Shown here: positions 1-64,000 of the stretch, piece after piece
How the letters are laid out: every line of letters begins with the position of its first letter
Numbering within the stretch: position 1 is the first letter of the stretch
DNA from: an uncultured beta proteobacterium
Lineage (GTDB): Bacteria > Pseudomonadota > Gammaproteobacteria > Burkholderiales > SG8-41
Direction: 5' to 3'
DNA: 64,000 bases
Assembly (NCBI GenBank): GCA_963699525.1
Contig: CAVOUI010000012.1
Span: forward strand, 47,839 to 111,838
Notes under the pieces: generated by a model
Databases searched by the model: none
Seen by the model: only the letters and a program-made list of their open reading frames with translations
What the model was told of the DNA's origin: nothing
Program-made: the position numbers and the translations under genes

Positions 1-655
1 TTCAGCATGAACCCGAATAACCTGGGCCAGCCGTAGAGCCGCACCTTGCGGTCGCTGGTGAGCAGGGGATGGCGGTGAAGGATCACGATCGTCCGCCGCT
101 CGCGCCGTGCCATGCGCTTCAGGCGCCTGAAGAGGTCGAGCTCCTCGCTGGCGTAGAGCGCCTCGCTGAAGCCGCCCGCCGTGCGGAAGGCCGCCGCCTC
201 GCAAAATATGAAGGACCCCGCTGCCCACCGCATGATCCTGCTCAGCGCGTTCCAGCAGTCCAATCGCCAGCGCGACGCCGCGAGGCGGGTTCGCGTAGAC
301 AACGGTGCTGCCCCCGGCCAGACAGCGCCCGGCGGCAATGGCGTCGGCCGCTTCGGAAAAAAGCTCCACTGTCGGGTGGGAATCGGCGTCCACGAAGAAG
401 ATCCAGTCCCCGCCGGCCTCCGGCGGCGCCCGGATTGCGCGCGCGGCTGATCTGGTTCACCGGCTCGAAGACGACGCGCGCTCCCGCCGCCCGGGCGATC
501 GCCGCCGTCCCGTCGGTGGAATTGTTGTCGCAGACGATCAACTCGGACGCCCAGCCGCGCCGGTCGAACGCTTCCATGGCCGCGCGGATGCTGCGGAGCG
601 ACCCGGGCAGCAATCGCTCCTCGTTGAATGCGGGAACGACGACGGAGATCTTCAT
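1..655 (-). pseudogene. Glycosyltransferase family 2 (runs off the window start); the reading frame changes twice (~300 and ~430), so two frameshifts or indel errors
   Basis: N-terminus MKISVVVPAFNEERLL...CDNNSTDGT in the 242-655 frame; GDWIFFVDADSHPT in a second frame; FIFCEAAAFRTAGGFSEALYASEELDLFRRLKR in a third (hand translation of the reverse complement). Confidence 0.7.
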
Positions 656-670
656 CTGGCTGACCTGGAA

Positions 671-846
671 GGACGCGGCCGCAAGGTCAGACCCCCATTG
701 ATAAGGTAGTGGCAGCCCGCCGCGGACTCGAACCGCGAACCTTCCGCTTCAGAGGCGGACGCTCTACCAATTGCGCTAGCGGGCAGCAGATTTGCCGGAC
801 TGGGGTCCGATCTCATTCGACCGTGCGCCGTCGTGGGAAGTTCGAA
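671..846. repeat. Direct repeat copy 1 (~176 bp, ~90% identical to 10551-10725); contains tRNA-Gln plus its 5' leader and 3' trailer
   Basis: Aligned by eye: ggac(g/c)cggccgc..ggtcagaccccc...tRNA...gggcagcag(a/g)tttgccggac..gtcgtgggaagttcgaa. Confidence 0.8.
710..785 (-). tRNA. tRNA-Gln (anticodon CTG)
   Basis: Cloverleaf folded by hand: anticodon stem TCCGC/GCGGA, loop CTCTGAA, T-arm CGCGG-TTCGAGT-CCGCG, 3' CCA encoded; the 1:72 position is a T-T mismatch. Confidence 0.8.
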
Positions 847-876
847 ACCGCGACGGGCAGACCGTGGATCACTCGC

Positions 877-2256
877 TTACTCCAGAGGCTTGAGATCGGC
901 GAGCAGGGTGGGGATCAGCTCGGTGACGGTCGGATGTATGTGCACCGCGTTCTGGATGACCGTATAGGGAGCGCCCGCATACATCACGTCGAGAATCGAG
1001 TGAATGGCCTCATCGGCTTCGATGCCGAGAAGCGCCGCGCCCAGGATCAGCCGGGTCTGCGCGTCGACCACTATCTTCATGAAACCCTGAGTCTCTCCGC
1101 GCTCCCGCGCGCGGCCGACCCGGCTCATCATCATCTTGCCCACCAGCGCCTTGCGGCCCGAGGCCCTCACTTCGCGTTCCGTCATGCCGGCCCGGCCCAG
1201 CGGCGGGTCGATGTAGAGCGCGTAGGCGGGGATGCGGTCGGTCACGCGGCGATGGCCGCCATCGAGCAGGTTGGCGGCGACGATTTCGTAGTCGTTGTAC
1301 GAGGTGTGCGTGAAGGCCCCCCGGCCATTGGCATCCCCGAGCGCCCAGATTCCAGGCACGTTGGTGCGCAGCTCGTCGTCCACCACGATGTAGCCGCGCG
1401 CATCGGTCTTCACGCCGGCCTTCTCGAGCCCGAGGTCGTCGGTGTTCGGCACGCGGCCCACGGCCAGCAGCAGATGCGAGCCCGTGACCTGGGGCGGTCC
1501 GCCTTCGCAGCTCAGGCCCGCCGCGACGCCGTTTCCGCGCTTCGCCACCGTGATGCACTTTGCGTTGAGCCTGATCTCGACGCCTTCGCCCTCCAGGATC
1601 TTCTGGATCGCCGCCGAGACTTCCTCGTCTTCGCGCGCGATCAGCCGCGGTCCCATCTCCACGACCGTCACCCGGCTGCCGAAGCGGCGATACATCTGGG
1701 CGAATTCCAGCCCGATATAGCTGCCGCCGATGACGACGAGGTGCTCGGGCAGGAAATCGATCTCCATCATGCTGGAATTGGTCAGATAGCTGACTTCGGT
1801 GATTCCGGGCATGTCGGGCACGGACGCCCGCCCACCGACGTTGAGAAAGATCTCTGCTCGCCTCCAGCAGTCTCCCGTTGACGCGGACAGTGCGGGGGCC
1901 CTCGAGCCGCGCATGCCCTTCGAGCACCGCGAGGTTGGGCGTATTCCTGAGCCACTTGGTCACGCCCTCGTTGGATTGCCGCACGACGGCGTCCTTGCGG
2001 GCCTTCACGCGCGTCATGTCCACGCTAATGCGCCCGTCGATCGCGACCCCGTATTCGGCGCCGGGCGCGCCACGTGCGCCGCGCGGGCGCTCGCGATCAG
2101 GGTCTTGGTCGGGATGCAGCCGACGTTGACGCAGGTCCCGCCGAAGAGCTTGCGCTCGATGATGGCCGTTTTGCGGCCCGCATTCGCGAGCCGGACCGCG
2201 AGCGAGGGACCGGATTGGCCGGTGCCGATGACGATTGCGTCGTACTTTTCGGACAT
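877..2256 (-). pseudogene. FAD/NAD(P)-dependent pyridine nucleotide-disulfide oxidoreductase (mercuric reductase / dihydrolipoamide dehydrogenase-like), split over three frames
   Basis: N-terminus [11 protein letters not shown] and [13 protein letters not shown] (2014-2256); middle in the 1010-2023 frame; C-terminus VVIGGSYIGLEFA...HIHPTVTELIP in the 877-1914 frame. Confidence 0.7.
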
Positions 2257-2323
2257 GCCATGCCTCCCACCGCAGCGGGGAACCTTAGTGGTCTGGCCCC
2301 TTTAGCTTATCCTCACGCGCTCG

Positions 2324-2698
2324 TCATTTCCGAAACAGCAACTCGCGCGCTTTTTCGTAAATCGCATCGATCCCAAGCTTTTTTTCCGTCACGTCATCCG
2401 CTTCCCAGCGATCCGGGCTGATCCAATATTGGGATTTCAGCAGGCACCGGTTTGCCAGATCCCGGTCGAATCGGCGAACGGGCACGGCGGCCTTGCTCCA
2501 CAATCGGGCAAGTTCCTCCTCATGTTTGCGCTTTCGCCGTCCAGTCTTTTCGAGTCGTGCGAGGTAAATCTTGGTCTCATTGGCGGCCGCATAGATGGCC
2601 GCGAGCGCCGCATCCATCAGATCATCGCGACGGTGGCGCTCGCTCGAAAAGTAGTCGAGCAGTTTCCCCAGCCCGGGGATTGCCTCAAGCATTGTCAT
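2324..2698 (-). CDS. Hypothetical protein (124 aa)
   Basis: ORF with a protein-like composition; no family recognised. Confidence 0.4.
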   Translation of the reverse strand: MTMLEAIPGLGKLLDYFSSERHRRDDLMDAALAAIYAAANETKIYLARLEKTGRRKRKHEEELARLWSKAAVPVRRFDRDLANRCLLKSQYWISPDRWEADDVTEKKLGIDAIYEKARELLFRK

Positions 2699-2728
2699 CG
2701 CCGTTACCCATCGGACCGTTTCCGCGAA

Positions 2729-3211
2729 TCATGGATGAAGCTCGAACTCCCCGTTGATTTCGACCGCAATGCCGCGCGGCAAGGCGGCGTGTCCCACCGC
2801 CGAGCGGGCGTGCTTGCCGAACTCGGGACCCCAGAGTTCGAAAAAAAGATCCGAGGCGCCGTCGATAACTTGAGGCTGCTGGACGAAATCCGGCGCGCAG
2901 TTGCACATGCCGAACAGGCGCAGCACGCGCTTCACCCGGTCCAGGTCGCCACAATGCGCCTTGATCGTAGCCATCATGGTGAGGGCCACCGCGCGCGCGG
3001 TCGCGTAGCCTTCCTCCACCGTGATGTCCACGCCGAACTTGCCGGTCTGCCGGACACTGGGCAGCTTGGGCAGGTCCAGTCCGTGGCCCGACAGCAGGAG
3101 TAGCGTGCCGGACTGGGTGCACCCCGTGCGGTTGTTCTTCGGGAAGACGAACGGGGGCGGCAACTCGTAGCCCATTCGCTTCAGACGTGATTCGATGGTG
3201 CCCATGGTCAT
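2729..3211 (-). CDS. RidA/YjgF (Rid) family protein
   Basis: 160 aa; Rid-like motifs (ARAVALTMMATIKA, GIAVEINGEFEL). Confidence 0.7.
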   Translation of the reverse strand: MTMGTIESRLKRMGYELPPPFVFPKNNRTGCTQSGTLLLLSGHGLDLPKLPSVRQTGKFGVDITVEEGYATARAVALTMMATIKAHCGDLDRVKRVLRLFGMCNCAPDFVQQPQVIDGASDLFFELWGPEFGKHARSAVGHAALPRGIAVEINGEFELHP

Positions 3212-4230
3212 TGGGGCTTGATGCCGATGGCTTCGCCGAGCTTGCGTGTGCGGGCGATGTAGTCGCGCGCAAAGGCCTCGAATTTCGCCGGCGGGCTCGA
3301 CACCGGCTCCGCGCCGAGCACGAACAGGCGCTCGCCGACGTCGGGCAGCGCAAGAATGCGCGCCATTTCCTTTGACACGCGCTCCCGGATCGGCAGCGGG
3401 GTGCCGGCCGGCGCGAACACGCCGAACCAGTCGTCGCCCTCGTACCCGGGCAGCCCCGCTTGCGCGAGGCTCGGTATGCCCGGCAGGAAACGGGCGCCGG
3501 CGGGAGATGTCGTCGCCAGGATTTGCAGCTTGCCCGCCCGCGCGAGCGGGATCGCATTCGGGCCCGGCGCAAACGCGTAGAGGACCCGCCCGGTCATCGC
3601 CTCGTTGACCGCTTCCGGCGTGCCGCGCTGCGGCGCATGGTCGGCCTTGATGCCCGCGAGGTGGGCCACGGCGGCCGCGTGTAGATGGGCGGTGCTGCCG
3701 ACGCCGGCCGAAGTGTAGAAAATTCCGGCGGGCTGCTTCTTGGCGTACGCGATCATCTCCTTGAGCGAGCTGAAGCCGTGCGACGTCGATACGACCAGGA
3801 AGCTCGGCGAACGCGCCATCTGGCCGACGCCCGAGAAATCGCGCGTCGCGTCGTAGGGCAGGCTGCGATCGATCGCGGCGCGCACGGCGAACGCGCTCGC
3901 CACCGCGAGGAAGGTGCGGCCATCGGGCTTCTGTGTCGCGACGTACTGGGAACCGACCACGCCGCCGGCGCCCACCCGGTTATCCACCAGCGCGGTGATC
4001 TTCCAGTTGTCGGCAAGGTGCTTCGCGACGATGCGCATGATGACGTCCGTGCCGCCGCCCGCTGTGAAAGGGACCACGAAGCGGATTTGCTGCGGCGGAT
4101 AGCCTGCGGCGGGGTCGGGTGCCTGCGCCGGCGCCAACGCGGGCACCACCAGTGCGGCGACCGCCAGGACACGCAGCACCGGCAAGACGCCGCAGTGGCA
4201 ACGAACGGAAGTCAACGAGCTTGGTTTCAT
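3208..4230 (-). CDS. tctC: TctC (Bug-family) tripartite tricarboxylate transporter substrate-binding protein
   Basis: Signal peptide, FVVPFTAGGGTD, DNRVGAGG, conserved YTSAGVGST; AAAGGAAAA Shine-Dalgarno before the ATG at 4230. Confidence 0.85.
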   Translation of the reverse strand: MKPSSLTSVRCHCGVLPVLRVLAVAALVVPALAPAQAPDPAAGYPPQQIRFVVPFTAGGGTDVIMRIVAKHLADNWKITALVDNRVGAGGVVGSQYVATQKPDGRTFLAVASAFAVRAAIDRSLPYDATRDFSGVGQMARSPSFLVVSTSHGFSSLKEMIAYAKKQPAGIFYTSAGVGSTAHLHAAAVAHLAGIKADHAPQRGTPEAVNEAMTGRVLYAFAPGPNAIPLARAGKLQILATTSPAGARFLPGIPSLAQAGLPGYEGDDWFGVFAPAGTPLPIRERVSKEMARILALPDVGERLFVLGAEPVSSPPAKFEAFARDYIARTRKLGEAIGIKPQ

Positions 4231-4240
4231 GGTTTTCCTT

Positions 4241-5569
4241 TCAGGGAACATACACCCAGAGATCCAGCATCACGACCGCGCCCGGAACGCCGAGCGCGGG
4301 CACTTCGATCGCCGAGAACGGCAGGTGCCGGCCGGGCAGGTATTGCTGCCAGACCTGCCAGGCGCCGTTGAAGTCGCCAAGACTCGTATGGAACTGCTGC
4401 GCGCGCACCACGTTGGCGAGTGAAGTGCCGGCCTTGCGGCAGATGCGCTGCGCCTGCGCGAGCACGGTGTCCATCTGCAGTTGCACGGCGCTGCCAAAGT
4501 GCGGCTGGCGCGGATCGATGCGCGCTGACGGGGCGAGCGCTCCGCCCGCGTCCACCGCCATCAGCCCGGACAGAAACAGCAGGTCACCGGCGCGGATTGC
4601 CTGCACGTGGCCGGCGTAGGCCGTGGGCACGCCGGCATCGATCACCTGTTTGCGGGTGCGGCCGCCGCGGCGCAGGCTGAGGGTGTTGATCTCGATGCGG
4701 CCGGCCTCGCAGATGAAGCCGGGCGTGGCGGTGGTGATGAGGGTGGTGGCGGGCGGCGACTCCGGAAAGTGCTTCGCCCACACTTCGTTGAAGGCCGGGA
4801 TGTCATTGACGTCGCGCAGGTAGACCTGCGCCTTCACCACTTCGGCGAGCGTGTTGCCGACGCTCGCCAGCGCAGGCTTGAGCTTGCGCTCGATCACGAA
4901 CTCGGTCTCGAGCTTGATCGGCGTGCCCTTCCACAGGTGCCCGGCCGGCATCCGTGCCGCGGGATCGATCGGGCCTTCCTCGGTCTTGAGCGCTTCCGCG
5001 GTCTGGCCCGCCACGAACACGTAGTCGCCGCAGGTGAGCACCGGGCTGTAGGCGGAGGTCGCGTGCACCGGAAGATTCTTCGGGCGGTGCTGCACCACCT
5101 CGAAGCCCTTGGCGGGGACGACCGCCATCAGCTGCACTTCCATGTCCTGCCCCGCGAGCAGGAATTTCTGATGCAGGTTCGAGGTGCTGGGCGGCACGTG
5201 GCCCGCGAAGAAATCGCGCCGCACTTCGTGGTAGGCGGGAACGACCTGCCCGCCCGTGTAGTACTGGTCGACCCGCACGACATGCTTGCGGTCGGTGCCG
5301 CCGGCTTTCAGCACTTTCTCGAAATTGGCAAAGATGCGCTGCGCCTCTTTTTTGTGCTTCGGCAGACCGTGGCGCGGCGCGGACTCGTCGACCACCTCGG
5401 CCGCCATGCCGCTCACGAAATCGGCTGTGCCTTTGTGTCCGGTGGCAAACACCCAGCGGCCGGCGCGCACGCCGGGCGCGTAGCGAATGTCGCCGGGCTG
5501 GATGGTGACCGGAAGCAACGCGGTGACTGCGGATTCGGGCCGCGCGGACTTCTTGCTGGCAGGCATCAA
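4241..5569 (-). CDS. Multi-domain RidA/YjgF-like protein (three Rid-like modules, 442 aa)
   Basis: Repeated YjgF-like segments (VFVAGQTA, VYLRDVND; GHVQAIRAGDLLFLSG, DLWVYV). Confidence 0.65.
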   Translation of the reverse strand: MMPASKKSARPESAVTALLPVTIQPGDIRYAPGVRAGRWVFATGHKGTADFVSGMAAEVVDESAPRHGLPKHKKEAQRIFANFEKVLKAGGTDRKHVVRVDQYYTGGQVVPAYHEVRRDFFAGHVPPSTSNLHQKFLLAGQDMEVQLMAVVPAKGFEVVQHRPKNLPVHATSAYSPVLTCGDYVFVAGQTAEALKTEEGPIDPAARMPAGHLWKGTPIKLETEFVIERKLKPALASVGNTLAEVVKAQVYLRDVNDIPAFNEVWAKHFPESPPATTLITTATPGFICEAGRIEINTLSLRRGGRTRKQVIDAGVPTAYAGHVQAIRAGDLLFLSGLMAVDAGGALAPSARIDPRQPHFGSAVQLQMDTVLAQAQRICRKAGTSLANVVRAQQFHTSLGDFNGAWQVWQQYLPGRHLPFSAIEVPALGVPGAVVMLDLWVYVP

Positions 5570-5626
5570 TTCAGGCTCTGGCGAGGGTGGAGCAGGAACA
5601 TCAAAGATAGCTTTGCGGGATCCTGA

Positions 5627-7897
5627 TCACTCGAGAACACCGAGGGTGACGATGCTTTGCGGACTATTGCCCGCGGCGAACGGGCTATTCGCGATCGCCG
5701 TTAACGCACCGGTGGCCGGGTTGATCGCATAGGCGGAAATGCTGTTGTTGTTGATACCGGAATTCGCGGCATAGGCGAACCTACCGCTGAAGTCCACGGT
5801 TACCGATCGCGGTTCCAGGCCTGCGGCGAAGGGGCTAGGCAGCGTCAGCGCACCGGTGGCGGCGTTGATCCCGTAGGCGGAGATGCTGTTGGAGCCGTTG
5901 TTCGCCACGTAGACAAACCGTCCGGCCGGGTCGACCGTCACCGACCAGGGCGTCAAGCCCGCGGCGAATGGGCTTCCGGTAATCAGGGTCAGTGCACCCG
6001 TGACGGAGTCGATCGAATACGCCGATACGCCGGAGCCACCGCTGATGTGCGTCACGTAGACGAAGCGCCCGTTTGGGTCCACCGTCACCGACCGAGGGCC
6101 CTGGCCTGTCAGGATTGTGCCTATCGGCGTGAGAGTGCCCGGATTGAGGATCACACCCGTATCAATCCGGTAGGCCGAAACGCTGTTGCCCTGAAAATTC
6201 GCCACGTACACGAACCGCCCGCTCGGGTCCACCGTTACGGAAACGGGGTCGTTCCCAGCGGCATATGGGCTGGCCAGGCCGGCGAGGACCCCGTTATTCG
6301 GGTCGATCGAGTAGGCGGAGACGCTATCGGAGCCAAGATTCGCTACGTAGAGGAACCGCCCGCTCGGGTCGACGGCGACGGACTGGGGCCCGGACACAGC
6401 GGCAACCCCGCCGGAGAACGGGCTTCCCGGCACCGGCGTCAGGGCCCCTGTGCCGGGGTTGATCGCGTAGCCCGAGAGATTGTTGGAACCGGCGTTAGCG
6501 GCGTAGACAAATCTTCCCATCGGATCGGCGGCGACCGATAGCGGCGTGTCCTCCGTGAGGCTGTTGCCGGCCGGCGCCAGAGCGCCCGTGGACGCGTTGA
6601 TCGTATACGCGGAAACCGAGTTGCCCACGCTGTTCGCCGCATAGGCGAATCTGGGCCGGAAGACGAGCGGCGCCGTTCCCTTGCTCACGGCGACGGATCT
6701 CGGAGCCGACTGGGCACTGACGGTTGCGGAACTCGCGAGTGGCGTGAGCGCGCCGGTCGCGTTGTTCAGCCGATACATGGAGACGTCGTTCGAGGCGACA
6801 TTCGTCACGTATACAAACTGACTGCTCGGATCGACGGCAACTGAGCGGGGGCTGCTGCCCGCCGGGAACGGACTTCCACCGACCGGCATCAGCACCCCGC
6901 TGGCCGCGTCGATCGTGAAGGCGGAAACCGTTCCGGAGACCTCATTCGTCGCGTACACAAATTGCCCGCCCGCGTCCACGGCAACGCTGCTGACACCGCT
7001 GCCGGCAAGAAACGGGCTTCCGGCCACGGGCGTCAGCGCCCCGGTGGCCGCGTCGATCCGGTATACGGATACGTTGTTTGAGGCGCCATTTGCCGCCACG
7101 ACGAACCGCCCGCCCGGCTCGACCAGGACCGACTGGAGACCCGATTCAGCGGCAAACGGGCTGCCGGGCACCGGCGTCAGAGCACCGGTGCTGGTGTTGA
7201 TCGAATACGCCAAGATCTTTTTGTCGAGGAGATTGCTGGCCGCCACGTAGGCGAATCGGCCGCCCGGATCCACGGCCACGGAGAGGGGATTGGTGCCCGT
7301 CATGAACGGGCTCCCCGGCGCCGGAGTCAACGCGCCGGTGGCCGCGTTGATCGTGTAGCCGGAGATCGTGTCGGAAAGCTGGTTCACCGCATAAGCAACG
7401 CGCCCTGCCGCATCCACGGCCACGGATATCGGGCTATTGCCTGCAGCGAATGGGCTGCCCGCAACGGCAGTCAGCGCCCCGCTCGTGGGGTTGATCGTGT
7501 AGGCCGCGACGGCGCCCGCGTTGACATTGCTTGCCACAAAGACAAACCGGGCGTCGGCGTCCATCGCGACGGACGCGGCTCCCGGGATACCCGCGACGTA
7601 GCCGCGTGGCCGCAACTGGCCGGTGGCGGCGTCGACGGCGAAGATGGAGACTGAACTTTCCTGACCGTTGGCCACGTAGGCAAAGCGCGGCGCAGTTACC
7701 GTGGCTGGCGGCGGCATTCCACCGCCACCGCCACCGCCACCGCCTCCACCACCGCACGCAGCGAGGGCGATGGAAACCAGGAGCAGCGATGTCTTGAGAA
7801 ATCGGTGTTTCAATCCGTTCGCGATCCCGGATTGCCCCGGCGGATCGTCGAGGGCAGGGCAGTACGAAATCGCGGCTGAGTTTTTCGGTTCCATCAT
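5627..7897 (-). CDS. Lipoprotein with ~14 YVTN/lactonase-type beta-propeller repeats (two predicted 7-bladed propellers); the likely true start is TTG at 7813
   Basis: Repeats of the form YVAN..SN.VS.Y.ID..TGALTPV.GSPF.AG..P.SVAVDPSGRF.Y; lipobox LLLVSIALAAC followed by a G12 linker. Confidence 0.8.
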   Translation of the reverse strand: MMEPKNSAAISYCPALDDPPGQSGIANGLKHRFLKTSLLLVSIALAACGGGGGGGGGGGGMPPPATVTAPRFAYVANGQESSVSIFAVDAATGQLRPRGYVAGIPGAASVAMDADARFVFVASNVNAGAVAAYTINPTSGALTAVAGSPFAAGNSPISVAVDAAGRVAYAVNQLSDTISGYTINAATGALTPAPGSPFMTGTNPLSVAVDPGGRFAYVAASNLLDKKILAYSINTSTGALTPVPGSPFAAESGLQSVLVEPGGRFVVAANGASNNVSVYRIDAATGALTPVAGSPFLAGSGVSSVAVDAGGQFVYATNEVSGTVSAFTIDAASGVLMPVGGSPFPAGSSPRSVAVDPSSQFVYVTNVASNDVSMYRLNNATGALTPLASSATVSAQSAPRSVAVSKGTAPLVFRPRFAYAANSVGNSVSAYTINASTGALAPAGNSLTEDTPLSVAADPMGRFVYAANAGSNNLSGYAINPGTGALTPVPGSPFSGGVAAVSGPQSVAVDPSGRFLYVANLGSDSVSAYSIDPNNGVLAGLASPYAAGNDPVSVTVDPSGRFVYVANFQGNSVSAYRIDTGVILNPGTLTPIGTILTGQGPRSVTVDPNGRFVYVTHISGGSGVSAYSIDSVTGALTLITGSPFAAGLTPWSVTVDPAGRFVYVANNGSNSISAYGINAATGALTLPSPFAAGLEPRSVTVDFSGRFAYAANSGINNNSISAYAINPATGALTAIANSPFAAGNSPQSIVTLGVLE
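7705..7757. repeat. (CCACCG)n/(GGN)n hexanucleotide simple-sequence repeat encoding the poly-Gly linker of the propeller lipoprotein
   Basis: ccaccgccaccgccaccgccaccgcctccaccaccg. Confidence 0.8.
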
Positions 7898-8255
7898 GCC
7901 TCCTCGATCGTCCTCGCTGCGGGTCGCGCGATGCGAGCGGACCTGGAGGGGGTGTTGTTCGATTTCCGGACCATTGTATGCCCCTTGGCGTTGCCTTGGC
8001 GCCCTTGGGCTTCGTAGAGCAAGCCGGAAGGATGAACATCGAAGGAACCGGGCCCGATTTTTTGTCGATTGACTGAGCCTGGCCCCTTCATCTCATTGAT
8101 TAGCGCATCAGGGCGATGCGCTCCGGATCCGGTGTCAGGATTATTGCCACAGGTGGAAGGGGTGGGGACCGCCTTTGCTTGGGCAGAATCGCGCCAAACC
8201 CCGGCGACGACAAATGGGCAAGCCCATTTTCCGATCCCGCCGTTATCATTCCTGT

Positions 8256-9350
8256 ATGCGGGTGGTCGTACTAGGCGGCTACGGAAACTTCGGGGCTCGA
8301 ATCTGCCGGGAGCTCGCCGGAGATTCAGGGATCGAGGTCATTTCGGCTGGCCGCAACCCACTTGCGATCCCTTCCGGAGCAAACATCCGGACTGCGCGGC
8401 TCGATCTCGCGTCTAGTGATTTTCCCGCAGCGCTTCGATCGCTGTATCCGGACCTGGTCATGCATTGCGCCGGCCCGTTTCAGGGCCAGGATTATCGAGT
8501 AGCCGCGGCGGCGCTCGCGGCGGGCGCGCACTACATTGATCTCGCGGACGGCCGCGCCTTCGTTGCCGCGTTTGCAGGGCAGCTGGATGCTGTCGCACGG
8601 GCGGCAGGGCGATTGGCGATCACCGGGGCGAGCACCTTGCCCGGGCTCTCGTCCGCGGTTGTGGACCACCTTGCGCAGCGCTTCCAGAAAATAGACGAAA
8701 TCCAGATCTCGATTGCGCCTGGCCAGAAGGCGCCGCGCGGGACCGCCACGATCGCGGGAGTTCTGAGCTACGCCGGCAAGCCGTTCAAGCGACTGCGCCT
8801 CGGACGCTGGTCGGATGCGTGGGGCTGGCAGGGGCTGAAGCGCATCCGGTTCGCCGGCGTGGGGATGCGTCTTGCAGCCGCGTGCGACGTGCCCGACCTT
8901 GAGCTCTTTCCGCGGCGCTATCCGGGCGTGCGCACGGTCGAGTTTCGCGCGGCGCTGGAACTCAGCGTCCAGACGATGGGTATCGCGCTGATGGCTTCGC
9001 TGCGGCGAGCGGGATTGCCGTTGCCGCTCGAGCGATGGGCCGGCTTTGTGAACCGCGCGGCTTCGCTTCTTGACCGGTTTGGCACGGACCGTGGCGGAAT
9101 GCTTGTGTCCGTGAGCGGTATGCGCCTCGACGGACGCCGGGGAAGCGCCGAATGGCACATTACTGCCGGGAACAATCACGGCCCGGAGATACCGTGCATG
9201 GCGGCGATCCTCATGGCGCGTAAACTCGCGAGCGGGGAGATCACCATGAGCGGCGCGCATCCCTGCATGGGGTTCCTCGGCCTCGCCGACTTCGAGCCCG
9301 AGTTTGCGCGCTGGGGCATGACGACCGTCATCGAGGAGCATCCGGCTTGA
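8256..9350 (+). CDS. Saccharopine dehydrogenase-like NAD(P)-binding protein
   Basis: Rossmann MRVVVLGGYGNFG; ATG at 8256 inside the longer ORF 8175-9350. Confidence 0.8.
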   Translation: MRVVVLGGYGNFGARICRELAGDSGIEVISAGRNPLAIPSGANIRTARLDLASSDFPAALRSLYPDLVMHCAGPFQGQDYRVAAAALAAGAHYIDLADGRAFVAAFAGQLDAVARAAGRLAITGASTLPGLSSAVVDHLAQRFQKIDEIQISIAPGQKAPRGTATIAGVLSYAGKPFKRLRLGRWSDAWGWQGLKRIRFAGVGMRLAAACDVPDLELFPRRYPGVRTVEFRAALELSVQTMGIALMASLRRAGLPLPLERWAGFVNRAASLLDRFGTDRGGMLVSVSGMRLDGRRGSAEWHITAGNNHGPEIPCMAAILMARKLASGEITMSGAHPCMGFLGLADFEPEFARWGMTTVIEEHPA

Positions 9351-9456
9351 GCGGCGTCTTGCGTTCTGGAAGACGGCGCATGTCCTGAGCGCGGCGATCC
9401 TGTTCGGCACCGGGATCGGCATCGCATTCTTCTGCTGGTTCGGGTTCCGGCGCGCG

Positions 9457-9840
9457 TTGCGGACCGGCGACATCGCGGGGCTGCGCCTCATGCTGCGGCT
9501 GACCGTGCTGGCTGACGCCTGGTTTACTGCGCCAGCCGTCGTCTTTCAGGCGGCCAGCGGTCTGGTCCTAATGATTCTCCTCGGCTGGCCGCTGGCGAGC
9601 CCATGGTCCATCGCTGTTTGGTCGTTGTTCATATTCACGGGCGCCTGCTGGTTACCGGTGATCGTCATGCAGGTCTGGCTGAGCCGCGAGGCCGACCGTG
9701 CGCCCTCCATCGAAGCACTGCCTGCGCGATTTCACCAGTGGTTTCGCCTGTGGTTTGTGCTGGGGATTCCGGCGTTCACGGCGGTGGTGCTGCTTTTCTA
9801 TTTGATGATCGCGAAGCCGTTTGCCATAACGCTTGCGTGA
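9457..9840 (+). CDS. DUF2269-family membrane protein; homology and the open frame extend upstream to ~9352 with no start codon
   Basis: TM helices; the upstream in-frame KTAHVLSAAILFGTGIGIAFF matches the family N-terminus but no ATG/GTG/TTG is present. Confidence 0.55.
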   Translation: MRTGDIAGLRLMLRLTVLADAWFTAPAVVFQAASGLVLMILLGWPLASPWSIAVWSLFIFTGACWLPVIVMQVWLSREADRAPSIEALPARFHQWFRLWFVLGIPAFTAVVLLFYLMIAKPFAITLA

Positions 9841-9842
9841 CC

Positions 9843-10307
9843 ATGGCCCACGGTAGGCTCGTCTTTGTCATGCCTGCGGGTAGCCCGGACGCGTTCGAAG
9901 CTTTCTTCAATCACAGCGTCAGGCTCCGCTGGGACACGCTGTTGAGCGTCAACTACGTGGAAAGCGGCGGAACGCATCCTTACGTCGGCGCCGTCTCGAC
10001 GAACCGCGGGCGCGGATGGAAAACGGGCATGACGATGCGCACGCGCTTCCTGTCCTACGATCCGCCGCGCCAGGCGTCCGCGGAACTGGTCGAACCCACG
10101 GGCCCATTCGCACTCTGGGCCGCATCGATGCGATTCAAGGACCGCGATGACGGAGGATCGGATCTGATCTACACGTATGCGATCCGGCTGCGACCCCGCT
10201 GGGTCGGTGTATTGTTAGATTGGCTTGCCGGTATCCTGTTCGCGTGGGAAACGCGGCGGCGATTTGCGGCGATGGCGGACTATTTGCGCGCGGTTCGAGA
10301 GAAGTAG
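9843..10307 (+). CDS. SRPBCC (polyketide cyclase/dehydrase-like) family protein
   Basis: ~155 aa from the ATG at 9843 inside ORF 9603-10307. Confidence 0.65.
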   Translation: MAHGRLVFVMPAGSPDAFEAFFNHSVRLRWDTLLSVNYVESGGTHPYVGAVSTNRGRGWKTGMTMRTRFLSYDPPRQASAELVEPTGPFALWAASMRFKDRDDGGSDLIYTYAIRLRPRWVGVLLDWLAGILFAWETRRRFAAMADYLRAVREK

Positions 10308-10360
10308 GGTCAATCAGGCTTTTCAATTATCAGTTCCCGCAATAGACACCGGAGACGAAG

Positions 10361-10549
10361 ATGGCAAACAACGTTCAGGAAATCGTGGTGACCGATATCA
10401 GGATCCCGTTCGTGTCGATGGTCGTGCTGATGGTGAAGTGGGCGCTCGCGGCGATCCCGGCATTCATCATTCTGATTAGTATCGGGGTGGCGGTCTCGAT
10501 CCTGCTCACCGCGCTGTTCGGCCCCATGGACTGGCATGGGAGGATGTAG
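10361..10549 (+). CDS. Small hydrophobic protein (62 aa), hypothetical
   Basis: GGAG Shine-Dalgarno 7 nt upstream; two predicted TM segments. Confidence 0.35.
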   Translation: MANNVQEIVVTDIRIPFVSMVVLMVKWALAAIPAFIILISIGVAVSILLTALFGPMDWHGRM

Positions 10550-10550
10550 A

Positions 10551-10725
10551 GGACCCGGCCGCGGGGTCAGACCCCCTTGATGCGGTAGTGGCAGCCCGCC
10601 GCGGACTCGAACCGCGAACCTTCCGCTTCAGAGGCGGACGCTCTACCAATTGCGCTAGCGGGCAGCAGGTTTGCCGGACCGGGGTCCGGTCTCGTTCGAC
10701 CGTGCGCTGTCGTGGGAAGTTCGAA
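10551..10725. repeat. Direct repeat copy 2 (tRNA-Gln plus leader and trailer)
   Basis: ~90% identical to 671-846. Confidence 0.8.
10589..10664 (-). tRNA. tRNA-Gln (anticodon CTG), second copy
   Basis: Identical to the 710-785 gene. Confidence 0.8.
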
Positions 10726-10733
10726 TCGAGCCG

Positions 10734-10795
10734 GCAAAAAAAAATTAAAATGGAAAAGAACGTGAAAACAAAACGACGTAGGTCGAAAGCATGAC
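10734..10795. other. AT-rich ~60-bp filler joining repeat copy 2 to the truncated TctC gene
   Basis: gccggcaaaaaaaaattaaaatggaaaagaacgtgaaaacaaaacgacg sits in a 68% GC background. Confidence 0.6.
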
Positions 10796-11389
10796 CTGGA
10801 GATCGCCCGATACCAGGTCGATGAGCGCCGGGCCGCCGCCCTTGTAGGGCACGTGCGTCATGCGAATGCCGGCGAGCCGCTGGAAGTTCACCCCCGCGAG
10901 GTGATCGAGCTGGCCGGGCCCGGAGCTGCCGAAGCGCGTCTCATCCGTGCGCTTCTTCGCCCACTCGATGAATTGCCTCGGGTCGCGCACACCGATCGCA
11001 GGATTGACCACCATCACGTTGATGATCTCCGCCGCGCGCGTGATCGGCAGGAAATCGCGCTCCGCGTCGTACGGGAGCTTCTTGTAGAGCCACTGGCTGA
11101 TCGCGAGCGGGCCCACGCCGCCCACCAGCAGCGTGTAGCCGTCGGGCTCGGCCTTGGCGAGGAGATCCGTCGCCAGGCGCCCGGCGGCGCCCGGGCGGTT
11201 GTCGATGACGATCGTCTGGTGGAGCTGCGCGGCGAGCGGCTCGGCGACGGTGCGCCCGATGGTGTCGGCGGCCCCGGCCGCCGGGAACGGAATGAGGATG
11301 CGGATCGGGCGCACCGGGTAGCTCTGCTGCGCCCATGCCGGTGCCATCGCGATGGACAGCAGGACAGCGGTCCATGTTGCTTTCTTCAT
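10745..11389 (-). pseudogene. tctC: TctC-family substrate-binding protein, 3'-truncated at ~residue 200; the reading runs into the AT-rich filler
   Basis: Normal N-terminal ~200 aa; the C-terminus LSTYVVLFSRSFPF is read-through of the filler, and ~120 aa are missing. Confidence 0.7.
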
Positions 11390-11404
11390 CGTGGTCTCCT
11401 CCCG

Positions 11405-12448
11405 TTAGCCCCGGGTGTCGGCCCAGGGGTGAAGCACGATCTTGTGCGCTTCGACGTTGCGCGCTTCGAGCAGCTTCAGGGCGTCTTCGGCCCGCTCGAG
11501 CGGAAAGCGGTGGCTGATGTAGCGGTCGGGATCCACGCGGCCGCTCGCGATCAGCTCGAGGCACGCCGGGAATGCCCGGAAATTGCCGCGCGAGAAGTTG
11601 AGGTCGATCTCGCGATCCTTGAGGTACGCGATCGGGATCGTCGCCCGGTTCTCCGGAAACGTTCCCACCACGGTGATCTGCCCGCCGCGCTTCACGATGG
11701 CGGCGGCGTCCGCGACGGTGCGCTCCTGGAATCCTCCGACGCATTCGACCACCTTGTCGAATCCGCGCCCGCCGGTTGCGGCGAGCGCGCGGGCGCGCAG
11801 GTCGCCGGCGTCCGGATTCATCGTGTGCGGGATGCCGAGGCTGCGCGCCAGCGCCAGGCGGTAGTCGAGAAGGTCGAGTATCGTGACCTCGGCGCGCAAC
11901 GACCGCGCGATGAGCGCGGCACCGAGCCCGATCGGCCCGGCCCCGATGACCGCGACCCGCTCCCCCGGGGCCGGCTTCACCCGGTCGGCGACGGCGTGGT
12001 AGCTGATGCCGAGCACCTGCACGGCGGAGGCCTGGTCGTAGCTCACGTTCTCCGGAAGCGGATGCAGGTTGAAATCCGGCACCGCCGCGTACTCGGCGTA
12101 GGCGCCATCGCGGTCGAAGCCCATCGTCCGCAGCCGCTCGCAGATGTTGCCGCGGCCCTCGCGGCAGGGCCCGCACTGCCCGCACGGGAAATCGATGTCG
12201 CAGCAGACGCGCTGCCCGACGCGGAACCCCTTCACCGCGCCCCCGAGCGCAACGATCTCGCCGGCGAACTCGTGGCCCAGCACGCGGGGAAAGGTGAGCC
12301 GCGGGTGCTTGCCATGGTAGGCATGCAGGTCGGAGCCGCAGATCGAGCACGCGCGGACCTGGACCACCGCCTCGTTGGGCGCCGGCGCGGGATCGGGAAC
12401 GGTCTCGCGGCGCAGGTCTCCGCCGCCGTGCAGCACCATCGCCTTCAT
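11405..12448 (-). CDS. Zn-dependent alcohol dehydrogenase (MDR family)
   Basis: CSICGSDLH, GHEFAG, Rossmann GAGPIGL. Confidence 0.85.
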   Translation of the reverse strand: MKAMVLHGGGDLRRETVPDPAPAPNEAVVQVRACSICGSDLHAYHGKHPRLTFPRVLGHEFAGEIVALGGAVKGFRVGQRVCCDIDFPCGQCGPCREGRGNICERLRTMGFDRDGAYAEYAAVPDFNLHPLPENVSYDQASAVQVLGISYHAVADRVKPAPGERVAVIGAGPIGLGAALIARSLRAEVTILDLLDYRLALARSLGIPHTMNPDAGDLRARALAATGGRGFDKVVECVGGFQERTVADAAAIVKRGGQITVVGTFPENRATIPIAYLKDREIDLNFSRGNFRAFPACLELIASGRVDPDRYISHRFPLERAEDALKLLEARNVEAHKIVLHPWADTRG

Positions 12449-12668
12449 AGGAAAAGTGGGGTCAGACTCGACTTTCCGGGAATGTATCACGCCAAACATC
12501 GGCCAGCGCCACCGGGGACACGCCCCTCGTGGCGGGTGAATGATGAAATGTGCATCTGACGCAAAATTCCTGCGTCAGGCGACGGCGAGGAAGGACGATC
12601 CCGCGACTAAAGTGTGGTCCACATCGGGCAGGCGATTTCCGCAGGCCCGAATACCAGAGGAGACCATC

Positions 12669-12911
12669 ATGATCGACCGTAACAAGCATGGCCGTGAGTC
12701 GGGAATGTCGTACCCGTGGGCGCTTGCCGTTGCCGGAATCGCGATCTTCGCAGTCGTGGTGACCGGGTCGTTCACCATGCGGATGCAGGCCATTGCGGCG
12801 CCCAGCGCCTCGACCGAGTCCGCCGCGACTGTGGACAGCCCGACCGTCTATTTCCCGGCGCAGTACGTCAACCAGGCGACCGAGATCGAGCCGCTGCCGC
12901 CGACGTTCTGA
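12669..12911 (+). CDS. Small membrane-anchored hypothetical protein (80 aa)
   Basis: GAGGAGA Shine-Dalgarno before the ATG; one TM helix. Confidence 0.4.
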   Translation: MIDRNKHGRESGMSYPWALAVAGIAIFAVVVTGSFTMRMQAIAAPSASTESAATVDSPTVYFPAQYVNQATEIEPLPPTF

Positions 12912-13083
12912 GCTCTAAGGAACACGCTTTTTTGCGCGCGGAGCCGTCGTCGCGTCCCCCGGCGCGGCGGCGGCCTCTGCCCGGAAACGCCGGTCTCGCC
13001 CAAGACGCTGTCCGCCGAGGCGAAGACGGAGCGCTGGAAGAAGATCTGGTTCTCCGACGTGACGCTGCGCGTAGCCTAGGGCG

Positions 13084-14058
13084 TCATTGCTGAAGCCCTG
13101 CAGCTTCAGCCACCCGTACCCACTTCGCGATCTCGCCGCGGATGAACGCGCCGAAGTCGGCCGGGCTCTGCGTCATGGGGCGCGAGCCGTCCGCCGCCAT
13201 ATGGTTCACGACGTCGGGCATTGCGGCGGCCTTGACGAGCTCGCCGTGCAGGCGTTCCACGATCGCGGGCGGCGTGCCCGTCCTGACGGATATGCCGTTC
13301 CAGATGAGGTGCTCGAAGCCCTTCACGCCGGATTCGGCGATCGTCGGATATTCCGGCAGCAGCGGCCAGCGCTCGGCGCTGCCCATGCCGAGGTTGCGGA
13401 TGCGGCCGGCCTTCACGTGCGGCAGCGATGAGATCGGGTTGGTGAACGCGCAGGTGACCTCGCCGGAGAGGAGGGCGGTCGTGACGAGCGCGCTGCCCTT
13501 GTAGGGAACGTGCAGGAGGTCGACGCGGGCCTCGATCCGGAACAGCTCCCCGCCGAAGTGGGAGCCGCTGCCGATGCCCGCGGAGCCGAAGGTGATTTCT
13601 TTCGGCCGGGCCCGCGCCAGGGCGATGAACTCCTTGACGGAGCGCACCGGCAGCGACGCATGCACGATCAATGCGCCCGGCACCACCGCGAGGCGCGTCA
13701 CCGGCGCGAAATCATTGACCGGATCGAACGGCAGCTTGCGGACGAGCGCAGGCGCCGACGTGAAGGACGTGCTGACGAGATACAGCGTGTAGCCGTCCGC
13801 CGGCGCCTTGGCGACAGTTTCAGAGGCGATGACGCCGGCCGCTCCCGGACGGTTCTCCACGATCACCGGCTGGCCCAGGCTCGCCGTGAGCCGTGTGCCG
13901 ATCAGGCGCGCGGTCGTGTCGTTGCCGCCACCGGGGGCGAGCGGAACGATGATCCGCAGCGGCTTGGCGGGGTAGCCCTGCGCGTGCGCTACCCCGAGGC
14001 AGAAGGCAGAAGTCAGAAGGCAGAAAGCAACGAAGCGCCTCACGATCTTCTCCTTCAT
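13084..14058 (-). CDS. tctC: TctC-family substrate-binding protein
   Basis: Signal peptide, IIVPLAPGGGND, ENRPGAAG. Confidence 0.85.
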   Translation of the reverse strand: MKEKIVRRFVAFCLLTSAFCLGVAHAQGYPAKPLRIIVPLAPGGGNDTTARLIGTRLTASLGQPVIVENRPGAAGVIASETVAKAPADGYTLYLVSTSFTSAPALVRKLPFDPVNDFAPVTRLAVVPGALIVHASLPVRSVKEFIALARARPKEITFGSAGIGSGSHFGGELFRIEARVDLLHVPYKGSALVTTALLSGEVTCAFTNPISSLPHVKAGRIRNLGMGSAERWPLLPEYPTIAESGVKGFEHLIWNGISVRTGTPPAIVERLHGELVKAAAMPDVVNHMAADGSRPMTQSPADFGAFIRGEIAKWVRVAEAAGLQQ

Positions 14059-14087
14059 CCCTCATCCTCGCCCTCATCCCTGTCTTG

Positions 14088-14879
14088 TCAGATGCCTCGC
14101 GTCCTGCCGCCGTCCACGTTGATCGCGGTGCCGCTGATCAGCGACGCGCGCGCGGAGGCGAGAAACACGGCGAGGTCGGCGATCGCCTCGGGGGTGATCA
14201 CCTTGCCGAGCGGCACCTCGCGCAGGAGGTATTTCTCGGCGTCCGCGGCCGAGGTGCCGCGCTCGCGCGCGGTGATCCCGACGAGCTCGGTCCAGCGCCG
14301 CGTGGCGGTCGAGCCGGGGGCGATGGCGTTGACGGTGATGCCGAAGGGGCCGAACTCGTTCGCCATGGCCTTGGTGAGGCTCAGCGTCCCGAGATTGATC
14401 GGGCCGGACATCATCGAGTGCGCCTCGGGCTCGCGCCCGCGCGTGCCGGAGAGATTGATGATGCGGCCCTGGTCCGATTGCTTGAGATAGGGCAGCGTCT
14501 CGCGCGTCATCCGGATCAATCCCAGCGGCTTGACCCGGAAGTAGCGCTCCCATTCGTCGTCGGGGATCTCGTTGAGCCGCCCGCGGTAGGCGCCGCCGGC
14601 ACAGTTGACCAGGATATCCACTCCGCCGAGCTCGGCCGCCGCCTTCTCCACCGCGGGCTTGAGCGACTCGGGCTTATGGAAGTCGTGCCAGACGGCGAAC
14701 GCCTTCTGGCCGGGGTGCTTCGCGCGCAGCTCTGATGCGAGCGCCTCGCAGCGCTCCCGGTCGCGCCCGAACAGCGCGAGGTGCACGCCCTCGGCCGCGA
14801 AGGCCTTCGCGATGACGAGCCCGATGCCGCGGCTCGTGCCGGTGATGAAGGCCTTGCGGTTTTTCAGCCCGAGGTCCAT
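14088..14879 (-). CDS. SDR-family oxidoreductase
   Basis: TGTSRGIG plus a YxxxK-type core. Confidence 0.85.
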   Translation of the reverse strand: MDLGLKNRKAFITGTSRGIGLVIAKAFAAEGVHLALFGRDRERCEALASELRAKHPGQKAFAVWHDFHKPESLKPAVEKAAAELGGVDILVNCAGGAYRGRLNEIPDDEWERYFRVKPLGLIRMTRETLPYLKQSDQGRIINLSGTRGREPEAHSMMSGPINLGTLSLTKAMANEFGPFGITVNAIAPGSTATRRWTELVGITARERGTSAADAEKYLLREVPLGKVITPEAIADLAVFLASARASLISGTAINVDGGRTRGI

Positions 14880-15032
14880 ATCATGGCACCTGCTCTCGAC
14901 AAAGTGAGGAGTGGTGAGGGACGGGTAATGGTAACCCGAGGCATGGGAGAGGAGGACCCAAACCGTCACTCGTCGCGCGGTCGCTGTGCTAACCTCAGCC
15001 GGTTTCGTCCATCGGCGCGGAGAAGAAAATTC

Positions 15033-16031
15033 ATGAAAACGATAGATATCCACGCTCACATCGTCCCGGGGTCACTGTGGAACGCGATCGAGGCGAAGAA
15101 GGAATGGCACACCTTCCGCTACGAGCCGGGCGAGGGCATGGGCTCGATGCTGGGCGGCGGCATGCGCACGGCCTTCACCTCCCCCAAGCTGCGCTACACC
15201 GTGGAGGAGCGCTTGAAGGACATGGACGCGCAGAAGGTGGACGTGCAGGTGCTCTCGATCCACACGCCGTTCGTGGGCTATCACCTTCAAGCGGGGGAGG
15301 GGCTCGCGCTCGCGCGCGAATTCAACGACGAGCTGGGGACGATGGTGCGCCAGAATTCCGGGCGCCTCGCCGGGCTCGCGACGCTGCCGGTGCAGGACGT
15401 CAAGTCCGCGATCGGCGAGCTCGAGCGCGCGGTGACGAAGCTGGGGCTGAAGGGCGCGTCGCTCGACACGCAGGTGAACGGCAAGCAGTGGGACGAGCCC
15501 GAGTTCCTCCCGTTCTTCAAGGCCGCCGAGCAGATGGGGGCGGTCCTCTTCTACCATCCGCAGCCGCAGAACAACTTCCTCATGCAGCGGATCAAGCGCT
15601 ACGGGCTTTCCAACAGCCTGGGCGTGATCCTCGACGACGCGATCGTGGTGGGCGTGCTGATCTGCGGCGGCGTGCTGGAGAAATGCCCGGATCTCAAGGT
15701 CTGCATCGCTCACGGCGGCGGGCCCGCGTGCTACGCGATGGGGCGGATCGACCGCAACTGGCACGACCGGCCGGCGACGCGCAACACGCCGCAGCCGCCG
15801 GGCGCGTACCAGAAGAAGCTCTACTACGATACCGTCGTCGCCGGCGAGGAAGCGCTGCGCTTCCTGATCGACCGGGTGGGCGCCGACCGGGTGGTGCTCG
15901 GCAGCGACTGGCCGTTCGTGCTGTGGCACCCGTCGCCGGTCGCGTGGGTGCAGGGCCTGAAGTCGCTCACGGCGGAGGAGAAGGAGAAGATCCTTTGGAA
16001 AAATCTGTCGACGCTGCTCGGCATTCGATAA
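15033..16031 (+). CDS. Amidohydrolase-2 family protein (ACMSD-like metal-dependent hydrolase/decarboxylase)
   Basis: IDIHAHIVP, CIAHGGG, DWPF. Confidence 0.8.
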   Translation: MKTIDIHAHIVPGSLWNAIEAKKEWHTFRYEPGEGMGSMLGGGMRTAFTSPKLRYTVEERLKDMDAQKVDVQVLSIHTPFVGYHLQAGEGLALAREFNDELGTMVRQNSGRLAGLATLPVQDVKSAIGELERAVTKLGLKGASLDTQVNGKQWDEPEFLPFFKAAEQMGAVLFYHPQPQNNFLMQRIKRYGLSNSLGVILDDAIVVGVLICGGVLEKCPDLKVCIAHGGGPACYAMGRIDRNWHDRPATRNTPQPPGAYQKKLYYDTVVAGEEALRFLIDRVGADRVVLGSDWPFVLWHPSPVAWVQGLKSLTAEEKEKILWKNLSTLLGIR

Positions 16032-16060
16032 CGGCGGCACTTATTGAAAAGGGGATCAAG

Positions 16061-17026
16061 ATGAAGTTTGCATTGCGCATGGCGGCATCCATCCTGGCGC
16101 TTGGCGTCGCACCCGCGGCGTTGGGGCAGAGCTTTCCCAGCAAGCCGATACGGATGATCATGCCGTGGAACCCGGGCGGGACGACGGACACGACCGCGCG
16201 GATACTCGGGCAGAAGATGACCGAGACGTGGGGCCAGCCCGTCGTGATCGACACGCGCCCCGGGGCGAGCGGGATCATCGGCACCGAGATCGCCATGCGG
16301 TCGCCTGCCGACGGCTATACGCTGCTGCACGCGAACATGAGCCAGTGGGCGACGGCCCCGAGTCTGTTCAAGGTCGCCTATGACCCGGTGCGCGATTTCG
16401 TGGCGGTGAGCCTGGTCGCCACCGCGCCGCAGCTGCTGGTGGTTTCGTTGAACATCAAGGTAACGTCCGTCGGGGAGTTGGTTCAGCTCGCGAAGGCCCA
16501 GCCCGGGAAGCTCAACTACGGCTCGGGCGGAGCGGCGACGCTCGCGTACCTGGGGGGCGAGCTCTTCAAGAAGCTCGCGGGAGTGAATATCGTGCACGTT
16601 CCGTACCGCGGGACGATCTTCGCGGTCACCGACACGATGGGCGGCCGGCTGCAGATCGTTTTTTCCGATATGCCGATCGCGCTGCCGCATGCCCGGGCCG
16701 GCAAGATCCGCGCGCTCGCGGTCACCGGCGCCAAGCGCACGCCGCTCGTGCCCGACATGCCGACCGTGGCGGAAGCCGGCGTTCGGGGATACGAGCTCGA
16801 GAATTCCTGGGGCGTAATGGCGCCCAAAGGGGTGCCGGCTCCCATTCTCGCGAAGCTCAACGCGGAGATCGTCCGGGTGCACAACCTGCCGGACGTGAAG
16901 GAGCGTTACGCGACGCTCGGGCTGGAATCCGTCAGCAGCACGCCCGAAAAGTTCGCCGAGTTGATCCGGGCCGATGTCGCCAAGTTCTCGGCCCTCATCA
17001 AGGAGACGGGCGCGAAGGTGGACTGA
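16061..17026 (+). CDS. tctC: TctC-family substrate-binding protein
   Basis: Signal peptide, RMIMPWNPGGTTD. Confidence 0.85.
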   Translation: MKFALRMAASILALGVAPAALGQSFPSKPIRMIMPWNPGGTTDTTARILGQKMTETWGQPVVIDTRPGASGIIGTEIAMRSPADGYTLLHANMSQWATAPSLFKVAYDPVRDFVAVSLVATAPQLLVVSLNIKVTSVGELVQLAKAQPGKLNYGSGGAATLAYLGGELFKKLAGVNIVHVPYRGTIFAVTDTMGGRLQIVFSDMPIALPHARAGKIRALAVTGAKRTPLVPDMPTVAEAGVRGYELENSWGVMAPKGVPAPILAKLNAEIVRVHNLPDVKERYATLGLESVSSTPEKFAELIRADVAKFSALIKETGAKVD

Positions 17027-17057
17027 TACGAGGGATGAGGATAGGTGACCCGGGCGC

Positions 17058-17789
17058 ATGAAGATGCTCGAGGGGAAGACGGTTGCGATGACGGGCGGCG
17101 GCGGCGCACTCGGGCGCTGCTACGGCCTCGCCATGGCAAAAGCCGGCGCGGCCATCGCGGTATCGGACGTCAAACTCGCCGCTGCGCAGGCGACGGCGGA
17201 CGCCATCGTTAAGGCCGGTGGCCGCGCGATCGCGGTCCAGACGGACGTGACCCGGGCGGCGGCGTTCGAGCAGCTCCTCGATCGCGCCGAGGCCGCGTTC
17301 GGTCCGCTCGACGTGCTGCTCAACATTGCCGGCATCTTTCCGCGGCGGGCGCTCGTGGATTTGCCGGAGGAGGAGTGGGACGCGGTAATCACGACCAATC
17401 TGAAAAGCGTCTACCTCGGCGCCCGCGCCGCGATCCGCCGCATGCTGCCGCGCAAGCGCGGAGTGGTCCTCAGCACGGCCTCCGGAACCGGAATCCGGGG
17501 GCAGCCCAATTCATCGGCCTATTCCGCCTCCAAGGCGGGGATCATCGGCTTCACCCGCGCGGTTTCGCTCGAGCTCAAAGACTCGGGCGTGCGCATCAAC
17601 TGCTTCGGCCCCGGCGCGACGGACACTCCGCTCTGGCGCGTCGGCAAAAGCGAGCAGGACATCAAGCGCCTGCTGGCCGCGGGCTACGTCTATCAGCCGG
17701 ACGATTTCTCGAACGTCGTCGTGTTCCTCGCGAGCGACCTGTCCGCGCCGTTGAACGGCGAGTTCATCAGCCGCGACTTGCACCGCTAG
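17058..17789 (+). CDS. SDR-family oxidoreductase
   Basis: MTGGGGALG, NIAG, YSASKAG. Confidence 0.85.
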   Translation: MKMLEGKTVAMTGGGGALGRCYGLAMAKAGAAIAVSDVKLAAAQATADAIVKAGGRAIAVQTDVTRAAAFEQLLDRAEAAFGPLDVLLNIAGIFPRRALVDLPEEEWDAVITTNLKSVYLGARAAIRRMLPRKRGVVLSTASGTGIRGQPNSSAYSASKAGIIGFTRAVSLELKDSGVRINCFGPGATDTPLWRVGKSEQDIKRLLAAGYVYQPDDFSNVVVFLASDLSAPLNGEFISRDLHR

Positions 17790-18313
17790 CGCGAGCCCGC
17801 CGGCGCGACGAGCTGGCGGGCGACCTCATCCACGTGGCGCAGCGTGAGCGCCCGGACTTCCTCCGGCTTGAGGTTGCTGATCGGGTGCGGCAGCGCGACG
17901 AACGGGTGCCCGGCCATGCCCCGGCCGCGGAACTGGAACTCGGCCGCCTTGAGGAAGGCGGTCGTGATGACGACGGTGGCGGGAATGCCGCGTTTCTCGA
18001 ACTCGATGGTGTCGTGCACACTGCACAACGTGCACGAGCCTCACCCGCCGAGCGCCGCGACGGCGACTTGCGCCTCCTTTGCCATTTCATCGATCAGGGC
18101 ATCCGGTGCGGGCTTCGAGTAGTGGTCCTTCCGCCGCAGGATGACGCGCGCAGCGCCGTAGCGCTCGCGCAGCGCGGCGCCGATCGTCTCGAGAATGATG
18201 TCGCCCTGCTCCTTGGTGTTGTCGAGCAGCGCCACGACCTTGCCCGCGAGGCTGGCGGGGCGCGGCGCGGCTGCGATTGCGCGGACGCCGCTGCCGGCGC
18301 TGGGGTCGATCAA
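17786..18313 (-). CDS. Candidate UGSC-family selenoprotein with an in-frame TGA (Sec) at 18041-18043 and a SECIS-like hairpin
   Basis: ORF 18041-18313 ends ...AVAALGG-TGA and continues in the same frame as GSCTLCSVHDTIEF (ORF 17786-18028), giving GG-U-GSC; an 8-bp hairpin UCGUGCAC-N10-GUGCACGA begins 5 nt after the UGA. Confidence 0.6.
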
Positions 18314-18371
18314 ATCCGGATCCTTCGCTCATGGTGTGTCCTTTCGTGTGGAGATCGGGTTCAATGGAATG

Positions 18372-19410
18372 TCACGTCGAATACGCGCGGCTCACCGCGC
18401 GGCTCGCGACCGTGATGCCGTGCATTACCAGGCTGCTCGGCGATCCGGAGCCGCCGGCGACGATCAGGTGCAGGTCGCCGGCATCGCCGACCGCGGGAAC
18501 GAACGCGCCGTCGTCGTTGAGGTTGACCTCGAAGGGCCAGCGCTTTGCGCCGGAAGCGCCGCGCCAGATGCCGCCGCGCCGGATTTCGCCCAGGCGCCGG
18601 CCGGCGCGCTCGATCAGCAGCTTGTGGACGGCGTCGCGCGACAGCCCGGCATCGGCGAATACCTGTGCATGCTGCGGGCTCAGCACCACCGCCATGTCCG
18701 CCTGGCGGTAGATGTTGCCGCCGCCGAGGGCGGACATCATGTCGGCGATCGCGACGACCAGGCGCTCCGGCTGTCTCGCTGGCGTCGTCCCATACCAGAA
18801 CCGGGCCCTCGAGCGGAATCGCGGTCACGACGTTTTCCCCGGGCCCGAACCCGTGCGCGCTCGCGTACGACGGCCACGGGCTCTCGGCTTCGTTCTCGGC
18901 GACGCAGTAGGTATAGCGCCACGGCCCGCCGAATCCGCTCAACGCCGTGATCCCGGGAATGCCGCCGCCGAGATTCATCATCATGAGGCGCAGCGCGCGG
19001 CCGATGGTTGCGTTTGCCCGGAAGCCGGGCCCGAAGCAGCCGACGCCGCCATGCAGCCCGATTTCCGCGGCGTACGGCCCGTTGACGAGGACGAAAGGCG
19101 CGCCCGCGCTCGTCGTCGCCTGCAGCAGGAGCAGATTGAAGCGTTCCTCGAGCACGCATTCCATGGCGCCGATCACCACCGGCAGGTAGGCGGGCATGCA
19201 GCCCGCCATCACGGCGTGCAGCGCGATCGCGCGCACCGTGGCCGGCGCCATGAGCGGCGGCACGTCGCCGATCGATTCGTCGGGATCGCGCGACGTCGCG
19301 GCCAGCATGGCGGCGAGCCGCTCTTCGGTGGGCGGGACGACCGGCAGGCCGTCCGACCATTCCTTGTCGAAGAAATTCTCGATGGCTTTTTCGGTTTCGT
19401 TCATCGCCAT
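18372..19410 (-). pseudogene. Conserved hypothetical protein (~345 aa) with a frameshift near 18750
   Basis: The N-terminal 200 aa are protein-like in the 18361-19410 frame; the C-terminal 120 aa continue in the 18372-18740 frame. Confidence 0.5.
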
Positions 19411-19442
19411 CGCTTTCGAGGCGCGATCCCGCGCGCGGGACG

Positions 19443-20198
19443 CTAATGCACGATGTATCCGCCGTCCATGACCAGCGCGTGGCCGATCACGTAGGCGGCA
19501 TCCTTCGACACCAGGAATGAAACCACCCCCGCGACCTCCTCGACGGTGCCGAAGCGGCCGATCGGGACGTCGCGCGCGCGCTGCTCGAGCTCGCCCGGGT
19601 TGCGGCCCGCGAGGAAGCCCTCGGTGGACACGGGGCCGGGGCAGACGGCGTTGACGCGGATGCCGTCCGCGGAGAGCTCGAGCGCCATCGAGCGCGTGAG
19701 CTGGATCAGTCCCGCCTTGGTGAGGTTGTAGACCGCTCCGTAGCGTGAGGCGACGAGCCCGAGCTGGCTCGCCATGTGGATCACGTGGCCGCCGCCCTGC
19801 GCGCGCATGATCGGCACCACCGCCTGGCTGGCAAAGAATGGAGCGCGCAGGTTGACCGCCACCAGCCGGTCGAAATCCTCGTGTGAAAATTCCCCGAAGG
19901 CCTTGCGCGCGCGAATGCCCGCGTTGTTCACCAGGATGTCGATGCGGCCCATGCGCTTGTGGGCCGCGGCGACCATGGATTCCGCCTCTCCCGTGCGCGC
20001 GAGGTCGTGCACGCCCCAGGCGGCATCCGGGGCGCCGGCCTTGCGGCAGGCCGCGGCGGTGTCCTCGAGTTCCCCTTCGGTACCGTCCGCCGCGAGGTAG
20101 ATTGCGGCGCCGTCCTGGGCCAGGCGCAGCGCGACCGCCCGGCCGATTCCGCGCGACGCGCCCGTGACGAGCGCGACCTTGCCCTTCAGCGCGCCCAC
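19443..20198 (-). CDS. SDR-family oxidoreductase
   Basis: TGASRGIG, NNAG, YNLTKAG. Confidence 0.85.
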   Translation of the reverse strand: MGALKGKVALVTGASRGIGRAVALRLAQDGAAIYLAADGTEGELEDTAAACRKAGAPDAAWGVHDLARTGEAESMVAAAHKRMGRIDILVNNAGIRARKAFGEFSHEDFDRLVAVNLRAPFFASQAVVPIMRAQGGGHVIHMASQLGLVASRYGAVYNLTKAGLIQLTRSMALELSADGIRVNAVCPGPVSTEGFLAGRNPGELEQRARDVPIGRFGTVEEVAGVVSFLVSKDAAYVIGHALVMDGGYIVH

Positions 20199-20220
20199 TG
20201 TCTTCGCCGCAGGTCGGCGC

Positions 20221-21189
20221 TCAGTCGACCTTGAGCCCCGCAGCGCGCACCACTTCGCCCCAGGCGCGCATTTCGGCCGCCACGTACTCCTTGAACTGGG
20301 CCCGCGTGAACGGCGCCGGTTCGGCCGAGTTCGCGGTGAGCATCTCCTTGACCTTCGGCTGCGTCACCGCCTTCATCACTTCCGCGTACATCCGGTCGAG
20401 GATTTTCGGGGGCACGCCGGCGGGCGCGAAGAACCCGGTGTTGCATCCCATCACGAATCCGGGAAGGGATTCTGCGAGGGTCGGGGTGTCCGGATAGAGC
20501 GGCGAACGCTTCGGCAAGGTGATTCCGAGAAGCGTCAGCCTTCCCGACTTGATGTGGGGAATGGCGGCGGAAATGCACGAGAAGTACATGCCGGCTTCTC
20601 CGCCGACGAGGGCAGCCGTGGCCGGGCCGCCCCCCTTGTAGGGCACGTGCAGCGGCTTGATCCCGGTCAGGCGGTTGAACCGCTCGCCGGTCAGGTGCGT
20701 GATCGAGCCCGGCCCGGAAGAGGCGAAGGAGAACTCGGGGTGCGACTTCGCGTACTCGATCAGTTGCGCGGTCGTCCTGATGCCGTACTTGGGATTGACG
20801 ACCAGCACCAGCGGCGATTGCGACGGCAGCGCGATCGGCTCGATGTCCTTCCGGGGGTCAAAGGTCAGCTTCGTGTAGAGCGTCGCGCTGATGGCGTGGC
20901 TCGGCACGTCGGTCATCAGCATCGTGTAGCCGTCCGCGTTCGCCTTGGCCGCGATGGAGACACCCAGCGTGCCGGCCGCGCCCGGACGGTTGTCGGGGAT
21001 CACCTGCTGCCCGAGGGATTCGGTCAGCGCGATGCTGAGGCCGCGGGCTATCACGTCGGTGACGCCGCCGGGAGGCCACGGGATGATGAGGCGGATCGGG
21101 CGCGACGGATACTGCTGAGCCTGCGCCCAGGGGGCCATCAACAGAAGCAGGGCTGGGAACAGGAATCCTGCGGCTTTTCTTGCGTTCAT
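20221..21189 (-). CDS. tctC: TctC-family substrate-binding protein
   Basis: Signal peptide, LIIPWPPGGVTD. Confidence 0.85.
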   Translation of the reverse strand: MNARKAAGFLFPALLLLMAPWAQAQQYPSRPIRLIIPWPPGGVTDVIARGLSIALTESLGQQVIPDNRPGAAGTLGVSIAAKANADGYTMLMTDVPSHAISATLYTKLTFDPRKDIEPIALPSQSPLVLVVNPKYGIRTTAQLIEYAKSHPEFSFASSGPGSITHLTGERFNRLTGIKPLHVPYKGGGPATAALVGGEAGMYFSCISAAIPHIKSGRLTLLGITLPKRSPLYPDTPTLAESLPGFVMGCNTGFFAPAGVPPKILDRMYAEVMKAVTQPKVKEMLTANSAEPAPFTRAQFKEYVAAEMRAWGEVVRAAGLKVD

Positions 21190-21218
21190 CGTCGTTCCTC
21201 CTGGTTATTTGTGCCAGC

Positions 21219-22013
21219 CTACCACAGCGACTTCAGCCTGCCGCCATCCAGGTTGAGCGAGACGCCCGTGATGTAGCTCGCGCGCTCCGAGCAGAGGAAC
21301 ACGATCGCGTTCGCGAGCTCTTCGGGCCGGCCGAAGCGGTTCAGCGAGTTCTTCCGCGCCGCGCGCCGCCGCGCTTCCTCCTCGCTCTGCGCGCCGAGCT
21401 CCGCGGCAAGCCCCTGGGCATTGCGCTGCCACAGGTTGGTATCGACCCAGCCGGGGCAGATCGCGTTGACCAGCACGTTGTGCTCGCCGAACTCGGTCGA
21501 TAGCGACTTGGTGATGTTGAGGAGCCCGCTGTTGGTGATCCCGCTGCCGAACATGTAGGGATCCGGTTCCTTGCCCGCGCCGCCGATCACGTTGATGATG
21601 CGCCCCCAGCGCTGCGCCTTCATCTTCGGATAGACCAGCCGGATCGCGCGCAGGAACCCGAACAGCTTGGTCTCGAGCTGCTCCTTCAGGCCCGCGTCGG
21701 TCATCACGTCGAAGCGGCCCGAGTACATCTGGCCGGCGTTGTTCACCAGGATGTCCACGTGCCCGAGTTTCTCCTGCGCGGTCGCGACCAGGCGTTCGAC
21801 GTCGCCGGGCTTGCTCATGTCGGCCACGACCGCATGAATTTCGCCGCCGGTTGCCTGCGCGAGTTCTGAGCGCGTGCGCTCCAGCGTGTCTGCTTTGCGG
21901 CCGCAGATCAGCACCCGCACCCCCTCTTCGAGAAACTGCCGGGCCGTCTCGCGTCCGATGCCGCGGCTGCCGCCGGTCACGATCGCCGACCGTCCCCTGA
22001 TGCCCAGATCCAC
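21219..22013 (-). CDS. SDR-family oxidoreductase
   Basis: TGGSRGIG, NNAG. Confidence 0.85.
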   Translation of the reverse strand: MDLGIRGRSAIVTGGSRGIGRETARQFLEEGVRVLICGRKADTLERTRSELAQATGGEIHAVVADMSKPGDVERLVATAQEKLGHVDILVNNAGQMYSGRFDVMTDAGLKEQLETKLFGFLRAIRLVYPKMKAQRWGRIINVIGGAGKEPDPYMFGSGITNSGLLNITKSLSTEFGEHNVLVNAICPGWVDTNLWQRNAQGLAAELGAQSEEEARRRAARKNSLNRFGRPEELANAIVFLCSERASYITGVSLNLDGGRLKSLW

Positions 22014-22040
22014 CCGGTTCTCCGTGTTCTTCGGCAGGGA

Positions 22041-24223
22041 CTAGAGGCGGATCGGCAGCGAGCGCACCCGCTTGCCGGTGGCGGCGAAGACTGCGTTCGC
22101 GACCGCGGGCGCGATGACCGGCGTCGCGGGCTCGCCCACGCCGCTCGGCTTCTCGCTCGAGGCCACGATGTGCACGTCGACCCGCGGCATCTCGTTCATG
22201 CGCAGCGGCGCGTAATCGTGAAAGTTCGACTGCTCGACTACGCCGTCCTTGAGCGTGATCGCGCCGTGCAGCGCCGCCGTCAGCCCGTAGGCAATGCCGC
22301 TTTCCATCTGGGCGCGGATCACCGAGGGATTCACCGCCACGCCGCAGTCGACGGCGCACACCACGCGGTTAACCTGGAGCGCCCCGTCGCGCACCGTCAC
22401 CTCGGCGACCTGCGCAACGAATGTGTTGAACGATTCGTGAACGGCGATGCCCCGGCCCCGCTGCGCGCCCGCTGCCTGCGCGAGCGGCTTGCCCCAACCG
22501 GCCCTCTGCGCGGCGAGCTCCAGCACGCCCTTGTGGCGCGAGGTGCTTGGCGAGCAGCGTGCGGCGCAGCTCGTAGGGGTCCTTGCCGGTGGCCGCGGCG
22601 ATCTCGTCCAGGAATGTTTCGGTCGAGAACGCGGTGTGGGTCGAGCCCACCGAGCGCCACCACTGGACCGGGACGCCCATTTTCGGCGAATGCAGCTCGA
22701 CGCTCAGATTGGGAATGCCGTAGGGGAGGGTGCTCGCGCCTTCGACCGAAGTGGCGTCGATGCCGTTCTTGACCATCGCGCTCTCGAACGCGGTGCCGGC
22801 GAGGATGGATTGCCCGACGATGCGGTGATGCCAGGCGATGATCCGGCCCTGCGCGTCGAGCCCCGCCTTGAGCACGTGGTAATTCAGAGGGCGGTAGTAG
22901 CCCGCCTGCATGTCGTCCTCGCGCGTCCACACCAGCTTCACCGGCGCGCGGCCGTTGATCGCCTTCGCGATCGCCGCGGCCTCGACGAGGTAATCCGAGC
23001 GCGGATTGGCCCGGCGGCCGAAGCTGCCGCCCGCGTAGAGCATGTTCAGGCTCACCTGCTCGGGCTTCAGCCCCACCACGCTCGCGACTGCTACCTGATC
23101 CCCGGTCTGCATTTGCTCGCCGTTCCAGACTTCGCACGCGTTCGCGCCGAGCTTCACCACGCAGTTCATCGGCTCCATCGCCGCATGCGCGAGGTAGGGG
23201 AATTCGTAGGCCGCCTCCAGAGTCTTCGCCGCGCCGGCGAGCGCGCGATTGACGTCGCCATCCCTGCGCGCGGAGAGCCCCAGTGTTGCCGCGCGCTTGC
23301 GGTACTCGGCCAGGATCTCGGCCGAGCCGAGCTTGAACGCGCCCGTCTCGTCCCATCGCGATCAGTAGCGCGTCGCGGCCGGACTTGGCCGTCCAGAAGT
23401 CTCCCGCCAGCACCGCCACCCCCTGAGGGATTGCCACCACGTCGGTCACGCCCTTGACCGCCTTTGCCTTCGCGGCGTCGAAGGACTTCACCCGCGCGCC
23501 GAAGCGCGGCGGATGCGCGACGACCGCGGTCAGCATCCCGGGAAGCTTCACGTCCTGCGTGAAGATCGCGGTGCCGGTGGACTTCGCGCGGCTGTCCGGG
23601 CGCGGCACCCGCTTGCCGATATAGACGAAGCTCTTCGGGTCCTTCAGCTTCACCTCGGCCGGCACCAGCTGCTTCGCGGCGTCCGCGGCGAGCTGCCCGA
23701 AGCTCGCCTTGCGCCCGGAGGCCTTGTGCAGCACCGTGCCGCGGCTCACCGTGATCGAGCCGGGCTCGACCCTCCAGCGCTGCGCGGCGGCGGCAACCAG
23801 CATCGCGCGCGCGGTGGCGCCCGCCTTGCGCAGCTGCTCCCAGGAATTCGCGATCGCGGTGCTGCCGCCCGTGCCCTGCGCCGGTCCCCAGAACAGGTTG
23901 TTGTAGCGGCTCGCGTCGGCCGGCGCCGGCTGGACGATGACCTGGCCCCAGTCGGCATCGAGCTCCTCGGCGACGAGCGTGGGCAGCCCGGTGTAGGTGC
24001 CCTGGCCCATCTCCAGGTGCTTGACCACGACGGTCACCCGGCTGTCCGTTCCGATGCGGACGAAGGCGTTTGGTTCGAACGCGCCGGCGGCGACAGCCTT
24101 GCCGCCCGCCCGGCCGGGTCCCGCCTGGGCAAATACCGACGGTGCCGCGAGGCCGAGCGTGAGGCCGGCGCCGGCCTTGAGGAAATCGCGCCGGCTCAGG
24201 TTGACGATGCCGAGAGTGTCCAT
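22041..24223 (-). pseudogene. Molybdopterin-binding subunit of an IorB/aldehyde-oxidase-type xanthine dehydrogenase family enzyme with a Tat signal; broken into at least three frames
   Basis: Start MDTLGIVNLSRRDFLKAGAGL at 24223 with an AGGAGGA Shine-Dalgarno; pieces in ORFs 22397-24625, 22369-23178 and 22041-22526. Confidence 0.7.
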
Positions 24224-24231
24224 GTGTCCTC

Positions 24232-24693
24232 CTACGCCAGCGCCTTGGCCGCGCGCTTGATGGCGGCCCGGATGGCGTTGTAGGTGCCGCAGCGGCAGAC
24301 GACGCCGGTCATCGCTGCATCGATGTCGGCATCGTTCGGGTTCTTGTTGGCGGCGAGCAGCGCCACCGCGGACATGATCTGGCCCGACTGGCAGTAGCCG
24401 CACTGCGGCACGTCGAGCGCGATCCAGGCGTCCTGCACTGCTTTGCCGACGTTGTCCGAACCGAGGCCCTCGATCGTCGTAATCAACTTGCCGGCCGTAT
24501 CGGTCACGCGCGTGCTGCAGGAGCGCGTGGGCGCGCCGTCGATGTGGACGGTACAGGCGCCGCACAGCGCCATGCCGCAACCGTACTTGGTGCCGGTCAG
24601 GTTGAGATGGTCGCGCAGCACCCACAGGAGGGGCGTGTTGGGATCGGCGTCCACCTGCGCCTGCTGGCCGTTCACCTGGAGGGGAATGATCAC
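24232..24693 (-). CDS. (2Fe-2S)-binding subunit of the molybdenum hydroxylase (IorA-like)
   Basis: [10 protein letters not shown]...[15 protein letters not shown]; GTG start at 24693 with an AAAGGAA Shine-Dalgarno; its stop overlaps the next start by 12 nt. Confidence 0.8.
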
Positions 24694-24806
24694 GGCGTTC
24701 CTTTCGGGAAATCGGGGCAAGAATAATACTGCATCGAAGTATCGCGCCAAAGCCCGCCCAATGCCACTCGTGTTAACTTTCCGCTTTTCCAGAAAAGGGA
24801 ATGACC

Positions 24807-25431
24807 ATGAGCAGCCCAGCGAGCAAGGCAGTCGCGGATAAGCGGCGGTTCAAGCTGATCCCGGTCGAGGAGCTGACGCCGGAGCAGAAGAAGGTGGCGG
24901 ACGCGATCCGGTCGGGGCCGCGCGCCGCCGTGAAGAACTCGTCTGCCGCCAAGCCGGGGCCGCTCGGCGGACCGTTCAACGTCTGGCTGCGCAGCCCGGG
25001 GATCGGCAACCTCATTCAGAGCCTGGGCGCGGAAATCCGCTTCCGCAGCTCCCTGCCTTCGAAGCTCAATGAGCTGGCGATCATCGTGACGGCGCGTCAC
25101 TGGACGTGCCAGTACGAGTGGTTCGCGCATCACCGCCTTGCGCTGGAGGCGGGGCTCAACCCCGCCATCGGCGAGGACATCGCGCAGGGACGGCGGCCGG
25201 CGAAAATGGATGCCGACGAGACGATCGTCTACAACTTCTCCCGCGAGCTGCACGAGAACGCATGGGGTGAGCGAAGCCACGTTCAAGGCCGCGCGCGAGC
25301 GCTTCGGCGAGCGCGGCGTCGTGGATCTGATCGCGGTGAACGGGTTCTACGGGCTGGTATCGATGGCGCTGAACGTGGACCACACTCCGTTGCCGGAGGG
25401 CGAGAAGCTACCGCTGCCGCCGCTCGATTGA
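24807..25431 (+). pseudogene. Carboxymuconolactone decarboxylase (AhpD-like) family protein, frameshift at ~25262
   Basis: The frame changes between ...HENAWG and VSEATFKAARERFG; consistent with a 2-nt loss in a gtgtg run. Confidence 0.65.
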
Positions 25432-25454
25432 AGCGCGAACAGCGCAGGCTCAGC

Positions 25455-25727
25455 TCACGCGGACTGGGGGAAGAAGCCCGAGAGCCAGTTGTAGAGCCAC
25501 GCGAATATCGCGCCGCCGATCGCGCCATCCACCAGGCCGTAGAGCGCGCCGATGACGACCTGCCCGAACGTCGCGCTCGCCTTGTAGCCGGGGTAGATCG
25601 AGGCGACGAGCTGAAGAAACGCGCTCCCGTAGCCGGGCCACATCAGGTTCGAGACGCCCACGAGGAGAATCGCCCCGCCAAAGAACAAGCCGACCGCCAG
25701 GCCCAATCCGCCGATGTTGAACTTCAT
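25455..25727 (-). CDS. Small glycine-zipper membrane protein (91 aa), hypothetical
   Basis: AGGAGGAA Shine-Dalgarno; GxxxG-rich TM helices. Confidence 0.5.
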   Translation of the reverse strand: MKFNIGGLGLAVGLFFGGAILLVGVSNLMWPGYGSAFLQLVASIYPGYKASATFGQVVIGALYGLVDGAIGGAIFAWLYNWLSGFFPQSA

Positions 25728-25813
25728 CATTCCTCCTGTCAGAGACGGTTGCACGACAGACATGCCGCAATGAGAATCACCGAGAGTATCGCGCCAAACT
25801 CCCGCGACGACAA

Positions 25814-26683
25814 ATGAGCCAGTTGCCCTCCGCCGTACGCGGCGCCCTGTGGATGGGCGGTGCTCTGCTGTCGTTCTCTCTCATGGCGGTTGCCGTGCGC
25901 GAGCTGCTCGGGACGCTGGGCAGCTTCGAGATACTTTTTCTGCGCAGCCTCGTCTCGCTCGTCGTGATGCTCGCGCTCCTGCCCTGGTCGGGCATGCGGG
26001 CGCTGCGCACGCGCTTGATCGGCGTGCACGTCATCCGCAACGTGTTCCACTTCGGCGGGCAGTACGCGTGGGTGTACGCGATCGGGATGCTGCCGCTCGC
26101 GACCGTCTTCGCGATCGAGTTCACCATGCCGGTGTGGACCGCCGTGCTCGCGGTGCTGATGCTCGGCGAGCGCCTGGACCGCGGCCGCATGGTCATGCTC
26201 GCGCTGGGATTGGCCGGCATACTCATCATCCTGAAGCCCGGCTTCGCGCAGGTGTCGCCGGCGGCGGTGGTGATGCTCGCCGGCTCCTTCGCCTACGCCG
26301 CGACCATGATCGCCACCAAGCGCCTCGCCGGTCACGATACGGCGTTCGCGGTGCTGTTCTATATGTCGGCGATCCAGGTGCCGCTCGGCCTGCTCCCGGC
26401 GCTTCCGGGCTGGGTCGATCCGGGGCTCGCCGAGCTGCCGTGGATCGTCGCCGTCGGCGGAAGCGGGCTCACCGCGCATTTCTGCCTGACGCGGGCTCTC
26501 CACGCCGCCGACGCGACGCTCGTCGTTCCGTTCGATTTCCTGCGGCTGCCGCTGATCGCCGTGATCGGCATGGCGATCTATGACGAGCCGCTCGAGGTCA
26601 CGACGCTCCTCGGGGCGGCGGTGATCTTTTCCGGCACCTACTACAGCATCCGGCGCGCGAGCCGCGCCCCGAAGGAGCCGTGA
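25814..26683 (+). CDS. DMT (EamA-like) family transporter
   Basis: Ten TM helices, duplicated EamA architecture. Confidence 0.8.
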   Translation: MSQLPSAVRGALWMGGALLSFSLMAVAVRELLGTLGSFEILFLRSLVSLVVMLALLPWSGMRALRTRLIGVHVIRNVFHFGGQYAWVYAIGMLPLATVFAIEFTMPVWTAVLAVLMLGERLDRGRMVMLALGLAGILIILKPGFAQVSPAAVVMLAGSFAYAATMIATKRLAGHDTAFAVLFYMSAIQVPLGLLPALPGWVDPGLAELPWIVAVGGSGLTAHFCLTRALHAADATLVVPFDFLRLPLIAVIGMAIYDEPLEVTTLLGAAVIFSGTYYSIRRASRAPKEP

Positions 26684-26698
26684 GCACGATCCCGAAGG

Positions 26699-27511
26699 AT
26701 GCGCAGGCGCCGCTTCCGGATTGCGTTGGTCCGGCCGCTTTCGAACGCGGTGCGGCGGGCGCTCACGGAGTTGTGGGCCGCGCCGCGACCGGTCCGGCTG
26801 TTCGGGGCGACAGCCGTCCTCCTGGTGCTCCTCCTGGCGCTGAACTGGGTATACCAGGTGATCCGCAAGCCCGCCGAAATGTTCTTTCCGGTGAGCGGCA
26901 CGCTGCACAAGACGCCCTCCGAGACCTGGCGGCAGTACGCGCCGCTCTTCCGCAGTCATTCCACCGCCGTGATGACCCCCGAGATGCTGGCCGCGCTCGC
27001 GCAGGTCGAAGGCTCGGGCAACCCGGTGGTGCGGACCTACTGGCGGTGGCAGCTCTCGTGGAATCCCTTCGAGATCTACCAGCCCGCCTCGAGCGCGGTC
27101 GGCATGTACCAGATCACGAACGCGGCGTTCCAGGACGCGAGGCGCTACTGCATCCACAACCACGTCGTGGCGGAGGACGGTCCCTGGAACGACTGGGGAT
27201 CGTGCTGGTTCAACAGCCTCTACACCCGCGTCATCCCGAGCCACGCCATCGAGATGACCTCCGCGTTCCTCGACCGCAGCGTCGCGCGCACGCTGGCGCG
27301 CCAGCGGATCGCCGCCGCTACGCTCCAGCAGAAGCAGGACCTGGCGGCCGTCATCCATCTGTGCGGACCCGGCGCGGGCGACGCCTACGCGCGGCGCGGC
27401 TTCCAGTTGAATGCCGGGGCAAGCTGCGGCGATCACGAGGCCCGGACCTACCTCGCGAGAGTCAACGCGATGAAGCGCTACTTTTCTGTCGCCGGCGGAC
27501 GACAGGATTGA
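26699..27511 (+). CDS. Transglycosylase SLT-domain protein (lytic transglycosylase-like)
   Basis: AQVEGSGNP, YQITNAAF. Confidence 0.7.
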   Translation: MRRRRFRIALVRPLSNAVRRALTELWAAPRPVRLFGATAVLLVLLLALNWVYQVIRKPAEMFFPVSGTLHKTPSETWRQYAPLFRSHSTAVMTPEMLAALAQVEGSGNPVVRTYWRWQLSWNPFEIYQPASSAVGMYQITNAAFQDARRYCIHNHVVAEDGPWNDWGSCWFNSLYTRVIPSHAIEMTSAFLDRSVARTLARQRIAAATLQQKQDLAAVIHLCGPGAGDAYARRGFQLNAGASCGDHEARTYLARVNAMKRYFSVAGGRQD

Positions 27512-27576
27512 TCCGTTGATCGCTTGCGCGGCGGCAAACGTCCGCCGGGGTAACGCGTCCAAGTAGAATTCACGCG

Positions 27577-29907
27577 ATGTCCCGTTTCAGGAATCTCTGG
27601 CGCCGTTTGTCCCGCTACGGGACATTCTGGCGCTATCTGCGCTACGCCGCGCTTGCGGTCGCCCTGCTCGCTGCGGGCTTTACCCTGTACCTCGACTTCC
27701 GCGTGCGCAGCGAGTTCGAGGGCCGGCGCTTCGCGCTGCCGGCGCGCATCTACGCCCGCCCGCTCGAGCTGCACGCCGGGCTGCGCATCTCGCCGGCGAG
27801 CATCGTGGATGAGCTGCGCCAGGCCGGCTACCGCGAGGTGCCGCGCGAGGACGAGCCGGGCTGGTTCGCGCGCCGCGGCGACTCGATCGAGATCGCGCTG
27901 CGGCCGTTCGTGTTCTGGGACGGGCCGCAGCCCGCGCAGCGCGTGCACGTGGATTTCGAGAACGGCGCGGCAGCGTCGGTGCGCGACGCGCAGGGCCGGG
28001 ACCTGCCGCTGGTGCGCCTGGAGCCCGTGCCGATCGGCGGCATCTATCCCGCGAATAACGAAGACCGCGTGCTCGTGCGGCTGAACCAGGTGCCGAACCA
28101 CCTGGTGCAGGCGCTGCTCGCGATGGAGGACCGCAACTTCCACTCGCACCATGGCTTCGATCTGCGCGGCATGGCGCGTGCGGTCGTGAACTTCGTGCGG
28201 GGCAGGGGGCTTCAGGGCGGCAGCACGCTGACGCAGCAGCTGGTGAAGAACTTCTTCCTCACGCCCGAGCGCACCGTGCAGCGCAAGGTCACCGAGTTCA
28301 TCATGGCGGTCCTGCTCGAGCTGCACTACGACAAGAGCGAGATCCTCGAGACCTATCTCAACGAGATCTATCTCGGCCAGGACCGCGACCGCGCGATCCA
28401 CGGCATCGGGCTCGCGTCGCTGCATTACTTCGGCAAGACCGTGGAGCACCTGACGCTCGCGGAGAGCGCGTTGCTGGTCGGCATGGTGAAGGGCCCGGCA
28501 ATCTACGACCCGTATCGCCATCCGCAGCGCGCGCTCGAGCGGCGCAACACGGTCCTGCGGGAGACCCGGGACCAGGGCCACGCGACGATGAATGACTATG
28601 CGGCCGCGCGGGCCGCGGGCCTCGGGCTGAAGCCGATGGCCTCGATGGGCACCTCGCCGCACCCGGCTTTCCTCGATCTCGTGCACCGGCAATTGCGCCG
28701 GGACTACGACGAGGCCGACCTGCGCTCGGAAGGGTTGCGCGTCTTCACCACGCTCGACCCGCGCGTGCAGGCCGCGGCGGAGCGCGTGCTCGAGCGCAAG
28801 CTCGCGCAGTACGACCGGGAGAAACGCTTCGGCCCCGCGGGGCTGGAAGGCGCGATCATCGTCACCGACAGCCAGACTGGCGAGGTTCAGGCTCTGGTCG
28901 GCGGCCGCGACGCTCGCTACCGCGGCTTCAACCGCGCGCTCGACGCGGCGCGGCCCGTGGGCTCGCTGCTGAAGCCCGTGATCTACCTGACGGCGCTCGC
29001 CGAGCCGTCGCGCTACACCCTCGTCACGCCGATCGACGACGGGCCCTTCGTCTGGAAGAGCCGCGGCGCACCGGACTGGGAACCGCAGAATTACGACAAG
29101 GTCTTCCACGGCACGGTGCAGCTGCGCACGGCGCTCGCGCAGTCCTACAATGCCGCGACTGCGCGGCTCGGCACCGAGATCGGCGTCGAGCGCGTGCTCG
29201 CCACCGTGAAGCGGCTCGGCATCGAGCGCCGGCTGAAGCCGTTCGCGGCGACGCTGCTCGGCGCGGTGGAGCTTTCGCCGCTCGAGGTGGCGCAGATGTA
29301 CCAGACCATCGCGAGCTCGGGATTCCGCGTGCCGCTGCGCGCGATCCGCGAGGTGACCACGCAGGACGGCCGGCCGCTCAAGCCCTATTCCCTGGAAGTG
29401 GAGCAGGTGTTCCCGGCCGCGCCGACTTACCTCCTCACCGCCGCCATGCAGGGAATCGTGCGCGAGGGCACGGCCCAGTCACTTGCCAACTGGCTGCCGC
29501 CGGAGAGCGCGGTCGCGGGCAAGACCGGCACGACGGACGAGCAGCGCGACGCCTGGTTCGCGGGGTTCACCGGCGACCGGCTCGCGGTCGTGTGGCTCGG
29601 CTACGACGACAACCGCGCGGCAAAGCTTTCGGGCGCCGCCGCCGCGCTGCCGATCTGGGGCGAGCTGATGGCGGGGCTCGGCCCCGAGCCGCTGGCGCCG
29701 CCCAGGCCGGATGGCATCGAAAGCGTGCTGATCGATCCGCAGAGCGGCCTGCGCGCCGATGGGCTCTGCCCCGGCGCGCTGGAGTTGCCGTTCGCGCAAG
29801 GCTCAGCCCCGGTGGACCGTGCGCCCTGCGCTTCGGCGGTCGGCGTCGCGGTCGAAGAGGTGAAACAGCAGGCGACGAGCTGGTTCAAGCGCCTGTTCGG
29901 GCGATGA
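27577..29907 (+). CDS. mrcB: Penicillin-binding protein 1B (bifunctional glycosyltransferase/transpeptidase)
   Basis: N-terminal TM helix, UB2H region, glycosyltransferase motifs (EDRNFHSHHGFD, GGSTLTQQL), transpeptidase SxxK (SLLKP), KTGT. Confidence 0.85.
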   Translation: MSRFRNLWRRLSRYGTFWRYLRYAALAVALLAAGFTLYLDFRVRSEFEGRRFALPARIYARPLELHAGLRISPASIVDELRQAGYREVPREDEPGWFARRGDSIEIALRPFVFWDGPQPAQRVHVDFENGAAASVRDAQGRDLPLVRLEPVPIGGIYPANNEDRVLVRLNQVPNHLVQALLAMEDRNFHSHHGFDLRGMARAVVNFVRGRGLQGGSTLTQQLVKNFFLTPERTVQRKVTEFIMAVLLELHYDKSEILETYLNEIYLGQDRDRAIHGIGLASLHYFGKTVEHLTLAESALLVGMVKGPAIYDPYRHPQRALERRNTVLRETRDQGHATMNDYAAARAAGLGLKPMASMGTSPHPAFLDLVHRQLRRDYDEADLRSEGLRVFTTLDPRVQAAAERVLERKLAQYDREKRFGPAGLEGAIIVTDSQTGEVQALVGGRDARYRGFNRALDAARPVGSLLKPVIYLTALAEPSRYTLVTPIDDGPFVWKSRGAPDWEPQNYDKVFHGTVQLRTALAQSYNAATARLGTEIGVERVLATVKRLGIERRLKPFAATLLGAVELSPLEVAQMYQTIASSGFRVPLRAIREVTTQDGRPLKPYSLEVEQVFPAAPTYLLTAAMQGIVREGTAQSLANWLPPESAVAGKTGTTDEQRDAWFAGFTGDRLAVVWLGYDDNRAAKLSGAAAALPIWGELMAGLGPEPLAPPRPDGIESVLIDPQSGLRADGLCPGALELPFAQGSAPVDRAPCASAVGVAVEEVKQQATSWFKRLFGR

Positions 29908-29922
29908 GATGCGGTTAGTAAC

Positions 29923-30363
29923 GTGATCAAGCGCTTGATTGCTGTCGCAGCGATCCTCGGCGGCTGCGCGGGGGTGCAATCTCCGGCGCCCGTCTCGGAA
30001 CCTGTTCCGGCGCCCGTTCCCGCGCCGCCGGCGCCCTTCGAGAACGCCGCCGTCGCGAGCCTGGTGGACGGCGCGCGCGCTGATGTCGCGGCCGGCCGGC
30101 TGGTGAATGCCGCGGCGTCGCTCGAGCGCGCGCTTCGGATCGAGCCGCGCAATCCGCGACTGTGGCAGGAGCTCGCCCGGGTGCGCCTGAGGCAGGGCGA
30201 CTATGCGCAGGCGGAGAGCGTCGCCGCGCGCTCCAACTCTTGGGCGGGCAACGACAGCCGGCTGCGCGCGGAGAACTGGCGTCTCATCGCGCAGGCGCGC
30301 GAGGCGCGTGGCGACGCCGCGGGCGCCCGGGCGGCGCTCGAAGCGGCCGACCGGCAGCGCTAG
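29923..30363 (+). CDS. TPR-repeat lipoprotein
   Basis: GTG start; lipobox ILGGC; TPR-like helices. Confidence 0.6.
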   Translation: MIKRLIAVAAILGGCAGVQSPAPVSEPVPAPVPAPPAPFENAAVASLVDGARADVAAGRLVNAAASLERALRIEPRNPRLWQELARVRLRQGDYAQAESVAARSNSWAGNDSRLRAENWRLIAQAREARGDAAGARAALEAADRQR

Positions 30364-30441
30364 GCCGGGCGCGCTTTGCGGACGGCCGCGGAGCGTGTCA
30401 GACTGTTGCCCCGGATTAGCTGCTGAGCCGTAACCCGACCC

Positions 30442-31083
30442 ATGCCGCGCGGTAACGGTCCGTTCACTCACCTGGACGAGGCGGCGCTGCGCGCGCTTGC
30501 GCCGCACGGCGTCGCGCGGGCGTTTCCGAAGAACGCGGTCGTCGTGAACGAGGGCGACGACTCCGACTCTCTTTACGTTCTGCTTGCGGGCCGCGTCAAG
30601 GTATTCATCACCGGGGACGACGGCCGGGAGGTCGTGGTCAACGTCATCGAAACGGGCGACTATTTCGGCGAGATGTCGATCGACGGTGGGTCACGCTCCG
30701 CGTCGGTGATGACGCTCGAGCCTTGCCGTTTCTTCATCATCCCCCAGGGCGACGTAAAAGGGCTGCTCACGGCGAACCCGCAGTTTGCACGCGACCTGAT
30801 CGAGAAGCTGATCGGAAAGGTGCGGTCGCTCACCGGCAAGGTGCGTGACCTGGCGCTGAAGGACGTCTATGGGCGGTTCGTGCGGTTCACGGAGGAGAAC
30901 GCCGTCGAGCGCGACGGGGGGCGGGTGATTCCCGAGCGCCTGACCCAGCACGAGATCGCCGCCCGCATCGGCGGCTCGCGGGAGATGGTGAGCCGCATCC
31001 TCCGGGACCTCACCGCCGGGGGGTATCTTGCGGTGGACGGCAAGCACCTCCGCATCCTCAAGAAGCTGCCCGAGCACTGGTAG
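30442..31083 (+). CDS. Crp/Fnr-family transcriptional regulator
   Basis: cNMP-binding fold (GDYFGEMS) and a C-terminal HTH (RIGGSREMVSRIL). Confidence 0.85.
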   Translation: MPRGNGPFTHLDEAALRALAPHGVARAFPKNAVVVNEGDDSDSLYVLLAGRVKVFITGDDGREVVVNVIETGDYFGEMSIDGGSRSASVMTLEPCRFFIIPQGDVKGLLTANPQFARDLIEKLIGKVRSLTGKVRDLALKDVYGRFVRFTEENAVERDGGRVIPERLTQHEIAARIGGSREMVSRILRDLTAGGYLAVDGKHLRILKKLPEHW

Positions 31084-31213
31084 GCCCCCAAAATGTGCAT
31101 ATGACACATTTTCCCCGCGTCAGGTGACGCCGCTTCGCCGCGCGGGTTCCGCCAATATGGCCTCCATCGGGAAGGCGAAACCCGCCTCCCGGTCAACCAA
31201 CTGGAGGGGGCAC

Positions 31214-31378
31214 ATGGACTACACGATTCTGGTTAACCTGCTGTGGGACCTGGCGACTGGCGTTTCCGTAGGGCTCCTGGTGTACGGCGGCTGGCTGTGC
31301 GTGCAATACCGGTTCGGCGTTGACGAGGGCGAAGAGCGCAAGGCCGACGCCGCTCTGACGCACGTTATCCTTCTCTGA
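31214..31378 (+). CDS. Small membrane protein (54 aa), hypothetical
   Basis: GGAGGGGG Shine-Dalgarno 4 nt upstream of the ATG. Confidence 0.35.
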   Translation: MDYTILVNLLWDLATGVSVGLLVYGGWLCVQYRFGVDEGEERKADAALTHVILL

Positions 31379-31410
31379 AAAAAAATGGCCGAGGGGTTAG
31401 CCTCGGCCAT
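31378..31410 (-). terminator. Rho-independent terminator for the SPFH gene
   Basis: GGCCGAGG-GGTTAG-CCTCGGCC hairpin followed by an 8-T run on the minus strand. Confidence 0.75.
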
Positions 31411-31427
31411 TCAGGGCGCAGTAGGGC

Positions 31428-32573
31428 TCATCGGATCTTCACCAGATCCTTGAGCACCGCGTCGAGGCCGCCGAATACCGAGATCTTGTCGATCTTCTCG
31501 GTGACCTTCTCCAGCGTCTCCAGCTCCTTCAGCCGCAGCGCGGTCGGGTTGTCTTCCATCACTCGCGCGGTGTTCAGCAGCGAGCGGGTCGCAGCGGTTT
31601 CTTCGCGACGGCGAATGACGTTCGCCAGCGCGATCTTCTCCGCCTCCACCACCTTCGCCAGGATCACCTTCATTTCACCCGGCAGGATGATGTCCTTTAC
31701 GCCGACCGAGTCGACTTCCAGGCCGAAGCCTTCGACACGGCGCTTGATGTGCTCTGCCACGACCTGGTCGACCTGGACCTTGTTCTCCAGCAGCTCGTCC
31801 AGGGTGCGGGTGCCGATCGCAGCGCGCAGGCCGAACTGGAGCTCCTTGTACAGGTAGTCCACCGGCTTGGCCTGCTTGGCGAAGGCCTCACGCACGTCGG
31901 TCACGCGGTAGCCTGCGTTCAGGTTCACGCGCAGCGGCACCTTGTCCTTGGTCAGGATCTCCTGGCCCGCCACTTCGATTACCTGGAGGCGCAGATCGAC
32001 GAACTCGACGCGCACGTCGCGGCCGAAGCGGAAGTACGCCCGCAGGCCGGCATCCAGCACGTCGACCAGCTTGCCGTCGACGTAGAGGACGCCCGCGTGG
32101 AACTGCGGCACCTGCACGCCGTACACGCCCTCGGCGCCCTTCACCAGCGCCTTGAAGCCGGTGCCGGTGAACGCGACGAGCTGCGGGACGAGCTTGGCGC
32201 CGACCTCGAAGTCCTTCTCGATGTCGATGCGCTCGAAGCGCAGGTCGATGTAGCCCTTGAAGTACAGGCGGCGGGTGTTCGGCGCCAGCACTTCGGCGAG
32301 CACGCCGTTCTCGAAGCGCAGGCCGACTTCCGCCGGGCCCAGCGCCACGACGTGGAACTCGCGCTCCACGATCGCCGGCTCGGCCTTCACCAGGTACTCC
32401 GCCAGGCGGTGCTCGAAACGCGGCTCGGCGAGCGCGAACTTCTCCGCGGTCAGCCGCTGCAGCGGGTCGAAGCGCAGGTGCTCGCCCGGGCCCAGGATCT
32501 CGACGAAGTCGCCGTGGTCGAACAGGAGCGCGCGTTCGTCCTTCTTCACATGAAACTTCTGAAACAGCATCAT
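31428..32573 (-). CDS. SPFH/band-7 domain protein (slipin-like)
   Basis: 381 aa, SPFH core, C-terminal coiled coil. Confidence 0.8.
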   Translation of the reverse strand: MMLFQKFHVKKDERALLFDHGDFVEILGPGEHLRFDPLQRLTAEKFALAEPRFEHRLAEYLVKAEPAIVEREFHVVALGPAEVGLRFENGVLAEVLAPNTRRLYFKGYIDLRFERIDIEKDFEVGAKLVPQLVAFTGTGFKALVKGAEGVYGVQVPQFHAGVLYVDGKLVDVLDAGLRAYFRFGRDVRVEFVDLRLQVIEVAGQEILTKDKVPLRVNLNAGYRVTDVREAFAKQAKPVDYLYKELQFGLRAAIGTRTLDELLENKVQVDQVVAEHIKRRVEGFGLEVDSVGVKDIILPGEMKVILAKVVEAEKIALANVIRRREETAATRSLLNTARVMEDNPTALRLKELETLEKVTEKIDKISVFGGLDAVLKDLVKIR

Positions 32574-32982
32574 TTTCGTTCTCCTTTCCTTGTCTAAAAC
32601 ACATCGTTGCGATCAAGCGCAGCACGTCGGCTTCGCGCTCGGTCAGGCGTACGGTCTGGTCCACGACATCCTCCTTCACCACTACCGCTGTTCACTCCGC
32701 TTTTCCTTTCGCCCACCGCCTCGTCAACAAAAACGGGAATCCGGCCTCCCGAACGCCCGGCGGGCTCCGCCGCGCGCGCGAGGGAAGACAGCCGCGCCTT
32801 GCGCCCCGCTCATCCCGCCCGTTGCTCCGGACGGGGTGCGCCGGCTCGCTCGGCTGTTGCCGCTTCGCCCGCGAGCGCCGCACGGCGCTCTCGGTCTGGC
32901 GCCCGGTGCCTGCACGGCGGTGCTCTGCCGCGCATGCTGAAGCCGGCCCCGGTACTACGGTTAAAGGCACTTGCGATGCCCT

Positions 32983-33052
32983 TAGTTGGAGCGGGAGTCG
33001 AACCCGCGACTCGTCGATTACAAGTCGACTGCTCTACCTACTGAGCTATCCA
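32983..33052 (-). tRNA. tRNA-Thr(TGT)-like remnant: the D, anticodon and T arms are intact but the 5' acceptor strand is missing or unpaired (pseudo-tRNA)
   Basis: Anticodon arm GTCGA-CTTGTAA-TCGAC, T arm GCGGG-TTCGACT-CCCGC; it starts directly after the CCA of the next tRNA; acceptor pairing is only 4 of 7. Confidence 0.4.
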
Positions 33053-33125
33053 TGGCGACGGATATGGGAGTCGAACCCATGACCTCGGTCGTCCGGACCG
33101 CGCTCTACCGCTGAGCTAATCCGTC
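33053..33125 (-). tRNA. tRNA-like gene with a 5-nt anticodon loop (CGGAC); identity undetermined
   Basis: Perfect acceptor GACGGAT/ATCCGTC, D arm GCTC/GAGC, T arm ATGGG-TTCGACT-CCCAT, G73 and CCA; the anticodon stem CGGTC/GACCG closes a 5-nt loop. Confidence 0.5.
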
Positions 33126-33256
33126 CAACATCCGCCGCTCCCGCGCCGCGGTACACGCCAAGCCGATGTTTCAGGCCGAGCGCGCCAGGGAGGACTCACG
33201 AGCCTCGCCCGCTGCGATGTTTCGCGTTCACGACGAATTCTGTGCAGGGATGTGGC

Positions 33257-33323
33257 TGGGGTGATCCGCCGGATTCGCACCGGCACTCCCGGAGTCACGG
33301 TCCGGTGTGCTGCTGTTACACCA
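33257..33323 (-). tRNA. Degenerate tRNA-His-like remnant
   Basis: Anticodon arm CCGGA-CCGTGAC-TCCGG (GTG), T arm GCCGG-TGCGAAT-CCGGC, 3' GGATCAC-C-CCA; the D arm and 5' acceptor are degraded. Confidence 0.35.
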
Positions 33324-33337
33324 GGATCTCCGTTGTC

Positions 33338-33413
33338 TGGCTGTCCAGGCAGGCTTCGAACCTGCACGCCTCGCGTTAACAGCGCGCCGCTCTACCGGTT
33401 GAGCTACTGGACA
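33338..33413 (-). tRNA. tRNA-Asn (GTT)
   Basis: Canonical cloverleaf, loop CTGTTAA, CCA encoded. Confidence 0.85.
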
Positions 33414-33418
33414 AAAGC

Positions 33419-33493
33419 TGGTACCGGCCCACGGAATTGAACCGCGCGTCGCCCGCTTATCGGGCGGGTGCTCTGCCGTTGAGCTAGACCGGC
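33419..33493 (-). tRNA. tRNA-Ile (GAT) with C33 in place of the universal U33
   Basis: Anticodon loop CCGATAA; acceptor has two G-U pairs; T loop TTCAATT. Confidence 0.7.
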
Positions 33494-33498
33494 GAAAC

Positions 33499-33573
33499 GG
33501 GCGAGGGCGCCTGGATTCGAACCAGGGACATCCGGCTTCAGAGGCCGGCGTTCTACCGCTGAACTACGCCCCG
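33499..33573 (-). tRNA. tRNA-Gln (CTG), distinct in sequence from the 710 and 10589 copies; no CCA encoded (CCC follows)
   Basis: Anticodon arm CCGGC-CTCTGAA-GCCGG; T arm CCTGG-TTCGAAT-CCAGG; 1:72 is a C-C mismatch. Confidence 0.7.
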
Positions 33574-33577
33574 ATAC

Positions 33578-33653
33578 TGGCGCTTCCCCTCCGTTACGAT
33601 CGGAGCTCTCCGGCTCTTCAGGCCGGCGCTGTCACCAGATCAGCTAGAGAAGC
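33578..33653 (-). tRNA. tRNA-Phe (GAA) with a T-loop ATCGTAA (A54/T58 swapped relative to the canonical T54/A58)
   Basis: 76 nt; loop CTGAAGA; otherwise a regular cloverleaf with CCA. Confidence 0.7.
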
Positions 33654-33659
33654 CTGTGT

Positions 33660-33738
33660 TGGTGCCCCGGGCGTCGATTCGAACGCGCGTCCTCCTGCGT
33701 ACTAGGCAGGCGCTCTTCCGGCTGAGCTACGCGGGGCG
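33660..33738 (-). tRNA. Defective tRNA-like gene with anticodon AGT (Thr-like): one extra nucleotide before the D stem and an unpaired T stem
   Basis: Anticodon arm CCTGC-CTAGTAC-GCAGG; the T-loop TTCGAAT has non-complementary flanks GCGCG/CGACG. Confidence 0.4.
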
Positions 33739-33815
33739 TGGTGGTTCCGCTTCGATTCGAACGAAGGATTCCCGGGTTATGAGCCCGGTGCTTTGAGCCG
33801 CTAAGCTACGGAACC
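33739..33815 (-). tRNA. tRNA-Met (CAT), elongator type (G1-C72 paired)
   Basis: Perfect cloverleaf GGTTCCG...CGGAACC-A-CCA. Confidence 0.9.
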
Positions 33816-33822
33816 TCGTGTC

Positions 33823-33898
33823 TGGTACTCGGTGATGGTCTCGAACCATCGACCTCCTGTTTGTAAGACAGGCGCTCTGCCTTCTGAGCTAACCGAGC
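33823..33898 (-). tRNA. tRNA-Val (TAC)
   Basis: Loop CTTACAA; canonical arms; CCA. Confidence 0.9.
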
Positions 33899-33899
33899 A

Positions 33900-34121
33900 T
33901 GGTCGGCGCGGCAGGAGTTGAACCTGGCCCGCGGAGGGCGGAGCAGTGCCTGCGCCCCTTGGCGTAGGTGCGACCCCGTAGCGGGCCGAGCGCGCCGGTT
34001 TCATTCCGCGGGCCTATGCACGCCTTTGCGGTCGCATCCCCATGAATGGGGCCCCTGCTCCACGCTCCGGCGCGCCTTTCTGATTAAGAGTCAGCTACTC
34101 TGCCTGTTGAGTTACGCGCCG
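33900..34121 (-). tRNA. Split or interrupted tRNA-Lys (CTT): the 5' part (34075-34121: acceptor, D arm, anticodon arm) and the 3' part (33900-33927: T arm, acceptor, ACCA) are separated by ~147 bp of non-tRNA sequence
   Basis: 5' acceptor CGGCGCG pairs 7 of 7 with 3' CGCGCCG; anticodon arm GCTGA-CTCTTAA-TCAGA; T arm CCAGG-TTCAACT-CCTGC; the insert starts CGCGCCGG (a copy of the 3' acceptor) and contains the hairpin CCCCATTCATGGGG. Confidence 0.5.
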
Positions 34122-34129
34122 TGAAATCG

Positions 34130-34205
34130 TGGCGACGCTGGCGGGAGTCGAACCCGCGGCTTCTCGCTCGACAGGCGAGCACTCTGGCCGCTGAGTTACA
34201 GCGTC
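34130..34205 (-). tRNA. tRNA-Asp (GTC)
   Basis: Loop CTGTCGA, G73, CCA. Confidence 0.9.
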
Positions 34206-34214
34206 GTTCGAAAA

Positions 34215-34293
34215 TGGCGCCCCCGGAAGGATTTGAACCCTCGACCTCGCGGGCCGTGACCGCGCGCTCTGCGATTCCCTGAGCTACGGGGGC
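34215..34293 (-). tRNA. tRNA-Arg (ACG) with an 11-nt D loop and an atypical anticodon loop TCACGGC (C33)
   Basis: Perfect acceptor GCCCCCG/CGGGGGC; anticodon stem CGCGG/CCGCG. Confidence 0.65.
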
Positions 34294-34299
34294 AATTGT

Positions 34300-34376
34300 T
34301 GGTCTCGCCGGCAGGATTCGAACCTGCGGCCTCCCCGTCCCGAACGGGGCGCGCTGACCTGCTGCGCTACAGCGAG
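34300..34376 (-). tRNA. tRNA-Pro (CGG)
   Basis: Loop TTCGGGA, A73, CCA. Confidence 0.85.
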
Positions 34377-34379
34377 AAA

Positions 34380-34451
34380 TGTTCCCGGCCGGAATTGAAC
34401 CGGCATCTGCGGCTTGAAAGGCCGCCGTCCTCACCATTAGACGAAGGGAAC
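34380..34451 (-). tRNA. tRNA-Glu (TTC), no CCA encoded
   Basis: Glu-type 3-bp D stem GTC/GAC, loop CTTTCAA, T arm GCCGG-TTCAATT-CCGGC. Confidence 0.8.
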
Positions 34452-34455
34452 CCTT

Positions 34456-34529
34456 TGGGGCGGGCAGCGAGGATCGAACTCGCATCTCGACGCTGGCAAC
34501 GTCGCGCTCTACCGTTGAGCCATGTCCGC
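34456..34529 (-). tRNA. tRNA-Gly (GCC)
   Basis: Loop TTGCCAG, T arm GCGAG-TTCGATC-CTCGC, CCA; one A-C mismatch in the acceptor. Confidence 0.8.
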
Positions 34530-34625
34530 CCGGTATTGGCCACATCCCAAGTTGTAAAAGAACATTCCGCTTCATCCGGTCGCTATGCCGGAGCGGGACG
34601 GAAGCGCTTTGCTCCCGTCGAAATC

Positions 34626-34702
34626 TGGTGCCCCACCCGGGATTCGAACCCGGAGATCCATGTTTCTGAAACATGCGCGTATGCCGATTCCGCCAGCGGG
34701 GC
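34626..34702 (-). tRNA. tRNA-Leu (CAG)-like gene with a 5-nt variable loop (no long variable arm) but a Leu-type D arm
   Basis: TG-GCG-GAATCGGCATA-CGC D arm as in bacterial tRNA-Leu; anticodon arm CATGT-TTCAGAA-ACATG; variable GATCT; A73; CCA. Confidence 0.55.
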
Positions 34703-34704
34703 TT

Positions 34705-34749
34705 AAAAAACAAAAAGCCCGGGGACCTTTCGGTGCAACCCGGGCTTTT
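34705..34749 (-). terminator. GC hairpin plus a T-run (bidirectional A/T flanks) lying immediately 5' of the tRNA array
   Basis: AGCCCGGG-N15-CCCGGGCT with TTTTTGTTTTTT on the minus strand. Confidence 0.6.
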
Positions 34750-34993
34750 GGAAGAAGCGGACGTGGTACGCGTCACGCGTCTCCGGCAGCACGGGTCGTA
34801 CGGGCGCCTTCCTGCCGCGATTGCGCAAGCAACCGTGGGTCGTCGGACGCCTGGGGGTGCACAGGCACATGCCCCAGCGAGGCCCTTTGGGTAAGGCAAT
34901 CTGTCAATCCTGCAAGTCGCATTTCAATCCCATCCGTGTTGAAGTTCGTTCGTGCCCGTGTAACGCACTGCTACCAAACGCGTTGACACCCTG

Positions 34994-35030
34994 AAAACAA
35001 AAAGCCCGGAGCGCTTGCGCGGTCCGGGCC
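34994..35030 (-). terminator. Rho-independent terminator downstream of the TctC gene 35241-36227
   Basis: GCCCGGA-N12-TCCGGGC with TTTTTGTTTTC on the minus strand. Confidence 0.65.
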
Positions 35031-35240
35031 TTCGGAAAGCGGGTCTTCCGACCTCAATAGTCTCCCGAAGGCACGCGCGCGGGCCCCTCGCCGTTCTCAA
35101 GGCGATCGAGCGCCGGCTGAAAGGCGCTCGCTAGCAGGCCTGGCTGCCGTATTCCGCAAATGTTCGCTCGTAATCTCATGTTTCGCTCGATTGCAAGGGC
35201 GCGCATTCTGGACCGCTGCGTGCTTGAAGTCAAGACTTTT

Positions 35241-36227
35241 CTATTCGGCTTTCACGCCGGCGGCCTTCCAGACCTTCGTGCGCGTCGCGATCTCCTCGTG
35301 CACGAGCTTGTCGAACGCTTCCGGGGTGCTGCGCTTCACCGCCGCACCCAGGCCGGCGATGCGTTCGCGCGGTTCCGGCAGGTCGAGAACGCGGCCGGCT
35401 TCCGCGTTGAGCAGGTTGACGATCGGACGCGGTGTCCGGCCCGGCGCGAGCATTCCGTACCATCCTTGATACTCGAAGTTGGGCAGGCCGGCTTCCGCGA
35501 TGGTCGGCACGTCGGGCAGCGCCGGCGCGCGCTCGACGGTGGTCACGCCGAGCGCGAGCACCCGGCCGCTCCGGATGAGCGGCGACGCCGCGAGGACCGG
35601 CGAGAGCACGAACTGCACGCGGCCCGACATGACGTCGGTCAGCGTTTCCGGTGAGCCCCGGTAGGGCACGTGCACCGCGCCGATGCCGGCGGCGAGCTTG
35701 AACAGCTCTGCGCCGTAGTGCGGTCCGCTGCCGATCCCGGTGGAGGCGAAATTGAGCTGGCCCTTCTTCTCGCGCGCGAGCGCGATCAGCTCCTTGACCG
35801 ACTTCACTCCGAGAGAGGGCCCGACCACCAGCACGAGCGGCGTCGTCGCGAACTGCGTGATGCCGGAGAAGTCCTTGATCGCGTCGAAAGGGAGCTTTCC
35901 CGCGAAGAGCGCGACGCTGCCGGCAAAGTTGGAGCCGGTCACGAGGAGCGTGTGGCCGTCGGGGGCGGCCTCGGCGACGATGCTGAAGGCGATGATCCCG
36001 CCCGCGCTCGGGCGGTTGTCGATCACCACCGGGCGGCCCCAGCGCTCCGAGAGCTTGGGGCCGACGATGCGCGCGATGATGTCGGTCGCGCTGCCGGCAG
36101 TGAACGGCACCACGATTCGAACCGGCCGGGTCGGGTAGCTAGCATCCTTGGGAGTCGCCTGAGCACCCGCTACCGCGGAAATGCCCGCGGCGGCGAGTGC
36201 CAGCAGGACATGCAGGGCCTTGCGCAT
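35241..36227 (-). CDS. tctC: TctC-family substrate-binding protein
   Basis: Signal peptide, IVVPFTAGSATD. Confidence 0.85.
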   Translation of the reverse strand: MRKALHVLLALAAAGISAVAGAQATPKDASYPTRPVRIVVPFTAGSATDIIARIVGPKLSERWGRPVVIDNRPSAGGIIAFSIVAEAAPDGHTLLVTGSNFAGSVALFAGKLPFDAIKDFSGITQFATTPLVLVVGPSLGVKSVKELIALAREKKGQLNFASTGIGSGPHYGAELFKLAAGIGAVHVPYRGSPETLTDVMSGRVQFVLSPVLAASPLIRSGRVLALGVTTVERAPALPDVPTIAEAGLPNFEYQGWYGMLAPGRTPRPIVNLLNAEAGRVLDLPEPRERIAGLGAAVKRSTPEAFDKLVHEEIATRTKVWKAAGVKAE

Positions 36228-36247
36228 GCGCTCCTCCTGTTGCGAAG

Positions 36248-36541
36248 TTACTCCACTCCGGGAACGATGCGCAGGTCACGCACCGCGCCGTCACCGAGCG
36301 CCTTCAGGGCCGCCTGGTAGCCAGGGCTGTCGTGCACGGCCATCGCCTTCTCGACGCTCTCGAACTCGATGACGACGACGCGCTCCATGGCACCGTGCTC
36401 GTACACCTTCGTCGGATTGCCGCGCACCAGGAATTTCGCGCCGGATTTCTCCATCACCGGTGCCGCCAGCTTGCGGTAGGCATCGACTTTTGCCGGGTCC
36501 TTGATGGAGCGGAACATGTTGATCCAGTAGCCCTTGGCCAT
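36248..36541 (-). CDS. DUF1330-domain protein
   Basis: 97 aa; matches the family pattern. Confidence 0.65.
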   Translation of the reverse strand: MAKGYWINMFRSIKDPAKVDAYRKLAAPVMEKSGAKFLVRGNPTKVYEHGAMERVVVIEFESVEKAMAVHDSPGYQAALKALGDGAVRDLRIVPGVE

Positions 36542-36562
36542 GGCGATTCTCCCTGTCGTGTC

Positions 36563-37216
36563 TTACTTCGGCTGCGCCACCACGCGCAGGTAGGGCTTCA
36601 GCGTCTTGAAGCCCTGCGGATACTTCTTCTTCGCGTCCTCGTCGGAAACCGAGGTCGGGATGATGACGTCGTCGCCCGGCTTCCAGTTGACCGGCGTCGC
36701 GACCGTGTGCTTTGCGTTGATCTGCAGCGCGTCGAGCAGCCGCAGCACCTCGTCGAAGTTGCGGCCCGCGGACATGGGATAGACCAGCATCGCCTTGACC
36801 TTCTTGTCGGGCCCGATGATGAACACCGAGCGGATCGTCGCGTTGTCCACCGCCGTACGCTTCCCGCCGCTCGCGTTGGGATGGATCATGTCGTAGAGCT
36901 TGGCCACGTGCAGGTCGGCGTCGCCGATCATCGGGTAGTTGACCGCGTGCCCCTGGGTTTCCTTGATGTCGTTGACCCAGGCCTTGTGGTCGCTCACGGG
37001 ATCCACGCTCAACCCGATGATCCTGGTGTTGCGCTTGTCGAACTGCGGCTTCAAGCCGGCCATGTAGCCCAACTCGGTGGTGCAGACGGGCGTGAAATCC
37101 TTCGGATGCGAGAACAGGATTGCCCATTTGTCCCCGATCCACTTGTGGAATTGAATCGGCCCCTCGGTGGTTTCGGCAGTGAAATCCGGTGCTTCGTCAC
37201 CAATGCGTATCGCCAT
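36563..37216 (-). CDS. 1-Cys peroxiredoxin (Prx6-type)
   Basis: PKDFTPVCTTE. Confidence 0.85.
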   Translation of the reverse strand: MAIRIGDEAPDFTAETTEGPIQFHKWIGDKWAILFSHPKDFTPVCTTELGYMAGLKPQFDKRNTRIIGLSVDPVSDHKAWVNDIKETQGHAVNYPMIGDADLHVAKLYDMIHPNASGGKRTAVDNATIRSVFIIGPDKKVKAMLVYPMSAGRNFDEVLRLLDALQINAKHTVATPVNWKPGDDVIIPTSVSDEDAKKKYPQGFKTLKPYLRVVAQPK

Positions 37217-37475
37217 GTTCGATCTCCATAAGGTGAGTGAGGAAATTCGGCGGCATGCGACGCATGCGGCCTCTGCGTCTCCGGGTATCCGGCAGGGGGT
37301 TCGATACCGTCCTCGGCGCGGCGTTCAGTCCAGAATGGAAGGGCGATATTACTCCAGGATAAAAGCGGAGGGAGCGGGACGGAATGGGACCCCTGCAACT
37401 CGCGCCCCCGCGGGCGGCCGGAATGGTAATCTGTCTCCCCGCTCACGCGGTTTGCCGTCCTCAAGGAGGATTCTC

Positions 37476-37835
37476 ATGACGCTGAAGCTCAATCATCTGC
37501 ATCTGAAGACCAAGGATCCGGACAAGACGGCGAAGTTCTACGTCGACACGTTCGGCGCGAAGATCCTGAACAAGAATCCGCGGGGCGGCTACCGCCTCGA
37601 TCTGCTCGGGCTGCACCTCAACGTCACGGACTTTCTCGAGGACCAGACGCGCGAGCAGAAGTACGGCATGGAGCACATCGCCATCGACACCGACGAGCTC
37701 GACGCGTTGGTGGAGACGCTCAAGGCCCAGGGCATCCCCATTCTCGAGCAGACCGTCGTTTCGGGCGGGCGGCGGGTGTGCTTCTTCCAGGGGCCGGATG
37801 GGGTGCAGCTCGAGTTCATCGAAATCAAAAAGTGA
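37476..37835 (+). CDS. VOC (glyoxalase/bleomycin-resistance) family protein
   Basis: AAGGAGGA Shine-Dalgarno; 119 aa. Confidence 0.75.
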   Translation: MTLKLNHLHLKTKDPDKTAKFYVDTFGAKILNKNPRGGYRLDLLGLHLNVTDFLEDQTREQKYGMEHIAIDTDELDALVETLKAQGIPILEQTVVSGGRRVCFFQGPDGVQLEFIEIKK

Positions 37836-37847
37836 TGGGAGAAAAGC

Positions 37848-38955
37848 ATGGCATCAACGGATCGTTTGCGCGTGGGGTTGATCGGGGCGGGCGGACGCTG
37901 GGGCCCGTGGGCGCACGTTCCGGCGCTGACGCAGCTGCCGGAGACCGAGCTTTTTGCCGTGTGCACCGCGCACGCGGACACCGCGCAGGCGGCGGCCGAC
38001 AAGTATGGCGTGAAGCGCGCCTATAGCGACGTCAGCAAGATGAGCGCCGACCCGCAGGTGGAGGCTGCGCTCGTCGCCGTGCGCGTGCCGGCGCACCTCG
38101 CTCTCACGAAGGCCGCTCTCGACGCGGGCAAGCATGTCTACTGCGAGTGGCCGCTCGGCGCGAACACGAAGGAGGCCGAGGACATGGCGGCGCTCGCGCG
38201 CCGGAAGAACCTGCGCACGATGGTCGGCCTGCAGCGGCGCGCATCGCCCGCGTACCTCTACATGCGCGAGCTCATCAAGGACGGATACGTCGGCGAGATG
38301 CTGTCGGTCAACATGACGATGATGAACAGCGGTGTGCTGACGCGCACCTCGGACCGCACGTGGCAGCGCGACGCAAAGCTCGGCGCAAATCCCCTGACCA
38401 TCACGTTCGGGCACGCGATCGACGCCGTGTGCATGGTCGCGGGGGAGCTCACGGAAGTCTCGGCCGTCGTCAGCACCCAGGCCAAGCAGTGGTTCGAGAC
38501 CGACACGAAGAAATACCGTCGACACCACCGCGCCCGACAACATCCTGATCCAGGGCCGGCTCGAAAACGGGGCCGTCATCAGCGCGAACGTGGGCGTCCA
38601 GCCCTATCACGGCAGCGGCTACCGGTTCGAGATCTACGGGAAAACGGGCACGCTCATGATGATCGGCGGCGGGGAAGCCGGGCAGGAGGCGAACCGCAGG
38701 ATCGTCGGCGGCCACAAGGACGACAAGGAGCTGAAGGAGCTGCCGGTGCCGGACCGGCTCAAGTGGGTGCCGGAAGCGGTGCGGAAGGAGGGCCGTGCCT
38801 ACGACGTCGGCCAGATGTGGGTCAATTTTTCAAAAGCGATCCGCACCGGCAAGGGCGTCGAACCCGACTTCGACCACGCGGTGCGCCGCCACCGGATGCT
38901 CGATGCTATCGTGCGCGCGTCCGAGACGGGGCAGCGGCAGAAGGTCGTGCTCTAG
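37848..38955 (+). pseudogene. Gfo/Idh/MocA-family oxidoreductase, frameshift at ~38515
   Basis: N-terminus VGLIGAGGRWG...EWPL; the C-terminus continues in the 38590-38955 frame; consistent with a 2-nt loss in aagaag. Confidence 0.65.
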
Positions 38956-38961
38956 AGGACG

Positions 38962-39414
38962 TCAGCGCGGAAGCTTAAGGCGCCACGCTGCAGCGTCCAG
39001 TGCCCGCGCCGCGTCGCGCAGCGAGTCGGCGAGCCCGCGGCACGCGCGTGCCAACACGCGTTGGAGGCGTCCGCGTGCAGTCACGACGGAATCGAGCAGC
39101 CGCTCGAATTGTTCCGCGGCCTCGAACAACCTCGCGTAGCGCCACTGGACCTGCGGCGGAAGGGAAGCGGCTGCAGTCTTCCAGAACGATTGGGCCATGG
39201 GACGCTCCTCTGCTGGTGATACCTTGGACGCCGTCGCGCGCGGACGAGCACGAGCACTGGTTTCCAGCGGCAAGCCTCGCGCAATCAACTCGGCAAGCCC
39301 CCGGACGGCGTCATGGAACAGGCGAGCAATGGCCTCCGCGCGGTCGCGGCGCGCGGCGCGCACGAGAGCATCGATCTCCTCGCGCGTCGGATAGCGGTAA
39401 TGTTCGATAGTCAT
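38962..39414 (-). CDS. Hypothetical protein (150 aa)
   Basis: ATG at 39414; helical and Arg-rich. Confidence 0.4.
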   Translation of the reverse strand: MTIEHYRYPTREEIDALVRAARRDRAEAIARLFHDAVRGLAELIARGLPLETSARARPRATASKVSPAEERPMAQSFWKTAAASLPPQVQWRYARLFEAAEQFERLLDSVVTARGRLQRVLARACRGLADSLRDAARALDAAAWRLKLPR

Positions 39415-39642
39415 GAATTCAGATTTCCTTCGCTGATTGTCTGACGGAATGATAAGCCGCGAGTTCCGCATTCACACGCGACAATATGTATCGCCACGCG
39501 CGAGCAGGATTCACGCGTCGCCGCCGGGCGACGCACCGGCCCGGCGCGGCGATTGCACCAGCGGTGCACCGGGCGCACCAACACGGATCCGCGTCGCGCG
39601 CTTTTAACGCTTCTTTCATCAATGTGAAATAATCCGGCGGAC

Positions 39643-40746
39643 ATGACACTGAAGCGTCCCAAGGGCCCCGCAGGCACGCTGATCGTGCTCGAGCACGAGT
39701 CGAAAGTTCTCAAGGGCAATCCGCTCGGCGATCCCCACGTGCGCAAGCTCGCGGTGTGGCTGCCGCCGCAATACGACGGCGCGCGCGGGCGCCGCTTCCC
39801 GGCGCTGTACGATCTCGTCGGCTTCACGGGCTCGGGCCTCTCGCACGTGAACTGGAAGCCATTCGGCGACAACGTCCCGGAGCGCGCGGCGCGGTTGATC
39901 CGCGAGGGAAAGATGGGTCCGGCCATCATCGTCTTTCCCGATTGCTTCACCGCGCTCGGCGGCAACCAGTACGTGAACTCGTCCGCGATCGGCGACTATG
40001 CCGACTACCTCACGCGCGAGATCATCCCCTGCGTGGACCGCGAGTTCCGCACGCTCGCGCACCGCGATCACCGCGGCTGCTTCGGAAAATCCTCCGGCGG
40101 CTACGGCGCGATCCTCCATGGCATGAAGTACGCGCAATACTGGGGCGCCATCGCGGATCACTCGGGCGATGCCTATTTCGATTTCGTCTACTGGACCGAC
40201 TGGCCGAACACGCTGAACGAGCTCGCCAAGCACCGCTCGCCGAAGCGGAGGGCCGGCCGCTACGACGCGCGCCGGGAGGCGGGGCGCCGGGGCCTCGCGC
40301 AGGGACGGGATGACGGGCGCATCCGCCGCTTCCTCGAGCACGTGTGGAAGAAGGAGAAGCTCTCGACCGCGGAGGGCCACTGCATCATGAATCTCTGCAT
40401 GGCGGCAACCTACGACCCGGACCCGCGGGCGCCGCTCGGCTTCCGCGTGCCGGTGAACCTCGAGACCGGCGAGGCGATCTGGGAGCGCTGGAAGCAATGG
40501 CACCGCCACGACCCGATCCACCTCGTCGCGAAGCACCGCGCGAGCCTCAAGTCATTGCGCGGCATCTACATCGACTGCGGCTGGCGCGACCAGTACCACA
40601 TCCACTTCGGCTCGCGCATCCTGTCGCAGCGCCTCGCGGAAGCCGGCATCCGCCACACCTACGAGGAGTTCGACGACAACCACTCCGACATCGACTACCG
40701 GATGGACGTGAGCCTGCCGTTCCTCTACCGAGCCTTGCGACCCTGA
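39643..40746 (+). CDS. Esterase-family alpha/beta hydrolase
   Basis: GKSSGG nucleophile elbow; 367 aa. Confidence 0.7.
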   Translation: MTLKRPKGPAGTLIVLEHESKVLKGNPLGDPHVRKLAVWLPPQYDGARGRRFPALYDLVGFTGSGLSHVNWKPFGDNVPERAARLIREGKMGPAIIVFPDCFTALGGNQYVNSSAIGDYADYLTREIIPCVDREFRTLAHRDHRGCFGKSSGGYGAILHGMKYAQYWGAIADHSGDAYFDFVYWTDWPNTLNELAKHRSPKRRAGRYDARREAGRRGLAQGRDDGRIRRFLEHVWKKEKLSTAEGHCIMNLCMAATYDPDPRAPLGFRVPVNLETGEAIWERWKQWHRHDPIHLVAKHRASLKSLRGIYIDCGWRDQYHIHFGSRILSQRLAEAGIRHTYEEFDDNHSDIDYRMDVSLPFLYRALRP

Positions 40747-40760
40747 AAGGGAGTGCCATC

Positions 40761-41726
40761 GTGAAAAACAACGCGCGAATCATCCTGTTTGGAGCTTGCT
40801 TCCTGTGCGCCGCGCCGGGCTGGGCGCAGAGCTACCCGGCGAAGCCGGTGCGCATCATCGTGGGATTCTCCGCCGGCAGCACCACCGATCTCATCGGGCG
40901 CGTGCTGGCGGCGAAGCTGGGCGACAGCCTCGGGCAGCCGGCGGTGGTGGACAACCGCCCCGGCGCGGGCGCGAACATTGCGGCGGAGCTGGTCTCGAAA
41001 GCGCCTCCCGACGGCTACACCGTGCTGCTCGCGAATGCCGGCATTGCGACCGGCGCGACGGCCTACGTCAAGCTCAACTTCAACGCGCTGCGCGATTTCG
41101 CGCCGGTCACGCAGGTGAGCGCGACCCCGCACATCCTGGTGACGCATCCCTCGCTGCCGCCCAGGACGGTGAAGGAACTGATCGTGTTCACGCGGGCGCG
41201 CCCGGGAGAGCTGAACTTCGCCTCCACCGGCCACGGCAATTCCGACCATCTCGCGGCGGAGCTGTTCTCGTACATGACCACGCTCAAGATGGTGCACATC
41301 ACCTACAAGGGCGGGCCGCTGGCGATCAACGATTTGCTCACCGGCCAGATCGCACTGTATTTCGCCGGCGTGCCGGTGGCGCTGCCGTTCGTCCAGTCCG
41401 GCCGCCTCCGGGCGCTGGGGGTGACGGGCGCGAAGCGCGCGAGCGTGCTGCCCGACGTGCCCACGATCGCGGAGGCCGGCGTTCCCGGCTACGAGCACAT
41501 CCTGTGGGGCATGCTGCTCGTCCCCGCCGCCACGCCGAAGGAGGTCGTCTCCCGGCTGAACGGCGCGGCCGTCAAGTCGCTCGAAGCCGCCGATGTTCGC
41601 GAGCGCTACGCTGGGATGGGGGTCGAGCCGGCCCCGTCCACGCCGGAGCGGGCGGCGGCGTATCTCAAGAGCGAGACGGACAAGTACGCCAAGGTGGTGA
41701 AGGCGATCGGGCTCAGAATCGAGTAG
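40761..41726 (+). CDS. tctC: TctC-family substrate-binding protein
   Basis: GTG start, signal peptide, IIVGFSAGSTTD. Confidence 0.85.
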   Translation: MKNNARIILFGACFLCAAPGWAQSYPAKPVRIIVGFSAGSTTDLIGRVLAAKLGDSLGQPAVVDNRPGAGANIAAELVSKAPPDGYTVLLANAGIATGATAYVKLNFNALRDFAPVTQVSATPHILVTHPSLPPRTVKELIVFTRARPGELNFASTGHGNSDHLAAELFSYMTTLKMVHITYKGGPLAINDLLTGQIALYFAGVPVALPFVQSGRLRALGVTGAKRASVLPDVPTIAEAGVPGYEHILWGMLLVPAATPKEVVSRLNGAAVKSLEAADVRERYAGMGVEPAPSTPERAAAYLKSETDKYAKVVKAIGLRIE

Positions 41727-41758
41727 GGGTGGCCTTGGGACAGACCAGTAAGGATGTG

Positions 41759-42589
41759 ATGGTGCAGCCGGACTGGCTGTGGCCCGGCAAGAAGCGCATC
41801 GCTGTCGTCTTCAATGTCTGCCTGGAAGCGTGGTCGGACGGGAAGGCGCCGGGCATCAGCCCCATGGGCAATCCACTGCCGCCCGGCGTCCTCGACAATA
41901 TGGCGATCTCGTGGGCGGCCTACGGCGCGAAGCGCGGCATCTATCGCCTGCTCGAAGCGTTCGCGCGCCACCGTGCGAAGGCGAGCGTGATGGTGAGCGC
42001 GATACTCGCCGAGCGCGCGCCGGAAGCCGTCAGGGCCGTGGGCGACGCGGGGCACGAGGTGCTGTCGCACTCCTATGCCATGGACGTCATTCCGGCACTG
42101 ATGACGGAGGACGAGGAGCGCAGGAACCTCCAGCGCTGCACGTCGCTGCTGGAGAAGGCCTCGGGCAAGCGCGTCCGGGGCTGGATCAGCCCGCGCGCGA
42201 CTCCGAGCGCCCATACGCCGCGGCTGCTCGCGGAGGCCGGCTACGCGTGGTACGGCGACGTGCTGGACGACGATCTGCCCTACGTCCAGACTTTCGGCGG
42301 GCGGCGAATCGTGGCGATCCCGCTTTCGACCGACGTCAACGACATGCCGTCGATGAAGTACGGGAACCCGCCGCGCATGATGCTCGAGTCGTTCGAGGAG
42401 CAGCTCGCGAGAATCAAGGCGCGCCGCGAGGGCCCGGTCGTCATCGACGTGACCTCGCACGCGCACATCTTCGGCCGCCCGCACGGCGCGCATTACTACG
42501 AGAAGATCATCCAGAAGGCGGTGAGGAATCGCGACATCTGGGTCGCGACGCGGCTCGATATCGCGGAGTTCGTTCTCGCGCGCCAGTAG
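41759..42589 (+). CDS. Polysaccharide deacetylase-family protein
   Basis: 276 aa; NodB-like core. Confidence 0.65.
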   Translation: MVQPDWLWPGKKRIAVVFNVCLEAWSDGKAPGISPMGNPLPPGVLDNMAISWAAYGAKRGIYRLLEAFARHRAKASVMVSAILAERAPEAVRAVGDAGHEVLSHSYAMDVIPALMTEDEERRNLQRCTSLLEKASGKRVRGWISPRATPSAHTPRLLAEAGYAWYGDVLDDDLPYVQTFGGRRIVAIPLSTDVNDMPSMKYGNPPRMMLESFEEQLARIKARREGPVVIDVTSHAHIFGRPHGAHYYEKIIQKAVRNRDIWVATRLDIAEFVLARQ

Positions 42590-42605
42590 CCCAAGGGAGG
42601 AGCAC

Positions 42606-43592
42606 ATGGACCAGCCAGGCAGGATCGAGTACCGGGTCGTCGAGGGGTGGGAGCAGTTGCCCAAGGGCTACGCGCATCGCGACGTGGCGGGGGTCGCGGT
42701 GGATGGGGAGGACCGCGTCTACCTGATCTGCCGCGGCGACCATCCCGTCATCGTCTACGATCGCAAAGGGAAATTCCTCCGTTCGTGGGGCGAGGGCGAT
42801 TTCAGCTACCGCACGCACGGCATCTATGTCGCGCCCAACGGCACGCTGTTCTGCACCGACGACGGCCAGCACACCGTTCGCCAGTTCACGCCCGAGGGAA
42901 GGTTGCTGATGACGCTCGGCACGAAGAACACGCCGTCCGACACCGGCTACAACGGCAAGGACCTCGGCACGATCAAGCGCGGCGCCGGGCCCTTCAACCG
43001 GCCGACCAACGTCGCGATCGGTCCCAAGGGCGACATCTATATTTCCGACGGATATGGCAACGCCCGCGTCCACGTGTTCTCGCCCACCGGCCAGTTGAAG
43101 CGCTCGTGGGGCGAGCCCGGCGGCGGCCCCGGCCAGTTTCACTTGCCGCACGGCATCGCGTGCTCGGCCGACGGGCGCGTGTGGGTCTGCGACCGGGAAG
43201 CCGACCGCATCCAGATTTTCAGCCCGGATGGCGAGTACCTGAGCGAGTGGAAGGACACGCAGCGCCCGACGCACCTCACCTTTGACTTGCAGGGGCGCGT
43301 CTACGTGACCGAACTCGCGTGGCACGAGGGCGACCATTCGTACAGCCTTGGCGACATCAAGAAGTTCCGTCAGGCCCGGATGAGCGTCTTCGACAAGACC
43401 GGGAAAGTCCTCGCCCGCTGGGGCACGCCCCAGGTCACGGCTCCCGGAAGCTTCGCGGCGCCGCACGGGCTCGCGCTCGACTCGCGGGGGGACCTCTACG
43501 TGAGCGAAGTGACGTGGACTTTCGCGGTCAGCCGCGGCCGCGCGCCCGCGGATTGCCACACGTTCCAGAAGTTCTCGCTCAAGGCCGCGTGA
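42606..43592 (+). CDS. NHL-repeat beta-propeller protein
   Basis: Six NHL-like blades. Confidence 0.75.
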   Translation: MDQPGRIEYRVVEGWEQLPKGYAHRDVAGVAVDGEDRVYLICRGDHPVIVYDRKGKFLRSWGEGDFSYRTHGIYVAPNGTLFCTDDGQHTVRQFTPEGRLLMTLGTKNTPSDTGYNGKDLGTIKRGAGPFNRPTNVAIGPKGDIYISDGYGNARVHVFSPTGQLKRSWGEPGGGPGQFHLPHGIACSADGRVWVCDREADRIQIFSPDGEYLSEWKDTQRPTHLTFDLQGRVYVTELAWHEGDHSYSLGDIKKFRQARMSVFDKTGKVLARWGTPQVTAPGSFAAPHGLALDSRGDLYVSEVTWTFAVSRGRAPADCHTFQKFSLKAA

Positions 43593-43621
43593 GCGGCCCG
43601 GACCGATCGGGGGAACGCATC

Positions 43622-44584
43622 ATGAGACGGGAAATTGGAACGCTGCTCGTCGCGCTTGCCTGCGCCATTCCCGCGTGCCGCGCTTTGGCCGAGTATCCGG
43701 AGCGGCCGATCCGGTTTCTCGTCGGTGTCGTTCCGGGTGGGGCGACGGATATCCTGGCCCGTACGCTTGGTCCGAGGCTTTCCGAGCGGCTGCGCCAGCA
43801 GGTCGTCGTGGACAATCGCCCCGGCGCCAATCAGACCCTCGCGGCGGAGATGACCGCGCGCGCGGCGCCCGACGGGCACACCATCATCATCGTCCCCTCG
43901 GGATACGCGATCAACCCATCCATCTACCGGCTGCGCTTCGACCCGCTCAAGGACCTGTCCGCCATCGGGCTGGTGGCGATGGTGCCGAACGTGCTGGTCG
44001 TCCATCCCTCGGTGCCGGCGCGATCGGTCAAGGATTTCGTCGCGCTCGCCCGCGCCAAGCCCGGCGAGTTCAATTTCGGCTCCTCTGGCGTGGGCTCTCC
44101 CAGCCACCTGGCCGGTGAGCTGTTCCAGATGCAAACCCAGGTCAAGCTCACTCACGTTCCGTACAAGGGGCAGGGCCAGGCGATGATCGACCTGCTGGGC
44201 GGGCACCTGAAGCTTGCCTTTCCCTCGATCCCGGCTTCGATCGCCCACATCAAGGCCGGCAGGATGATCGCATTGGGGGTCACGCCGCAGCAGCGCTCGT
44301 CCGCGCTGCCCGACGTGCCGACGCTCGATCAGGCCGGGGTTCCCGGTTACGAGGTGAGCGGCTGGTATGGCGTGCTCGGGCCGGCCCGGATGCCGAAGCC
44401 CGTCGTCGCCCGATTGAACGGCGAGTTCAGGACGATGCTGGCCGATCCGGTGATGCGCGAGATGCTGTCGCGTGAAGGAGCCGATCCGCTGTCGAGCTCG
44501 CCGGAGGAATTCGCCAAAGTCATCGCCATCGACATCGTCAAGTGGGCTAAGGTAGTCAAGGCGATCGGCGTCAAGCTCGAGTGA
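43622..44584 (+). CDS. tctC: TctC-family substrate-binding protein
   Basis: Signal peptide, FLVGVVPGGATD. Confidence 0.85.
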   Translation: MRREIGTLLVALACAIPACRALAEYPERPIRFLVGVVPGGATDILARTLGPRLSERLRQQVVVDNRPGANQTLAAEMTARAAPDGHTIIIVPSGYAINPSIYRLRFDPLKDLSAIGLVAMVPNVLVVHPSVPARSVKDFVALARAKPGEFNFGSSGVGSPSHLAGELFQMQTQVKLTHVPYKGQGQAMIDLLGGHLKLAFPSIPASIAHIKAGRMIALGVTPQQRSSALPDVPTLDQAGVPGYEVSGWYGVLGPARMPKPVVARLNGEFRTMLADPVMREMLSREGADPLSSSPEEFAKVIAIDIVKWAKVVKAIGVKLE

Positions 44585-45488
44585 CGACGGACTGCGCCCG
44601 GGGATGCGGCGGCCGGGAGAGCGCATCGGGCGCCTCGAACGGCCGGTGCCCTTCCACCTGCGCCGCGTAGAGGACGCGCCGGCTGCCCGGGTCGAAAGGT
44701 TCGCGCCGGTGCAGCGTCGCGCGATTGTCCCAGACCACCACGTCGCCTGGCACCCAGCGGTGCTCGTACCAGAAGCGCGGCTGCGTGCAGTGCGCCCACA
44801 GCTCGTTCAGCAGCGCCTCGGATTCCTCGAGCGGCAAGCCGTTGACGTACGAGCCGTGACGCCGGCCGAGGAAGATCATGTTGTGGCCGGTCTCGGGATG
44901 CGTGGAGATGATCGGATGGCTCGGTCCGGGCACGGAGCGGATGTCCATGTCGGGCGACATGCCCGGGCGGATCTTCATCGCCGTGTCCACGATATCGGCC
45001 TGCTTGATGGTCAGGCCCGATACGCGCCGCTTCATGGCCTCCGGGAGCGCGTCGTAGGCGGCGTAGCAGTTGAGGAAGAAGGTGTTGCCGCCCAGCTCCC
45101 GCGGCGGCAGCTCCATGGCGACCAGCATGCGCGCCGCGGTCGGCCGCTCCTTGAACGAGAAGTCGGAGTGCCACACGACCTCGCCGTCGCCGAGTATGCC
45201 GACGGGCTTCCCGTCCTGCTTCACGTTGGAGACGACCGTGACCTCGGGCGGGAGGTTGAGCAGCAGGGTGCCGGCGCGCTCGTCGAGGCTGCGCTGGTGC
45301 AGTTTCCCTGACGTGACCGGCGTGCCGAAATGGCGCACCAGCCGCACGAGATCCTCCGCCGCCAGCGACTGGCCTCGGAACACCAGCAGGACGTTCTCGA
45401 GCCAGGCCGCGTGAAGCCGCTTGAACGTCGGCTCGTCCAGCTCGCGCAGGTCGAGGCCATAGACCTCCGCGCCGAGCGCGGCCTTCAT
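44571..45488 (-). CDS. TauD/TfdA-family Fe(II)/2-oxoglutarate dioxygenase
   Basis: HSD...H facial triad context. Confidence 0.8.
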   Translation of the reverse strand: MKAALGAEVYGLDLRELDEPTFKRLHAAWLENVLLVFRGQSLAAEDLVRLVRHFGTPVTSGKLHQRSLDERAGTLLLNLPPEVTVVSNVKQDGKPVGILGDGEVVWHSDFSFKERPTAARMLVAMELPPRELGGNTFFLNCYAAYDALPEAMKRRVSGLTIKQADIVDTAMKIRPGMSPDMDIRSVPGPSHPIISTHPETGHNMIFLGRRHGSYVNGLPLEESEALLNELWAHCTQPRFWYEHRWVPGDVVVWDNRATLHRREPFDPGSRRVLYAAQVEGHRPFEAPDALSRPPHPRAQSVVTRA

Positions 45489-45543
45489 CGGTATGACTCG
45501 AAATCCCGTCCGTGCTGTGTGGGTCGCCGTCACTGGAGCGCTC

Positions 45544-46434
45544 TTACCGGTCAAGGTTGCGGGTGACGTCGTCGAAGAGTTCATCCACCTTGAAGCGTCT
45601 CGGAATGAGGCGCTGCTGGTGGACGTAGTCGATCGCGACTTCGAGGTTGCGCCGGTTCGCTTCCAGGCCGAAGGGCGTCATGTCGAGCTCGCCCGGGGCG
45701 GGCGCCGGCGCGCGGCGCTTGGCTTCGCGCAGCAGCCGGTAGACTTCGCGCACGGCGTCCGGGTCGGATTGCGACAGCGTTTGCCGGACGACCACCATGT
45801 GGTTGATCTGGATCGCGCGGTTCTTCACGTGCCACTCGTGCGCCGCCTTGTCCGGATCGGGAATGAGCCGCTTCAGACGCGGATCCTCGAGCTTGGTGTC
45901 CCGCATCACCGCGGCATCCACTTCGCCGTCGAGCAGCATCTTGAGGAGCTCTTTACCCTCAGACGCGCGCTCGACCGTCGGCGGGTCCTTGAATTCCGCC
46001 ACGTGCGGCTCCTCGAACGTCACCCAGCGCACGGAGTCGATGTTCACTCCGAAATCGTTGGCGAGGATGCCGCGCAGCCACATGCTGGTCGTAACCGAGT
46101 AGGAGCGGATTCCGACGCGCCGCCCGTTCAGGTCCCGCGGTCGCAGCTCGCCGCGTGCCGAGTTGTAGACGAGGAACGGGTGCTGGAACCGGCCGAGCAC
46201 CACTGCCGGCAGCAGCACGTACGGCTTCCCGTGCGCCTTCGCCATCAGGTAGGTGACAATCGCAAGCTCCGAGACGTCGAACTCGAGATTGCGGACGGTG
46301 CGCTTGAACGCGCTCGCGACCTGCGGGACGTCGGCGAAATCGAAGGCGACGCGAGCCAAGGTCAGCTCGCCCCGCCGCAGCGCGCGCGTGGTGGGGTAAT
46401 CCCCCAGCAGTGTTTTCAGTAGTCTCAAGCCCAT
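45544..46434 (-). CDS. NMT1/THI5-like (SsuA/TauA-fold) protein without a signal peptide
   Basis: 296 aa; periplasmic-binding-protein type II fold signature. Confidence 0.55.
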   Translation of the reverse strand: MGLRLLKTLLGDYPTTRALRRGELTLARVAFDFADVPQVASAFKRTVRNLEFDVSELAIVTYLMAKAHGKPYVLLPAVVLGRFQHPFLVYNSARGELRPRDLNGRRVGIRSYSVTTSMWLRGILANDFGVNIDSVRWVTFEEPHVAEFKDPPTVERASEGKELLKMLLDGEVDAAVMRDTKLEDPRLKRLIPDPDKAAHEWHVKNRAIQINHMVVVRQTLSQSDPDAVREVYRLLREAKRRAPAPAPGELDMTPFGLEANRRNLEVAIDYVHQQRLIPRRFKVDELFDDVTRNLDR

Positions 46435-46443
46435 CGGCTCTAG

Positions 46444-47407
46444 TCACTGGGGCGGGATGCCCGCCGTCTTGATCACCTTCGCCCACTTGGCGATTTCTGC
46501 TTCGAGATAACCGGCGAACTCGTCCGCGCCGCCTTGCGCGGGCTCGATCCCCAGGGCGAGCAGCCGCTCCTTCAGGTCCGGGGCCGCCAGCGCCTTCACG
46601 CTCTCGTCGCTCAATCGGATGATAACCGGCCGCGGCGCCGCCGCCGGCGCGAGCATCCCGTACCACGAGGTCGCATCGTAGCCGGGGAGCCCGGCTTCGG
46701 CCAGCGTCGGCACCTCGGGGAGGACCGCGCTGCGGCGCGTTCCCGAGACGGCGATCGCGCGCAAATCGTCCCTGCTGGAGCTGGGCCATCACGGCGGCAG
46801 GCGAACTGAACATCAGCGGCGCTTCGCCAGTCATGACCCCGATCAAGGCCTGGGAGCTGCCCTTGTACGGCACGTGGACCAGGTCCACTTTCGTCATCGA
46901 GACGAACAGCGCCATCCCGAGGTGCGTCATGCTGCCGACTCCCGCGCTGCCGTAGTTGAGCATTCCCGGGTTGCGCCGGGCGAGCGCGATCAGCTCCCTG
47001 GCCGATTTCATCGGCAGGGAAGGATGAGCGACCATGACCAGCGGGCCGTATCCCACCAGCGTTACGGCCGCGAGGTCCTTGCGCACGTCGAAACCGAGCT
47101 TGGCGAAGAGGGACGGCATCGCGACGGTCGCGTTTGCGAAGAGCAGCGTGTAGCCGTCGGGCGCGCTGCGGGCGACGGACTCGGAGGCCAGCGTGCTCGC
47201 CGCGCCGGGCCGGTTTTCGACGACGACCTGCTGCCCGAGCGGCCCCGAGAGCTTCTGCGCGAGCGCCCGGGCGGAGATGTCGGTCGCCCCGCCGGCGGTG
47301 AAGCCGACCACGAGGCGGACGGTGCGTGCCGGGTACGGCTGCGCGGCGCTCCCGCCGGAAAGGAGCAGGCTTCCCGCAAACGCGAGAGGTACCGCGACCG
47401 GCTTCAT
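46444..47407 (-). pseudogene. tctC: TctC-family substrate-binding protein, frameshift at ~46770
   Basis: N-terminal 210 aa in ORF 45959-47776; the C-terminus in ORF 46444-46764. Confidence 0.7.
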
Positions 47408-47505
47408 GTCCGCACCCGCCATAGGGAAGTACCCGCCTTGTAGGACGGGGATATTACCGGAACGGGCGCAGGTGACGAACCCGCGGATTCTGAAGGCGGA
47501 GTGAT

Positions 47506-48210
47506 TTACTTCGTCGTGCTGCGGCGTCCGGGCACCGGGAGCTTGCGCGGCTGCGCCGGCTTGAGGGGCCCCCAGACGCGGCTGTAGTAGGTGTCGGCGA
47601 GCTGCAGCGCGGCCACCGGGTTGTGGCCGAGCACGCGGTCCTTCGCGACCAGCACCGTCGTCAGCCCTTTCGCGTGCCGGAAGAACAGGCTGTCGTGGCC
47701 GATGCACAATCCCAGTACGACATTGAGTTCGCACCCGTGCTGGTTGAGCAGCTCGGCCTGGCACACCGGGTTGCACAGCGCCTCGAATTGCCCGGGACGG
47801 ACCTTTTCATGATCCGCAATGCCGAGATCCTCCTTCGGGATGCTGCCGGTCTTGCAGGCGGCCGACACCACCTCGAAGCCGTGGCTTTCCAGGATGCCGC
47901 TCAGCACGTAGGCGTGGTCGACGAAGCTGATGCAGTTGGCGATGCCGATCCTGCGGTAGCCCATGCGCTTCGCGAACTGGACGATTTCCTCGACCCGGGT
48001 CCACTTGCAGTAGCCCTCGGATTCCACGAGCGCGGATTCCCGCGAGATCTTGCGGATTTCCGGGTCGTCGTAGAGCGCAGCCGCGGCGGATTGGGTTTCG
48101 GGGTCGACCTTGGTCGGGCAGAACCCGGGTCCGCGCTCGGCATCCTCTCCCTGGCGGCAGGCCCGGACGGTCGGGGGACAGTACGCGCAAGCGGGGTCTT
48201 CGTATTTCAT
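47506..48210 (-). CDS. DUF1847 Cys-rich metal-binding protein
   Basis: GAGGAG Shine-Dalgarno; CAYCPP...C motifs. Confidence 0.7.
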   Translation of the reverse strand: MKYEDPACAYCPPTVRACRQGEDAERGPGFCPTKVDPETQSAAAALYDDPEIRKISRESALVESEGYCKWTRVEEIVQFAKRMGYRRIGIANCISFVDHAYVLSGILESHGFEVVSAACKTGSIPKEDLGIADHEKVRPGQFEALCNPVCQAELLNQHGCELNVVLGLCIGHDSLFFRHAKGLTTVLVAKDRVLGHNPVAALQLADTYYSRVWGPLKPAQPRKLPVPGRRSTTK

Positions 48211-48291
48211 GGTGGCTCCTCGCACTGCTGGTGCTGGGGCGAGAAACCACTATAAAGGCAACCCGGCGGCCGACGTTTGTCCTGGATCAAG

Positions 48292-49526
48292 TCATTTGAC
48301 CTCGACCATCCCCACGAAGTTGACCGTGCTGTTGACCATTACGGGGTTACCGTCGGGGGTGACGTCCATCTTGCGCACGATGTAGCCGCCGGAGGGGATC
48401 AGCCACGACTGGAACTGCTCGGACTTCGGGTCGAAGCGCACGATCGTGTTCGGTTTGGCGCCGGATTCGTTGTACCAGACCGCGCCCTTCGTGAAGACGA
48501 TGCCGTAGGGCGCGGACCGCGGCCCGCTCGGTGACGGCCATTCGCTTCACTGCGCCGGTCGCGGGATCGAGCCGGCCGAGGTAGCCGCGCGCGAAGTCCG
48601 CGTACCAGACGATGTCGTCGCCGTCGATGGCGATGCGCCGCGGGCGCGCCTTCGCGTCCGGCAGCGCGTACTCGCGCACCGCGAGCGTCGAGGGATCGAT
48701 GGCCGCGATCTTGTTCGTGCCGAACAGCGCCACGAACGGAATGCCCTTCGAATTGACGATAATGCCGTAGGGGCGGGAGCGCGGCGTCGGCGACGGGATG
48801 AGCTTGATCTCGCCATTGCGCGGGTCGAGCCGCGCCATCAGGTTCGACTGCTGCAGCGTGAACCACAGGATGCCGCTCCGATCGAAATGCAGCGAATGTG
48901 GATCCTTCGCGCTCGGATCGGGCATGGGGTACTCGGTGACCTCGCCGGTCTTCGGATCGAGCTTGCCGATGACCGAGCTGTGATTGCCCGTGAACCAGAT
49001 GTTGCCGTCCCGATCCTCGACCAGGCCGTGCGGCGCGGTCTGCGGCTTGACCGGGTATTCGCGGATCTGCCCGGTCTTCGGGTCCAGGTGCCCGAGCTTA
49101 TTGGAGAGCTGCCCGGTGTACCAGATGGAGCCGTCGCGCGCGGCGAGGGGGTCGTGCGGGCGTGAGCCGGGCGTCGGCACCTGCCATTCGCGGATGTTGA
49201 CCTGCACCGGGCCGGGGATGATTTTCGCCACCGGCATCGGCCGCTCGGGGAAGTTCTTCGACAGGTAGTCGATCATCGGTATGACTTGGTCCGCCGGGAA
49301 TTGGCACACCGAAGTTCATCATCATTCGAACGGTGGTGTGCCAGTACGCCTGCGGGTAGCCGGACGCGGCGACGCGGGCGAGACCGTGACAGCCGCTGCA
49401 GTAGGTCTCGACGGTCTCCTTGCCCGGGCCTTCAGGCAGCTTCACCGGTTTTTGCTGGCCGTGCGCGGGCAAAACCGGCCAAAGCAGAATCGCGGTCAAT
49501 ACGGGAAGAAGCGTCTTGGCAGGCAT
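48292..49526 (-). pseudogene. Periplasmic cytochrome c domain fused to a Vgb-like (virginiamycin B lyase-type) beta-propeller, with frameshifts at ~49300 and ~48540
   Basis: Signal peptide, heme motif CSGCH; blades DGSIWYTG, DGNIWFTG, SGILWFTL; the C-terminus is in a third frame ending at 48292. Confidence 0.6.
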
Positions 49527-49600
49527 AGAAACCTCCATTTCGGCGCGAGTATAGCCGCAATGCGCTGCTGATGATGCGCCGCCGCGGGGCTCGCCGCTGC

Positions 49601-50449
49601 CTACGCCGCCCGGAGCTCGCCCGGCGCGGCGCCACTCAGCAGCCGCACTTCGCGCCGCGGCGGGGGGATGACGATGCCGCGCGCGCGGAACGTCTCGACG
49701 ATGGATTTGCTGATCTCGCCGCCGACCGCGCCGTAGTCGGAGATGCTCGCCCACGGGTAGACGCCGACATTCACGGATGAGTCGGCCAGGAGGGCCACCT
49801 GCGTCACGGGCGCGGGGTCCTTCAGCACCCGGGAATTCGCCTTCAGCACCTCGCGGATCGCCGCAAGAACCCCATTGAGATCGGTGTCGTAGGCCACGCG
49901 GACCTCGACCTGCGCCTGCCGGATCTGCCCGTAGTTGTGCAGGATCTCGCCCACGACCTTGCGGTTGGGAATGACCACCCGCGAGCGGTCCGGGTGCGTC
50001 AACGTCGTGCTGGCGAGGCTGATTTCCGCAACCTGGCCTTCCTCCTTGACGATGGAAATGTACTCGCCGACGCGGAACGGCCGGGTCAGGATGATGGTCA
50101 GGCCGGCGACCAGGTTGGAGAGCACGCCTTGCATGGCGAGGGCGACGCCCGCGCCCGCCACGCCCAGGCCCGCGATGAGCGGGAGCAGTTCCACTCCCAG
50201 GTTCTGCAGCGCCATGATCGCGAACACGAGCAGCACCAGCACCCGCACGATGTTCAGCATGAGCTGACGCACCGGCGGCTCGAACTCGAACGGCCGCATC
50301 GCGCGCCCGGTCACCCCGGCTATCCAGCGCGCGACGTAGAAGCCGGCCACCATGATGATGATCGCGACCAGCAGTTTCGGGCCGAACCTCATTCCGAGGT
50401 CGATGGCCATGCTCTTCACCTGATCCAGTGCTGCGAGATTGGGGTCCAT
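49601..50449 (-). CDS. Mechanosensitive ion channel (MscS family)
   Basis: TM3 GLGVAGAGVALA plus a beta domain. Confidence 0.8.
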   Translation of the reverse strand: MDPNLAALDQVKSMAIDLGMRFGPKLLVAIIIMVAGFYVARWIAGVTGRAMRPFEFEPPVRQLMLNIVRVLVLLVFAIMALQNLGVELLPLIAGLGVAGAGVALAMQGVLSNLVAGLTIILTRPFRVGEYISIVKEEGQVAEISLASTTLTHPDRSRVVIPNRKVVGEILHNYGQIRQAQVEVRVAYDTDLNGVLAAIREVLKANSRVLKDPAPVTQVALLADSSVNVGVYPWASISDYGAVGGEISKSIVETFRARGIVIPPPRREVRLLSGAAPGELRAA

Positions 50450-50886
50450 GGGAGATCCTTTCCGGTTAGGTCCAACGGCGTGCATTCTATCCGCACCGCC
50501 GGGGCGCGCTGCGGCCCGCCCATGGAACGCTTGAGCCAGATCAAGACCGGATCCACGGGACGTGGGCGCTCGAGGCGGTGTCGAGCGCGTCGCCGGCCAG
50601 CGCGCCAATGGAACCTGGGACACGGTGAAATGGCTGGTCGAGAAGACCCACGCGCACGTTCACGGTGAAATACTGGTTGCGGACAGCGCGGAAGCGCGCA
50701 AACTTCTGCGCAGCCTCGGGTCCGCGCCGGTGCGTGTCAGGGGCGACCGGTTCCGGGCTGCGCCGCGCGTCAACATTCCCGAAAGCGAGAAGCCGACGCC
50801 GAGGCAGCGACGCGCGTGGCGGCGCAGGCGGAGGGAATGAAACGCGCGTTGCCCGTGCAGACCCGGAACGAAAACCAGGCGAGGAC

Positions 50887-51243
50887 TCAGTGCTTGGGCT
50901 TGATACAGCCGGCGAATGATTGGACCGCAATCCTCCCATCGCGCACGACGAACGTGTCCGTGACGAGTTCGTACACGTTGTCGGCGGTCTCTGCCGACCA
51001 CAGGATGTATCCATGGTCGCCCTCGACCGACAGGTGTTTCAGGTTGAACGCTGCACCCGGCTTTCCAAATTCCGCGAGCATCGCCTGGAACAACGGTCGG
51101 ATTGCGCCGACGCCCCTCAAGGGACCCTCCGGCGTGAACAGTACGGCGTCCGGCGCATAATCAGACAGGATGCCTCCGAGGTCACGCGCGCCAAAGCATT
51201 TCAGGTGGTTGTCGATCACGTCCCGGGTTGAGCGCTTTGTCAT
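50887..51243 (-). CDS. SnoaL-like (NTF2 superfamily) protein
   Basis: 118 aa. Confidence 0.6.
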   Translation of the reverse strand: MTKRSTRDVIDNHLKCFGARDLGGILSDYAPDAVLFTPEGPLRGVGAIRPLFQAMLAEFGKPGAAFNLKHLSVEGDHGYILWSAETADNVYELVTDTFVVRDGRIAVQSFAGCIKPKH

Positions 51244-51251
51244 GACGAGCC

Positions 51252-52121
51252 TCAACGCTTGGTAATGACGACTTCCAGATACTCGCCCGGAACGACCAGC
51301 GACGCGGATCCCGCCGTGTTGAGCCGGTTGAGCAGCGCCGCAATGTCCTGAGCGAGCGCCGCTTGCCGTGCGGGGTCGAGCGCCGCGAACGCCTTGTGCG
51401 TCGGCCCGTAGTAGTCGCGGAAGATCTGCAGCCAGTGCGCCACCGAGTGATAGCGGAAGTTGAAGTTCCTGCGCTCGGCGCGGATGTCCGTGGCCTGGGC
51501 GCCGAACAGGTCGGCGATGTGCGCCTCGGTGCCCCACAGCGCGGGCGATTTCAGGCCCTCGGGCGCCGGCAGGTAGGCGCCAATGACCTTGAACAACTGC
51601 CCGATGAAGCCTTCCGGGGTCCAGTTGGCGAGCCCGATGCGGCCGCCGGCGCGCACCACGCGCAGCATCTCGCGCGCGGGCCGCGTGTGGTCGGGAGTGA
51701 ACATCGCGCCGAACGTGGAGAGCACCACGTCGTAGGTTCCGTCAGCGAATGGCAGGTCTTCCGCGTCCGCCACCTGGAATTGGACGTCCAGTCCCTCGGC
51801 CTTCGCCCGCGCTGCCCCTTTGTCGAGCAGGTGCGGCACGTAATCGGTGGAGGTCACCCGCGCGAAGCGGCGGGCGGCCGCCAGGGTGGCGTTGCCGTTG
51901 CCGGCTGCGACGTCCAGCACGCGCTCGCCGGCGCGCACGTCGGCCGCCTCCGCCAGCGACTCGCCGACGATCTGCAGCGTCGTGCCGATGACCGCGAAGT
52001 CGCCGCTCGCCCAGGTGGCCTGCTGGCGTTGCTTGATCGCGTTGAAATCAACCCCGGGTTTCATGACAGTCGGCGCCTTCGCCGGGGCGGCTGGTGCGCG
52101 AACTTCCAGTTCAAGACTCAT
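51252..52121 (-). CDS. Class I SAM-dependent methyltransferase
   Basis: VLDVAAGNGN motif I; AGGAG Shine-Dalgarno. Confidence 0.8.
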   Translation of the reverse strand: MSLELEVRAPAAPAKAPTVMKPGVDFNAIKQRQQATWASGDFAVIGTTLQIVGESLAEAADVRAGERVLDVAAGNGNATLAAARRFARVTSTDYVPHLLDKGAARAKAEGLDVQFQVADAEDLPFADGTYDVVLSTFGAMFTPDHTRPAREMLRVVRAGGRIGLANWTPEGFIGQLFKVIGAYLPAPEGLKSPALWGTEAHIADLFGAQATDIRAERRNFNFRYHSVAHWLQIFRDYYGPTHKAFAALDPARQAALAQDIAALLNRLNTAGSASLVVPGEYLEVVITKR

Positions 52122-52200
52122 GTGCGTGCTCCTGGTTATGGTTGCCCGGGGCTTCCGGCCCCGGAACGGTGGATCCGCAAACGCGGTTTCCATGCGCTCG

Positions 52201-52295
52201 TTTCGTGAGCGGCAGTATCGCGGGAGACGGCCGGCGGGTGTTGATCGTGCGTCCGGCATTTTTGCGCGGGACTCCGGACTTCCGGATCGCGCGGC
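52201..52295. promoter_or_regulatory. Repeated intergenic element, copy A (TCCGG inverted repeats), upstream of the methyltransferase
   Basis: ~85% identical to 54785-54872; GTCCGGC-N15-ACTCCGGACTTCCGGAT. Confidence 0.5.
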
Positions 52296-52310
52296 CGGAT
52301 CGCAGGAGGG

Positions 52311-52880
52311 CTACAGATTCCAGCGGTACGGGTAGTCCATCTGGGTCGCAATTCGGTCACGCGCATCCGAACCCGCCAGTCTCTGCACCAGGTGCAGGCC
52401 CATATCGATGGCAGATGAAACGCCGCGTGCGGTAACGATGTCCCCTTCGTCGACTACCCGTTCGCGCACGACCACGCGACAATAGGGCTCGAGCTCCTCA
52501 TAGGCGCTGGGATGTGTTGTCGCACGCCGGCCTTGAAGAAACCCTGCGGCTCCCAGCAGCAGAGCGCCGGTGCAGACCGAAACCTTCAGTGGCACTGACC
52601 GGGCCGCTTTGAGCCAGTCGATGAACGCACGGTCATGCTGCAGGTCCCGGGTGCCGAAGCCGCCGGGCACAAAAAGCATGTCGTAGGAATCGAGGCGCTC
52701 GTTTACCGCGTCCGCTTCGATACGCAGGCCCCGATCATCGACGACGCGCCGCGTCGGTGCGCAGATGCGCCATTCGAAATCGTCGATGATCTTCATGGAT
52801 TTCAGGCGCGTCATGGGGTCGTAGAATCCGATGAAATCCAGAGACGTCATGCGGTCGAATACGACGAAAGCGGCTTTCAT
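52311..52880 (-). CDS. DJ-1/PfpI-family protein
   Basis: Nucleophile elbow VCTGALLLG. Confidence 0.8.
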   Translation of the reverse strand: MKAAFVVFDRMTSLDFIGFYDPMTRLKSMKIIDDFEWRICAPTRRVVDDRGLRIEADAVNERLDSYDMLFVPGGFGTRDLQHDRAFIDWLKAARSVPLKVSVCTGALLLGAAGFLQGRRATTHPSAYEELEPYCRVVVRERVVDEGDIVTARGVSSAIDMGLHLVQRLAGSDARDRIATQMDYPYRWNL

Positions 52881-52954
52881 ACATTGGCCCTCTCTACCTG
52901 GAGTGCGCCCCAACGTGAGCCGTGTTGGTGGCGTTGTGAGCCGTCACTCGCGCG

Positions 52955-53263
52955 CTACCGTTTCTCGGGCGGTATGGTTCTGATCGAAGCTGAGAACGCC
53001 GCGTGAGCTGCCGGCTCGACCGGTCTATGCCTGACCCGGGTGCTCGCTGGATCCTTGCCGAGGAAGTTGTCGCCTTTCCAGTTCCTCGACGGCCTGATCG
53101 GCCTGGGAACAAAACCACCGCCGCAGTTCGGGCAGACGTTTCCCAGGACATTCTCGACACACGTCGCGCAAAACGTGCACTCGTAGCTGCAGATGCGCGC
53201 TTCGAGCGAGTCGGGTGGCAGAGCCTTGTTGCAATGCTCGCACGTGGGCCTGAGCTCCAGCAT
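52955..53263 (-). CDS. DUF1272 zinc-ribbon protein
   Basis: CEHC...C..C...CPNC. Confidence 0.6.
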   Translation of the reverse strand: MLELRPTCEHCNKALPPDSLEARICSYECTFCATCVENVLGNVCPNCGGGFVPRPIRPSRNWKGDNFLGKDPASTRVRHRPVEPAAHAAFSASIRTIPPEKR

Positions 53264-53291
53264 GGTGCGCTCCTCGCCGCGTCACGGTCTC

Positions 53292-54704
53292 TCAGGCCGG
53301 GATGATATTCTGGTTCACGCTGAACAGGTTGGCCGGGTCGTAGGTGCGCTTCACCTGGGCGAGGCGATCGTAGTTCGGACCATAGGCGCTGCGCACGCGC
53401 TCACCCTCATCGGCAGTGAGAAAATTGACGTAGACGCCGCCGCTGGCGTACGGCGCCGAGGCCTTGAAGAAATCGCGCGCCCAGCCGATGCCGCGCTCGT
53501 CGTCAGAGGGGTCATCCCAGCGGCCGTGGACGTTCATGACGAAACGGGTGTCGCGGTGGGCGTACGCCGCGGCGCCGGGCGCCGGCCGGGTGGTGGCGCC
53601 GCCGAGGGCAGCCAGGAAGATCTCGCACTGGGCCGACGGCAGCTTCCCGGCGTACTCGATGACGGCTTCGAACAGCCTGTCGTCGAGCACCGAGAAATTG
53701 TGGGACTTCCAGTAGTTGCGTGCCCCGGCCGTTAGGAGCGGGTCGAAGGCCTGCTGCCAAGCCGCGTAGGGCTGCACGCCCACGTGCTCGCCGACAACGG
53801 TGCCGAACTTGCGCAGCGGTGCGATGAGCGGCTCGCCCTGAACCGGATCTCCCGCGTAAAAAACCGCGAGCGCGATGATCTCCTTGCCGTGCATCTTCTC
53901 CGGGAGAAACGGCAGGGGAGGGGCCCGGCGCACGACGGCCCACACGGTGAGCTCGTCCGGCGCCGTCGCCATGAATTCGCGATACCGCCGCAACACCAGC
54001 TTCGCCTGAGAAAGCGGGTAGACGATGAGCCCGCTCAGCACATTCGGGCCGACGGCGTGGAGCCTGAATTCGAAGCGGGTGATGACGCCGAAATTGCCGC
54101 CGCCACCCCGGATGGCCCAGAAGAGGTCGGGATGCTCCGTCGCACTGACGCGCACCACCTCGCCGGCTGCGGTCACGACCTCGGCGGATTCGAGGTTATC
54201 GATGGTCATGCCGTACTTGCGGCTGAGCCAGCCGAACCCGCCGCCGAGCGTCAGGCCGGCAATGCCGGTGGTGGAGTTGATGCCTACCGGCGTGGCGAGG
54301 CCGTGGGCCTGCGTGGCAGCGTCGAGGTCTGCGAGCGTGGCGCCGGCCTCGATGGTGACGCGGCGCGAGCCCGGGTCGACGTCGGCGGCCTTCATCTGCG
54401 ACAGGTCGATCACGATACCGTCGTCGCACACGGCATTGCCGGCGATGTTGTGCCCGCCACCGCGCACGGCGAGCGGGAGTCCATTGTCCCGAGCGAAGTT
54501 GACCGCGCGGACGACGTCCGACGTGGAGGCACAGCGGACGATGAGCGCGGGGTGCTTGTCGATCATTGCATTCCAAATCTTGCGCGCGGCTTCATAGGCA
54601 CCGTCGTGCGGAAGAACAACGTGCCCGTTGAGGGCCCGTTTCAACTCTTCAATTCTGGCGGCGAGTTGCCGCGGCGGCGCGGCCTTGACAGCAGTAATCG
54701 ACAT
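53292..54704 (-). CDS. FAD-binding (BBE/PCMH-type) oxidoreductase
   Basis: FAD_binding_4 core (AVRGGGHN) plus a BBE-like C-terminus; GAGGAA Shine-Dalgarno. Confidence 0.8.
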   Translation of the reverse strand: MSITAVKAAPPRQLAARIEELKRALNGHVVLPHDGAYEAARKIWNAMIDKHPALIVRCASTSDVVRAVNFARDNGLPLAVRGGGHNIAGNAVCDDGIVIDLSQMKAADVDPGSRRVTIEAGATLADLDAATQAHGLATPVGINSTTGIAGLTLGGGFGWLSRKYGMTIDNLESAEVVTAAGEVVRVSATEHPDLFWAIRGGGGNFGVITRFEFRLHAVGPNVLSGLIVYPLSQAKLVLRRYREFMATAPDELTVWAVVRRAPPLPFLPEKMHGKEIIALAVFYAGDPVQGEPLIAPLRKFGTVVGEHVGVQPYAAWQQAFDPLLTAGARNYWKSHNFSVLDDRLFEAVIEYAGKLPSAQCEIFLAALGGATTRPAPGAAAYAHRDTRFVMNVHGRWDDPSDDERGIGWARDFFKASAPYASGGVYVNFLTADEGERVRSAYGPNYDRLAQVKRTYDPANLFSVNQNIIPA

Positions 54705-54784
54705 GTTTGTTCCTCTATATGTGGTGGTTGTCCGGAGCCCCGGCCCGAACCGGCGCCATCGCGAGCGACGTGTCCGCGTGCCTG

Positions 54785-54872
54785 TTTTCGGGAACGGCAG
54801 TATTGCGGAGTCCGGGTGACGCGAGTTGATCGAGCGTCCGGCGTTTTTGCGCGTGACCCCGGACTTCCGGAT
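54785..54872. promoter_or_regulatory. Repeated intergenic element, copy B, in the divergent FAD-oxidase/AraC intergenic region
   Basis: See copy A. Confidence 0.5.
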
Positions 54873-54882
54873 AATTCGCGGT

Positions 54883-55869
54883 ATGGACGCCCTTTCCGAT
54901 GCACTCCGAGTGCTGCGGCTGACCGGCGCGGTGTTCCTCGACGCGGAATTCACCGCGCCCTGGTGCGTCGTCTCCCAGTCCGGCCATTCGACTTCGCCGG
55001 TCTTGTCCGGCGGGGCCAACATCGTGTTCTTTCACGTGCTCACCGAGGGGCGCTGCAAGGCGCGGCTCGTGACCGGCGGGGAGACGCTGGAATTCGCGGC
55101 GGGTGACCTGGTCATGCTGCCGCGCGACGACACGCATCTTCTCGGCAGCGATCTGCACCTGGCGCCGACGCTGGCCGATACCCTGGTGCAACCTGCGGCG
55201 GACGGCGAGTTGATGCGCATCGAGCACGGCGGCGGCGGCGAGAGGACCCGCTTCGTCTGCGGTTTTCTCCGCTGCGACCAGCGCCTGTGCGGGCCGATGC
55301 TGGAGACGCTGCCGCGGCTCCTGCGCGTGCCGCTGGGCGACGGCCCCGCCACCGCCTGGCTGACGAGCTTGCTCCACGCGGGAACACGGGAAACCTCCGC
55401 ACCCCGGCCCGGCGGGGAGACCGTGCTCGCGAAGCTCTCGGAGCTGCTCTTCGTCGAGGCGTTGCGCCGCTACATCGAGTTACTGCCTGATCAGCAGACC
55501 GGATGGCTCGCCGGCTTGCGCGACCGTTTCGTGGGCCGCGCGCTCGCGCTGATGCACGAGCGCCCCGAGCGCGACTGGACGGTGGAGGAGCTTGCCGCGG
55601 CCGTCGGCCTGTCGCGCTCAGCGCTCGCTCAGCGGTTCACCGATTTCATCGGGCAGCCGCCGATGCAGTACTTGACGCGCTGGCGGCTCACCATCGCCGC
55701 GCAGAGGCTGCGCAGCGAGAAGGCGAGCCTCGCGCGCATCGCGGAGGACAGCGGCTACGATTCGGAAGCGGCGTTCAACCGCGCCTTCAAACGCGCGCTC
55801 GGCACCACGCCGGCGGCGTGGCGCAGGGGCGGCCGCGCGGGACACGCGTCACGCGTCGCCCATCACTAA
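54883..55869 (+). CDS. AraC-family transcriptional regulator (cupin N-terminus plus HTH)
   Basis: C-terminal AraC HTH (GYDSEAAFNRAFKRALGTTP). Confidence 0.85.
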   Translation: MDALSDALRVLRLTGAVFLDAEFTAPWCVVSQSGHSTSPVLSGGANIVFFHVLTEGRCKARLVTGGETLEFAAGDLVMLPRDDTHLLGSDLHLAPTLADTLVQPAADGELMRIEHGGGGERTRFVCGFLRCDQRLCGPMLETLPRLLRVPLGDGPATAWLTSLLHAGTRETSAPRPGGETVLAKLSELLFVEALRRYIELLPDQQTGWLAGLRDRFVGRALALMHERPERDWTVEELAAAVGLSRSALAQRFTDFIGQPPMQYLTRWRLTIAAQRLRSEKASLARIAEDSGYDSEAAFNRAFKRALGTTPAAWRRGGRAGHASRVAHH

Positions 55870-55872
55870 TCG

Positions 55873-56776
55873 CTACTTTCGTAACCGATACCACGGATGC
55901 GGCTGCCCCGGCAGCTTGACTCGCAGGGTGTAGACCGAGGTATACGCGCAGCAGAAGAGCGTCCGCAGGTCCGGGCCGCCGAACGCAAAGTTCACCGCCT
56001 GCTCGGGGAAGCGGATGATCCCGATGCGCTTTCCGCCGGGGGTGAAGACCCAGATGCCGCCCGGCCCGGTGCAGTAGACGCGCCCCTGCGAGTCGACCTT
56101 CAGCCCGTCGGGGATGCCGCGCTCCGTGCCCTCGTTCATGTCGGCGAAGATGCGCCGGCCCGTCATGGTTGCCCGCGGCGTCGAGCTCGATTGCGTGGAT
56201 GTATTTCGAGGAGCGGGTATTGGCGACGTAGAGCGTGCGCTCGTCCGGCGAGAACGCGAGGCCGTTCGGATACTCGCAGTGCGCCGCGACACTCACGGCG
56301 CCATCGGGCGCGACGCGATAGACGCAGGCGCCGTCCCAGAGATTGTCGATGCCGGCCGGGCCGGGTATTTCCCGCTCGGCGTAGGGCACGCGCTTGTCCG
56401 GGTCGGTGAAATAGAGGCTGCCGTCGGAGCGGCACACCACGTCGTTCGGGCGGTTGAAGCGCCCGCCCTGGTAGCGATCGGCCACGATGACGACCTTGCC
56501 GTCGGGTCCGGTGCGCGTGACCTTGCGGCCGTCGCCCTCGCACACGATGAGGTTGCCCTTCAGGTCGAACGTGGTGCCGTTGCCCCCCTCCGTTTTGCGG
56601 ACGAGGTCGGGTGCTTGCCCGGGGCGGATCCGGTGCAGGTGATTGCGCCGGAGATCCACGAAGTACCAGTAGCCGTCCGGGTGCCACAGCGGCCCTTCCG
56701 TGAAAATGAACCCCGTCGCGAGGCGCTCGGCTTCGACGGTCTCCAGGACATCGGGAAGATAGTTCGCGGCAGACAT
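55873..56776 (-). pseudogene. SMP-30/gluconolactonase/LRE-family protein, frameshift at ~56160
   Basis: N-terminal 200 aa in ORF 55787-56776; the C-terminus is in the 55873-56292 frame. Confidence 0.65.
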
Positions 56777-56917
56777 GCGGATTCCTTTCTCGGGAGAGGG
56801 GAGTTTATCGGTTCGCCCGATTTCTCGCTGGCCCCGTCCGGCGGATCGAGGTAGATTCTGGGGCCGTGAAGCGCGTGGCCGCTGGAAACACTTGATCGGT
56901 CACCGCGGGCGGACCGG

Positions 56918-58165
56918 ATGAGCGAAGCGGAAGCGGGACAGGTGCGCGAGACGGTGGCCGCCGTCTACCGGTCGGAGTCGCGTCGCGTCTTCGCCACTCT
57001 CATCCGCCTGCTCGGCGACTTCGATCTCGCGGAGGAGGCGCTGCACGAGGCCTTCCGGGCGGCGCTCGAGCAGTGGCCGCGCGAGGGCATCCCCGCGAAT
57101 CCCCGCGCGTGGCTCGTGTCGGCCGGCCGCTTCAAGGCGATCGACGGAATCCGCCGCAACGCGCGGTTCGATCCGCTCGACGAGGACGCCGAGAACATTG
57201 CGGGGAATGACGATCCGGAGTCGTGGGCGGCTGACGAAATCGAGGACGACCGGCTGCGGCTGATCTTCACCTGCTGCCACCCGGCCCTCCCGCCGGACGC
57301 CCAGGTGGCGCTGACGCTGCGCGAGGTGTGCGGCCTAACGACCGAGGAGATCGCGCACGCCTTTCTCACTGCCGCGCCGACCCTTGCACAGCGCATCGTG
57401 CGCGCGAAGGGAAAGATCCGCGACGCGAAGATTCCCTACCAGGTCCCGGCGCAGGCGGACCTGCCGGAGCGGCTGGACAGCGTGCTGCGCGTGATCTACC
57501 TGGTGTTCAATGAGGGCTATTCCGCATCGTCGGGAGCGACGCTCACGCGGCACGACCTGTCGGGCGAGGCGATTCGCCTTGCGCGGCTGCTGGTCGAGCT
57601 GCTGCCGGAGCCCGAGGCAATCGGGCTGCTCGCGCTGATGCTGCTCCACGAATCGCGCCGTGCCGCGCGCGCCTCAGCGACGGGCGACCTGATCCTGCTG
57701 GAGGAGCAGAACCGCACGCTTTGGGACCGGGACATGATTGCCGAAGGCACGGCGCTGGTGGAAAGGGCGCTTGCAACACGCCGCATGGGTCCGTATACGC
57801 TGCAGGCGGCGATCTCCGCGGTGCACGCCGGGGCGACTCGGGCGGACGCGACGGATTGGGCGCAGATCGTGGGCCTGTACGACGTGCTGGCGCGAGTCGA
57901 GCCCTCGCCGGTCGTCGAACTCAATCGCGCGGTGGCGGTCGCAATGCGCGACGGTCCCGAGCCCGGCCTCGCGCTGATCGACGCGATCCTCACGCGCGGG
58001 GAGCTCGCGGACTATCGCCTCGCGCACGCGGCGCGGGCGGATCTGTGCCGACGGCTCGGGAGGACGGCCGAGGCCAGGGCTTCCTACGAACGCGCGCTCG
58101 CGTTGACGCACGGCGAGCCGGAACGGCGCTTCCTCCAGGGCCGGTTGGTTGAACTTAAGAAATAA
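56918..58165 (+). CDS. ECF-type sigma-70 family factor with a long C-terminal extension (415 aa)
   Basis: Sigma-2 and sigma-4 regions plus a ~230-aa C-terminal domain. Confidence 0.8.
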   Translation: MSEAEAGQVRETVAAVYRSESRRVFATLIRLLGDFDLAEEALHEAFRAALEQWPREGIPANPRAWLVSAGRFKAIDGIRRNARFDPLDEDAENIAGNDDPESWAADEIEDDRLRLIFTCCHPALPPDAQVALTLREVCGLTTEEIAHAFLTAAPTLAQRIVRAKGKIRDAKIPYQVPAQADLPERLDSVLRVIYLVFNEGYSASSGATLTRHDLSGEAIRLARLLVELLPEPEAIGLLALMLLHESRRAARASATGDLILLEEQNRTLWDRDMIAEGTALVERALATRRMGPYTLQAAISAVHAGATRADATDWAQIVGLYDVLARVEPSPVVELNRAVAVAMRDGPEPGLALIDAILTRGELADYRLAHAARADLCRRLGRTAEARASYERALALTHGEPERRFLQGRLVELKK

Positions 58166-58241
58166 TTCGGCAGTCTGTCGAATCTGCCGGCCCCTCAACG
58201 ACTAGGGAGCAGGAGCAAACCTAAGCTGAGGAGAAAAACGT

Positions 58242-58676
58242 ATGCGATTCATGATCTTGGTGAAAGCGACGCGGGACACAGAGGCGGGCCGGTTCCCGCG
58301 GGACAAGGAGCAGCTGTTCGCCGACATGGCTGCGTACCATGAGGAGCTGCAGAAAGCCGGTGCGCTGCTCGACGGGTCGGGGCTGCAGCCAAGCGCCAAG
58401 GGCTGGCGGGTGAAATACTCGGGCGAGAAGCGTACTTTCGTGGACGGACCCTTCGCGGAGACCAAGGAGCTTGTCGCGGGCTACACGCTGATTCAGGTGA
58501 AGTCGCTGCAGGAAGCGATCGAGTGGACCAAGCGCTTTCCCAACCCCGCCGGACGGAACGGCAAAGCCGAGATCGAGGCGCGCCAGCTTTACGAGCTGGA
58601 GGATTTCGAGCCCGTGCTCGGCAAGGACTCGGATGCGATTGAACGCTTCCGCGAGATGGGCATCGGGACGAAGTAA
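58242..58676 (+). CDS. YciI-like (YCII-related, DGPF) domain protein
   Basis: [14 protein letters not shown]. Confidence 0.75.
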
Positions 58677-58704
58677 TAGGGATCGGTACGGGGAGCACGA
58701 CGCC

Positions 58705-58815
58705 ATGCAGAAAATCACGCCTTTCCTGTGGTTCGACAGCCAGGCGGAAGAGGCCGTGAACTTCTATGTCTCGATCTTCAAGAATTCGAAGATTGCTGCA
58801 AATGTCCAGGATTGA
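58705..58815 (+). pseudogene. N-terminal 36-aa fragment of a PhnB/VOC-like protein (truncated)
   Basis: [21 protein letters not shown] followed by an early stop. Confidence 0.4.
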
Positions 58816-58872
58816 CATTGGTGCCCTGCAGCGGGCGCTCGCCGGCAATTGAATCAGAAAAAGAGAGGGCCC

Positions 58873-59412
58873 ATGCTCAAGATTCTCGGTATCGCCGTCG
58901 CCATCGCCGTTGCCATCGCCGTTGCCAGCGTGCTCCTGTACGCCGCAAACAAGCCCGATGCCTTCCGTGTCGAGCGCGAGACGAGCATCCAGGCGCCGCC
59001 GGAAAGGGTCTTTCCGCTCATCAATGACCTGCGCGCATTCAACGCGTGGAATCCCTTCGAGAAGAAGGATCCGAACCTCAAGGGGCATTACAGCGGCCCC
59101 TCAAGCGGTCGCGGCGCGGCGTATGCTTTCGATGGAAACAAGGACGTGGGCAAGGGCAGCATCGAGATCCTGGAGTCTTCGCCTCCATCGAAGGTCACGA
59201 TGAGGCTCGCCATGGTCGAGCCGTTCAAGGTCCGGAATACGGTCGAATTCACGCTCGTTCCCGCCGGCGGCGCGACCCACGTGACTTGGGCCATGCAGGG
59301 ACCGGCGCCGTTCATCGCGAAAGTCATCCACATGTTCATCGACATGGACCGGATGATCGGCAAGGACTTCGAAGCCGGCCTCGCCAGCCTCAAGGCGATG
59401 GCCGAGAAGTAG
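58873..59412 (+). CDS. SRPBCC-family protein with an N-terminal TM anchor
   Basis: AGAGAGGG Shine-Dalgarno before the ATG at 58873. Confidence 0.65.
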   Translation: MLKILGIAVAIAVAIAVASVLLYAANKPDAFRVERETSIQAPPERVFPLINDLRAFNAWNPFEKKDPNLKGHYSGPSSGRGAAYAFDGNKDVGKGSIEILESSPPSKVTMRLAMVEPFKVRNTVEFTLVPAGGATHVTWAMQGPAPFIAKVIHMFIDMDRMIGKDFEAGLASLKAMAEK

Positions 59413-59443
59413 TTGTCCCGAATTTCACGTCAGGAGAGCGCAG

Positions 59444-59905
59444 ATGTCCAAGGTCAATCCGGTCCCCGACGGGATGCACACCGTCACGCCGCACCTGGTT
59501 TGCGCCGGCGCGGCCGACGCGATCGAGTTCTACAAGAAAGCGTTCAACGCCGTGGAGGAAGGACGATTGCCCGGTCCGCAGGGGCGGATCATGCACGCGA
59601 TGATCCGCATCGAGGGCTCGGCCGTGATGCTGGTCGACGAAATGCCCGAGTGGGGCGCGCTCGGCCCGAAGTCCCTCAAGGGCTCGCCGGTCACGATCCA
59701 CCTCTACGTCGAGGATGTGGACGCGTTCGTCAAGCGCGCGGTCGCCGCGGGGGCGAAGGTCACGATGCCGGTGGCGGACCAGTTCTGGGGCGACCGTTAC
59801 GGGAAGCTCGAGGACCCGTTCGGCCACCACTGGTCCGTCGCTACTCACCTGCGCGACGTGACCGAGCAAGAGATGCAGCAGGCCATGAAGAAGATGGGCG
59901 GCTGA
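59444..59905 (+). CDS. VOC family (PhnB-like) protein
   Basis: 153 aa. Confidence 0.75.
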   Translation: MSKVNPVPDGMHTVTPHLVCAGAADAIEFYKKAFNAVEEGRLPGPQGRIMHAMIRIEGSAVMLVDEMPEWGALGPKSLKGSPVTIHLYVEDVDAFVKRAVAAGAKVTMPVADQFWGDRYGKLEDPFGHHWSVATHLRDVTEQEMQQAMKKMGG

Positions 59906-59922
59906 ACGGACGGGAGAACGGA

Positions 59923-60346
59923 ATGAAGTACTTGTGCCTGATTTGCGCCGAGAAGGTGATGGAGCAGATGACCGAAGCCGACGCCGAGCGGCATTTCGAG
60001 GAGTATCGGACCTTTCATCGCGGACATCCGGGCGAGCGGCCACTACCTCGGGTGCAACCGGCTGCTGCCGCCCGACAGCGCGACCACGATTCGCGTGCGC
60101 CAGGGCAAGGTTGCGATCACCGACGGACCCTGGGTCGAGACCAAGGAGCAGCTCGGCGGCTATTTCCTGATCGAGGCGCGGGATCTCGACGAGGCGATTA
60201 AAGTAGCGGCGCGGATACCGGGCGCCTGGATCGGCTGCGTGGAGGTGCGACCGGTTGCGGAGGATGCACGGACGCTCGAAGTCCTCGGGCTTCCCGGCGG
60301 AAGCGCGGCGGCGCGCGCTGGGATAGCTGCGGAGAAACGCAGGTAA
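59923..60346 (+). pseudogene. YciI-like protein with a +1 frameshift at 60016
   Basis: Removing c at 60016 restores ...EEYRTFIADIRASGHYLGCNRLL...[14 protein letters not shown]. Confidence 0.65.
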
Positions 60347-60370
60347 ACGGGAATCTGAAAGGAACGAACG

Positions 60371-61543
60371 ATGGCACGCAAATCGAGAAAGTCAGCAGCC
60401 CGCAGGCCGGGCGCAGGCCGCACCCTCCTCATGGTGGCGACGCGCAAGGGCGCGTGGCTGTATCACGGCGACGCGGCGCGGAAGACCTGGCGGGCGGACG
60501 GACCGCATTTCCTCGGCCACAACGTGAGCCACCTCGTGCTCGATCCGCGCGACGGGAAGACGTTGCTCGCCGCGGCGAAGACCGGTCATCTCGGGCCGAC
60601 GATCTTCCGCTCCACCGACCTCGGGAAGAGCTGGAAGGAAGCCGCCCGGCCGCCGGCATTCGCCAAGGCCGCCGACGGCAAGGAAGGCCGCTCGGTGGAT
60701 CACACCTTCTGGCTTGCGCCGGGCCGCGCGCAGGACCGCGACGTGTGGTACGCGGGCACCTCGCCGCAGGGCCTGTTCCGCTCGGCGGACGGCGGCGTCA
60801 CATGGGAGCCGTTCTCGATCATCAACGACGACCCGCAGTTCCGTGAATGGATGGGCACCCAGCAGGACGGCACGCCGGACGGGCCGAAGCTGCACTCGAT
60901 CATCGTGGACCCGCGCGACGGCCGGCACCTCTACATCGCGATGTCGGGCGGCGGCGTGCACGAGTCCACTGACGGCGGCCGCACCTGGAAGACGCTCATC
61001 AAGGGAATGGATGTCGTCGAGGGCTTCGGCTTCGACCCGGCCAAGCCCACTTTCCACGACCCGCACTGCGTGCGGCTCTGTCCCACCAACCCGGACCGCC
61101 TCTACCAGCAGAATCACTGCGGCATCTACCGGCTCGACCGTCCCTCCGACACCTGGGTGCGCATCGGCAAGAGCATGCCGAAGCAGGTCGGCGACATCGG
61201 CTTCCCGATGGTCGTGCACCCGCGCGACCCGGACACCGCGTGGGTATTCCCGATGGATGGCACGCAGGTTTGGCCGCGCACGAGCCCCGGCGGCAAGCCC
61301 GCGGCTTACGTCACGCGCAACGGTGGCACGACCTGGCAGCGGCTCGACGCCGGGCTGCCCAGGAGCCAGGCGTGGTGGACCGTAAAGCGCCAGTGCATGG
61401 CGGCGGATGCGTGCGATTCCGTCGCACTCTACGTCGGCAACAGTGGCGGGGAACTGTGGATGGGGCGCGACGAGGGCAAGCGCTGGTCCTGCATCGCGCA
61501 GCACCTGCCGGAGATCTACGCGGTCGAGACTGCGCAGCTGTAG
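60371..61543 (+). CDS. BNR/sialidase-like (Sortilin-Vps10 type) beta-propeller protein
   Basis: Repeated S-x-D-x-G-x-T-W motifs. Confidence 0.7.
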   Translation: MARKSRKSAARRPGAGRTLLMVATRKGAWLYHGDAARKTWRADGPHFLGHNVSHLVLDPRDGKTLLAAAKTGHLGPTIFRSTDLGKSWKEAARPPAFAKAADGKEGRSVDHTFWLAPGRAQDRDVWYAGTSPQGLFRSADGGVTWEPFSIINDDPQFREWMGTQQDGTPDGPKLHSIIVDPRDGRHLYIAMSGGGVHESTDGGRTWKTLIKGMDVVEGFGFDPAKPTFHDPHCVRLCPTNPDRLYQQNHCGIYRLDRPSDTWVRIGKSMPKQVGDIGFPMVVHPRDPDTAWVFPMDGTQVWPRTSPGGKPAAYVTRNGGTTWQRLDAGLPRSQAWWTVKRQCMAADACDSVALYVGNSGGELWMGRDEGKRWSCIAQHLPEIYAVETAQL

Positions 61544-61559
61544 CTATAAGTGCTGCACG

Positions 61560-61817
61560 ATGAAAGTCCTGATTCCCAGCGCGCTGCGCTCCTACACCGA
61601 GCGCGGAGAAACCGAAGCGAGCGGCGCGACGCTCGCCGCGGTGCTGGTGGACCTGGAGCGCCACTACCCCGGGATCCGCTTCCGCATGATCGACGAGCAG
61701 GACCGGATCCGGCGCCACATCCGAATTTTCGTCAACGGCGAGCAGGCGCGCGACCTGACGCAGCCGCTCGACGCGAAAGACGAAGTCATCATCGTCCAGG
61801 CGCTCTCCGGCGGCTGA
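61560..61817 (+). CDS. MoaD/ThiS-family sulfur-carrier-like protein ending in GG
   Basis: 85 aa; C-terminal ...ALSGG. Confidence 0.7.
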
Positions 61818-61836
61818 GACGGCAAGGAGGTTGCTC

Positions 61837-62583
61837 ATGAAATATTTGCTGCTGTGCTGCTTCAATGAGAAGGGGTGGAATGCGATTCCGGAGCCGCAGC
61901 GCGACGCGATCATGCGGGATTACGGCGCGCTGATTGAGAGCCTCCACAAGAGCGGTCACCACCTGACCACCGGCAAGCTGCAGCCAACGGCGGCTGCCGC
62001 CACCGTTCGCAGCAGGAACGGCAAGCCGGTCGTGAGCGACGGGCCTTTCGCCGAAACCAAGGAACATCTCGGCGGCTACCACCTGATCGAATGCCGGGAC
62101 CTGGACGAAGCGATCGCGATCGCGCAGCGCATCCCGACGCTTCCTTACGGCGGCGCAGTCGAAGTGCGCGCGCTCGAATACCTGAGAGGATTCACTATGA
62201 AATACGTATGCCTCGGATACATCGAGCCGGGCAAGTTCGAGAACATGTCCGAAAGCGAGCGTAATGCTTTCGTGGACGGATGCTTCACCTACGACGACGT
62301 GCTGCGCAAGAACGGGCATTTCACGGGCGGCGAGGCGCTCCAGCCCGCCAGCAGTGCCGTGACGCTGCGCCACCAGGGCGGCAAGGTAATCGTCACCGAC
62401 GGCCCCTATGCCGAGACCAAGGAGCAGCTCGGCGGCATCCTCATCCTGGAGGCGAACGACCTCAATCACGCCATCCAGCTCATGTCGAAGCACCCGGGCG
62501 TGCGCGCGGGTCCCTTCGAGATCCGCCCCGCTGCGGACCTGGCCGGCATGATCCGCGACAGCGAACAGCGTCGCGCGAAGTAA
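61837..62583 (+). CDS. Tandem YciI-like fusion (two DGPF domains in one frame; the second begins at an internal Shine-Dalgarno plus ATG at 62197)
   Basis: [14 protein letters not shown] and [14 protein letters not shown]; no stop between the domains. Confidence 0.65.
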
Positions 62584-62588
62584 AGGCC

Positions 62589-63511
<923 letters not shown>

Positions 63512-63515
<4 letters not shown>

Positions 63516-64000
63516 GCACCGCGACGCGGGTCCCCGCATTCAACCGCCACGGAGTGCTCGCCATCTACCGGTTCGAGATGGCACGGTTCAGGCGCACGCT
63601 GTGGCAGAGCCTGGCGACACCGGTCATCATTACCTCGCTTTACTTCGTGGTGTTCGGGGCCGCAATCGGCTCGCGCATGGGCGAGGTGGACGCGGTGCCG
63701 TACGGCGCCTTCATCGTGCCCGGGCTGGTCATGCTGTCGATCTTCACCGAAAGCCTCAACAACGCGTCGTTCGGCATCTATCTTCCGCGCTTCACCGGCA
63801 CCATTTACGAGGTGCTTTCCGCGCCGGTGTCGCCGGTCGAGATGGTCCTGGGATACGTCGGGGCGGCGGCGACCAAGTCGGTGCTGCTCGGCCTGGTCAT
63901 CCTTGCAACTGCGAACGTGTTCGTGCCGCTGCAGATTGCGCACCCGGGATGGATGATCGCGTTCCTGGTCCTCACCGCGACCACATTCTGCCTGTTCGGC
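63512..64000 (+). CDS. ABC-2 family transporter permease (partial; runs off the window end)
   Basis: ATGA start/stop overlap; TM-rich open frame to the edge. Confidence 0.7.

Follow-up and report, generated by a model that had tools for sequence, protein, structure and literature searches.

Is the high number of interrupted genes in a region of an uncultured soil Burkholderiales genome a record of gene decay, or a product of the way in which its sequence was obtained? In the window, the whole 64,000-nt stretch of DNA analysed here, the original prediction had described at least 11 genes disrupted by small indels, proposing gene decay or systematic assembly error as the cause. Megablast of positions 1-25000 against plasmids gave only distant matches of ~72%, and the region therefore corresponds to no known replicon. 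Frame changes were mapped with a GC3/stop-codon Viterbi frame map and fragment translations, together with tblastn of orthologous ORFs against the window, in which adjacent HSPs in differing frames mark a frame change. The GTDB species representatives, the best at 88% protein identity (PBP gene), served to locate frame changes but not for base-level calls, which were made from nucleotide alignments to ~97%-identical contigs. The frame map, tblastn, the nucleotide alignments and the Pfam matches of the repaired genes all support the predicted disruption. In each of the 11 genes the frame is broken by a 1-nt indel, whereas the paralogous neighbours are intact, as the prediction had also stated. 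Two to three further disrupted genes, absent from that prediction, were found (a UGSC-family 96-aa gene, two YciI genes fused into one and a 276-aa gene hit at its start). The total is ~21 indels, all of 1 nt, across ~13-15 of roughly 68 genes (~1 per 3 kb of the window), with ~19 one-base insertions vs. 2 one-base deletions.

The conspecific references are 13 short-read contigs (L081-L093), recruited through cluster members of intact neighbour genes from JGI 3300014324 and four other JGI samples, ENA ERZ27241186/188, ERZ1761205 and Logan runs. They share ~96-98% nt identity with the window in most aligned segments, locally down to ~91%, and at ~3% divergence represent a different strain. The two GT2 sites, TctC 46764 and DUF2269 rest on more distant relatives or protein logic, with no conspecific contig for TctC. 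The lesions are as follows.

255, minus strand: GT2 glycosyltransferase (gene 1-655, extending beyond the window), +1 insertion of G between A and C
421, minus strand: GT2 glycosyltransferase, second lesion, +1 insertion of C beside a single C
1858, minus strand: pyridine-nucleotide disulphide oxidoreductase (PNDR; 877-2256), +1 insertion, L092 alignment
2064..2065, minus strand: PNDR oxidoreductase, second lesion, 1-nt deletion with the gene-strand A missing, L092 and L093 concordant
9347..9840, plus strand: DUF2269 gene, probable 1-nt deletion at ~9361 (TTGGCG to TTGCG), start out of frame
18317, minus strand: UGSC-family 96-aa gene (18041-18332), +1 insertion after codon 5
18775, minus strand: 345-aa protein of unassigned function (18372-19410), +1 insertion, base absent in L081 and L082
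22540, minus strand: molybdenum hydroxylase large subunit (22041-24223), +1 insertion, base absent in L081, L083 and L086
23356, minus strand: molybdenum hydroxylase large subunit, second lesion, +1 insertion, base absent in L081 and L086
25257, plus strand: CMD-like gene (24801-25431), +1 insertion of A
26687, plus strand: 276-aa gene, +1 insertion in codon 3, L086 alignment
38514, plus strand: GFO/IDH/MocA oxidoreductase (37848-38955), +1 insertion of T inside AAAA
46763..46765, minus strand: TctC (46444-47422), +1 insertion, with TT to TTT on the gene strand as the simplest reading
48547, minus strand: CxxCH-Vgb_lyase protein (48292 to ~49530), +1 insertion, L090 alignment
49294, minus strand: CxxCH-Vgb_lyase protein, second lesion, +1 insertion, from alignment, repair and Pfam
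56171, minus strand: SMP-30/gluconolactonase (55873-56776), +1 insertion of G, L091 alignment
60015, plus strand: YciI (59923-60346), +1 insertion, TT to TTT
62179..62184, plus strand: tandem YciI genes in a fused ORF (61837-62583), +1 at 62179 and a further +1 at 62184

The two frame changes predicted in the GT2 gene are seen in its alignment to L001 at 87% nt identity and in the tblastn frames, which pass from -1 to -2 to -3; the repaired protein matches Glycos_transf_2 over residues 4-129. Those predicted in the PNDR oxidoreductase proved to be one insertion and one deletion. The gene is intact in L092 with 459 aa, the length of the repaired ORF, in which Pyr_redox_2 spans residues 5-319. 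DUF2269 indeed has no start codon in frame, as predicted, with the deletion at ~9361 as the probable cause. The TTG at 9347 that serves as start shares bases with the TGA stop before it, and the lesion lies five codons downstream of this TTG. The relatives L094-L098 read V/L-x-x-x-L/M-A-F-W-K-T in a single frame, and the Pfam match covers model positions 4-150 of 150. A metagenome scan with the saccharopine-dehydrogenase neighbour returned relatives at only 88-89% protein identity, and this lesion is thus one that we infer: comparison with relatives of 88% protein identity suggests that the start was probably lost through a 1-nt deletion.

The UGSC gene is intact in L081, from whose alignment its lesion was called and then repaired. 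The 345-aa gene, predicted as a frame-changed 349-aa DUF protein, is likewise intact in L081 and has 345 aa after repair. The molybdenum hydroxylase large subunit is disrupted as proposed, but by two real lesions (22540 and 23356) rather than three or more; both the intact MoCoBD gene of L081 and the repaired ORF have 726 aa. An indel pair at 22378/22386 was rejected as a lesion, being an in-frame divergent patch (VVEGRLK vs. VRDGALQ), as was a deletion at 24230, a natural intergenic polymorphism common to the window and L081. The CMD-like gene is intact in L081 (209 aa) and L086 (207 aa), and its tblastn frames in the window pass from 3 to 1. The MocA lesion was called from the L086 alignment and tblastn against L004, and the repaired 368-aa protein matches the Pfam models of both the N-terminal and the C-terminal domain. 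The predicted disruption of these two genes stands, but not the 2-nt loss ascribed to each, since the alignments place a +1 insertion at 25257 (L081 and L086) and at 38514 (L086). The lesion in the 276-aa gene is mild, and an alternative ATG at 26699 is still usable.

More than 60 homologues of TctC align in frame -1 and then -2 with the junction at 46763-46788, in agreement with the single TctC frame change predicted, and the repaired protein matches model positions 2-273 of 274. The only true truncation, that of a TctC at 10745-11389, belongs to a structural event of its own adjoining a tRNA-Gln repeat. The CxxCH-Vgb_lyase gene, predicted as a cytochrome c-Vgb fusion with two frame changes, carries both (48547 and 49294) and is intact in L090 (410 aa). 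The frame change expected in the SMP-30 protein was located at 56171; the SGL gene is intact in L091 (300 aa), and the deposited record holds a 329-aa SMP-30 product (P0149) with an out-of-frame C-terminal tail. The 1-nt insertion predicted near 60016 in one YciI was placed at 60015, where L091 has an intact 140-aa YCII gene and tblastn against L061 passes from frame 1 to frame 2. The insertion at 62179 removes a YciI stop, so that two tandem YciI genes are read as one 248-aa ORF; L091 keeps them separate as 117 aa and 129 aa.

Every comparable gene is intact in the conspecific short-read contigs. All of the ~15 indel sites compared are private to the window, with no lesion common to any of the 13 contigs, and in overlaps of two or three contigs the contigs are concordant and the window alone differs. 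Three-way alignments show no surplus of substitutions private to the window (40 vs. 42 and 63), but three private gaps, all coding, vs. 0 and 1, the latter intergenic. Pairwise alignment between short-read contigs (39 kb, of which 3.7 kb has 97% identity and 3.75 kb has 96.5%) showed only intergenic indels and no coding frameshift, vs. ~15 coding 1-nt indels in the window. The control is of modest size, as ~4 coding frameshifts are expected at the window's rate and the probability of observing none is ~0.01. It is scarcely credible that the fault lies with the short-read contigs, or that they sample another gene pool, the window being correct and the indels ordinary strain variation. The contigs do come from other samples and are ~3% different. 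However, they derive from at least three independent projects and assemblers and are mutually concordant; their gene versions, unlike those of the window, are full-length with end-to-end Pfam matches, and 1-nt coding indels are never seen among them.

Undoing one base per site rendered 11 of 11 repaired genes full-length with no internal stop. Single contiguous Pfam matches cross the lesions in GT2, Pyr_redox_2, GFO_IDH_MocA, TctC, Vgb_lyase, YCII and DUF2269. The repaired CMD match is weak (21.5 bits, under the 23-bit cut-off), and the repaired 345-aa protein matched no Pfam family. After repair, the median dN/dS against the conspecific contigs is 0.109 for the broken genes and 0.097 for their intact neighbours, and pooled Nd/Sd is 0.387 and 0.385, respectively. 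The broken genes are thus under purifying selection as strong as that on their intact neighbours. The orthologue comparison and dN/dS analysis, two checks that the original prediction had asked for, both favour error, with the orthologues intact and dN/dS equal.

These values bear on a real and very recent pseudogenisation, in which a burst of +1 frameshifts caused by a mutator phenotype or an intercalating mutagen inactivated ~20% of the region's genes before further substitutions arose. Equal dN/dS in broken and intact genes weighs against it, as do the absence of in-frame stops from 3,124 codons of the repaired broken genes and the absence of nonsense mutations, larger deletions and IS elements inside the affected genes. 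The indels do exist in the deposited sequence, with fragments annotated as proteins; the genes hit are not obviously essential (accessory oxidoreductases, TctC paralogues and YciI paralogues), and real structural change lies nearby in the truncated TctC and in insertions relative to the conspecific contigs. However, coding and intergenic sequence is struck in proportion to length, as if without selection, the lesions are absent from all related short-read contigs, and a like signature occurs in unrelated Nanopore-only MAGs. Natural bacterial indels show a deletion bias and slippage contexts, a pattern opposed by the 19:2 insertion bias at non-repeat sites. The ~3% divergence of the comparison contigs leaves a small probability to a very recent burst in this lineage, and pseudogenisation of this kind is improbable. 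That the insertions are real, a free-living soil lineage of Burkholderiales having only now undergone a +1 non-slippage burst that knocked out ~1/5 of its accessory genes too quickly for any other change to follow, is very improbable; if true, such a burst would indicate an unusual natural mutator mechanism or mutagen exposure. The lesions, directly observed to be private to the assembly, insertion-biased, homopolymer-independent, reversible by one base and free of any sign of relaxed selection, are with high probability errors left behind in the assembly consensus rather than mutations of the organism itself.

The sequence context indicates what kind of error this is. None of the 93 homopolymer runs of at least 5 nt in the window is struck. 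At 9 sites the inserted base stands in a run of one, at 5 sites in a run of two and at 2 sites in a run of three, and 9 insertions duplicate no adjoining base. No shared motif or methylation-like context around the insertions was visible by eye, and no repeat tracts occur at the lesion sites, which avoid homopolymers and simple repeats. The lesions originally placed in G or C runs are a T added to TT in YciI (60015) and, in GT2, a G between A and C (255) and a C beside a single C (421). The slippage and 2-nt-loss mechanisms proposed (G/C run, gtgtg, aagaag) are therefore wrong wherever a site was resolved. Slipped-strand phase variation or programmed ribosomal frameshifting, with the frame changes as functional switches or recoding sites, is exceedingly improbable. 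Two sites do lengthen TT to TTT (46764 and 60015), but repeat tracts are absent at the sites while 93 longer homopolymers are unaffected, and the lesion contexts show no shared slippery motif. Moreover, the orthologues are contiguous at every site, in ~97%-identical and more distant genomes, so the frame change is not conserved. Homopolymer association is the classic signature of Nanopore, HiFi, 454 or Ion Torrent sequencing; tested as a signature of error, it was not found at the lesions. The unstruck homopolymers and non-duplicative insertions point to random rather than systematic error, and the word systematic in the original prediction is not upheld, as dependence on a motif or homopolymer was not seen. 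The lack of a homopolymer signature does not count against error, because the pattern recurs in two Nanopore-only MAG loci (L049 and L064).

Among 80 related loci (1.06 Mb), convincing frameshifts occur only in these two loci, which are of the same clade, and the short-read MAG loci lack the signature. There are three +1 insertions in L049, and a +1 and a -1 in L064, all non-homopolymer as in the window. What looked like frameshifts at the PBP/TPR boundary, and likewise in the short-read loci L034 and L046, was rejected as gene-boundary artefacts produced by the long antisense ORFs of GC-rich DNA. The L049 and L064 MAGs were assembled with Flye and one Medaka round, with no short-read polishing (PMC12313526), and gene-fragmenting indels are known in long-read assemblies (PMC12007338). 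It is very likely that the errors in the window arose in long-read assembly, given the contig of 489,738 bp. The MAG contig would very probably derive from error-prone long reads that received no effective polishing with short reads, and random single-base insertions and a few deletions would have persisted into the consensus at ~1 per 3 kb. With ~90% of the sequence coding, almost any such error breaks a gene; gene callers would then output fragments or proteins whose tails are out of frame, and public protein collections now contain them. Of the two causes originally offered, assembly error is strongly supported. The window almost certainly carries uncorrected, random, insertion-biased consensus errors, and gene decay and slipped-strand mutation are not supported, in view of the private lesions, the insertion bias, the avoidance of homopolymers and simple repeats, the lack of nonsense mutations or larger deletions in these genes and the equal selection.

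The value of this result lies in quality control, not biology. About 1/5 of the genes in the region carry a wrong annotation, as fragments, fusions or proteins with nonsense tails, and public protein collections already contain at least two of the erroneous products (an 80-aa oxidoreductase stub and the 329-aa SMP-30 with its out-of-frame C-terminus). Metabolic reconstruction, pseudogene counts and claims of genome decay drawn from this MAG will be wrong until it is polished, and similar long-read MAGs of the clade may carry the same problem. Since the errors need not occupy homopolymers, homopolymer-aware correction alone would miss them.

Pseudogene-rich reductive genomes, e.g. Mycobacterium leprae, Sodalis and Burkholderia mallei, carry mixed lesions that are shared among strains, with elevated dN/dS. 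The window resembles them in its high fraction of interrupted genes, with paralogues intact, but has neither their mixture of nonsense, deletion and IS lesions nor raised dN/dS or shared lesions. Contingency loci and slipped-strand mispairing share the single-base frame change, but need the homopolymer or short tandem repeat tracts that the window sites lack. The likeness to long-read error (Nanopore/PacBio CLR) consists in 1-nt indels that split ORFs every few kb and are absent from same-species short-read assemblies, in genes otherwise perfectly conserved, in a contig very long for a soil MAG and in lesions of the same kind in Nanopore-only MAG loci of the clade. Published consensus errors of Nanopore and HiFi assemblies are mostly homopolymer-associated, those of Nanopore being mostly deletions (PMC12007338), whereas the window has non-homopolymer insertions, a pattern that better fits a low-coverage or mixed-strain consensus, or noise of the PacBio CLR type.

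The disrupted genes of the window are very probably artefacts of uncorrected consensus errors. Viterbi segmentation based on codon-position G+C and stop codons placed the within-gene frame changes exactly where the original prediction had them, and the translated fragments are in each case successive pieces of one protein. Searches of the window with ORFs from 80 related loci (tblastn) showed that one orthologue matches adjacent segments in differing frames for GT2 (twice), CMD, MocA, TctC and YciI, with more than 60 homologues backing the TctC frame change. The lesions, inserted (+1) or deleted (-1) single bases that break the frame, are as follows.

255 and 421: GT2, +1 each
1858 and 2064: pyridine-nucleotide disulphide oxidoreductase (PNDR), +1 and -1, respectively
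~9361: DUF2269, probable -1
18317: UGSC96, +1
18775: 345-aa protein, +1
22540 and 23356: molybdenum hydroxylase large subunit (MoCoBD), +1 each
25257: CMD, +1
26687: 276-aa gene, +1
38514: MocA, +1
~46764: TctC, +1
48547 and 49294: Vgb, +1 each
56171: SMP-30, +1
60015: YciI, +1
62179 (and 62184): tandem YciI pair, +1; the stop codon is destroyed and the two genes are fused

Two candidate sites near the hydroxylase were rejected. The 22378/22386 pair proved to be a divergent stretch that stays in frame, and 24230 is an intergenic polymorphism common to the window and the conspecific contig L081. The contig alignments therefore leave two frameshifts in the hydroxylase rather than the three or more first counted. 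Base-level alignment likewise showed that the supposed 2-nt losses in CMD and MocA are +1 insertions.

Undoing one base per site yielded full-length ORFs without an internal stop in 11 of 11 repaired genes, and the repaired reading frames contain no in-frame stops. Pfam searches of the repaired proteins supported Glycos_transf_2, Pyr_redox_2/Pyr_redox_dim, GFO_IDH_MocA with its C-terminal domains, Vgb_lyase, DUF2269 and YCII, and the repaired TctC matches positions 2-273 of the 274-position model. The CMD match is below threshold (21.5 bits vs. a cut-off of 23 bits), and the 345-aa protein matched no Pfam family. The Vgb_lyase protein has a CSGCH haem motif at its N terminus; no Pfam match to cytochrome c was found in the repaired protein. 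The names MoCoBD, SGL (the Pfam family of the SMP-30 gene) and UGSC were taken from precomputed Pfam matches on intact orthologues.

The window has a G+C content of 66% and abundant TctC (Bug-family) solute receptors. Exact-sequence look-ups matched ten of its intact proteins in public collections, all on one contig of 489,738 bp present in NCBI and ENA. Its nearest species-level genomes are uncultured soil or sediment Burkholderiales MAGs with at most 88% protein identity (PBP1 gene). Conspecific references were reached through cluster members of intact neighbour genes. They comprise short-read contigs from five JGI metagenomes (L081-L085), MEGAHIT assemblies from ENA (L086, L092 and L093), Logan assemblies (L087-L089), a farmland assembly from ENA (L090) and a further JGI contig (L091). 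These contigs are syntenic with the window, with a DNA identity of ~96-98% across most aligned segments and ~91% locally at the lowest.

Every comparable gene is intact in the conspecific contigs (MoCoBD 726 aa, CMD-like 207-209 aa, the 345-aa protein, UGSC 96 aa, oxidoreductase 459 aa, Vgb_lyase 410 aa, SGL 300 aa and YCII 140 aa). Wherever coverage comes from two or three independent contigs, these support one another and the window stands alone. A three-way alignment of 22399-26063 showed 40 private substitutions in the window vs. 42 and 63 in two short-read contigs, whereas private gap columns numbered three in the window, all coding, vs. none and one, the latter intergenic. Pairwise alignments of the short-read contigs (39 kb) contain no coding frameshift, even for pairs at 97.0% and 96.5% identity, and all their indels are intergenic. 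Between the window and the contigs, intergenic indels have natural mixed lengths of 1-10 nt, whereas coding indels are exclusively single-base. Contiguous orthologues, together with a lack of repeat tracts, contradict programmed frameshifting or phase variation.

The lesions total ~19 insertions vs. 2 deletions, every one a single base. Natural bacterial indels are biased to deletion, opposite to this insertion-rich spectrum. Sequence context was scored for 16 insertions. The inserted base copies no neighbour (run length 1) at nine of them, for example a T within AAAA at 38514; the run length is 2 at five and 3 at two. None of the 93 homopolymers of at least 5 nt in the window carries a lesion. 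Replication slippage does not give such a spectrum.

Relaxed selection in the broken genes was not borne out by dN/dS values (Nei-Gojobori, against the conspecific contigs), which are the same for broken and intact genes. The median dN/dS is 0.109 for the repaired broken genes (pooled Nd/Sd 0.387, 10 comparisons) and 0.097 for the intact genes (pooled Nd/Sd 0.385, 28 comparisons). The original prediction had left gene decay or systematic assembly error as options; assembly error is strongly supported and decay is not, nor is the word systematic, since the errors look random.

Two window proteins from the deposited record are present in public protein collections: P0117 (2017-2256, minus strand), an 80-aa oxidoreductase stub produced by a frameshift, and P0149 (55790-56776, minus strand), a 329-aa SMP-30 protein with an out-of-frame tail. 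Protein databases thus already contain products of assembly errors.

Unlike the 1-nt lesions, the TctC gene at 10745-11389 (minus strand) is a real structural truncation, a remnant covering only model positions 2-160 of 274. At its end lie a run of nine A residues and the second of two 154-nt direct repeat copies (693-846 and 10572-10725, 95% identity), each of which holds a complete tRNA-Gln(CTG). No integrase was found in the 9.9-kb segment between the copies. Homology to L092 stops at ~859, close to the first copy, and L092 has an oxidoreductase followed by a rhomboid gene in place of tRNA-Gln and GT2. Candidate explanations for the bracketed segment are an island, a rearrangement and an assembly join made at a repeat.

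The 3.9-kb segment 31379-35244 holds a slipin/SPFH gene (31428-32573, minus strand) and a tRNA array (32987-34702, minus strand) of 15 genes by ARAGORN and one Rfam-only match. Several of these tRNAs look atypical, including a tRNA-Ser of 73 nt that lacks the long variable arm, the truncated Rfam-only match (32987-33052) and a weak match of 37.6 bits. The segment is missing in the conspecific contigs L086 and L087, where the flanking genes are 28 nt apart, and 36 related loci have no tRNA genes. It has neither flanking repeats nor an integrase, and its matches among phage and plasmid sequences were confined to individual tRNAs or the slipin gene. The segment looks like a lineage-specific tRNA-array insertion.

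Within 36557-37335 the window has a gene for a 1-Cys peroxiredoxin (36563-37216) whose place is taken by ~9 nt in the conspecific L086, a single-gene insertion/deletion polymorphism. The region 46419-47490 with the frameshifted TctC gene (46444-47422) is variable, and in the related contig L090 this position is occupied by 471 nt of unrelated sequence. A 756-aa lipoprotein-like ORF (5627-7897, minus strand) contains a poly-Gly linker and many beta-propeller-like repeat units of ~48-50 aa (VAVDPxGRFxYVAN...), which appear as 144-150-nt DNA repeat families. An 87-nt direct repeat (52201-52287 and 54786-54872, 82% identity, 2.6 kb apart) lies in intergenic or upstream regions, with one copy upstream of the methyltransferase gene and the other between the genes for FAD oxidase and AraC; the two copies may represent a common regulatory element.

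When the 80 related loci (1.06 Mb) were compared all-against-all by tblastn, convincing frameshifts appeared in only two, both from Nanopore-only Microflora Danica MAGs of the same clade as the window; the short-read MAG loci showed none. L049 has insertions (+1) at 679, 18821 and 21453; L064 combines an insertion at 4570 with a deletion (-1) at 4243. All five are single-base changes, and none lies in a homopolymer. A real burst of +1 mutations in the lineage is very improbable: it must be very recent, limited to one-base insertions at non-repeat sites and blind to coding sequence, and must by coincidence equal in kind the errors of unrelated long-read MAGs. The Microflora Danica MAGs come from Flye assemblies given one round of Medaka polishing, with no short reads used, and their authors noted Nanopore-associated errors at lower coverage (PMC12313526). 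Gene-fragmenting indels are documented in long-read assemblies, with a published signature of mostly homopolymer deletions (PMC12007338). The window differs from that signature in its non-homopolymer insertions, whereas it resembles the Nanopore-only MAGs both in error signature and in its long contig (489,738 bp).

Follow-up and report, generated by a model that had tools for sequence, protein, structure and literature searches.

Replication-based rearrangements, such as template switching of the MMBIR type, leave templated insertions at their breakpoints. Genomic islands integrated into tRNA genes are recognized, under the Islander definition, by an intact tRNA gene together with a direct repeat made up of a displaced 3' piece of the tRNA, and site-specific integration into a tRNA does not duplicate the 5' half of the tRNA or its promoter region (PMC4383910). 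The microcin H47 island of E. coli is integrase-less and carries short att-like imperfect repeats, and its excision has been demonstrated (PMC3191183, PMC5426353). The locus described here lies in a stretch of 64,000 nucleotides (the window) from an uncultured member of the Burkholderiales and shares features with each of these systems and with paralogous bacterial tRNA genes.

Two minus-strand tRNA-Gln(CTG) genes were identified with ARAGORN and Rfam at positions 710-785 and 10589-10664 of the window, 9.9 kb apart and each enclosed in one copy of a direct repeat of 177/176 nt. Local alignment of the two copies (846 to 670 against 10725 to 10550) gave 166 identical columns (93.8%), with an 85-nt longest exact core in direct orientation, and the repeat finder alone reported 154 nt at 95%. 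Each copy is a complete minus-strand tRNA-Gln(CTG) unit with the leader on the higher-coordinate side of the tRNA, copy 1 (670..846) having its trailer at 670-709 and its leader at 786-846, and copy 2 (10550..10725) at 10550-10588 and 10665-10725, respectively. A sequence-only reading that had proposed two direct repeats of ~175 bp and ~90% identity, each with a full tRNA-Gln(CTG) and leader, is thereby borne out with slightly revised values. Both tRNAs score 55.8 bits against RF00005 (threshold 29), have a canonical cloverleaf and carry an encoded CCA, the non-standard positions being 1-72 (U.U) and 12-23 (G.A). The tRNA portion is identical at 76/76 positions, against matches of 56/61 in the leader and 34/40 plus one gap in the trailer. 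At the mismatch rate of the flanks (11/101 columns, 11%), the probability of zero changes in 76 nt is ~1.6e-4 by our own arithmetic, and the tRNA part is therefore under constraint. Based on this identity against the flank divergence, together with the retained promoter motif and hairpins, both tRNA copies are probably functional.

The repeat begins exactly at a conserved promoter-like motif, GAACTT-N17-TCGAAT, present on the minus strand in copy 1 (GAACTT at 838-843, TCGAAT at 815-820) and in copy 2 (GAACTT at 10717-10722, TCGAAC at 10694-10699). The leader is kept in nine of ten aligned loci with a variable spacer sequence, and the second -10 position is a C in all nine of the loci that keep the motif. 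The pattern GAACTT-N17-TCNAA occurs in the window in the two tRNA leaders only (expected 0.02) and, in seven independent relatives, in the tRNA leader only. Leader and trailer hairpins are retained by both copies, with the unit ending after a short hairpin ~40 nt downstream; neither a sigma-70 consensus nor an intrinsic terminator was detected in either tRNA unit, and the single terminator-like match sits inside the truncated TctC described below. The trailer type is common to the two window copies and occurs in none of the aligned relatives, while the leaders differ from each other at five positions and from that of locus L004 at four (copy 1) and three (copy 2). It is conceivable, though improbable, that the tRNA-Gln(CUG) unit is an autonomous module under an ECF (sigma-E/AlgU-like) promoter, which would make this tRNA, with its unpaired U1.U72 acceptor end, dependent on a stress sigma factor, such that the duplication would double a regulated supply and the 9.7 kb between the copies would form a RecA-excisable cassette. 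Should the motif prove to be of the ECF type, a tRNA gene under stress regulation would be of modest interest as a side finding.

The enclosed segment starts, next to copy 1, with a PNDR (FAD oxidoreductase) pseudogene (877..2256, minus strand), in which a -1 frameshift near 2064 and a +1 frameshift near 1857 put 69 codons out of frame, with three stops; the gene is intact (459 aa) in L008, L010, L013, L014 and L018. Homology of PNDR to all relatives ends 9-17 nt past its stop, at 859-868, and the gene is a mosaic, 96-100% identical to L010 over 300 nt and then 83-94%. A 429-nt stretch (2272..2700, minus strand) is missing from the 98%-identical L010 and L011 and contains an ORF (2324-2698, 124 aa) that matches phrog_12412, a family of unknown function; kinship of this ORF with the 124-aa protein that is paired with HigB in L015 and L018 was considered and rejected, the two being unrelated. 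The minus strand continues with a YjgF/RidA-like gene (2729-3211), a TctC (3208-4251), a three-domain RidA gene (4241-5569) and a YVTN/lactonase-type beta-propeller protein (5627..7897) with an L012 orthologue at 75% amino acid identity. On the plus strand are a saccharopine-dehydrogenase-like (SDH-like) gene (8256-9350), a DUF2269 gene (9457-9840), a 154-aa protein without a family match (9843-10307) and a 62-aa membrane protein (10361-10549); the SDH-like gene and the 154-aa protein are colinear with L015-L017, at 88% and 92% amino acid identity, respectively. These contents agree with the earlier gene list, apart from its SRPBCC label for 9843-10307, which found no Pfam or NCBIfam match and was dropped, and the frameshifted state of PNDR.

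On the other side of copy 1, a family-2 glycosyltransferase (GT2; 1..655, minus strand) is cut by the window edge and carries +1 frameshifts near 420 and 255, as judged against intact 241-aa orthologues. Frameshifts as a signature local to the junctions were ruled out, since two more are present in MoCoBD and the genes for UGSC and GFO/IDH/MocA look split or partial. The source is a metagenome-type contig of 489,738 bp, and with single-base frameshifts in several window genes the sequence quality is uncertain.

Upstream of copy 2 are the remains of a periplasmic binding-protein gene, TctC' (10769..11389, minus strand), truncated at its 3' end and retaining ~206 of the 325 codons of its orthologues. 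The ORF at 10745-11389(-) matches Pfam TctC positions 2-160 of 274, and homology to the full-length L012 orthologue stops at ~10769, after ...STYVV, so that 119 codons are gone, in line with the ~120 given previously. Between TctC' and leader 2 lies a filler (10726..10768, minus strand) through which the truncated ORF reads on for its final nine codons to the stop; it had been described as AT-rich and ~60 bp long, and is indeed present, but is T-rich and only ~43 nt. T-rich tracts also stand before the leader in L001, L006 and L009. Neither the filler nor the junction at 847-876 could be traced to an origin in the window or in any of the loci, where only chance matches of 10-14 nt were returned. 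Farther along is a Zn-dependent alcohol dehydrogenase (ADH; 11405..12439, minus strand), whose place upstream of this TctC is conserved in three lineages.

All ORFs between 1 and 12.9 kb, and selected ORFs up to 42 kb, were scanned against Pfam, NCBIfam and PHROGs; no integrase or recombinase domain came up, the lack of an integrase in the segment having been noted before, and no transposase or phage domain was present in the segment ORFs or the ORFs scanned up to 42 kb. Phage records, viral contigs and plasmids gave no match beyond PNDR at 74%. The GC-skew analysis proposed earlier showed no break across the segment, and composition deviates only mildly, with a GC of 0.652 for the segment versus 0.668, a tetranucleotide distance that ranks within the top 8% of windows of the same size and a GC3 of 0.74-0.78 over 5.6-10.3 kb. 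An att-type duplication was rejected because each repeat holds the whole 76-nt tRNA and the 61-nt leader, and hence the tRNA 5' half and promoter region. A simple tandem duplication was rejected because nothing outside the 177 nt is repeated and the 9.7 kb between the copies is unique. Nor does the enclosed DNA appear to be a discrete foreign unit, the same genes being native to the neighbourhoods of L010/L011, L012 and L015-L017. Of the recombination or integration signature that the sequence-only reading had seen here, the recombination junction stands (the TctC 3' end is lost and the junctions are unique) and att-type integration does not; of its two suggested origins, an integrase-less remnant island is made unlikely by the whole-unit repeat with native contents, and a simple tandem duplication is contradicted by the extent of the repetition.

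An exact-tRNA scan of the genome collection recovered two MAGs only, with no synteny beyond TctC paralogues, and the same scan recovered seven loci from the metagenome collection and no match from the viral collection. At most one tRNA-Gln is present in each of twenty related loci, and the proposed comparison of synteny turned up no sampled relative with both repeats. Several genes recur near the tRNA (amidohydrolase, ADH-TctC, YVTN, PNDR, GT2, the 154-aa protein and the SDH-like gene), in orders that differ amongst L008, L012, L013/14, L015-17, L018, L020 and L021-23, and the orthologues of the segment genes (75-100% amino acid identity) lie in the relatives' chromosomal neighbourhoods. In the closest colinear relatives, L015-L017, a toxin-antitoxin pair, the 154-aa gene and the SDH-like gene follow the tRNA in this order, and GT2 comes next, 46 nt from the SDH-like gene. 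Relative to these, the window has an extra block (669..8249, minus strand) that comprises intergenic DNA, YVTN, the RidA genes, TctC, PNDR and tRNA copy 1. Parts of this block have counterparts elsewhere: positions 2701-5169 are 98.4% identical to L011 without gaps, the 98%-identical contigs of a close relative, whose population is represented by ENA samples ERZ27241186 and ERZ27241188, have PNDR and then a rhomboid gene, and in L012 the YVTN orthologue adjoins the amidohydrolase, 2 kb from ADH-TctC.

Within the frame amidohydrolase(-)...tRNA-Gln...GT2, the interval from tRNA to GT2 ranges from 0 kb in L008 to 9.9 kb in the window, with L018 (2.25 kb) and L017 (2.4 kb) in between, and what the relatives have there frequently includes toxin-antitoxin modules. 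The tRNA stands directly beside GT2 in window copy 1 and in L008, and the L008 spacer between the two cannot be aligned with that of the window. Of two 44-45-nt blastn matches to L008, one is what survives there of the 154-aa gene, its 3' end, at 450 nt upstream of the tRNA; the other, an intergenic palindrome that several relatives also contain, was discarded as evidence of synteny. PNDR|tRNA1 and TctC'|tRNA2, the junctions on the upstream side of the two leaders, are unique to this genome amongst those compared. Besides the end of PNDR, homology breaks at the start of the SDH-like gene and 13 nt before the start of GT2, and that between L017 and L015 breaks 27 nt 3' of the tRNA. An exact empty site for the whole 9.9 kb is in none of the sampled relatives, whose flanks also differ.

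The reading that we moderately favour is a duplication of the complete tRNA-Gln(CTG) unit, achieved without an integrase, at a rearrangement junction in a zone of native plasticity; the pair would be a by-product of ordinary recombination and not a mobile island. The duplicated unit would run from the -35-like element ~70 nt upstream to ~40 nt downstream. Some 20-40 genes stay neighbours in the lineage with their order reshuffled between species and even close strains, and the breakpoints land between functional units, of which the tRNA unit may be one; if it behaves as a shuffling unit, the limits of the copies would be those of a functional gene and not of an att core. Copy 2 seems to keep the ancestral upstream frame, with the amidohydrolase antisense upstream, and the genes downstream of it (154-aa, SDH-like) match the L017 arrangement, with copy 1 at the end of a 7.6-kb block (669-8249) that separates the SDH-like gene from GT2. 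The last 119 codons of TctC would have been lost in one rearrangement, which left the 43-nt filler. Illegitimate, template-switch or homologous recombination could each have operated, and a RecA-dependent crossover in the 85-nt core could delete or loop out the 9.7 kb, resulting in one hybrid tRNA gene. Several points count against this reading: no sampled relative offers a clean empty site and L008, L017 and L018 each need further events, so that the stepwise history is not reconstructable; variable cargo 3' of a tRNA is the geography of an integration hotspot; and the distances of the leaders to L004 and the uncertain sequence quality weigh against it as well.

Because the leaders are no closer to each other than each is to L004, one copy could be an import from another lineage. 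Homologous recombination would then have joined an L008-like donor, with the tRNA directly upstream of GT2, to an L017-type recipient through one crossover in GT2, the other end being joined illegitimately, and the copies would be orthologues from two lineages. The 11% flank divergence, which resembles the between-species level here, the mosaic structure of PNDR and the occurrence of the two tRNA positions in L008 and L017 separately are consistent with such an import; however, the two trailers resemble each other alone, the L008 spacer is not alignable with the window's, and the donor and recipient arrangements are hypothetical, so we consider it unlikely.

Decay of a tRNA-targeting island, with later loss of the integrase and gene conversion lengthening the att repeats to the whole unit, is more doubtful still. 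The direct repeats bracket the segment, cargo between tRNA-Gln and GT2 varies in relatives and often includes toxin-antitoxin modules, GC and GC3 are mildly lower and a small ORF has its match in a phage protein family, yet the promoter and the tRNA 5' half are part of the repeat, relatives without the tRNA at that place have the cargo genes as native neighbours, and the relatives' versions of the cargo also lack an integrase. With intergenic gaps below 360 nt throughout the segment there is no room for an integrase pseudogene. The least probable account is an assembly artefact, through wrong routing, collapse or duplication at the 85-nt core in a mixed population, to which the metagenome-assembled nearest relatives and the single-base frameshifts in PNDR, GT2 and MoCoBD would lend themselves. 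Against it, the 11 flank differences between the copies lie to either side of the core and mark them as distinct loci rather than one locus used twice, exchanged exits would yield a 9.9-kb circle without a replication gene, and the TctC truncation and filler are structural and not base errors.

This case cautions that direct repeats containing a tRNA are alone insufficient to call a genomic island, since here a complete gene unit is repeated and the DNA between the copies is native, if locally shuffled. It also documents an unusually fluid neighbourhood in an uncultured Burkholderiales lineage, where the order differs in each relative, with toxin-antitoxin pairs scattered amongst the genes and breakpoints at the limits of gene units.

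Compared with the systems described above, the locus is like tRNA-integrated islands (PMC4383910) in that tRNA-containing direct repeats bracket variable DNA 3' of the upstream tRNA copy, and unlike them in that its second repeat is a whole gene with promoter, no integrase is encoded and the cargo is native. Like the microcin H47 island, it encodes no recombinase and has imperfect direct repeats at its flanks, between which the host could conceivably recombine to excise the segment, whereas the window repeats are whole tRNA genes, predicted to be functional, with the 85-nt core as the putative substrate for excision. Like paralogous bacterial tRNA genes, the copies are full-length, with identical mature sequence, encoded CCA and their own promoter-like region and hairpin; in contrast to such paralogues, they sit at two rearrangement junctions separated by 9.9 kb, with a gene truncated at one of them, and sampled relatives have at most one copy. 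Finally, a 177-nt copy of nearby sequence and an orphan filler at a gene-truncating breakpoint recall MMBIR-type insertions, although the limits of the window copy are those of a functional gene unit and it is 6% diverged.

The window carries two tRNA-Gln(CTG) genes on the minus strand (710-785 and 10589-10664; ARAGORN) that are identical at 76 of 76 positions. A repeat search of the window paired 693-846 with 10572-10725 at 95%, and local alignment lengthened the repeat to 846->670 against 10725->10550 (177/176 nt, 166 identities) with an exact core of 85 nt in direct orientation, bearing out the sequence-only reading of two direct repeats, each with a whole tRNA gene and its leader. Given this strand, each leader lies on the higher-coordinate side; it matches at 56 of 61 positions and the 3' trailer at 34 of 40 plus one gap. 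The flanks differ in 11 of 101 columns and, by our own arithmetic, the probability of zero differences in 76 nt at that rate is ~1.6e-4, so the tRNA part has been kept by selection or gene conversion. Both copies score 55.8 bits with Rfam (threshold, 29), with non-standard pairs at 1-72 (U.U, an unpaired acceptor end) and 12-23 (a G.A mismatch), and judging from their sequences both are probably still functional. Two small leader and trailer stems hold four substitutions between the copies, each turning a pair to G.U or back, and a fifth substitution sits in the leader hairpin loop.

A promoter-like motif, GAACTT-N17-TCGAA(T/C), lies on the minus strand in both leaders (815-843 and 10694-10722) and in the leaders of related loci on relatives' contigs (L003, L004, L005, L007, L008, L017, and L018). 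Written as GAACTT-N17-TCNAA, it occurs in the 64-kb window only at the two leaders (0.02 expected) and in 7 independent relatives only at the tRNA leader. In a ten-locus alignment, the leader is conserved from GAACTT through to the tRNA, apart from a variable 17-nt spacer, and the trailer and the sequence just 5' of GAACTT differ in almost every lineage; the repeat starts 3 nt before GAACTT. A sigma-70-type promoter was sought for the tRNA-Gln units and not found. The motif has C as its second -10 base and a spacer that varies, and in this it looks like an ECF sigma-E/AlgU promoter more than a sigma-70 one; an ECF-type promoter would be unusual for a tRNA gene, and it seems improbable that the copies represent a duplicated tRNA module driven by an ECF sigma factor from this predicted promoter. 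Homology to relatives stops at protein-gene limits: 9 to 17 nt past the stop of an FAD oxidoreductase gene (PNDR), at the start of a saccharopine dehydrogenase-like gene (SDH-like), and 13 nt before the start of a family-2 glycosyltransferase gene (GT2). We take this to mean that only breakpoints between functional units are tolerated, which would explain why one tRNA gene unit is what was duplicated.

The exact tRNA-Gln sequence is rare: of ~185,000 species-representative genomes, only 2 have it, each a Betaproteobacteria MAG, and 7 further matches came from metagenome contigs; the loci compared were these matches and 14 loci from protein-guided look-ups. A comparison of synteny with relatives had been proposed from the sequence, and no related locus holds two tRNA-Gln genes. 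Read in the tRNA direction, the window runs amidohydrolase(-), SDR, TctC, 80 aa(-), ADH, truncated TctC, tRNA of copy 2, 62 aa(-), 154 aa(-), DUF2269(-), SDH-like(-), YVTN beta-propeller, RidA genes, TctC, RidA, 124 aa, PNDR, tRNA of copy 1, and GT2. Locus L017 has tRNA, 78 aa and PIN, 154 aa(-), SDH-like(-), GT2, and HigB. L015 and L016 keep this order with amidohydrolase(-) in place of the tRNA, joined ~27 nt 3' of the L017 tRNA end (L015, 3230-3434, and L016 against L017, 236-400); all three encode an identical GT2 protein yet differ in the presence of the tRNA-Gln unit. The remaining orders are PNDR ... HigB ... amidohydrolase(-), 79 aa, tRNA, HAD, TctC, GT2, GST (L018); GST, 195 aa, HK(-), a 44-nt remnant of the 154-aa gene, tRNA, GT2, M48, PNDR, DsbA, TctC (L008); TctC (88% to window 13084-14058), GST, tRNA (L007); GT2, NMT1, PhzF, 175 aa, DUF2703, tRNA ... 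rhomboid (L020); TctC, RidA, intact PNDR, rhomboid(-) (L010 and L011, 97-98% identical to 2701-5169, with homology stopping at window 859); ADH, TctC, 206 aa, amidohydrolase(-), YVTN, Fer2-MoCoBD (L012); and GspA-like, T2SSB, PNDR, MBL (L013 and L014). The neighbourhood is thus conserved as a gene set and scrambled in order. Toxin-antitoxin pairs (PIN, HigB, BrnT/BrnA, ParE/RHH, and Gp49/HTH) are interspersed in the L013, L015-L018, and L020 neighbourhoods.

Each copy occupies a position held by a single tRNA elsewhere. Copy 2 corresponds to the L017 tRNA, both having the 154-aa and SDH-like genes on their downstream side, and copy 1 to that of L008, directly upstream of GT2, with spacers that are not alignable. 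The amidohydrolase(-) ... tRNA ... GT2 frame is common to the window, L018, and, as a composite, L015-L017. Since the SDH-like gene and GT2 lie 46 nt apart in L015-L017, window 669-8249, including copy 1, is extra relative to these loci; this block consists of native genes (98% to L011; YVTN adjoins the amidohydrolase in L012). Both junctions 5' of the leaders are unique to the window's genome among the loci compared, each leader differs from that of L004 by about as much as from the other (3-5 differences), and the trailer type is common to copies 1 and 2 only. At window 8169-8229, ~20 nt in from one end of the extra block, lies an intergenic palindrome (ACAAATGGGCAAGCCCATTT) whose flanks are conserved; it recurs in several relatives (L008, 10652-10696; L013, 296-337 and 2908-2965; L018, 19318-19376), twice beside dinB-like genes.

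Beside copy 2, an ORF at 10745-11389(-) matches Pfam TctC positions 2-160 of 274, and its orthologues have 325 aa. Homology to the full-length orthologue in L012 (GCA_036555615.1) stops at ~10769, after ...STYVV, and 119 further codons follow in L012, in agreement with the ~120 reported missing. A T-rich filler then supplies the last 9 codons and the stop; it spans 43 nt (10768 to 10726) rather than the ~60 bp first estimated, and has no other copy in the window or any fetched locus. ADH and TctC form a conserved pair. In L012 the genes after it are those for a 206-aa protein, amidohydrolase, and YVTN, and in L021-L023 those for a 299-aa protein, a TPR protein, and PBP1A; in none of these loci does a tRNA follow the pair.

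Domain scans of the segment between the repeats confirmed PNDR, YjgF/RidA-like, TctC, three-domain RidA, YVTN/lactonase propeller, SDH-like (true start, 8256), and DUF2269 genes as claimed, but the 154-aa gene taken for SRPBCC had no family match. A gene for a 62-aa membrane protein (10361-10549) runs up to the trailer of copy 2. No integrase, transposase, or phage-structural domain was detected in segment ORFs or in the ORFs selected for scanning up to 42 kb and, because intergenic gaps in the segment are <360 nt, an integrase remnant could not fit, so the segment does lack an integrase. Phage records and viral contigs had no match to the segment, and the sole match in plasmid records was PNDR (74%). 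Inside the segment, 429 nt (2272-2700) are absent from the 98%-identical L010 and L011, which suggests an insertion here or a deletion there; they carry one 124-aa ORF matching phrog_12412 (E = 1e-18, function unknown), with short GATGnnGTnACGG-like repeats at the edges.

Compared with its intact orthologues of 459 aa, PNDR is frameshifted by -1 near 2064 and by +1 near 1857; GT2, on the downstream side of copy 1, is shifted twice by +1 against intact orthologues of 241 aa. Frameshifts occur elsewhere in the window too, as MoCoBD (22041-24230) has two (+1) against two relatives; a UGSC-family gene (17786-18313) appears split in two and a GFO/IDH/MocA gene (38590-38955) matches only over its C-terminal half. 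Either pseudogenes are widespread here or the assembly retains indel (consensus) errors. Against L010, the first ~300 nt of PNDR (877-2256) are 96-100% identical and the remainder 83-94%, implying recombination with a diverged allele.

A tRNA array at 32987-34702 (minus strand; 15 genes by ARAGORN, with a 16th at 32987-33052 from Rfam) lies between SPFH/Band-7 and TctC genes. It contains Thr(AGT) and a second tRNA-Gln(CTG) that differs in sequence from copies 1 and 2 and is absent from viral contigs, and no integrase lies near the array. A half tRNA within it (34067-34121, minus strand; Rfam, 33 bits; CTT anticodon loop) has a possible 3' half ~110-170 nt beyond, and the region 33905-34121, which gave no match to a group I intron model, appears to be a tRNA-Lys-like gene that is interrupted or has decayed.

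A complete tRNA unit has been duplicated, with a truncated gene and filler at one junction and no mobility genes, and relatives have a single tRNA-Gln copy in a shuffled gene order. Such a duplicate is most simply classed as a paralogous tRNA gene that arose in a local rearrangement. A recombination event not driven by an integrase would have made the second copy, possibly by joining of the illegitimate or template-switch kind or by import from a lineage that had the other arrangement. A tandem-duplication junction, also put forward in the sequence-only reading, is not borne out, the repeat being only 177/176 nt. For a foreign island, GC content (0.652 for 847-10550; equal-size windows, mean 0.668, sd 0.009), tetranucleotide distance from the rest of the window (top 8%), and GC3 (0.83-0.87 for 877-5569 and 0.74-0.78 for 5627-9840; 0.85-0.92 in most flanking genes) do deviate, but only mildly and with no GC-skew break at either repeat, which falls short of a clear island signature. 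Of the suggested recombination or integration signature, the recombination part survives: the truncated TctC, the filler, and the unique junctions mark a slot that varies between relatives as a site of recombination, and probably not of an integrated element. As Islander defines it, integration of an island regenerates the tRNA gene and displaces a fragment, and the island encodes an integrase (PMC4383910); unlike such islands, the pair here has neither displaced fragment nor integrase. RecA could act on the 85-nt identical direct core to delete the 9.7 kb between the copies. Islands that lack an integrase and lie between imperfect repeats are known, among them the microcin H47 island (PMC3191183, PMC5426353), and would be the nearest analogues for a possible excision of this segment.

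Follow-up and report, generated by a model that had tools for sequence, protein, structure and literature searches.

Two small open reading frames on the minus strand of the DNA analyzed here, a stretch of 64 kb that we call the window, very likely make up a single selenoprotein gene, a member of the described UGSC family. They are separated by an in-frame TGA at the position of the family's selenocysteine (Sec), and the TGA is followed by a short hairpin that is supported by covariation. We are confident that the gene is a genuine UGSC selenoprotein gene with a product of about 19 kDa, that Sec would be decoded with the help of the hairpin acting as a SECIS element, and that the product would most likely serve as a redox module, probably together with the protein of a neighboring gene, here called X345. 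The features referred to in the text are these:

17786..18313, minus strand: UGSC-family (seleno)protein gene as read in the window, identified by its NF041046 and PF24696 scores
18041..18043, minus strand: in-frame TGA, putative selenocysteine codon (the U of the U-G-S-C motif); TGA at 68 of 70 loci, TGC at 2
18011..18029, minus strand: conserved upper hairpin of the SECIS, GUUGUGCA-GUG-UGCACGAC, supported by covariation and synonymous conservation
18012..18037, minus strand: hairpin proposed earlier, UCGUGCAC ... GUGCACGA, which can form in the window and is unconserved
18314..18332, minus strand: probable true 5′-end of the UGSC gene; homologs begin MSEGSGLIDPS, and the related loci L074 and L075 are without the extra base
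18372..19410, minus strand: partner gene X345 (product of 345 aa, family unannotated), with a 1-nt insertion near 18773-18779 that breaks it

The gene, its reading frame and its 5′-end

With Cys put in place of the TGA for scoring, the product of 175 aa reaches 140 bits over the whole protein against the NCBIfam model NF041046, 'UGSC family (seleno)protein' (curated cut-off 125), and 170 bits against the Pfam model PF24696, 'UGSC' (cut-off 25; residues 2-169 of 175, E = 6.7e-50). Because one Pfam match spans both open reading frames, their joining is far beyond chance, and here the sequence-only reading, which had taken the two for one UGSC gene with an in-frame TGA, proved right. It had also placed the stop at the Sec/Cys position of a GG-U-GSC motif. 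In the family alignment C/U91, G92, S93 and C94 are invariant, and the window reads GG-TGA-GSC at the U/C-G-S-C column.

UGSC-containing proteins are an established selenoprotein family, marked by a UxxC motif; the GOS data comprised 255 Sec forms vs. 21 Cys forms of the family and showed it to be commoner in non-marine samples, its function being uncharacterised (PMC2398784, PMC13188914). The window gene resembles the family as described (Zhang and Gladyshev, 2008; PMC2398784) in its scores over the cut-offs, in the Sec/Cys column, in the predominance of Sec forms and in its non-marine, soil-type source. It shows no essential difference, the point of divergence being the fold, for which we obtain a flavodoxin-like or Rossmann-like model against the Trx-like suggestion of the literature. 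The gene itself is unsurprising to a specialist, and the added value is modest: a SECIS element, a fold assignment and a link to a partner.

As read in the window, the gene starts with TTG at 18313, has its TGA at 18043-18041 and stops with TAG at 17788-17786, giving 90 aa, U and 84 aa, or 175 aa, the length proposed earlier. The upstream open reading frame (18313-18044; listed as 18041-18313 with the TGA codon included) ends ...AQVAVAALGG. Past the TGA the frame reads GSCTLCSVHDTIEFEKRG... for 84 codons up to the TAG; the peptide encoded directly after the TGA in the same frame begins GSCTLCSVHDTIEFEKRGIPATVV... The TTG at 18313, with an AAGGA motif 7 nt upstream, is still a possible translation start.

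That standard gene callers miss such a gene, as the sequence-only reading had supposed, is evident from the databases. Nearly all of the best 120 whole-protein matches are 96 aa long and end exactly at the TGA position, and the best 120 matches to the C-terminal part are all open reading frames of 72-89 aa beginning just past the TGA. The listed matches to both halves all carry PF24696, and those with a name are called 'hypothetical protein'. All of the closest entries listed (240/240) are split fragments, one being instead a partial sequence. The called starts of the second frame are internal TTG or GTG codons that lie within the hairpin. Homologs of the Cys form run without interruption over about 180 aa. 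For this curated selenoprotein family mis-calling is thus still almost the rule, and the signature of a TGA with a 19-nt hairpin can rescue such entries.

The true start probably lies further upstream. An ATG at 18332-18330 has a good Shine-Dalgarno sequence, AAAGGA, at 18344-18339, and an extra T (TTT rather than TT at 18315-18313) shifts it by one base relative to the UGSC frame. In close relatives the gene starts with ATG AGC GAA GGA TCC GGA TTG ATC, to give MSEGSGLIDPS. Removal of the extra T from the window restores MSEGSGLIDPS... and a product of 181 aa, in which Sec is residue 97 instead of residue 91 of the 175-aa form; homologs of the upstream half have 96 aa up to the TGA. We infer that the true product has 181 aa and that the insertion is an assembly error.

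The extra base also bears on the integrity of the window copy. The gene could be real by descent and yet be on its way to being lost together with its partner, the insertions then being real mutations: relative to L074 and L075, which are 96-97% identical, the window has an additional base at 18314 in the UGSC gene and at 18773 in the partner gene. We regard such decay as improbable. L074 (97% identical) shares 8.7 kb with the window, and within this stretch there are five 1-nt length differences, all of them insertions in the window and spread over four genes: at 18314 (first UGSC codons), at 18773 (middle of the partner gene) and, in other genes, at 22540, 23356 and 25258, about one per 1.7 kb. 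Five such insertions across genes fit assembly error better than targeted decay. The assemblies of the closest relatives are of long-read style, and in one of them, that of L077, genes are visibly fragmented. In the UGSC gene itself the TGA, the SECIS and the entire 175-codon frame are intact, substitutions relative to close relatives are mostly synonymous (pS 0.08-0.21 vs. pN 0.02-0.03), and the TTG could still initiate. The 1-nt insertions in the UGSC and partner genes are therefore best taken as probable assembly errors.

The in-frame TGA and the hairpin that follows it

Conservation of the TGA was followed in 70 loci from species-representative genomes with 32-78% protein identity to the window protein, mostly Burkholderiales/Betaproteobacteria MAGs with some Binatia, Chloroflexota, Acidimicrobiales and others, so that several phyla-level labels are covered. 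The Sec codon is TGA in 68 of the 70 and TGC in two, both Acidimicrobiales. The sequence-only reading had named Cys codons in close relatives, combined with a genome-wide lack of Sec machinery, as a mark of a nonsense pseudogene. Such codons do not occur there: the closest relatives, metagenome contigs L071-L079 with about 89-97% DNA identity to the window, all have TGA, and so does every locus in L071-L083 that holds a UGSC gene.

The region past the TGA evolves as coding sequence. In a set of 61 gap-free homologs, with 59 distinct sequences, pN/pS amounts to 0.34 over the 84 codons before the TGA vs. 0.28 at codons +11 to +76 after it; judged by these ratios, purifying selection on the downstream half is as strong as on the upstream half. 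At 63 of 66 matched sites the frame past the TGA runs on for 79-84 codons before it closes. The codons +1 to +3 (G, S and C), which lie between the TGA and the called start of the second open reading frame, vary at third positions only.

TGA is otherwise an ordinary stop in the window: it ends 19 of the 40 long, clearly coding open reading frames and is the commonest normal stop there. An alternative genetic code was rejected on this ground, and a local signal is therefore needed for recoding. Three further in-frame TGAs (26681, 37833 and 46446), likewise flanked by coding signal, turned out to be ordinary gene boundaries. The UGSC TGA is the sole in-frame TGA in the window that resembles a recoding site. 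Taken with its conservation, the TGA very probably encodes Sec. Genes for selA, selB, selD or tRNA-Sec were found neither within the 64-kb window nor within 0.83 Mb of relatives' flanks, which represent a fraction of the genome only, the SelD query being approximate. Rfam at gathering thresholds gave tRNAs only in the window.

The local signal appears to be a hairpin at 18029-18011. It has 8 bp, a 3-nt loop beginning with G-U, an 11-nt spacer after the UGA and an energy of -10.3 kcal/mol. Comparative data were needed for the claim because folding of the single sequence is not significant in GC-rich DNA: the hairpin region gave z = -0.73 and -1.08, which does not allow a choice between hairpins. 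We scored hairpins in a gapless alignment of 76 TGA-bearing sequences, 65 of them distinct, with 500 shuffles as controls. In the hairpin at 18029-18011, 99.2% of cells are paired and three of the eight pairs show compensatory double changes. None of the 500 shuffles reached its covariation score, and slid controls were all far lower. The clearest instance is L032, in which a double synonymous change (Leu TTG>TTA together with His CAC>CAT) converts a G-C pair to A-U; L052 and L079 have G-U intermediates.

Synonymous conservation marks the same interval. In the 59 distinct sequences of the main subgroup synonymous entropy drops to 0-0.2 bit at exactly codons +4 to +10 (ACG TTG TGC AGT GTG CAC GAC), vs. 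0.6-1.8 in the flanks. Within the main subgroup Leu at the SECIS is always TTG or TTA and Ser always AGT, in genomes that are GC-rich. A divergent subgroup, L061-L068, has another peptide (GSC[IT]SWGLHD) and another hairpin sequence, AUCGUGG-GGUCU-CCACGAU or GUCGUGG-GGUCU-CCACGAC, in exactly the same register. In the two Cys-form loci the hairpin is absent (folding z = +0.2).

The geometry is that of known bacterial elements. For the minimal fdhF element the reported distance between UGA and stem is the same as the 11-nt spacer here. Published criteria for bSECIS elements ask for a loop of 3-9 nt, a stem of 4-16 bp, MFE <= -7.5 kcal/mol, a G in the first two loop positions and a UGA-to-loop distance of 16-37 nt (PMC13188914, Fig. 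2), and the window hairpin lies within all of these limits, with its GUG loop, 8 bp, 19 nt and -10.3 kcal/mol. Energies in the other subgroups range from -8.8 to -11.7 kcal/mol, except for the outlier L070, whose divergent hairpin of 6 bp and -6.6 kcal/mol misses the energy limit. In common with the bacterial SECIS of the E. coli fdhF type (consensus of Zhang and Gladyshev, summarised in PMC13188914), the element lies within the coding sequence right after the UGA and has a short 8-bp upper stem, a small apical loop starting with G-U (G-G-U-C-U in the divergent subgroup) and 19 nt from UGA to loop. It differs from that type in its loop, which formation of the A-U closing pair would reduce to only 3 nt (GUG), and in having no supported conserved bulged U or lower stem. 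A lower helix, pairing columns 16-21 with 51-56, was rejected: 73% of its cells are paired and two of its pairs are broken in most sequences. As far as comparative sequence data can tell, the hairpin at 18029-18011 is the SECIS of the UGSC gene, and it is predicted to bind SelB.

The sequence-only reading had already called for a SECIS-like hairpin, of 8 bp and starting 5 nt after the UGA. The general idea survives and the structure changes: the hairpin it described can form in the window, starting 3 nt and not 5 nt past the UGA, and the conserved SECIS is a different hairpin, mutually exclusive with it and 8 nt further downstream. The arms of the earlier hairpin, UCGUGCAC at 18037-18030 and GUGCACGA at 18019-18012, form 8 bp, or 9 if a G-U pair closes the stem, and the energy is -12 to -13 kcal/mol. 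It was rejected as a conserved SECIS. Paired cells (87.5%) are as frequent as in shuffled controls, 347 of the 500 shuffles did as well in covariation, and in 53 of the 65 distinct sequences the third pair is disrupted. It also fails the bSECIS model because its loop is 10 nt long and the UGA-to-loop distance only 11 nt. Its slightly greater stability in the window comes from codon +2 being TCG; the energy is -6.1 kcal/mol in the family consensus and +4.2 in L061. Since it is stabler in isolation than the conserved hairpin (-12 to -13 vs. -10.3 kcal/mol), folding in the window mRNA is a competition. The family thus has a covariation-supported SECIS structure, in a register differing from that of the most obvious hairpin.

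Could the UGA be read through without Sec, by near-cognate Trp or Cys insertion, or by Cys insertion mediated by SelB? Sec insertion at this UGA is, after all, deduced from sequence. We consider such a reading highly improbable, since the hairpin has the bSECIS geometry for SelB binding together with a G-U loop, and since the family is established as one of Sec and Cys forms (255 and 21, respectively, in GOS; PMC2398784). General read-through would, moreover, leave the zero synonymous variation over the hairpin unexplained. That the TGA is a plain stop, marking either a pseudogene made by a nonsense mutation or, as called, two small genes independent of each other, has next to nothing in its favor beyond the halves standing in databases as separate open reading frames (96 aa and 72-89 aa) and TGA being a normal stop in the source genome; as the sequences stand it is already contradicted by a TGA fixed in 68 of the 70 loci across several phyla-level labels, the coding behavior of the G-S-C codons before the second frame's called start, the downstream pN/pS, the contiguous Cys-form homologs, the single HMM across both halves, and the called starts of the second frame being internal TTG/GTG codons inside the hairpin. 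We therefore retain Sec insertion directed by the hairpin as the preferred reading.

The partner family X345 and the gene cluster

X345 lies just upstream of the UGSC gene, and in the window its 1-nt insertion splits it into two frames. A homolog is found near UGSC, within the flanks fetched, in 68 of the 70 loci, including those of Binatia, Acidimicrobiales and Chloroflexota; of the two loci without it, one is cut at a contig end and the other holds a gene fragment. This near-obligate pairing is newly documented here. No Pfam or NCBIfam model matched X345 even at E <= 1-10. The family has at least 7,900 database homologs, and among the 120 listed none has a Pfam domain or an informative name.

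The two proteins also occur as one chain. An exhaustive search with the C-terminal 84 residues of UGSC gave 359 clusters at 50% identity, of which the top 150 were inspected for fusions. Six of these (P0493, P0501, P0465, P0417, P0484 and P0453) are single chains of UGSC followed by X345, the fused X345 domains being 31-46% identical to the partner (E 1e-42 to 1e-77). In P0455 the order is reversed, in a sequence of poor quality. Synteny and fusion together are strong evidence that UGSC and X345 work together. In P0499 UGSC is followed by a pyridine nucleotide-disulphide oxidoreductase domain (PF07992, 103.7 bits), and this fusion to a flavoprotein speaks for a redox role through a dithiol or a selenol-thiol pair. 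The 2008 paper mentions a UGSC fusion only with a domain termed 'Unknown_1' (PMC2398784); X345 is probably this domain.

The genes clustered around the pair encode SDRs, TctC-type solute-binding proteins, an amidohydrolase (Amidohydro_2) and a two-subunit molybdenum hydroxylase. On two genome-sized contigs, four tandem open reading frames of the partner's size, one of them a confirmed X345 homolog, occur together with a molybdenum hydroxylase and one UGSC gene. Synteny and fusions of X345 offer a handle on what UGSC does, its family being among the most abundant selenoprotein families of the environment.

Fold, redox motif and a possible selenoenzyme

The fold was approached through a natural Cys form, P0371, which is 35% identical and whose Cys97 aligns with Sec. 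Its AF2 model (pLDDT 93.8, pTM 0.88) is a five-strand domain of alternating beta and alpha elements, in which Cys97 and Cys100 sit between strand 3 (89-95) and the opening turn of helix 3 (98-113). The best PDB structure matches of the model are flavodoxin-like or Rossmann-like. A Trx-like fold is the suggestion in the literature on the family, and it was set aside in the absence of any thioredoxin among the PDB matches listed for the model. Searches of PDB sequences with the single UGSC protein and with a profile gave nothing significant. By way of this proxy, UGSC models as a single flavodoxin-like alpha/beta domain. It shares with the CxxC/UxxC oxidoreductases of thioredoxin fold a Sec/Cys pair spaced by two residues, placed at a strand-helix junction and the N-terminus of the helix, and one member fused to a thioredoxin-reductase-like flavoprotein.

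A more distant likeness is to the selenoproteins of glycine reductase and related enzymes. All 31 reconstructed family members match TIGR01917 (GrdB, glycine reductase selenoprotein B) weakly, the best with E = 1.8e-5; 28 of the 31 match GrdF and GrdH, and seven match PrdB. PrdB carries a UxxC Sec motif in the GOS table (PMC2398784). The similarity, weak and systematic, places residues 76-161 of the window protein, including the UGSC motif, on positions 331-413 of the 431 in the GrdB model. The score is far below the GrdB cut-off (17.5 vs. 602 bits), so UGSC is a remote relative of the C-terminal segment and not a member. UGSC also differs from GrdB and PrdB in being without their roughly 330-aa N-terminal part, and beside it no partner of the GrdE/PrdA type (pyruvoyl-proprotein) or GrdA type was detectable. 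The reductases for glycine, sarcosine, betaine and D-proline are known from amino-acid-fermenting anaerobes, whereas the UGSC organisms are soil and freshwater Burkholderiales-type MAGs.

From these elements we propose the following course of events. A ribosome translating the mRNA would meet the UGA at 18043-18041, and the hairpin 11 nt downstream (18029-18011) would serve as a bacterial SECIS. As in other selenoprotein genes of bacteria, the hairpin would be expected to recruit SelB carrying Sec-tRNA(Sec), so that Sec is inserted and 84 more codons are translated. In the folded protein U-G-S-C would be placed where strand 3 ends and helix 3 makes its first turn. Redox-active CxxC pairs classically occupy this site, for which reason Sec91 and Cys94 (175-aa numbering) most likely cycle between selenol/thiol and selenenylsulfide; this chemistry, as well as any substrate, we infer. 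UGSC together with X345 probably provides the Sec-bearing module, redox or catalytic, of an oxidoreductase in two parts, which would be placed in a catabolic cluster with the SDRs, the TctC solute-binding proteins and the molybdenum hydroxylase.

In closing, a confident model now puts a flavodoxin-like fold in place of the presumed thioredoxin-like one. Tentatively, and with rather less than even confidence, we suggest a wider reading: UGSC and X345 may constitute a hitherto undescribed selenoenzyme in two parts, fused in some cases and widespread among bacteria of soil and freshwater, whose Sec domain would share a distant origin with the Sec part of GrdB and PrdB and which might carry out a reductive step in small-molecule catabolism.

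The 345-aa partner family and further UGSC copies

The gene lying just upstream of the UGSC gene, together with partner-like genes in two related loci, is placed as follows:

window 18372-19410, minus strand: gene for the 345-aa partner
L080 8001-12202: tandem ORFs of partner-like size
L082 4678-9020: tandem ORFs of partner-like size

No Pfam or NCBIfam model matched the partner family and no convincing solved fold was found for it. Three cysteines, at positions 71, 125 and 169, are invariant in the alignment of its members (A4). L080 and L082 are genome-sized contigs with four tandem ORFs of 310-389 aa, again without a Pfam match, one of which is confirmed as a homolog of the partner; the ORFs adjoin a molybdenum hydroxylase gene and a single UGSC gene.

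UGSC sequences in two other loci differ in number and preservation:

L025 3142-3204 and 4882-4944: two UGSC copies on one MAG contig
L060 3723-3938: diverged UGSC fragment

The copies in L025 are 1.7 kb apart, and both keep the TGA and the SECIS hairpin. L060 has nothing beyond the diverged fragment, its hairpin carrying two mismatches.

Contig labels and assembly quality

Four UGSC-bearing contigs (L022, L029, L047 and L053) are titled 'uncultured Streptomycetaceae/Streptomyces'. Their UGSC genes are 70-72% identical to that of the window, a range shared with the Burkholderiales-labelled loci, and the taxonomy assigned to such bins may not be trustworthy.

Comparison of the window with L074, a 97%-identical metagenome contig, revealed five single-base insertions (at 25258, 23356, 22540, 18773 and 18314). 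Since the extra base is on the window side in all five, and the insertions are spread over four genes, the pattern suggests that the window derives from an unpolished long-read assembly. Other ORFs of the window may therefore be artificially frameshifted as well.

Repeats and tRNA genes of the window

5674-7517: 74-nt repeat unit, present in eight copies
32987-34702, minus strand: array of 17-18 tRNA genes packed into 1.7 kb
693-846 and 10572-10725: two 154-nt copies, each with a tRNA-Gln(ctg)

The 74-nt copies are 64-77% identical to the reference copy and mostly spaced by 144-150 nt, and we infer that they code for a protein built of repeats some 48-50 aa long.

The tRNA array covers the isotypes Leu, Gly, Glu, Pro, Arg, Asp, Val, Met, Thr, Phe, Gln, Ile, Asn, His and Ser, with an additional member (32987-33052) matched by Rfam only; on a betaproteobacterial-type chromosome, tRNA genes are not usually clustered this densely. 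Its tRNA-Gln differs in sequence from the tRNA-Gln(ctg) of the 154-nt copies. The latter, 95% identical and separated by 9,879 nt, could be the flanks of an inserted segment, or else a simple duplication.

Follow-up and report, generated by a model that had tools for sequence, protein, structure and literature searches.

What is a tightly packed run of tRNA-like genes, several of them odd in shape, doing on the chromosome of an uncultured soil Burkholderiales? A first-pass annotation of the window (the whole stretch of DNA analysed, 64,000 nucleotides) counted 17 such genes on one strand, held about half of them to be structurally non-canonical and suspected a horizontally acquired array of doubtful function. 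Here the locus is compared with its relatives in metagenomes.

Extent and composition of the array

ARAGORN and the Rfam tRNA model (RF00005) together recover all 17 genes on the minus strand, between 32985 and 34702 (Table 1). ARAGORN reports 15 tRNA genes between 33053 and 34702; the remaining two come from Rfam, namely a split tRNA-Lys(CTT), matched through its 5' part, and a truncated tRNA-like element. Rfam gives the array 16 tRNA matches inside 2.5 kb, 15 of them with E-values of 1e-5 to 3e-14 and one, to the 5' part of tRNA-Lys, with E = 1.5e-4; by these values and by its recurrence in about 95 independent metagenomic loci, the array is far above chance expectation. It is composed of 15 spare tRNA genes and two tRNA-shaped elements (A and B). 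The short spacers described at first (0–10 nt) are found between most genes (0–9 nt), the exceptions being a 96-nt gap between tRNA-Leu and tRNA-Gly and a 131-nt gap between tRNA-His and the next gene. As had been noted, the array holds no gene for Ser, Tyr, Ala, Cys or Trp that ARAGORN or Rfam could find. Its GC content is the same as that of the flanks.

Table 1. Features of the array, its leader and the genes downstream, in the order of minus-strand transcription.
Feature	Coordinates	Strand	Basis
Sigma-70-like promoter TTGACT-17-CAGAAT, head of module	35205..35233	-	promoter scan
Leader ORF1, 41 codons	35054..35179	-	translation
Terminator-like hairpin T1, GC stem then TTTTTGTTTT	34993..35030	-	sequence; family conservation
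Leader ORF2, 49 codons here, 31–49 elsewhere	34773..34922	-	translation
Terminator-like hairpin T2, ends 2–3 nt before tRNA-Leu	34705..34748	-	terminator scan; family conservation
tRNA-Leu(CAG)	34626..34702	-	ARAGORN, cloverleaf drawing; Rfam 55.5 bits
Motif GTTCTTTTACAACTTGGGATGTGGC in Leu-Gly spacer	34538..34563	-	alignment of three loci; present in other loci too
tRNA-Gly(GCC), A5·C68, C73	34456..34529	-	ARAGORN, cloverleaf; Rfam 59.7 bits
tRNA-Glu(TTC), no encoded CCA, A73, U7·C66	34380..34451	-	ARAGORN, cloverleaf; Rfam 61.9 bits
tRNA-Pro(CGG), C1-G72, A73	34300..34376	-	ARAGORN, cloverleaf; Rfam 66.2 bits
tRNA-Arg(ACG), C33, 11-nt D loop	34215..34293	-	ARAGORN, cloverleaf; Rfam 49.7 bits
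tRNA-Asp(GTC), canonical	34130..34205	-	ARAGORN; Rfam 68.5 bits
tRNA-Lys(CTT), interrupted	33900..34121	-	raw sequence; Rfam on 5' part (34067–34121), 33.4 bits
tRNA-Val(TAC)	33823..33898	-	ARAGORN; Rfam 67.2 bits
tRNA-Met(CAT), elongator type (G1-C72)	33739..33815	-	ARAGORN, cloverleaf; Rfam 66.6 bits
tRNA-Thr(AGT)	33660..33737	-	ARAGORN, cloverleaf; Rfam 37.6 bits
tRNA-Phe(GAA), T loop ATCGTAA (A54/T58), 4-nt variable loop, G73	33578..33653	-	ARAGORN alone
tRNA-Gln(CTG), C1·C72 mismatch, G73, CCC in place of CCA	33499..33574	-	ARAGORN, cloverleaf; Rfam 64.3 bits
tRNA-Ile(GAT), loop CCGATAA (C33)	33419..33493	-	ARAGORN, cloverleaf; Rfam 54.1 bits
tRNA-Asn(GTT), G27·A43	33338..33413	-	ARAGORN; Rfam 59.2 bits
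tRNA-His(GTG), encoded G-1, C73, C33, G55, A2·A71	33257..33330	-	ARAGORN, cloverleaf; Rfam 43.6 bits
Element X, conserved structured non-coding segment	33127..33240	-	alignment of 70 distinct sequences
tRNA-like element A (ARAGORN 'Ser GGA')	33053..33125	-	ARAGORN, cloverleaf; Rfam 55.6 bits
tRNA-like element B	32985..33052	-	Rfam 56.1 bits (32987–33052), model positions 4–67
Element Y, conserved structured RNA	32728..32960	-	consensus fold of 26 sequences
GerE/LuxR-type HTH gene remnant, truncated	32594..32664	-	alignment with intact gene of L085, L110 and L181
Soluble SPFH/slipin gene	31428..32573	-	Pfam Band_7, E = 5.9e-30

Distribution in metagenomes

A 20-mer of a conserved spacer, which lies inside element X, was used to scan metagenomes. 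The scan returned 93 metagenomic stretches with the array in matching gene order; the loci L081–L084, L180 and L181 share this order. The array is a member of a large, so far unnoticed family of arrays. Homologous loci carry 0–18 tRNA genes upstream of the conserved spacer (up to 20 in the fullest relatives), and the array is absent from all 80 loci that are syntenic for the neighbouring PBP1A gene. Two canonical tRNA-Gln(CTG) genes, found by ARAGORN elsewhere in the window and separate from the array, are housekeeping copies that differ from the array's own tRNA-Gln(CTG). The annotation's view of the array as accessory and not housekeeping is upheld by the variable gene number, the 80 array-less loci and these two Gln genes.

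Oddities as family traits

The structural departures listed in the annotation are present in the window, and most of them recur in distinct sequences of the family. In the raw sequence and the cloverleaf drawing, tRNA-Leu(CAG) does lack a long variable arm; its D arm is of the Leu type (stem of 3 bp, loop of 11 nt), position 73 is A and the variable loop has just 5 nt. This short-arm form is conserved in 31 distinct sequences; in 25 distinct family sequences pairing is complete (500 of 500 stem cells), with 10 pairs changed on both sides, a combination reached by none of 500 shuffles. The anticodon loop of tRNA-Arg, TCACGGC, is shared by the window and 6 distinct family sequences, and C33 of tRNA-Ile by 25/32. 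For tRNA-Phe, which gave no match to the Rfam tRNA model in the window, position 54 is C or A in 34/37 family sequences, with the A54/T58 swap in nine. The Thr-like AGT gene has the broken T stem reported (a bulged A) and a disturbed acceptor stem as well, with an extra nucleotide 3' of the acceptor 5' strand; its irregular shape, AGT anticodon, TTCGAAT loop and ACCA end are common to all 12 distinct family sequences. In tRNA-Gln the weak 1-72 pair is the family rule, mostly with G73, and C73 occurs in 10 of 16 tRNA-Gly sequences. For tRNA-His, called degenerate, the irregular positions are real, but they recur in the family (C33 in 23/50, G55 in 22/50, and a 2-71 mismatch in many distinct sequences), and G-1 and C73 are kept (48/50 and 50/50, respectively). 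Conversely, three of the seven genes described as canonical (Gly, Glu and Asn) carry the blemishes listed in Table 1. The short-arm tRNA-Leu, the irregular tRNA-Thr(AGT), the frequent C33 and the odd T loops of Phe, Val and His are thus conserved family traits; recurring in many distinct sequences, they are inherited and either tolerated or selected, and are not random indels or assembly errors.

Damage confined to the window is limited, among the tRNA genes, to an insert in tRNA-Lys, two missing CCA ends (Glu and Gln, the two members noted at first) and the lost genes for Ala, Tyr and Trp. The split tRNA-Lys holds a GC-rich insert of about 147–152 nt (33928–34074) 3' of the anticodon stem, where the variable loop meets the T stem. 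When folded, the gene retains its cloverleaf arms and the insert forms a closed multibranch domain (z = -2.2 to -2.5). The gene is uninterrupted in L081, L082 and 38/38 other distinct sequences; one related insert occurs elsewhere, splitting tRNA-His in L171. The missing CCA of tRNA-Glu is specific to the window, since 22/25 family sequences encode it. The window's copy is partly eroded in other respects, with a truncated neighbouring regulator gene and no AAA gene.

Constraint and relaxation

The comparative tRNA set was collected with ARAGORN, which reports well-folded genes only, and its sequences are phylogenetically related, so all pairing percentages, that of tRNA-Leu above included, are inflated to some degree. 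Stems are 94–99.8% canonical per slot (94–100% with the tRNA-Leu set above), with 2–18 pairs per slot changed on both sides, except in Thr(AGT) (75.8% canonical, no pair changed on both sides). This family-wide pairing, together with the recurrence of the oddities, does not support the idea that half of the genes are broken. With slots assigned while the anticodon loop was masked, anticodons are either invariant or differ by synonymous changes at position 34 alone (TTC/CTC, TGC/CGC, ACG/GCG, TAC/CAC and AGT/TGT). Identity marks are kept as well: G3·U70 in 13/13 Ala sequences, C1-G72 and A73 in 36/36 Pro sequences, G73 in Asp, Asn and Trp, and A73 in Leu, Lys, Val, Ile, Met and Thr. About 93% of family sequences encode the CCA end, and for each amino acid represented the anticodon reads the codon used most often (27 window genes counted). 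The paired stems, synonymous anticodon changes, kept identity marks and match to the commonest codons suggest that the family encodes chargeable, decoding tRNAs. The compensatory changes, synonymous anticodons, conserved discriminators and aaRS identity marks argue against doubtful function.

Functional elongator tRNAs of bacteria hardly vary at U33 and at positions 54, 55 and 56. In the family, C33 is found in 92 of 490 distinct sequences (19%) and departures at 54, 55 and 56 are common, which is compatible with relaxed constraint.

The leader

The layout of the leader, two units each made of a small ORF and a terminator-like hairpin, is conserved across the family. The -35 and -10 hexamers of the promoter are kept in the leader alignment (27 loci) and in array-less loci. 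ORF1 has 41 codons in at least 11 loci and 42 in two, and its stop codon lies 39–44 nt ahead of the U-tract of T1; most loci have a GAGGAA-type Shine-Dalgarno sequence, and the window's upstream sequence (CGAGCGAAAC) has no clear one. Across five length classes, ORF2 keeps its reading frame between a conserved ATG and a stop just 5' of T2. This stop lies 65–73 nt before tRNA-Leu; in the L090 class, in which about 45 nt separate T2 from tRNA-Leu, the distance is 114 nt. T1 and T2 share 85% over 26 nt. T2 folds at about -20 kcal/mol, and folding with the upstream sequence masked revealed no antiterminator or alternative structure for it. Since T2 abuts tRNA-Leu, there is no space for another promoter.

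Structured elements and genes downstream

Element X has a consensus fold with some covariation. Element A, the gene reported with a 5-nt anticodon loop, forms a full cloverleaf whose anticodon hairpin closes on the short loop CGGAC; short loops (CGGAC(A), AACC) occur at this place in 19 distinct sequences, and a CAT loop in other subfamilies. Element B is the supposed Thr remnant. The element is there, but it is a conserved tRNA-shaped module and not a product of decay: its D and T arms are conserved, its acceptor stem of 3–4 bp, without CCA, covaries (GGA/TCC, CCA/TGG, GCA/TGC), and its anticodon triplet is hypervariable with positions 32, 33, 37 and 38 kept (62 distinct sequences). A and B are both conserved modules with the shape of a tRNA, and not tRNAs. 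The fold of element Y has 54 pairs (95.7% canonical, 20 changed on both sides), and a terminator scan places a terminator-like hairpin (32751–32734) and a T run at its 3' end. Neither X nor Y matches an Rfam family, the GOLLD and ROOL models included.

The HTH remnant matches the 5' part of the intact gene and is then deleted; intact homologues match Pfam GerE. Homologues of the slipin gene are 80–95% identical. The slipin gene lies 460–770 nt past X in 59 of the 62 loci with enough sequence (54–100% protein identity), and X, B, Y and the slipin gene are retained in loci without the array.

Origin and role of the array

On balance, it is probable that the locus is a conserved, chromosomally resident accessory tRNA operon ('L-array') of uncultured soil Burkholderiales that holds a terminator-gated reserve set of tRNAs. 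The ancestral array would have numbered about 18 tRNA genes. Ser and Cys would have had none and the other amino acids roughly a single gene apiece, whose tRNA reads the commonest codon of these GC-rich genomes. Minus-strand transcription would start at the promoter near 35233, and the polymerase would pass both ORF-terminator units before reaching tRNA-Leu. The leader has two terminator-like hairpins, the second of which ends some 2 nt short of tRNA-Leu; read-through is therefore the most likely route to expression, which would be low in normal growth and conditional on a signal. RNase P and 3'-processing enzymes would cut the transcript into chargeable tRNAs and the structured RNAs X and Y, punctuated by modules A and B. 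The tRNAs keep their cognate identity marks and anticodons, tolerate C33, non-T54, G55, non-C56 and a tRNA-Leu that lacks the long variable arm, and would form a reserve or alternative pool; that they are less easily attacked or modified by enzymes acting on standard anticodon or T loops is a speculative addition. The frequent loss of array members among loci, the relaxed positions 33 and 54–56 and the lack of an Rfam match for tRNA-Phe count against a reserve set, and the array could be essentially silent, as T2 resembles an efficient intrinsic terminator and no antiterminator was found.

A decaying relic, in which an old acquired array has gone out of use and only X, B, Y and the slipin operon still function, is rather unlikely. 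The range of 0–18 genes per locus, the lesions of the window's copy, the 19% C33 with frequent T-loop departures, the strong terminator directly upstream and the persistence of X, B, Y and the slipin gene in array-less loci all speak for it. However, neutral decay would break stems, which are instead paired with many double changes; anticodon changes are synonymous only, G3·U70, G-1/C73 and C1-G72 are invariant or nearly so, and the free anticodon variation of element B shows what an unconstrained state looks like within the same locus. It is quite unlikely that the array has a mainly non-translational role, either supplying RNase P/Z sites (processing punctuation) for the release of X, Y and other RNAs, or offering decoys or sensors for tRNA-binding proteins. 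This role would suit A and B, which are tRNA-shaped, unable to decode or be charged, and flank X and Y; deviations at U33 and in the T loop would matter less for a processing signal, and the tRNA-like parts give weak YrlA-like and mascRNA-like Rfam matches, all far below gathering scores. Punctuation, however, needs no conserved anticodon meaning, discriminators, G3·U70 or encoded CCA, and leaves the anticodon match to host codon usage unexplained; array-less loci hold X, B and Y, so 15–18 true tRNAs are not required for release.

Recently inserted cargo of a mobile element (a prophage, ICE or plasmid remnant) with a horizontally transferred array, close to what the annotation proposed, is very unlikely. 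In L001, no counterpart of the stretch running from the slipin gene up to the promoter of the array (about 31.4–35.24 kb) separates the PBP1A-linked ORF from the TctC gene, the upstream context of the module differs among L081, L082, L180 and L181, and L-arrays are reported as horizontally spread (PMC8421152). Yet no integrase, transposase, homing endonuclease or phage gene adjoins the array, no flanking direct repeats were found around the module, 50,697 phage records and 72,556 plasmids yielded single-tRNA similarity and nothing more, and the X 20-mer has no match in IMG/VR; the array always stands beside the same chromosomal slipin gene (those 59 of 62 loci), its anticodons suit host codon usage and its GC content equals that of the flanks. 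A housekeeping operon of the lineage would account for one gene per amino acid, the codon-usage match and the conserved identity elements, and is nonetheless extremely improbable: Ser and Cys genes are missing, the window also lacks Ala, Tyr, Trp and an intact Lys, two other Gln(CTG) genes lie nearby, close relatives have 0–18 genes, and a terminator stands directly upstream.

Comparison with known systems

L-arrays are supernumerary tRNA clusters that are usually poorly expressed; in Anabaena, translational stress induces the array, whose tRNAs are charged in vivo (PMC8421152). Like the trn operon of Anabaena sp. PCC 7120 (Santamaria-Gomez et al., 2021, PMC8421152), the window's array is long, same-strand, tightly packed, non-periodic and supernumerary, is patchy among relatives, has some pseudogene members and is, putatively, normally cryptic under host regulation. 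It differs in phylum, in having no homing endonuclease nearby, in its putative control by tandem small-ORF/terminator leaders instead of a repressor, in the family's tie to X, Y, two tRNA-shaped modules and a GerE-slipin-AAA operon, and in its 19% C33 and tRNA-Leu without a long arm. High density and isoacceptor redundancy are shared with tRNA array units (Tran et al., 2015, PMC4758250), such as the Acidithiobacillus ICE array, but the window's 17 genes fall below the 20-gene threshold, which the fullest relatives equal at 20, and the array lies on no recognisable ICE.

Nuclease resistance of the array tRNAs is offered as a lead only, and we know of no host tRNase in the window's lineage. Such resistance has been proposed for mycobacteriophage and mycobacterial tRNA arrays (van den Berg et al., 2023, PMC10264068; PMC12803027), which likewise have near-complete sets, non-standard anticodon-flanking positions and host-preferred codons, and avoid Ser tRNAs. 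In contrast, the window's array is chromosomal, not viral or plasmid-borne, and its changes include U33C and T-loop positions.

The large ornate RNAs GOLLD and ROOL often adjoin phage tRNA clusters. X and Y resemble them as conserved structured non-coding RNAs in or beside a tRNA array, but are much smaller (about 115 and 230 nt), chromosomal and without a match to an Rfam model. Animal mitochondrial tRNA-Leu has no long variable arm, and an engineered E. coli minimal tRNA-Leu made by Larkin et al. in 2002 is reportedly still charged by LeuRS. The window's tRNA-Leu shares with these the Leu-type D arm, A73 and the short variable loop, and differs from them in being a natural bacterial gene of nuclear type.

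A dense array of tRNA-like genes

ARAGORN identifies 15 tRNA genes on the minus strand, and the Rfam tRNA model (RF00005) recovers 14 of these above its gathering score together with a truncated tRNA-like element. With a tRNA-Lys(CTT) that is split, its 5' part matched at a relaxed Rfam threshold (33.4 bits), the total comes to 17. Fifteen full genes or elements score 37.6–68.5 bits against a gathering threshold of 29, and tRNA-Phe gives no match with the Rfam tRNA model in the window scan. In minus-strand order the array reads Leu(CAG), a 96-nt gap, Gly(GCC), Glu(TTC), Pro(CGG), Arg(ACG), Asp(GTC), Lys(CTT, split), Val(TAC), Met(CAT), Thr(AGT), Phe(GAA), Gln(CTG), Ile(GAT), Asn(GTT), His(GTG), a 131-nt gap, and two tRNA-shaped elements, A and B. 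The two gaps apart, spacers are 0–9 nt, and the density is about 10 tRNA genes per kb (17 in 1.72 kb). Every gene lies on the minus strand, and with this spacing the array forms the same-direction, co-transcribable run typical of L-arrays; as in L-arrays, no tandem repeat or periodic pattern was found inside the array segment. Each anticodon is present once in the window's array.

The array departs from the U33, T54, U55 and C56 of canonical bacterial elongator tRNAs, with C33 in Arg, Ile, His and element A, A54 in Phe and G55 in His. In its cloverleaf drawing, tRNA-His adds an A2·A71 mismatch to its C33 and G55, and Gly, Glu and Asn carry a single stem mismatch each. The first-pass annotation had described 17 tRNA-like genes with a series of structural oddities, and ARAGORN, Rfam, the cloverleaf drawings and the sequence confirm the count and each of the oddities it listed.

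Coordinates of the array, its leader and neighbouring features in the window
Feature	Position (nt)	Strand
tRNA-Gln(CTG), first copy outside the array	710-785	minus
tRNA-Gln(CTG), second copy outside the array	10589-10664	minus
Slipin (SPFH/Band_7) gene	31428-32573	
GerE-type HTH gene, truncated	32664-32594	
Element Y	32960-32728	
tRNA array, full extent	32985-34702	minus
Element B	33052-32985	minus
Rfam match to the truncated tRNA-like element	32987-33052	minus
ARAGORN tRNA genes (15)	33053-34702	minus
Element A	33125-33053	minus
Element X	33240-33127	
Insert in tRNA-Lys	33928-34074	
5' part of tRNA-Lys(CTT)	34067-34121	minus
Leu–Gly spacer motif	34538-34563	
Promoter and two leader units	35233-34705	
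ORF2	34922-34773	
ORF1	35179-35054	
Sigma-70-like promoter	35233-35205	minus

An array family shaped by gene loss

The slipin gene downstream of the array has thousands of homologues, many of them 80–95% identical, and the DNA around seven of these was fetched for comparison. A homologous tRNA array lies directly upstream of slipin in five of the seven (L081, L082 with L083 and L084, L180, and L181). No tRNA gene was found in the other two (L085 and L179, on contigs of 2.2 Mb and 0.8 Mb), and the slipin of these array-less loci is 85% identical to that of the window. In a three-way alignment the tRNAs are conserved, as are several non-tRNA blocks. An invariant 20-mer from the spacer between tRNA-His and element A retrieved 93 stretches from JGI metagenomes, two of which (L088 and L119) are apparent chance matches. 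The common order is Leu(CAG) / Gly, Glu, Ala(TGC), Pro, [Tyr(GTA), long-armed], Arg, Asp, Lys, Val, Met, Thr(AGT), Phe, [Trp], Gln, Ile, Asn, His / X / A / B / Y, where X and Y are conserved, structured non-coding segments.

The fullest loci (L095 and L143) have 20 ARAGORN calls. In 38 distinct loci the sequence extends 1.9 kb or more upstream of X, and these carry between 0 and 18 tRNAs each, most often 16. Every array is a nested subset of a single ancestral order, a pattern that implies repeated loss, and the patchy presence of arrays among close relatives is a further trait of L-arrays. In 59 of the 62 loci whose downstream sequence reaches 900 nt or more, slipin starts 460–770 nt past the 20-mer; many loci have a small GerE-type HTH gene before slipin and a gene for a 351-aa AAA ATPase after it. 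Across the family, genes have been lost repeatedly, and both the non-coding framework and the neighbour operon are fixed. Slipin/AAA as a known defence system was considered and rejected: PADLOC gives no slipin match and only weak, P-loop-level AAA matches, NCBIfam gives only distant HflK/FtsH-like similarity, and a literature search on an association of tRNA arrays with slipin and AAA found nothing relevant. Inside the relatives' arrays there are signs of remoulding. For instance, L087 has a Glu-type body with a CCA (Trp) anticodon, and the Trp(CCA) gene of full arrays (L090/L143 and others) resembles a duplicate of the neighbouring Gln(CTG) with a changed anticodon.

Unusual features are family traits

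The D arm of Leu(CAG) (UGGCGGAAUCGGCAUACGCG) is plainly of the bacterial tRNA-Leu type, with A73 retained; the variable region, by contrast, measures 4–5 nt in all 31 distinct sequences, short of the long variable arm of class II. To our knowledge, all bacterial tRNA-Leu described so far belong to class II. Among 25 distinct sequences, all 500 stem cells are paired and 10 of 20 pairs show compensatory changes; none of 500 shuffles matches the observed values, and sliding the structure by 1–3 columns drops pairing to 30–57%. Judged by this pairing and covariation, Leu(CAG) is a natural tRNA-Leu that lacks the long arm and stands under strong structural selection.

Thr(AGT) has its own fixed peculiarities: all 12 distinct sequences carry an extra nucleotide past the 5' strand of the acceptor stem and a bulged A in the T stem, and the AGT anticodon, the TTCGAAT loop and the ACCA end are likewise common to all 12. 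Of 490 distinct array sequences, 92 have C33, and its occurrence depends on the slot, a slot being the position of one gene in the common order. It is found in Ile (25/32), His (23/50), Tyr (5/5), Val (10/33), Glu (7/25), Arg (7/35) and Pro (6/36), and never among the 490 in the Leu, Lys, Gln, Met, Asp and Ala slots. The same sequences include 62 with a base other than T at position 54, 27 with a base other than U at 55 and 24 with a base other than C at 56. C or A at position 54 is found in 34 of 37 Phe and 26 of 33 Val sequences, G55 in 22 of 50 His sequences, and C56 is missing from 10 of 13 Ala sequences. The A54/T58 state of the window's Phe is common to nine distinct sequences, and C54/A58 and A54/A58 also occur, which indicates tolerated variation and not a strict 54/58 swap. 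An ochre suppressor, as called in nine loci ('Stop TTA'), can be dismissed as a register shift by ARAGORN in Asn(GTT) genes with C33.

Working tRNAs or a drifting relic

The main rival to the reading of these genes as working tRNAs is that the array is a relic drifting without constraint. Gene losses and non-canonical bases are what such a relic would be expected to show. The folds have nonetheless been kept: in the distinct family sequences, 94–99.8% of stem cells per slot form standard pairs (upper bounds, since ARAGORN reports well-folded genes only and the sequences are related), and 2–18 of about 21 pairs per slot are changed on both sides. The exception is the Thr(AGT) slot, with 75.8% paired and no both-side changes.

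A drifting relic also does not fit what happened to the anticodons. When slots were assigned with the anticodon loop masked, the anticodon of each slot was either invariant or changed only synonymously at position 34 (Glu TTC/CTC, Ala TGC/CGC, Arg ACG/GCG, Val TAC/CAC, Thr AGT/TGT); the three isolated exceptions resemble remoulding events. Nor does it fit the invariant identity pairs. Ala has G3·U70 and A73 in 13 of 13 sequences, Pro has C1-G72 and A73 in 36 of 36, and Thr has G1-C72 and C2-G71 in 12 of 12. His encodes G-1 in 48 of 50 and C73 in all 50, G73 is found in Asp, Asn and Trp, and A73 in Leu, Lys, Val, Ile, Met and Tyr. In Gln, the 1-72 pair is mismatched or weak and G73 is present in most sequences. 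CCA is encoded in about 93% of family sequences. Each array anticodon reads the most frequent codon for its amino acid in 27 window genes (9,039 codons), the codons so matched being CTG, GGC, GAG, CCG, CGC, GAC, AAG, GTG, ACC, TTC, CAG, ATC, AAC and CAC, with GCG and TAC added in the family. Four independent lines, namely structure, anticodons, identity elements and codon match, indicate that the family as a whole encodes working tRNAs. Comparison of the family sequences shows selection on fold, anticodon meaning and identity marks in a conserved, accessory, non-periodic and densely packed array, and the array tRNAs are probably charged and used in translation. The 'doubtful function' and 'structural degeneracy' that had been ascribed to the array are therefore largely unsupported, given family-wide pairing, synonymous anticodons and retained identity marks.

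Lesions specific to the window

Some damage is particular to this genome. The window's tRNA-Lys is interrupted at the junction of variable loop and T stem by a GC-rich insert of about 147–152 nt, and the gene is intact in all 38 other distinct sequences. The insert is predicted to fold into a closed multibranch domain (z about −2.2). Its sole detectable relative, at 899-1033 in L171 (77% over 70 nt, similar 3' end), splits tRNA-His at the equivalent junction; L171 excepted, neither the rest of the window nor 1.6 Mb of sequence from related loci contains it. The insert is possibly a small insertion element that favours tRNA genes. A group I intron or known ribozyme was considered and rejected, as Rfam gave no match even at E ≤ 5 and the site is the variable region, not the anticodon loop. 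The window's Glu and Gln have lost the encoded CCA that most relatives have, and the Ala, Tyr and Trp genes are deleted. The GerE-type HTH gene, which precedes slipin in relatives, is truncated, and the gene for the 351-aa AAA ATPase is absent across all 64 kb; thus the operon beside the array is partly degraded in this genome.

tRNA-shaped modules and structured RNAs

Elements A and B are, by their patterns of conservation, tRNA-shaped modules and not tRNAs. Element A folds into a full cloverleaf, often with a CCA end, and its anticodon hairpin loop is CGGAC(A) or AACC in the window's subfamily (19 distinct sequences); other subfamilies have a CAT-loop cloverleaf at this position. Element B, known from 62 distinct sequences that include array-less loci, has almost invariant D and T arms, no CCA, and an acceptor stem of only 3–4 bp that covaries (GGA/TCC, CCA/TGG, GCA/TGC). 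Its 'anticodon' triplet is hypervariable, with positions 32, 33, 37 and 38 kept, and no covarying partner for the loop was found in 26 aligned X-to-Y regions. As far as alignment can tell, element B is an internal control for an unconstrained anticodon, and the true array slots look nothing like it.

The consensus fold of element X is closed by a long-range helix and shows some covariation. Element Y has 54 consensus pairs, 95.7% of them canonical and 20 changed on both sides (26 sequences). Its predicted fold allows pairing between the 5' strand and the terminator-like hairpin at the 3' end, a riboswitch-like layout. Neither X nor Y matched an Rfam family, and both persist in loci without the tRNA array. 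X and Y would be released by tRNA-type processing at A and B.

A leader of paired ORF and hairpin units

Upstream of tRNA-Leu, a sigma-70-like promoter conserved across loci is followed by two similar units, each a small ORF and then a strong terminator-like hairpin (T1 and T2). ORF1 has 41 codons in at least 11 loci, and its stop lies 39–44 nt ahead of the T1 U-tract; a GAGGAA-type Shine-Dalgarno sequence precedes it in most of those loci, and the upstream sequence in the window has no clear one. ORF2 has 31–49 codons and falls into five length classes, all in frame from a conserved ATG to the stop before T2. The distance from this stop to tRNA-Leu is 65–73 nt, except in the L090 class, in which T2 and tRNA-Leu are about 45 nt apart and the distance grows to 114 nt. 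In the window and most loci, the T2 U-tract ends about 2 nt before tRNA-Leu. Because no promoter fits between the two, the array must be transcribed by read-through. Array-less loci have a single ORF/hairpin unit directly before X. The layout resembles leader-peptide control, and expression of the array would be gated by the leader units. A classical attenuator with an alternative antiterminator was rejected, since masking upstream segments never displaced the T2 hairpin.

The spacer between Leu and Gly contains a 25-nt motif (GTTCTTTTACAACTTGGGATGTGGC) that is kept even where the rest of the spacer is deleted, and that may be an internal promoter or a protein-binding site. As a promoter it offers a −35-like TTTACA and no convincing −10 by eye.

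Possible roles of the array

Accessory tRNA arrays are known, and their purpose is debated, with codon supply, a stress reserve and protection against tRNA-cleaving toxins among the proposals. In the present family, one lineage supplies about 100 natural variants that range between a complete array and its full deletion; this range, together with the fixed framework of putative regulatory leaders and conserved RNA elements, makes the family a good system for studying what keeps arrays alive. Several of its features have not been described before. The main interest lies in the long-arm-less tRNA-Leu, in the frequent C33 and T-loop variants of functional-looking tRNAs, in the apparently leader-gated architecture, and in the embedded RNAs and tRNA-shaped modules. 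A bacterial tRNA-Leu can apparently lose its long variable arm yet stay under strong structural selection. U33, T54, Ψ55 and C56, usually deemed universal, seem dispensable in a sizeable set that otherwise bears the marks of charged and used tRNAs, and tRNA-shaped modules can evidently be conserved for purposes other than decoding. For annotation, a 'pseudo-tRNA' call in such arrays should not be taken as evidence of decay.

Speculatively, and by analogy with phage arrays (PMC10264068), the unusual loop nucleotides might confer resistance to tRNA-targeting enzymes. A joint reading, which we consider unlikely, would make the whole 3.9-kb module one stress-responsive RNA operon of a new type. 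The two leader-peptide/terminator gates would sense how translation is faring and let transcription proceed into reserve tRNAs, whose non-standard features (C33, A/C54, G55, the short-arm Leu) would render them resistant to toxins or modification enzymes that act on tRNA. Co-transcribed X and Y, freed by A and B, would control the GerE-slipin-AAA operon downstream, Y showing a riboswitch-like overlap of P1 and terminator, and element B would be a diversifying decoy or sensor and not a relic.

Genomic setting and relation to known arrays

The window has a G+C content of 62–70% throughout and its genes are ordinary chromosomal ones, those around the array encoding an EamA transporter, PBP1A, a Crp-type regulator, the SPFH/Band-7 protein, a TctC receptor, a peroxiredoxin and an esterase. 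The PBP1A is 84–88% identical to proteins of uncultured soil 'Burkholderiales bacterium' MAGs, and none of 80 loci retrieved has the array within 10 kb of the PBP1A homologue. In the closest informative one (L001), the TctC orthologue comes directly after the ORF that follows PBP1A. Since L001 runs straight from this ORF to TctC, the segment of roughly 3.9 kb spanning the SPFH gene through the array promoter is extra in the window. Other relatives show rearrangement of the region too, the Crp and TctC genes being in a different order in L003 and L024.

The proposal that the array was acquired horizontally remains unproven. No integrase, transposase, HNH/mobility or phage gene adjoins the array in the window or in the flanks of its relatives, and no direct or att-like repeats were found flanking the array segment, which sets it apart from prophage or ICE tRNA clusters with their adjacent integrase or structural genes and att repeats. 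Phage and plasmid collections hold nothing similar beyond the level of single tRNAs, and the 20-mer is absent from IMG/VR. That the array is accessory, as also proposed at first pass, is upheld by its variable gene count, by its absence from PBP1A-syntenic loci, and by two canonical tRNA-Gln(CTG) genes elsewhere in the window that are clearly unlike the array Gln. The Gln(CTG) isoacceptor at least is thus redundant, and within the 64-kb window redundancy of isodecoders is established for Gln(CTG) only.

A tRNA array unit has been defined by at least 20 tRNA genes and at least two per kb (Tran et al., 2015; PMC4758250). The window has this density but, with 17 genes, falls short of the minimum of 20 that the fullest relatives reach. 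L-arrays are supernumerary, patchy and normally cryptic, and are co-opted under host control (Santamaria-Gomez et al., 2021; PMC8421152). In these published terms the array is, from its gene content and distribution, an L-array, for which cryptic or inducible, host-controlled expression and charging in vivo are predicted here; the indirect evidence is the terminator-like hairpins upstream and the conserved identity elements. Unlike L-arrays described elsewhere (PMC8421152), it has no sign of linkage to a mobile element or homing endonuclease, and no horizontal spread was detected.

The two tRNA-Gln(CTG) genes outside the array, 9.9 kb from each other, are near-identical and have about 150 nt of flank in common. 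Between them are metabolic genes (disulfide oxidoreductase, RidA/L-PSP proteins, TctC, lactonase) and no integrase. Either a segment was duplicated, or the two tRNA-Gln genes delimit an island.
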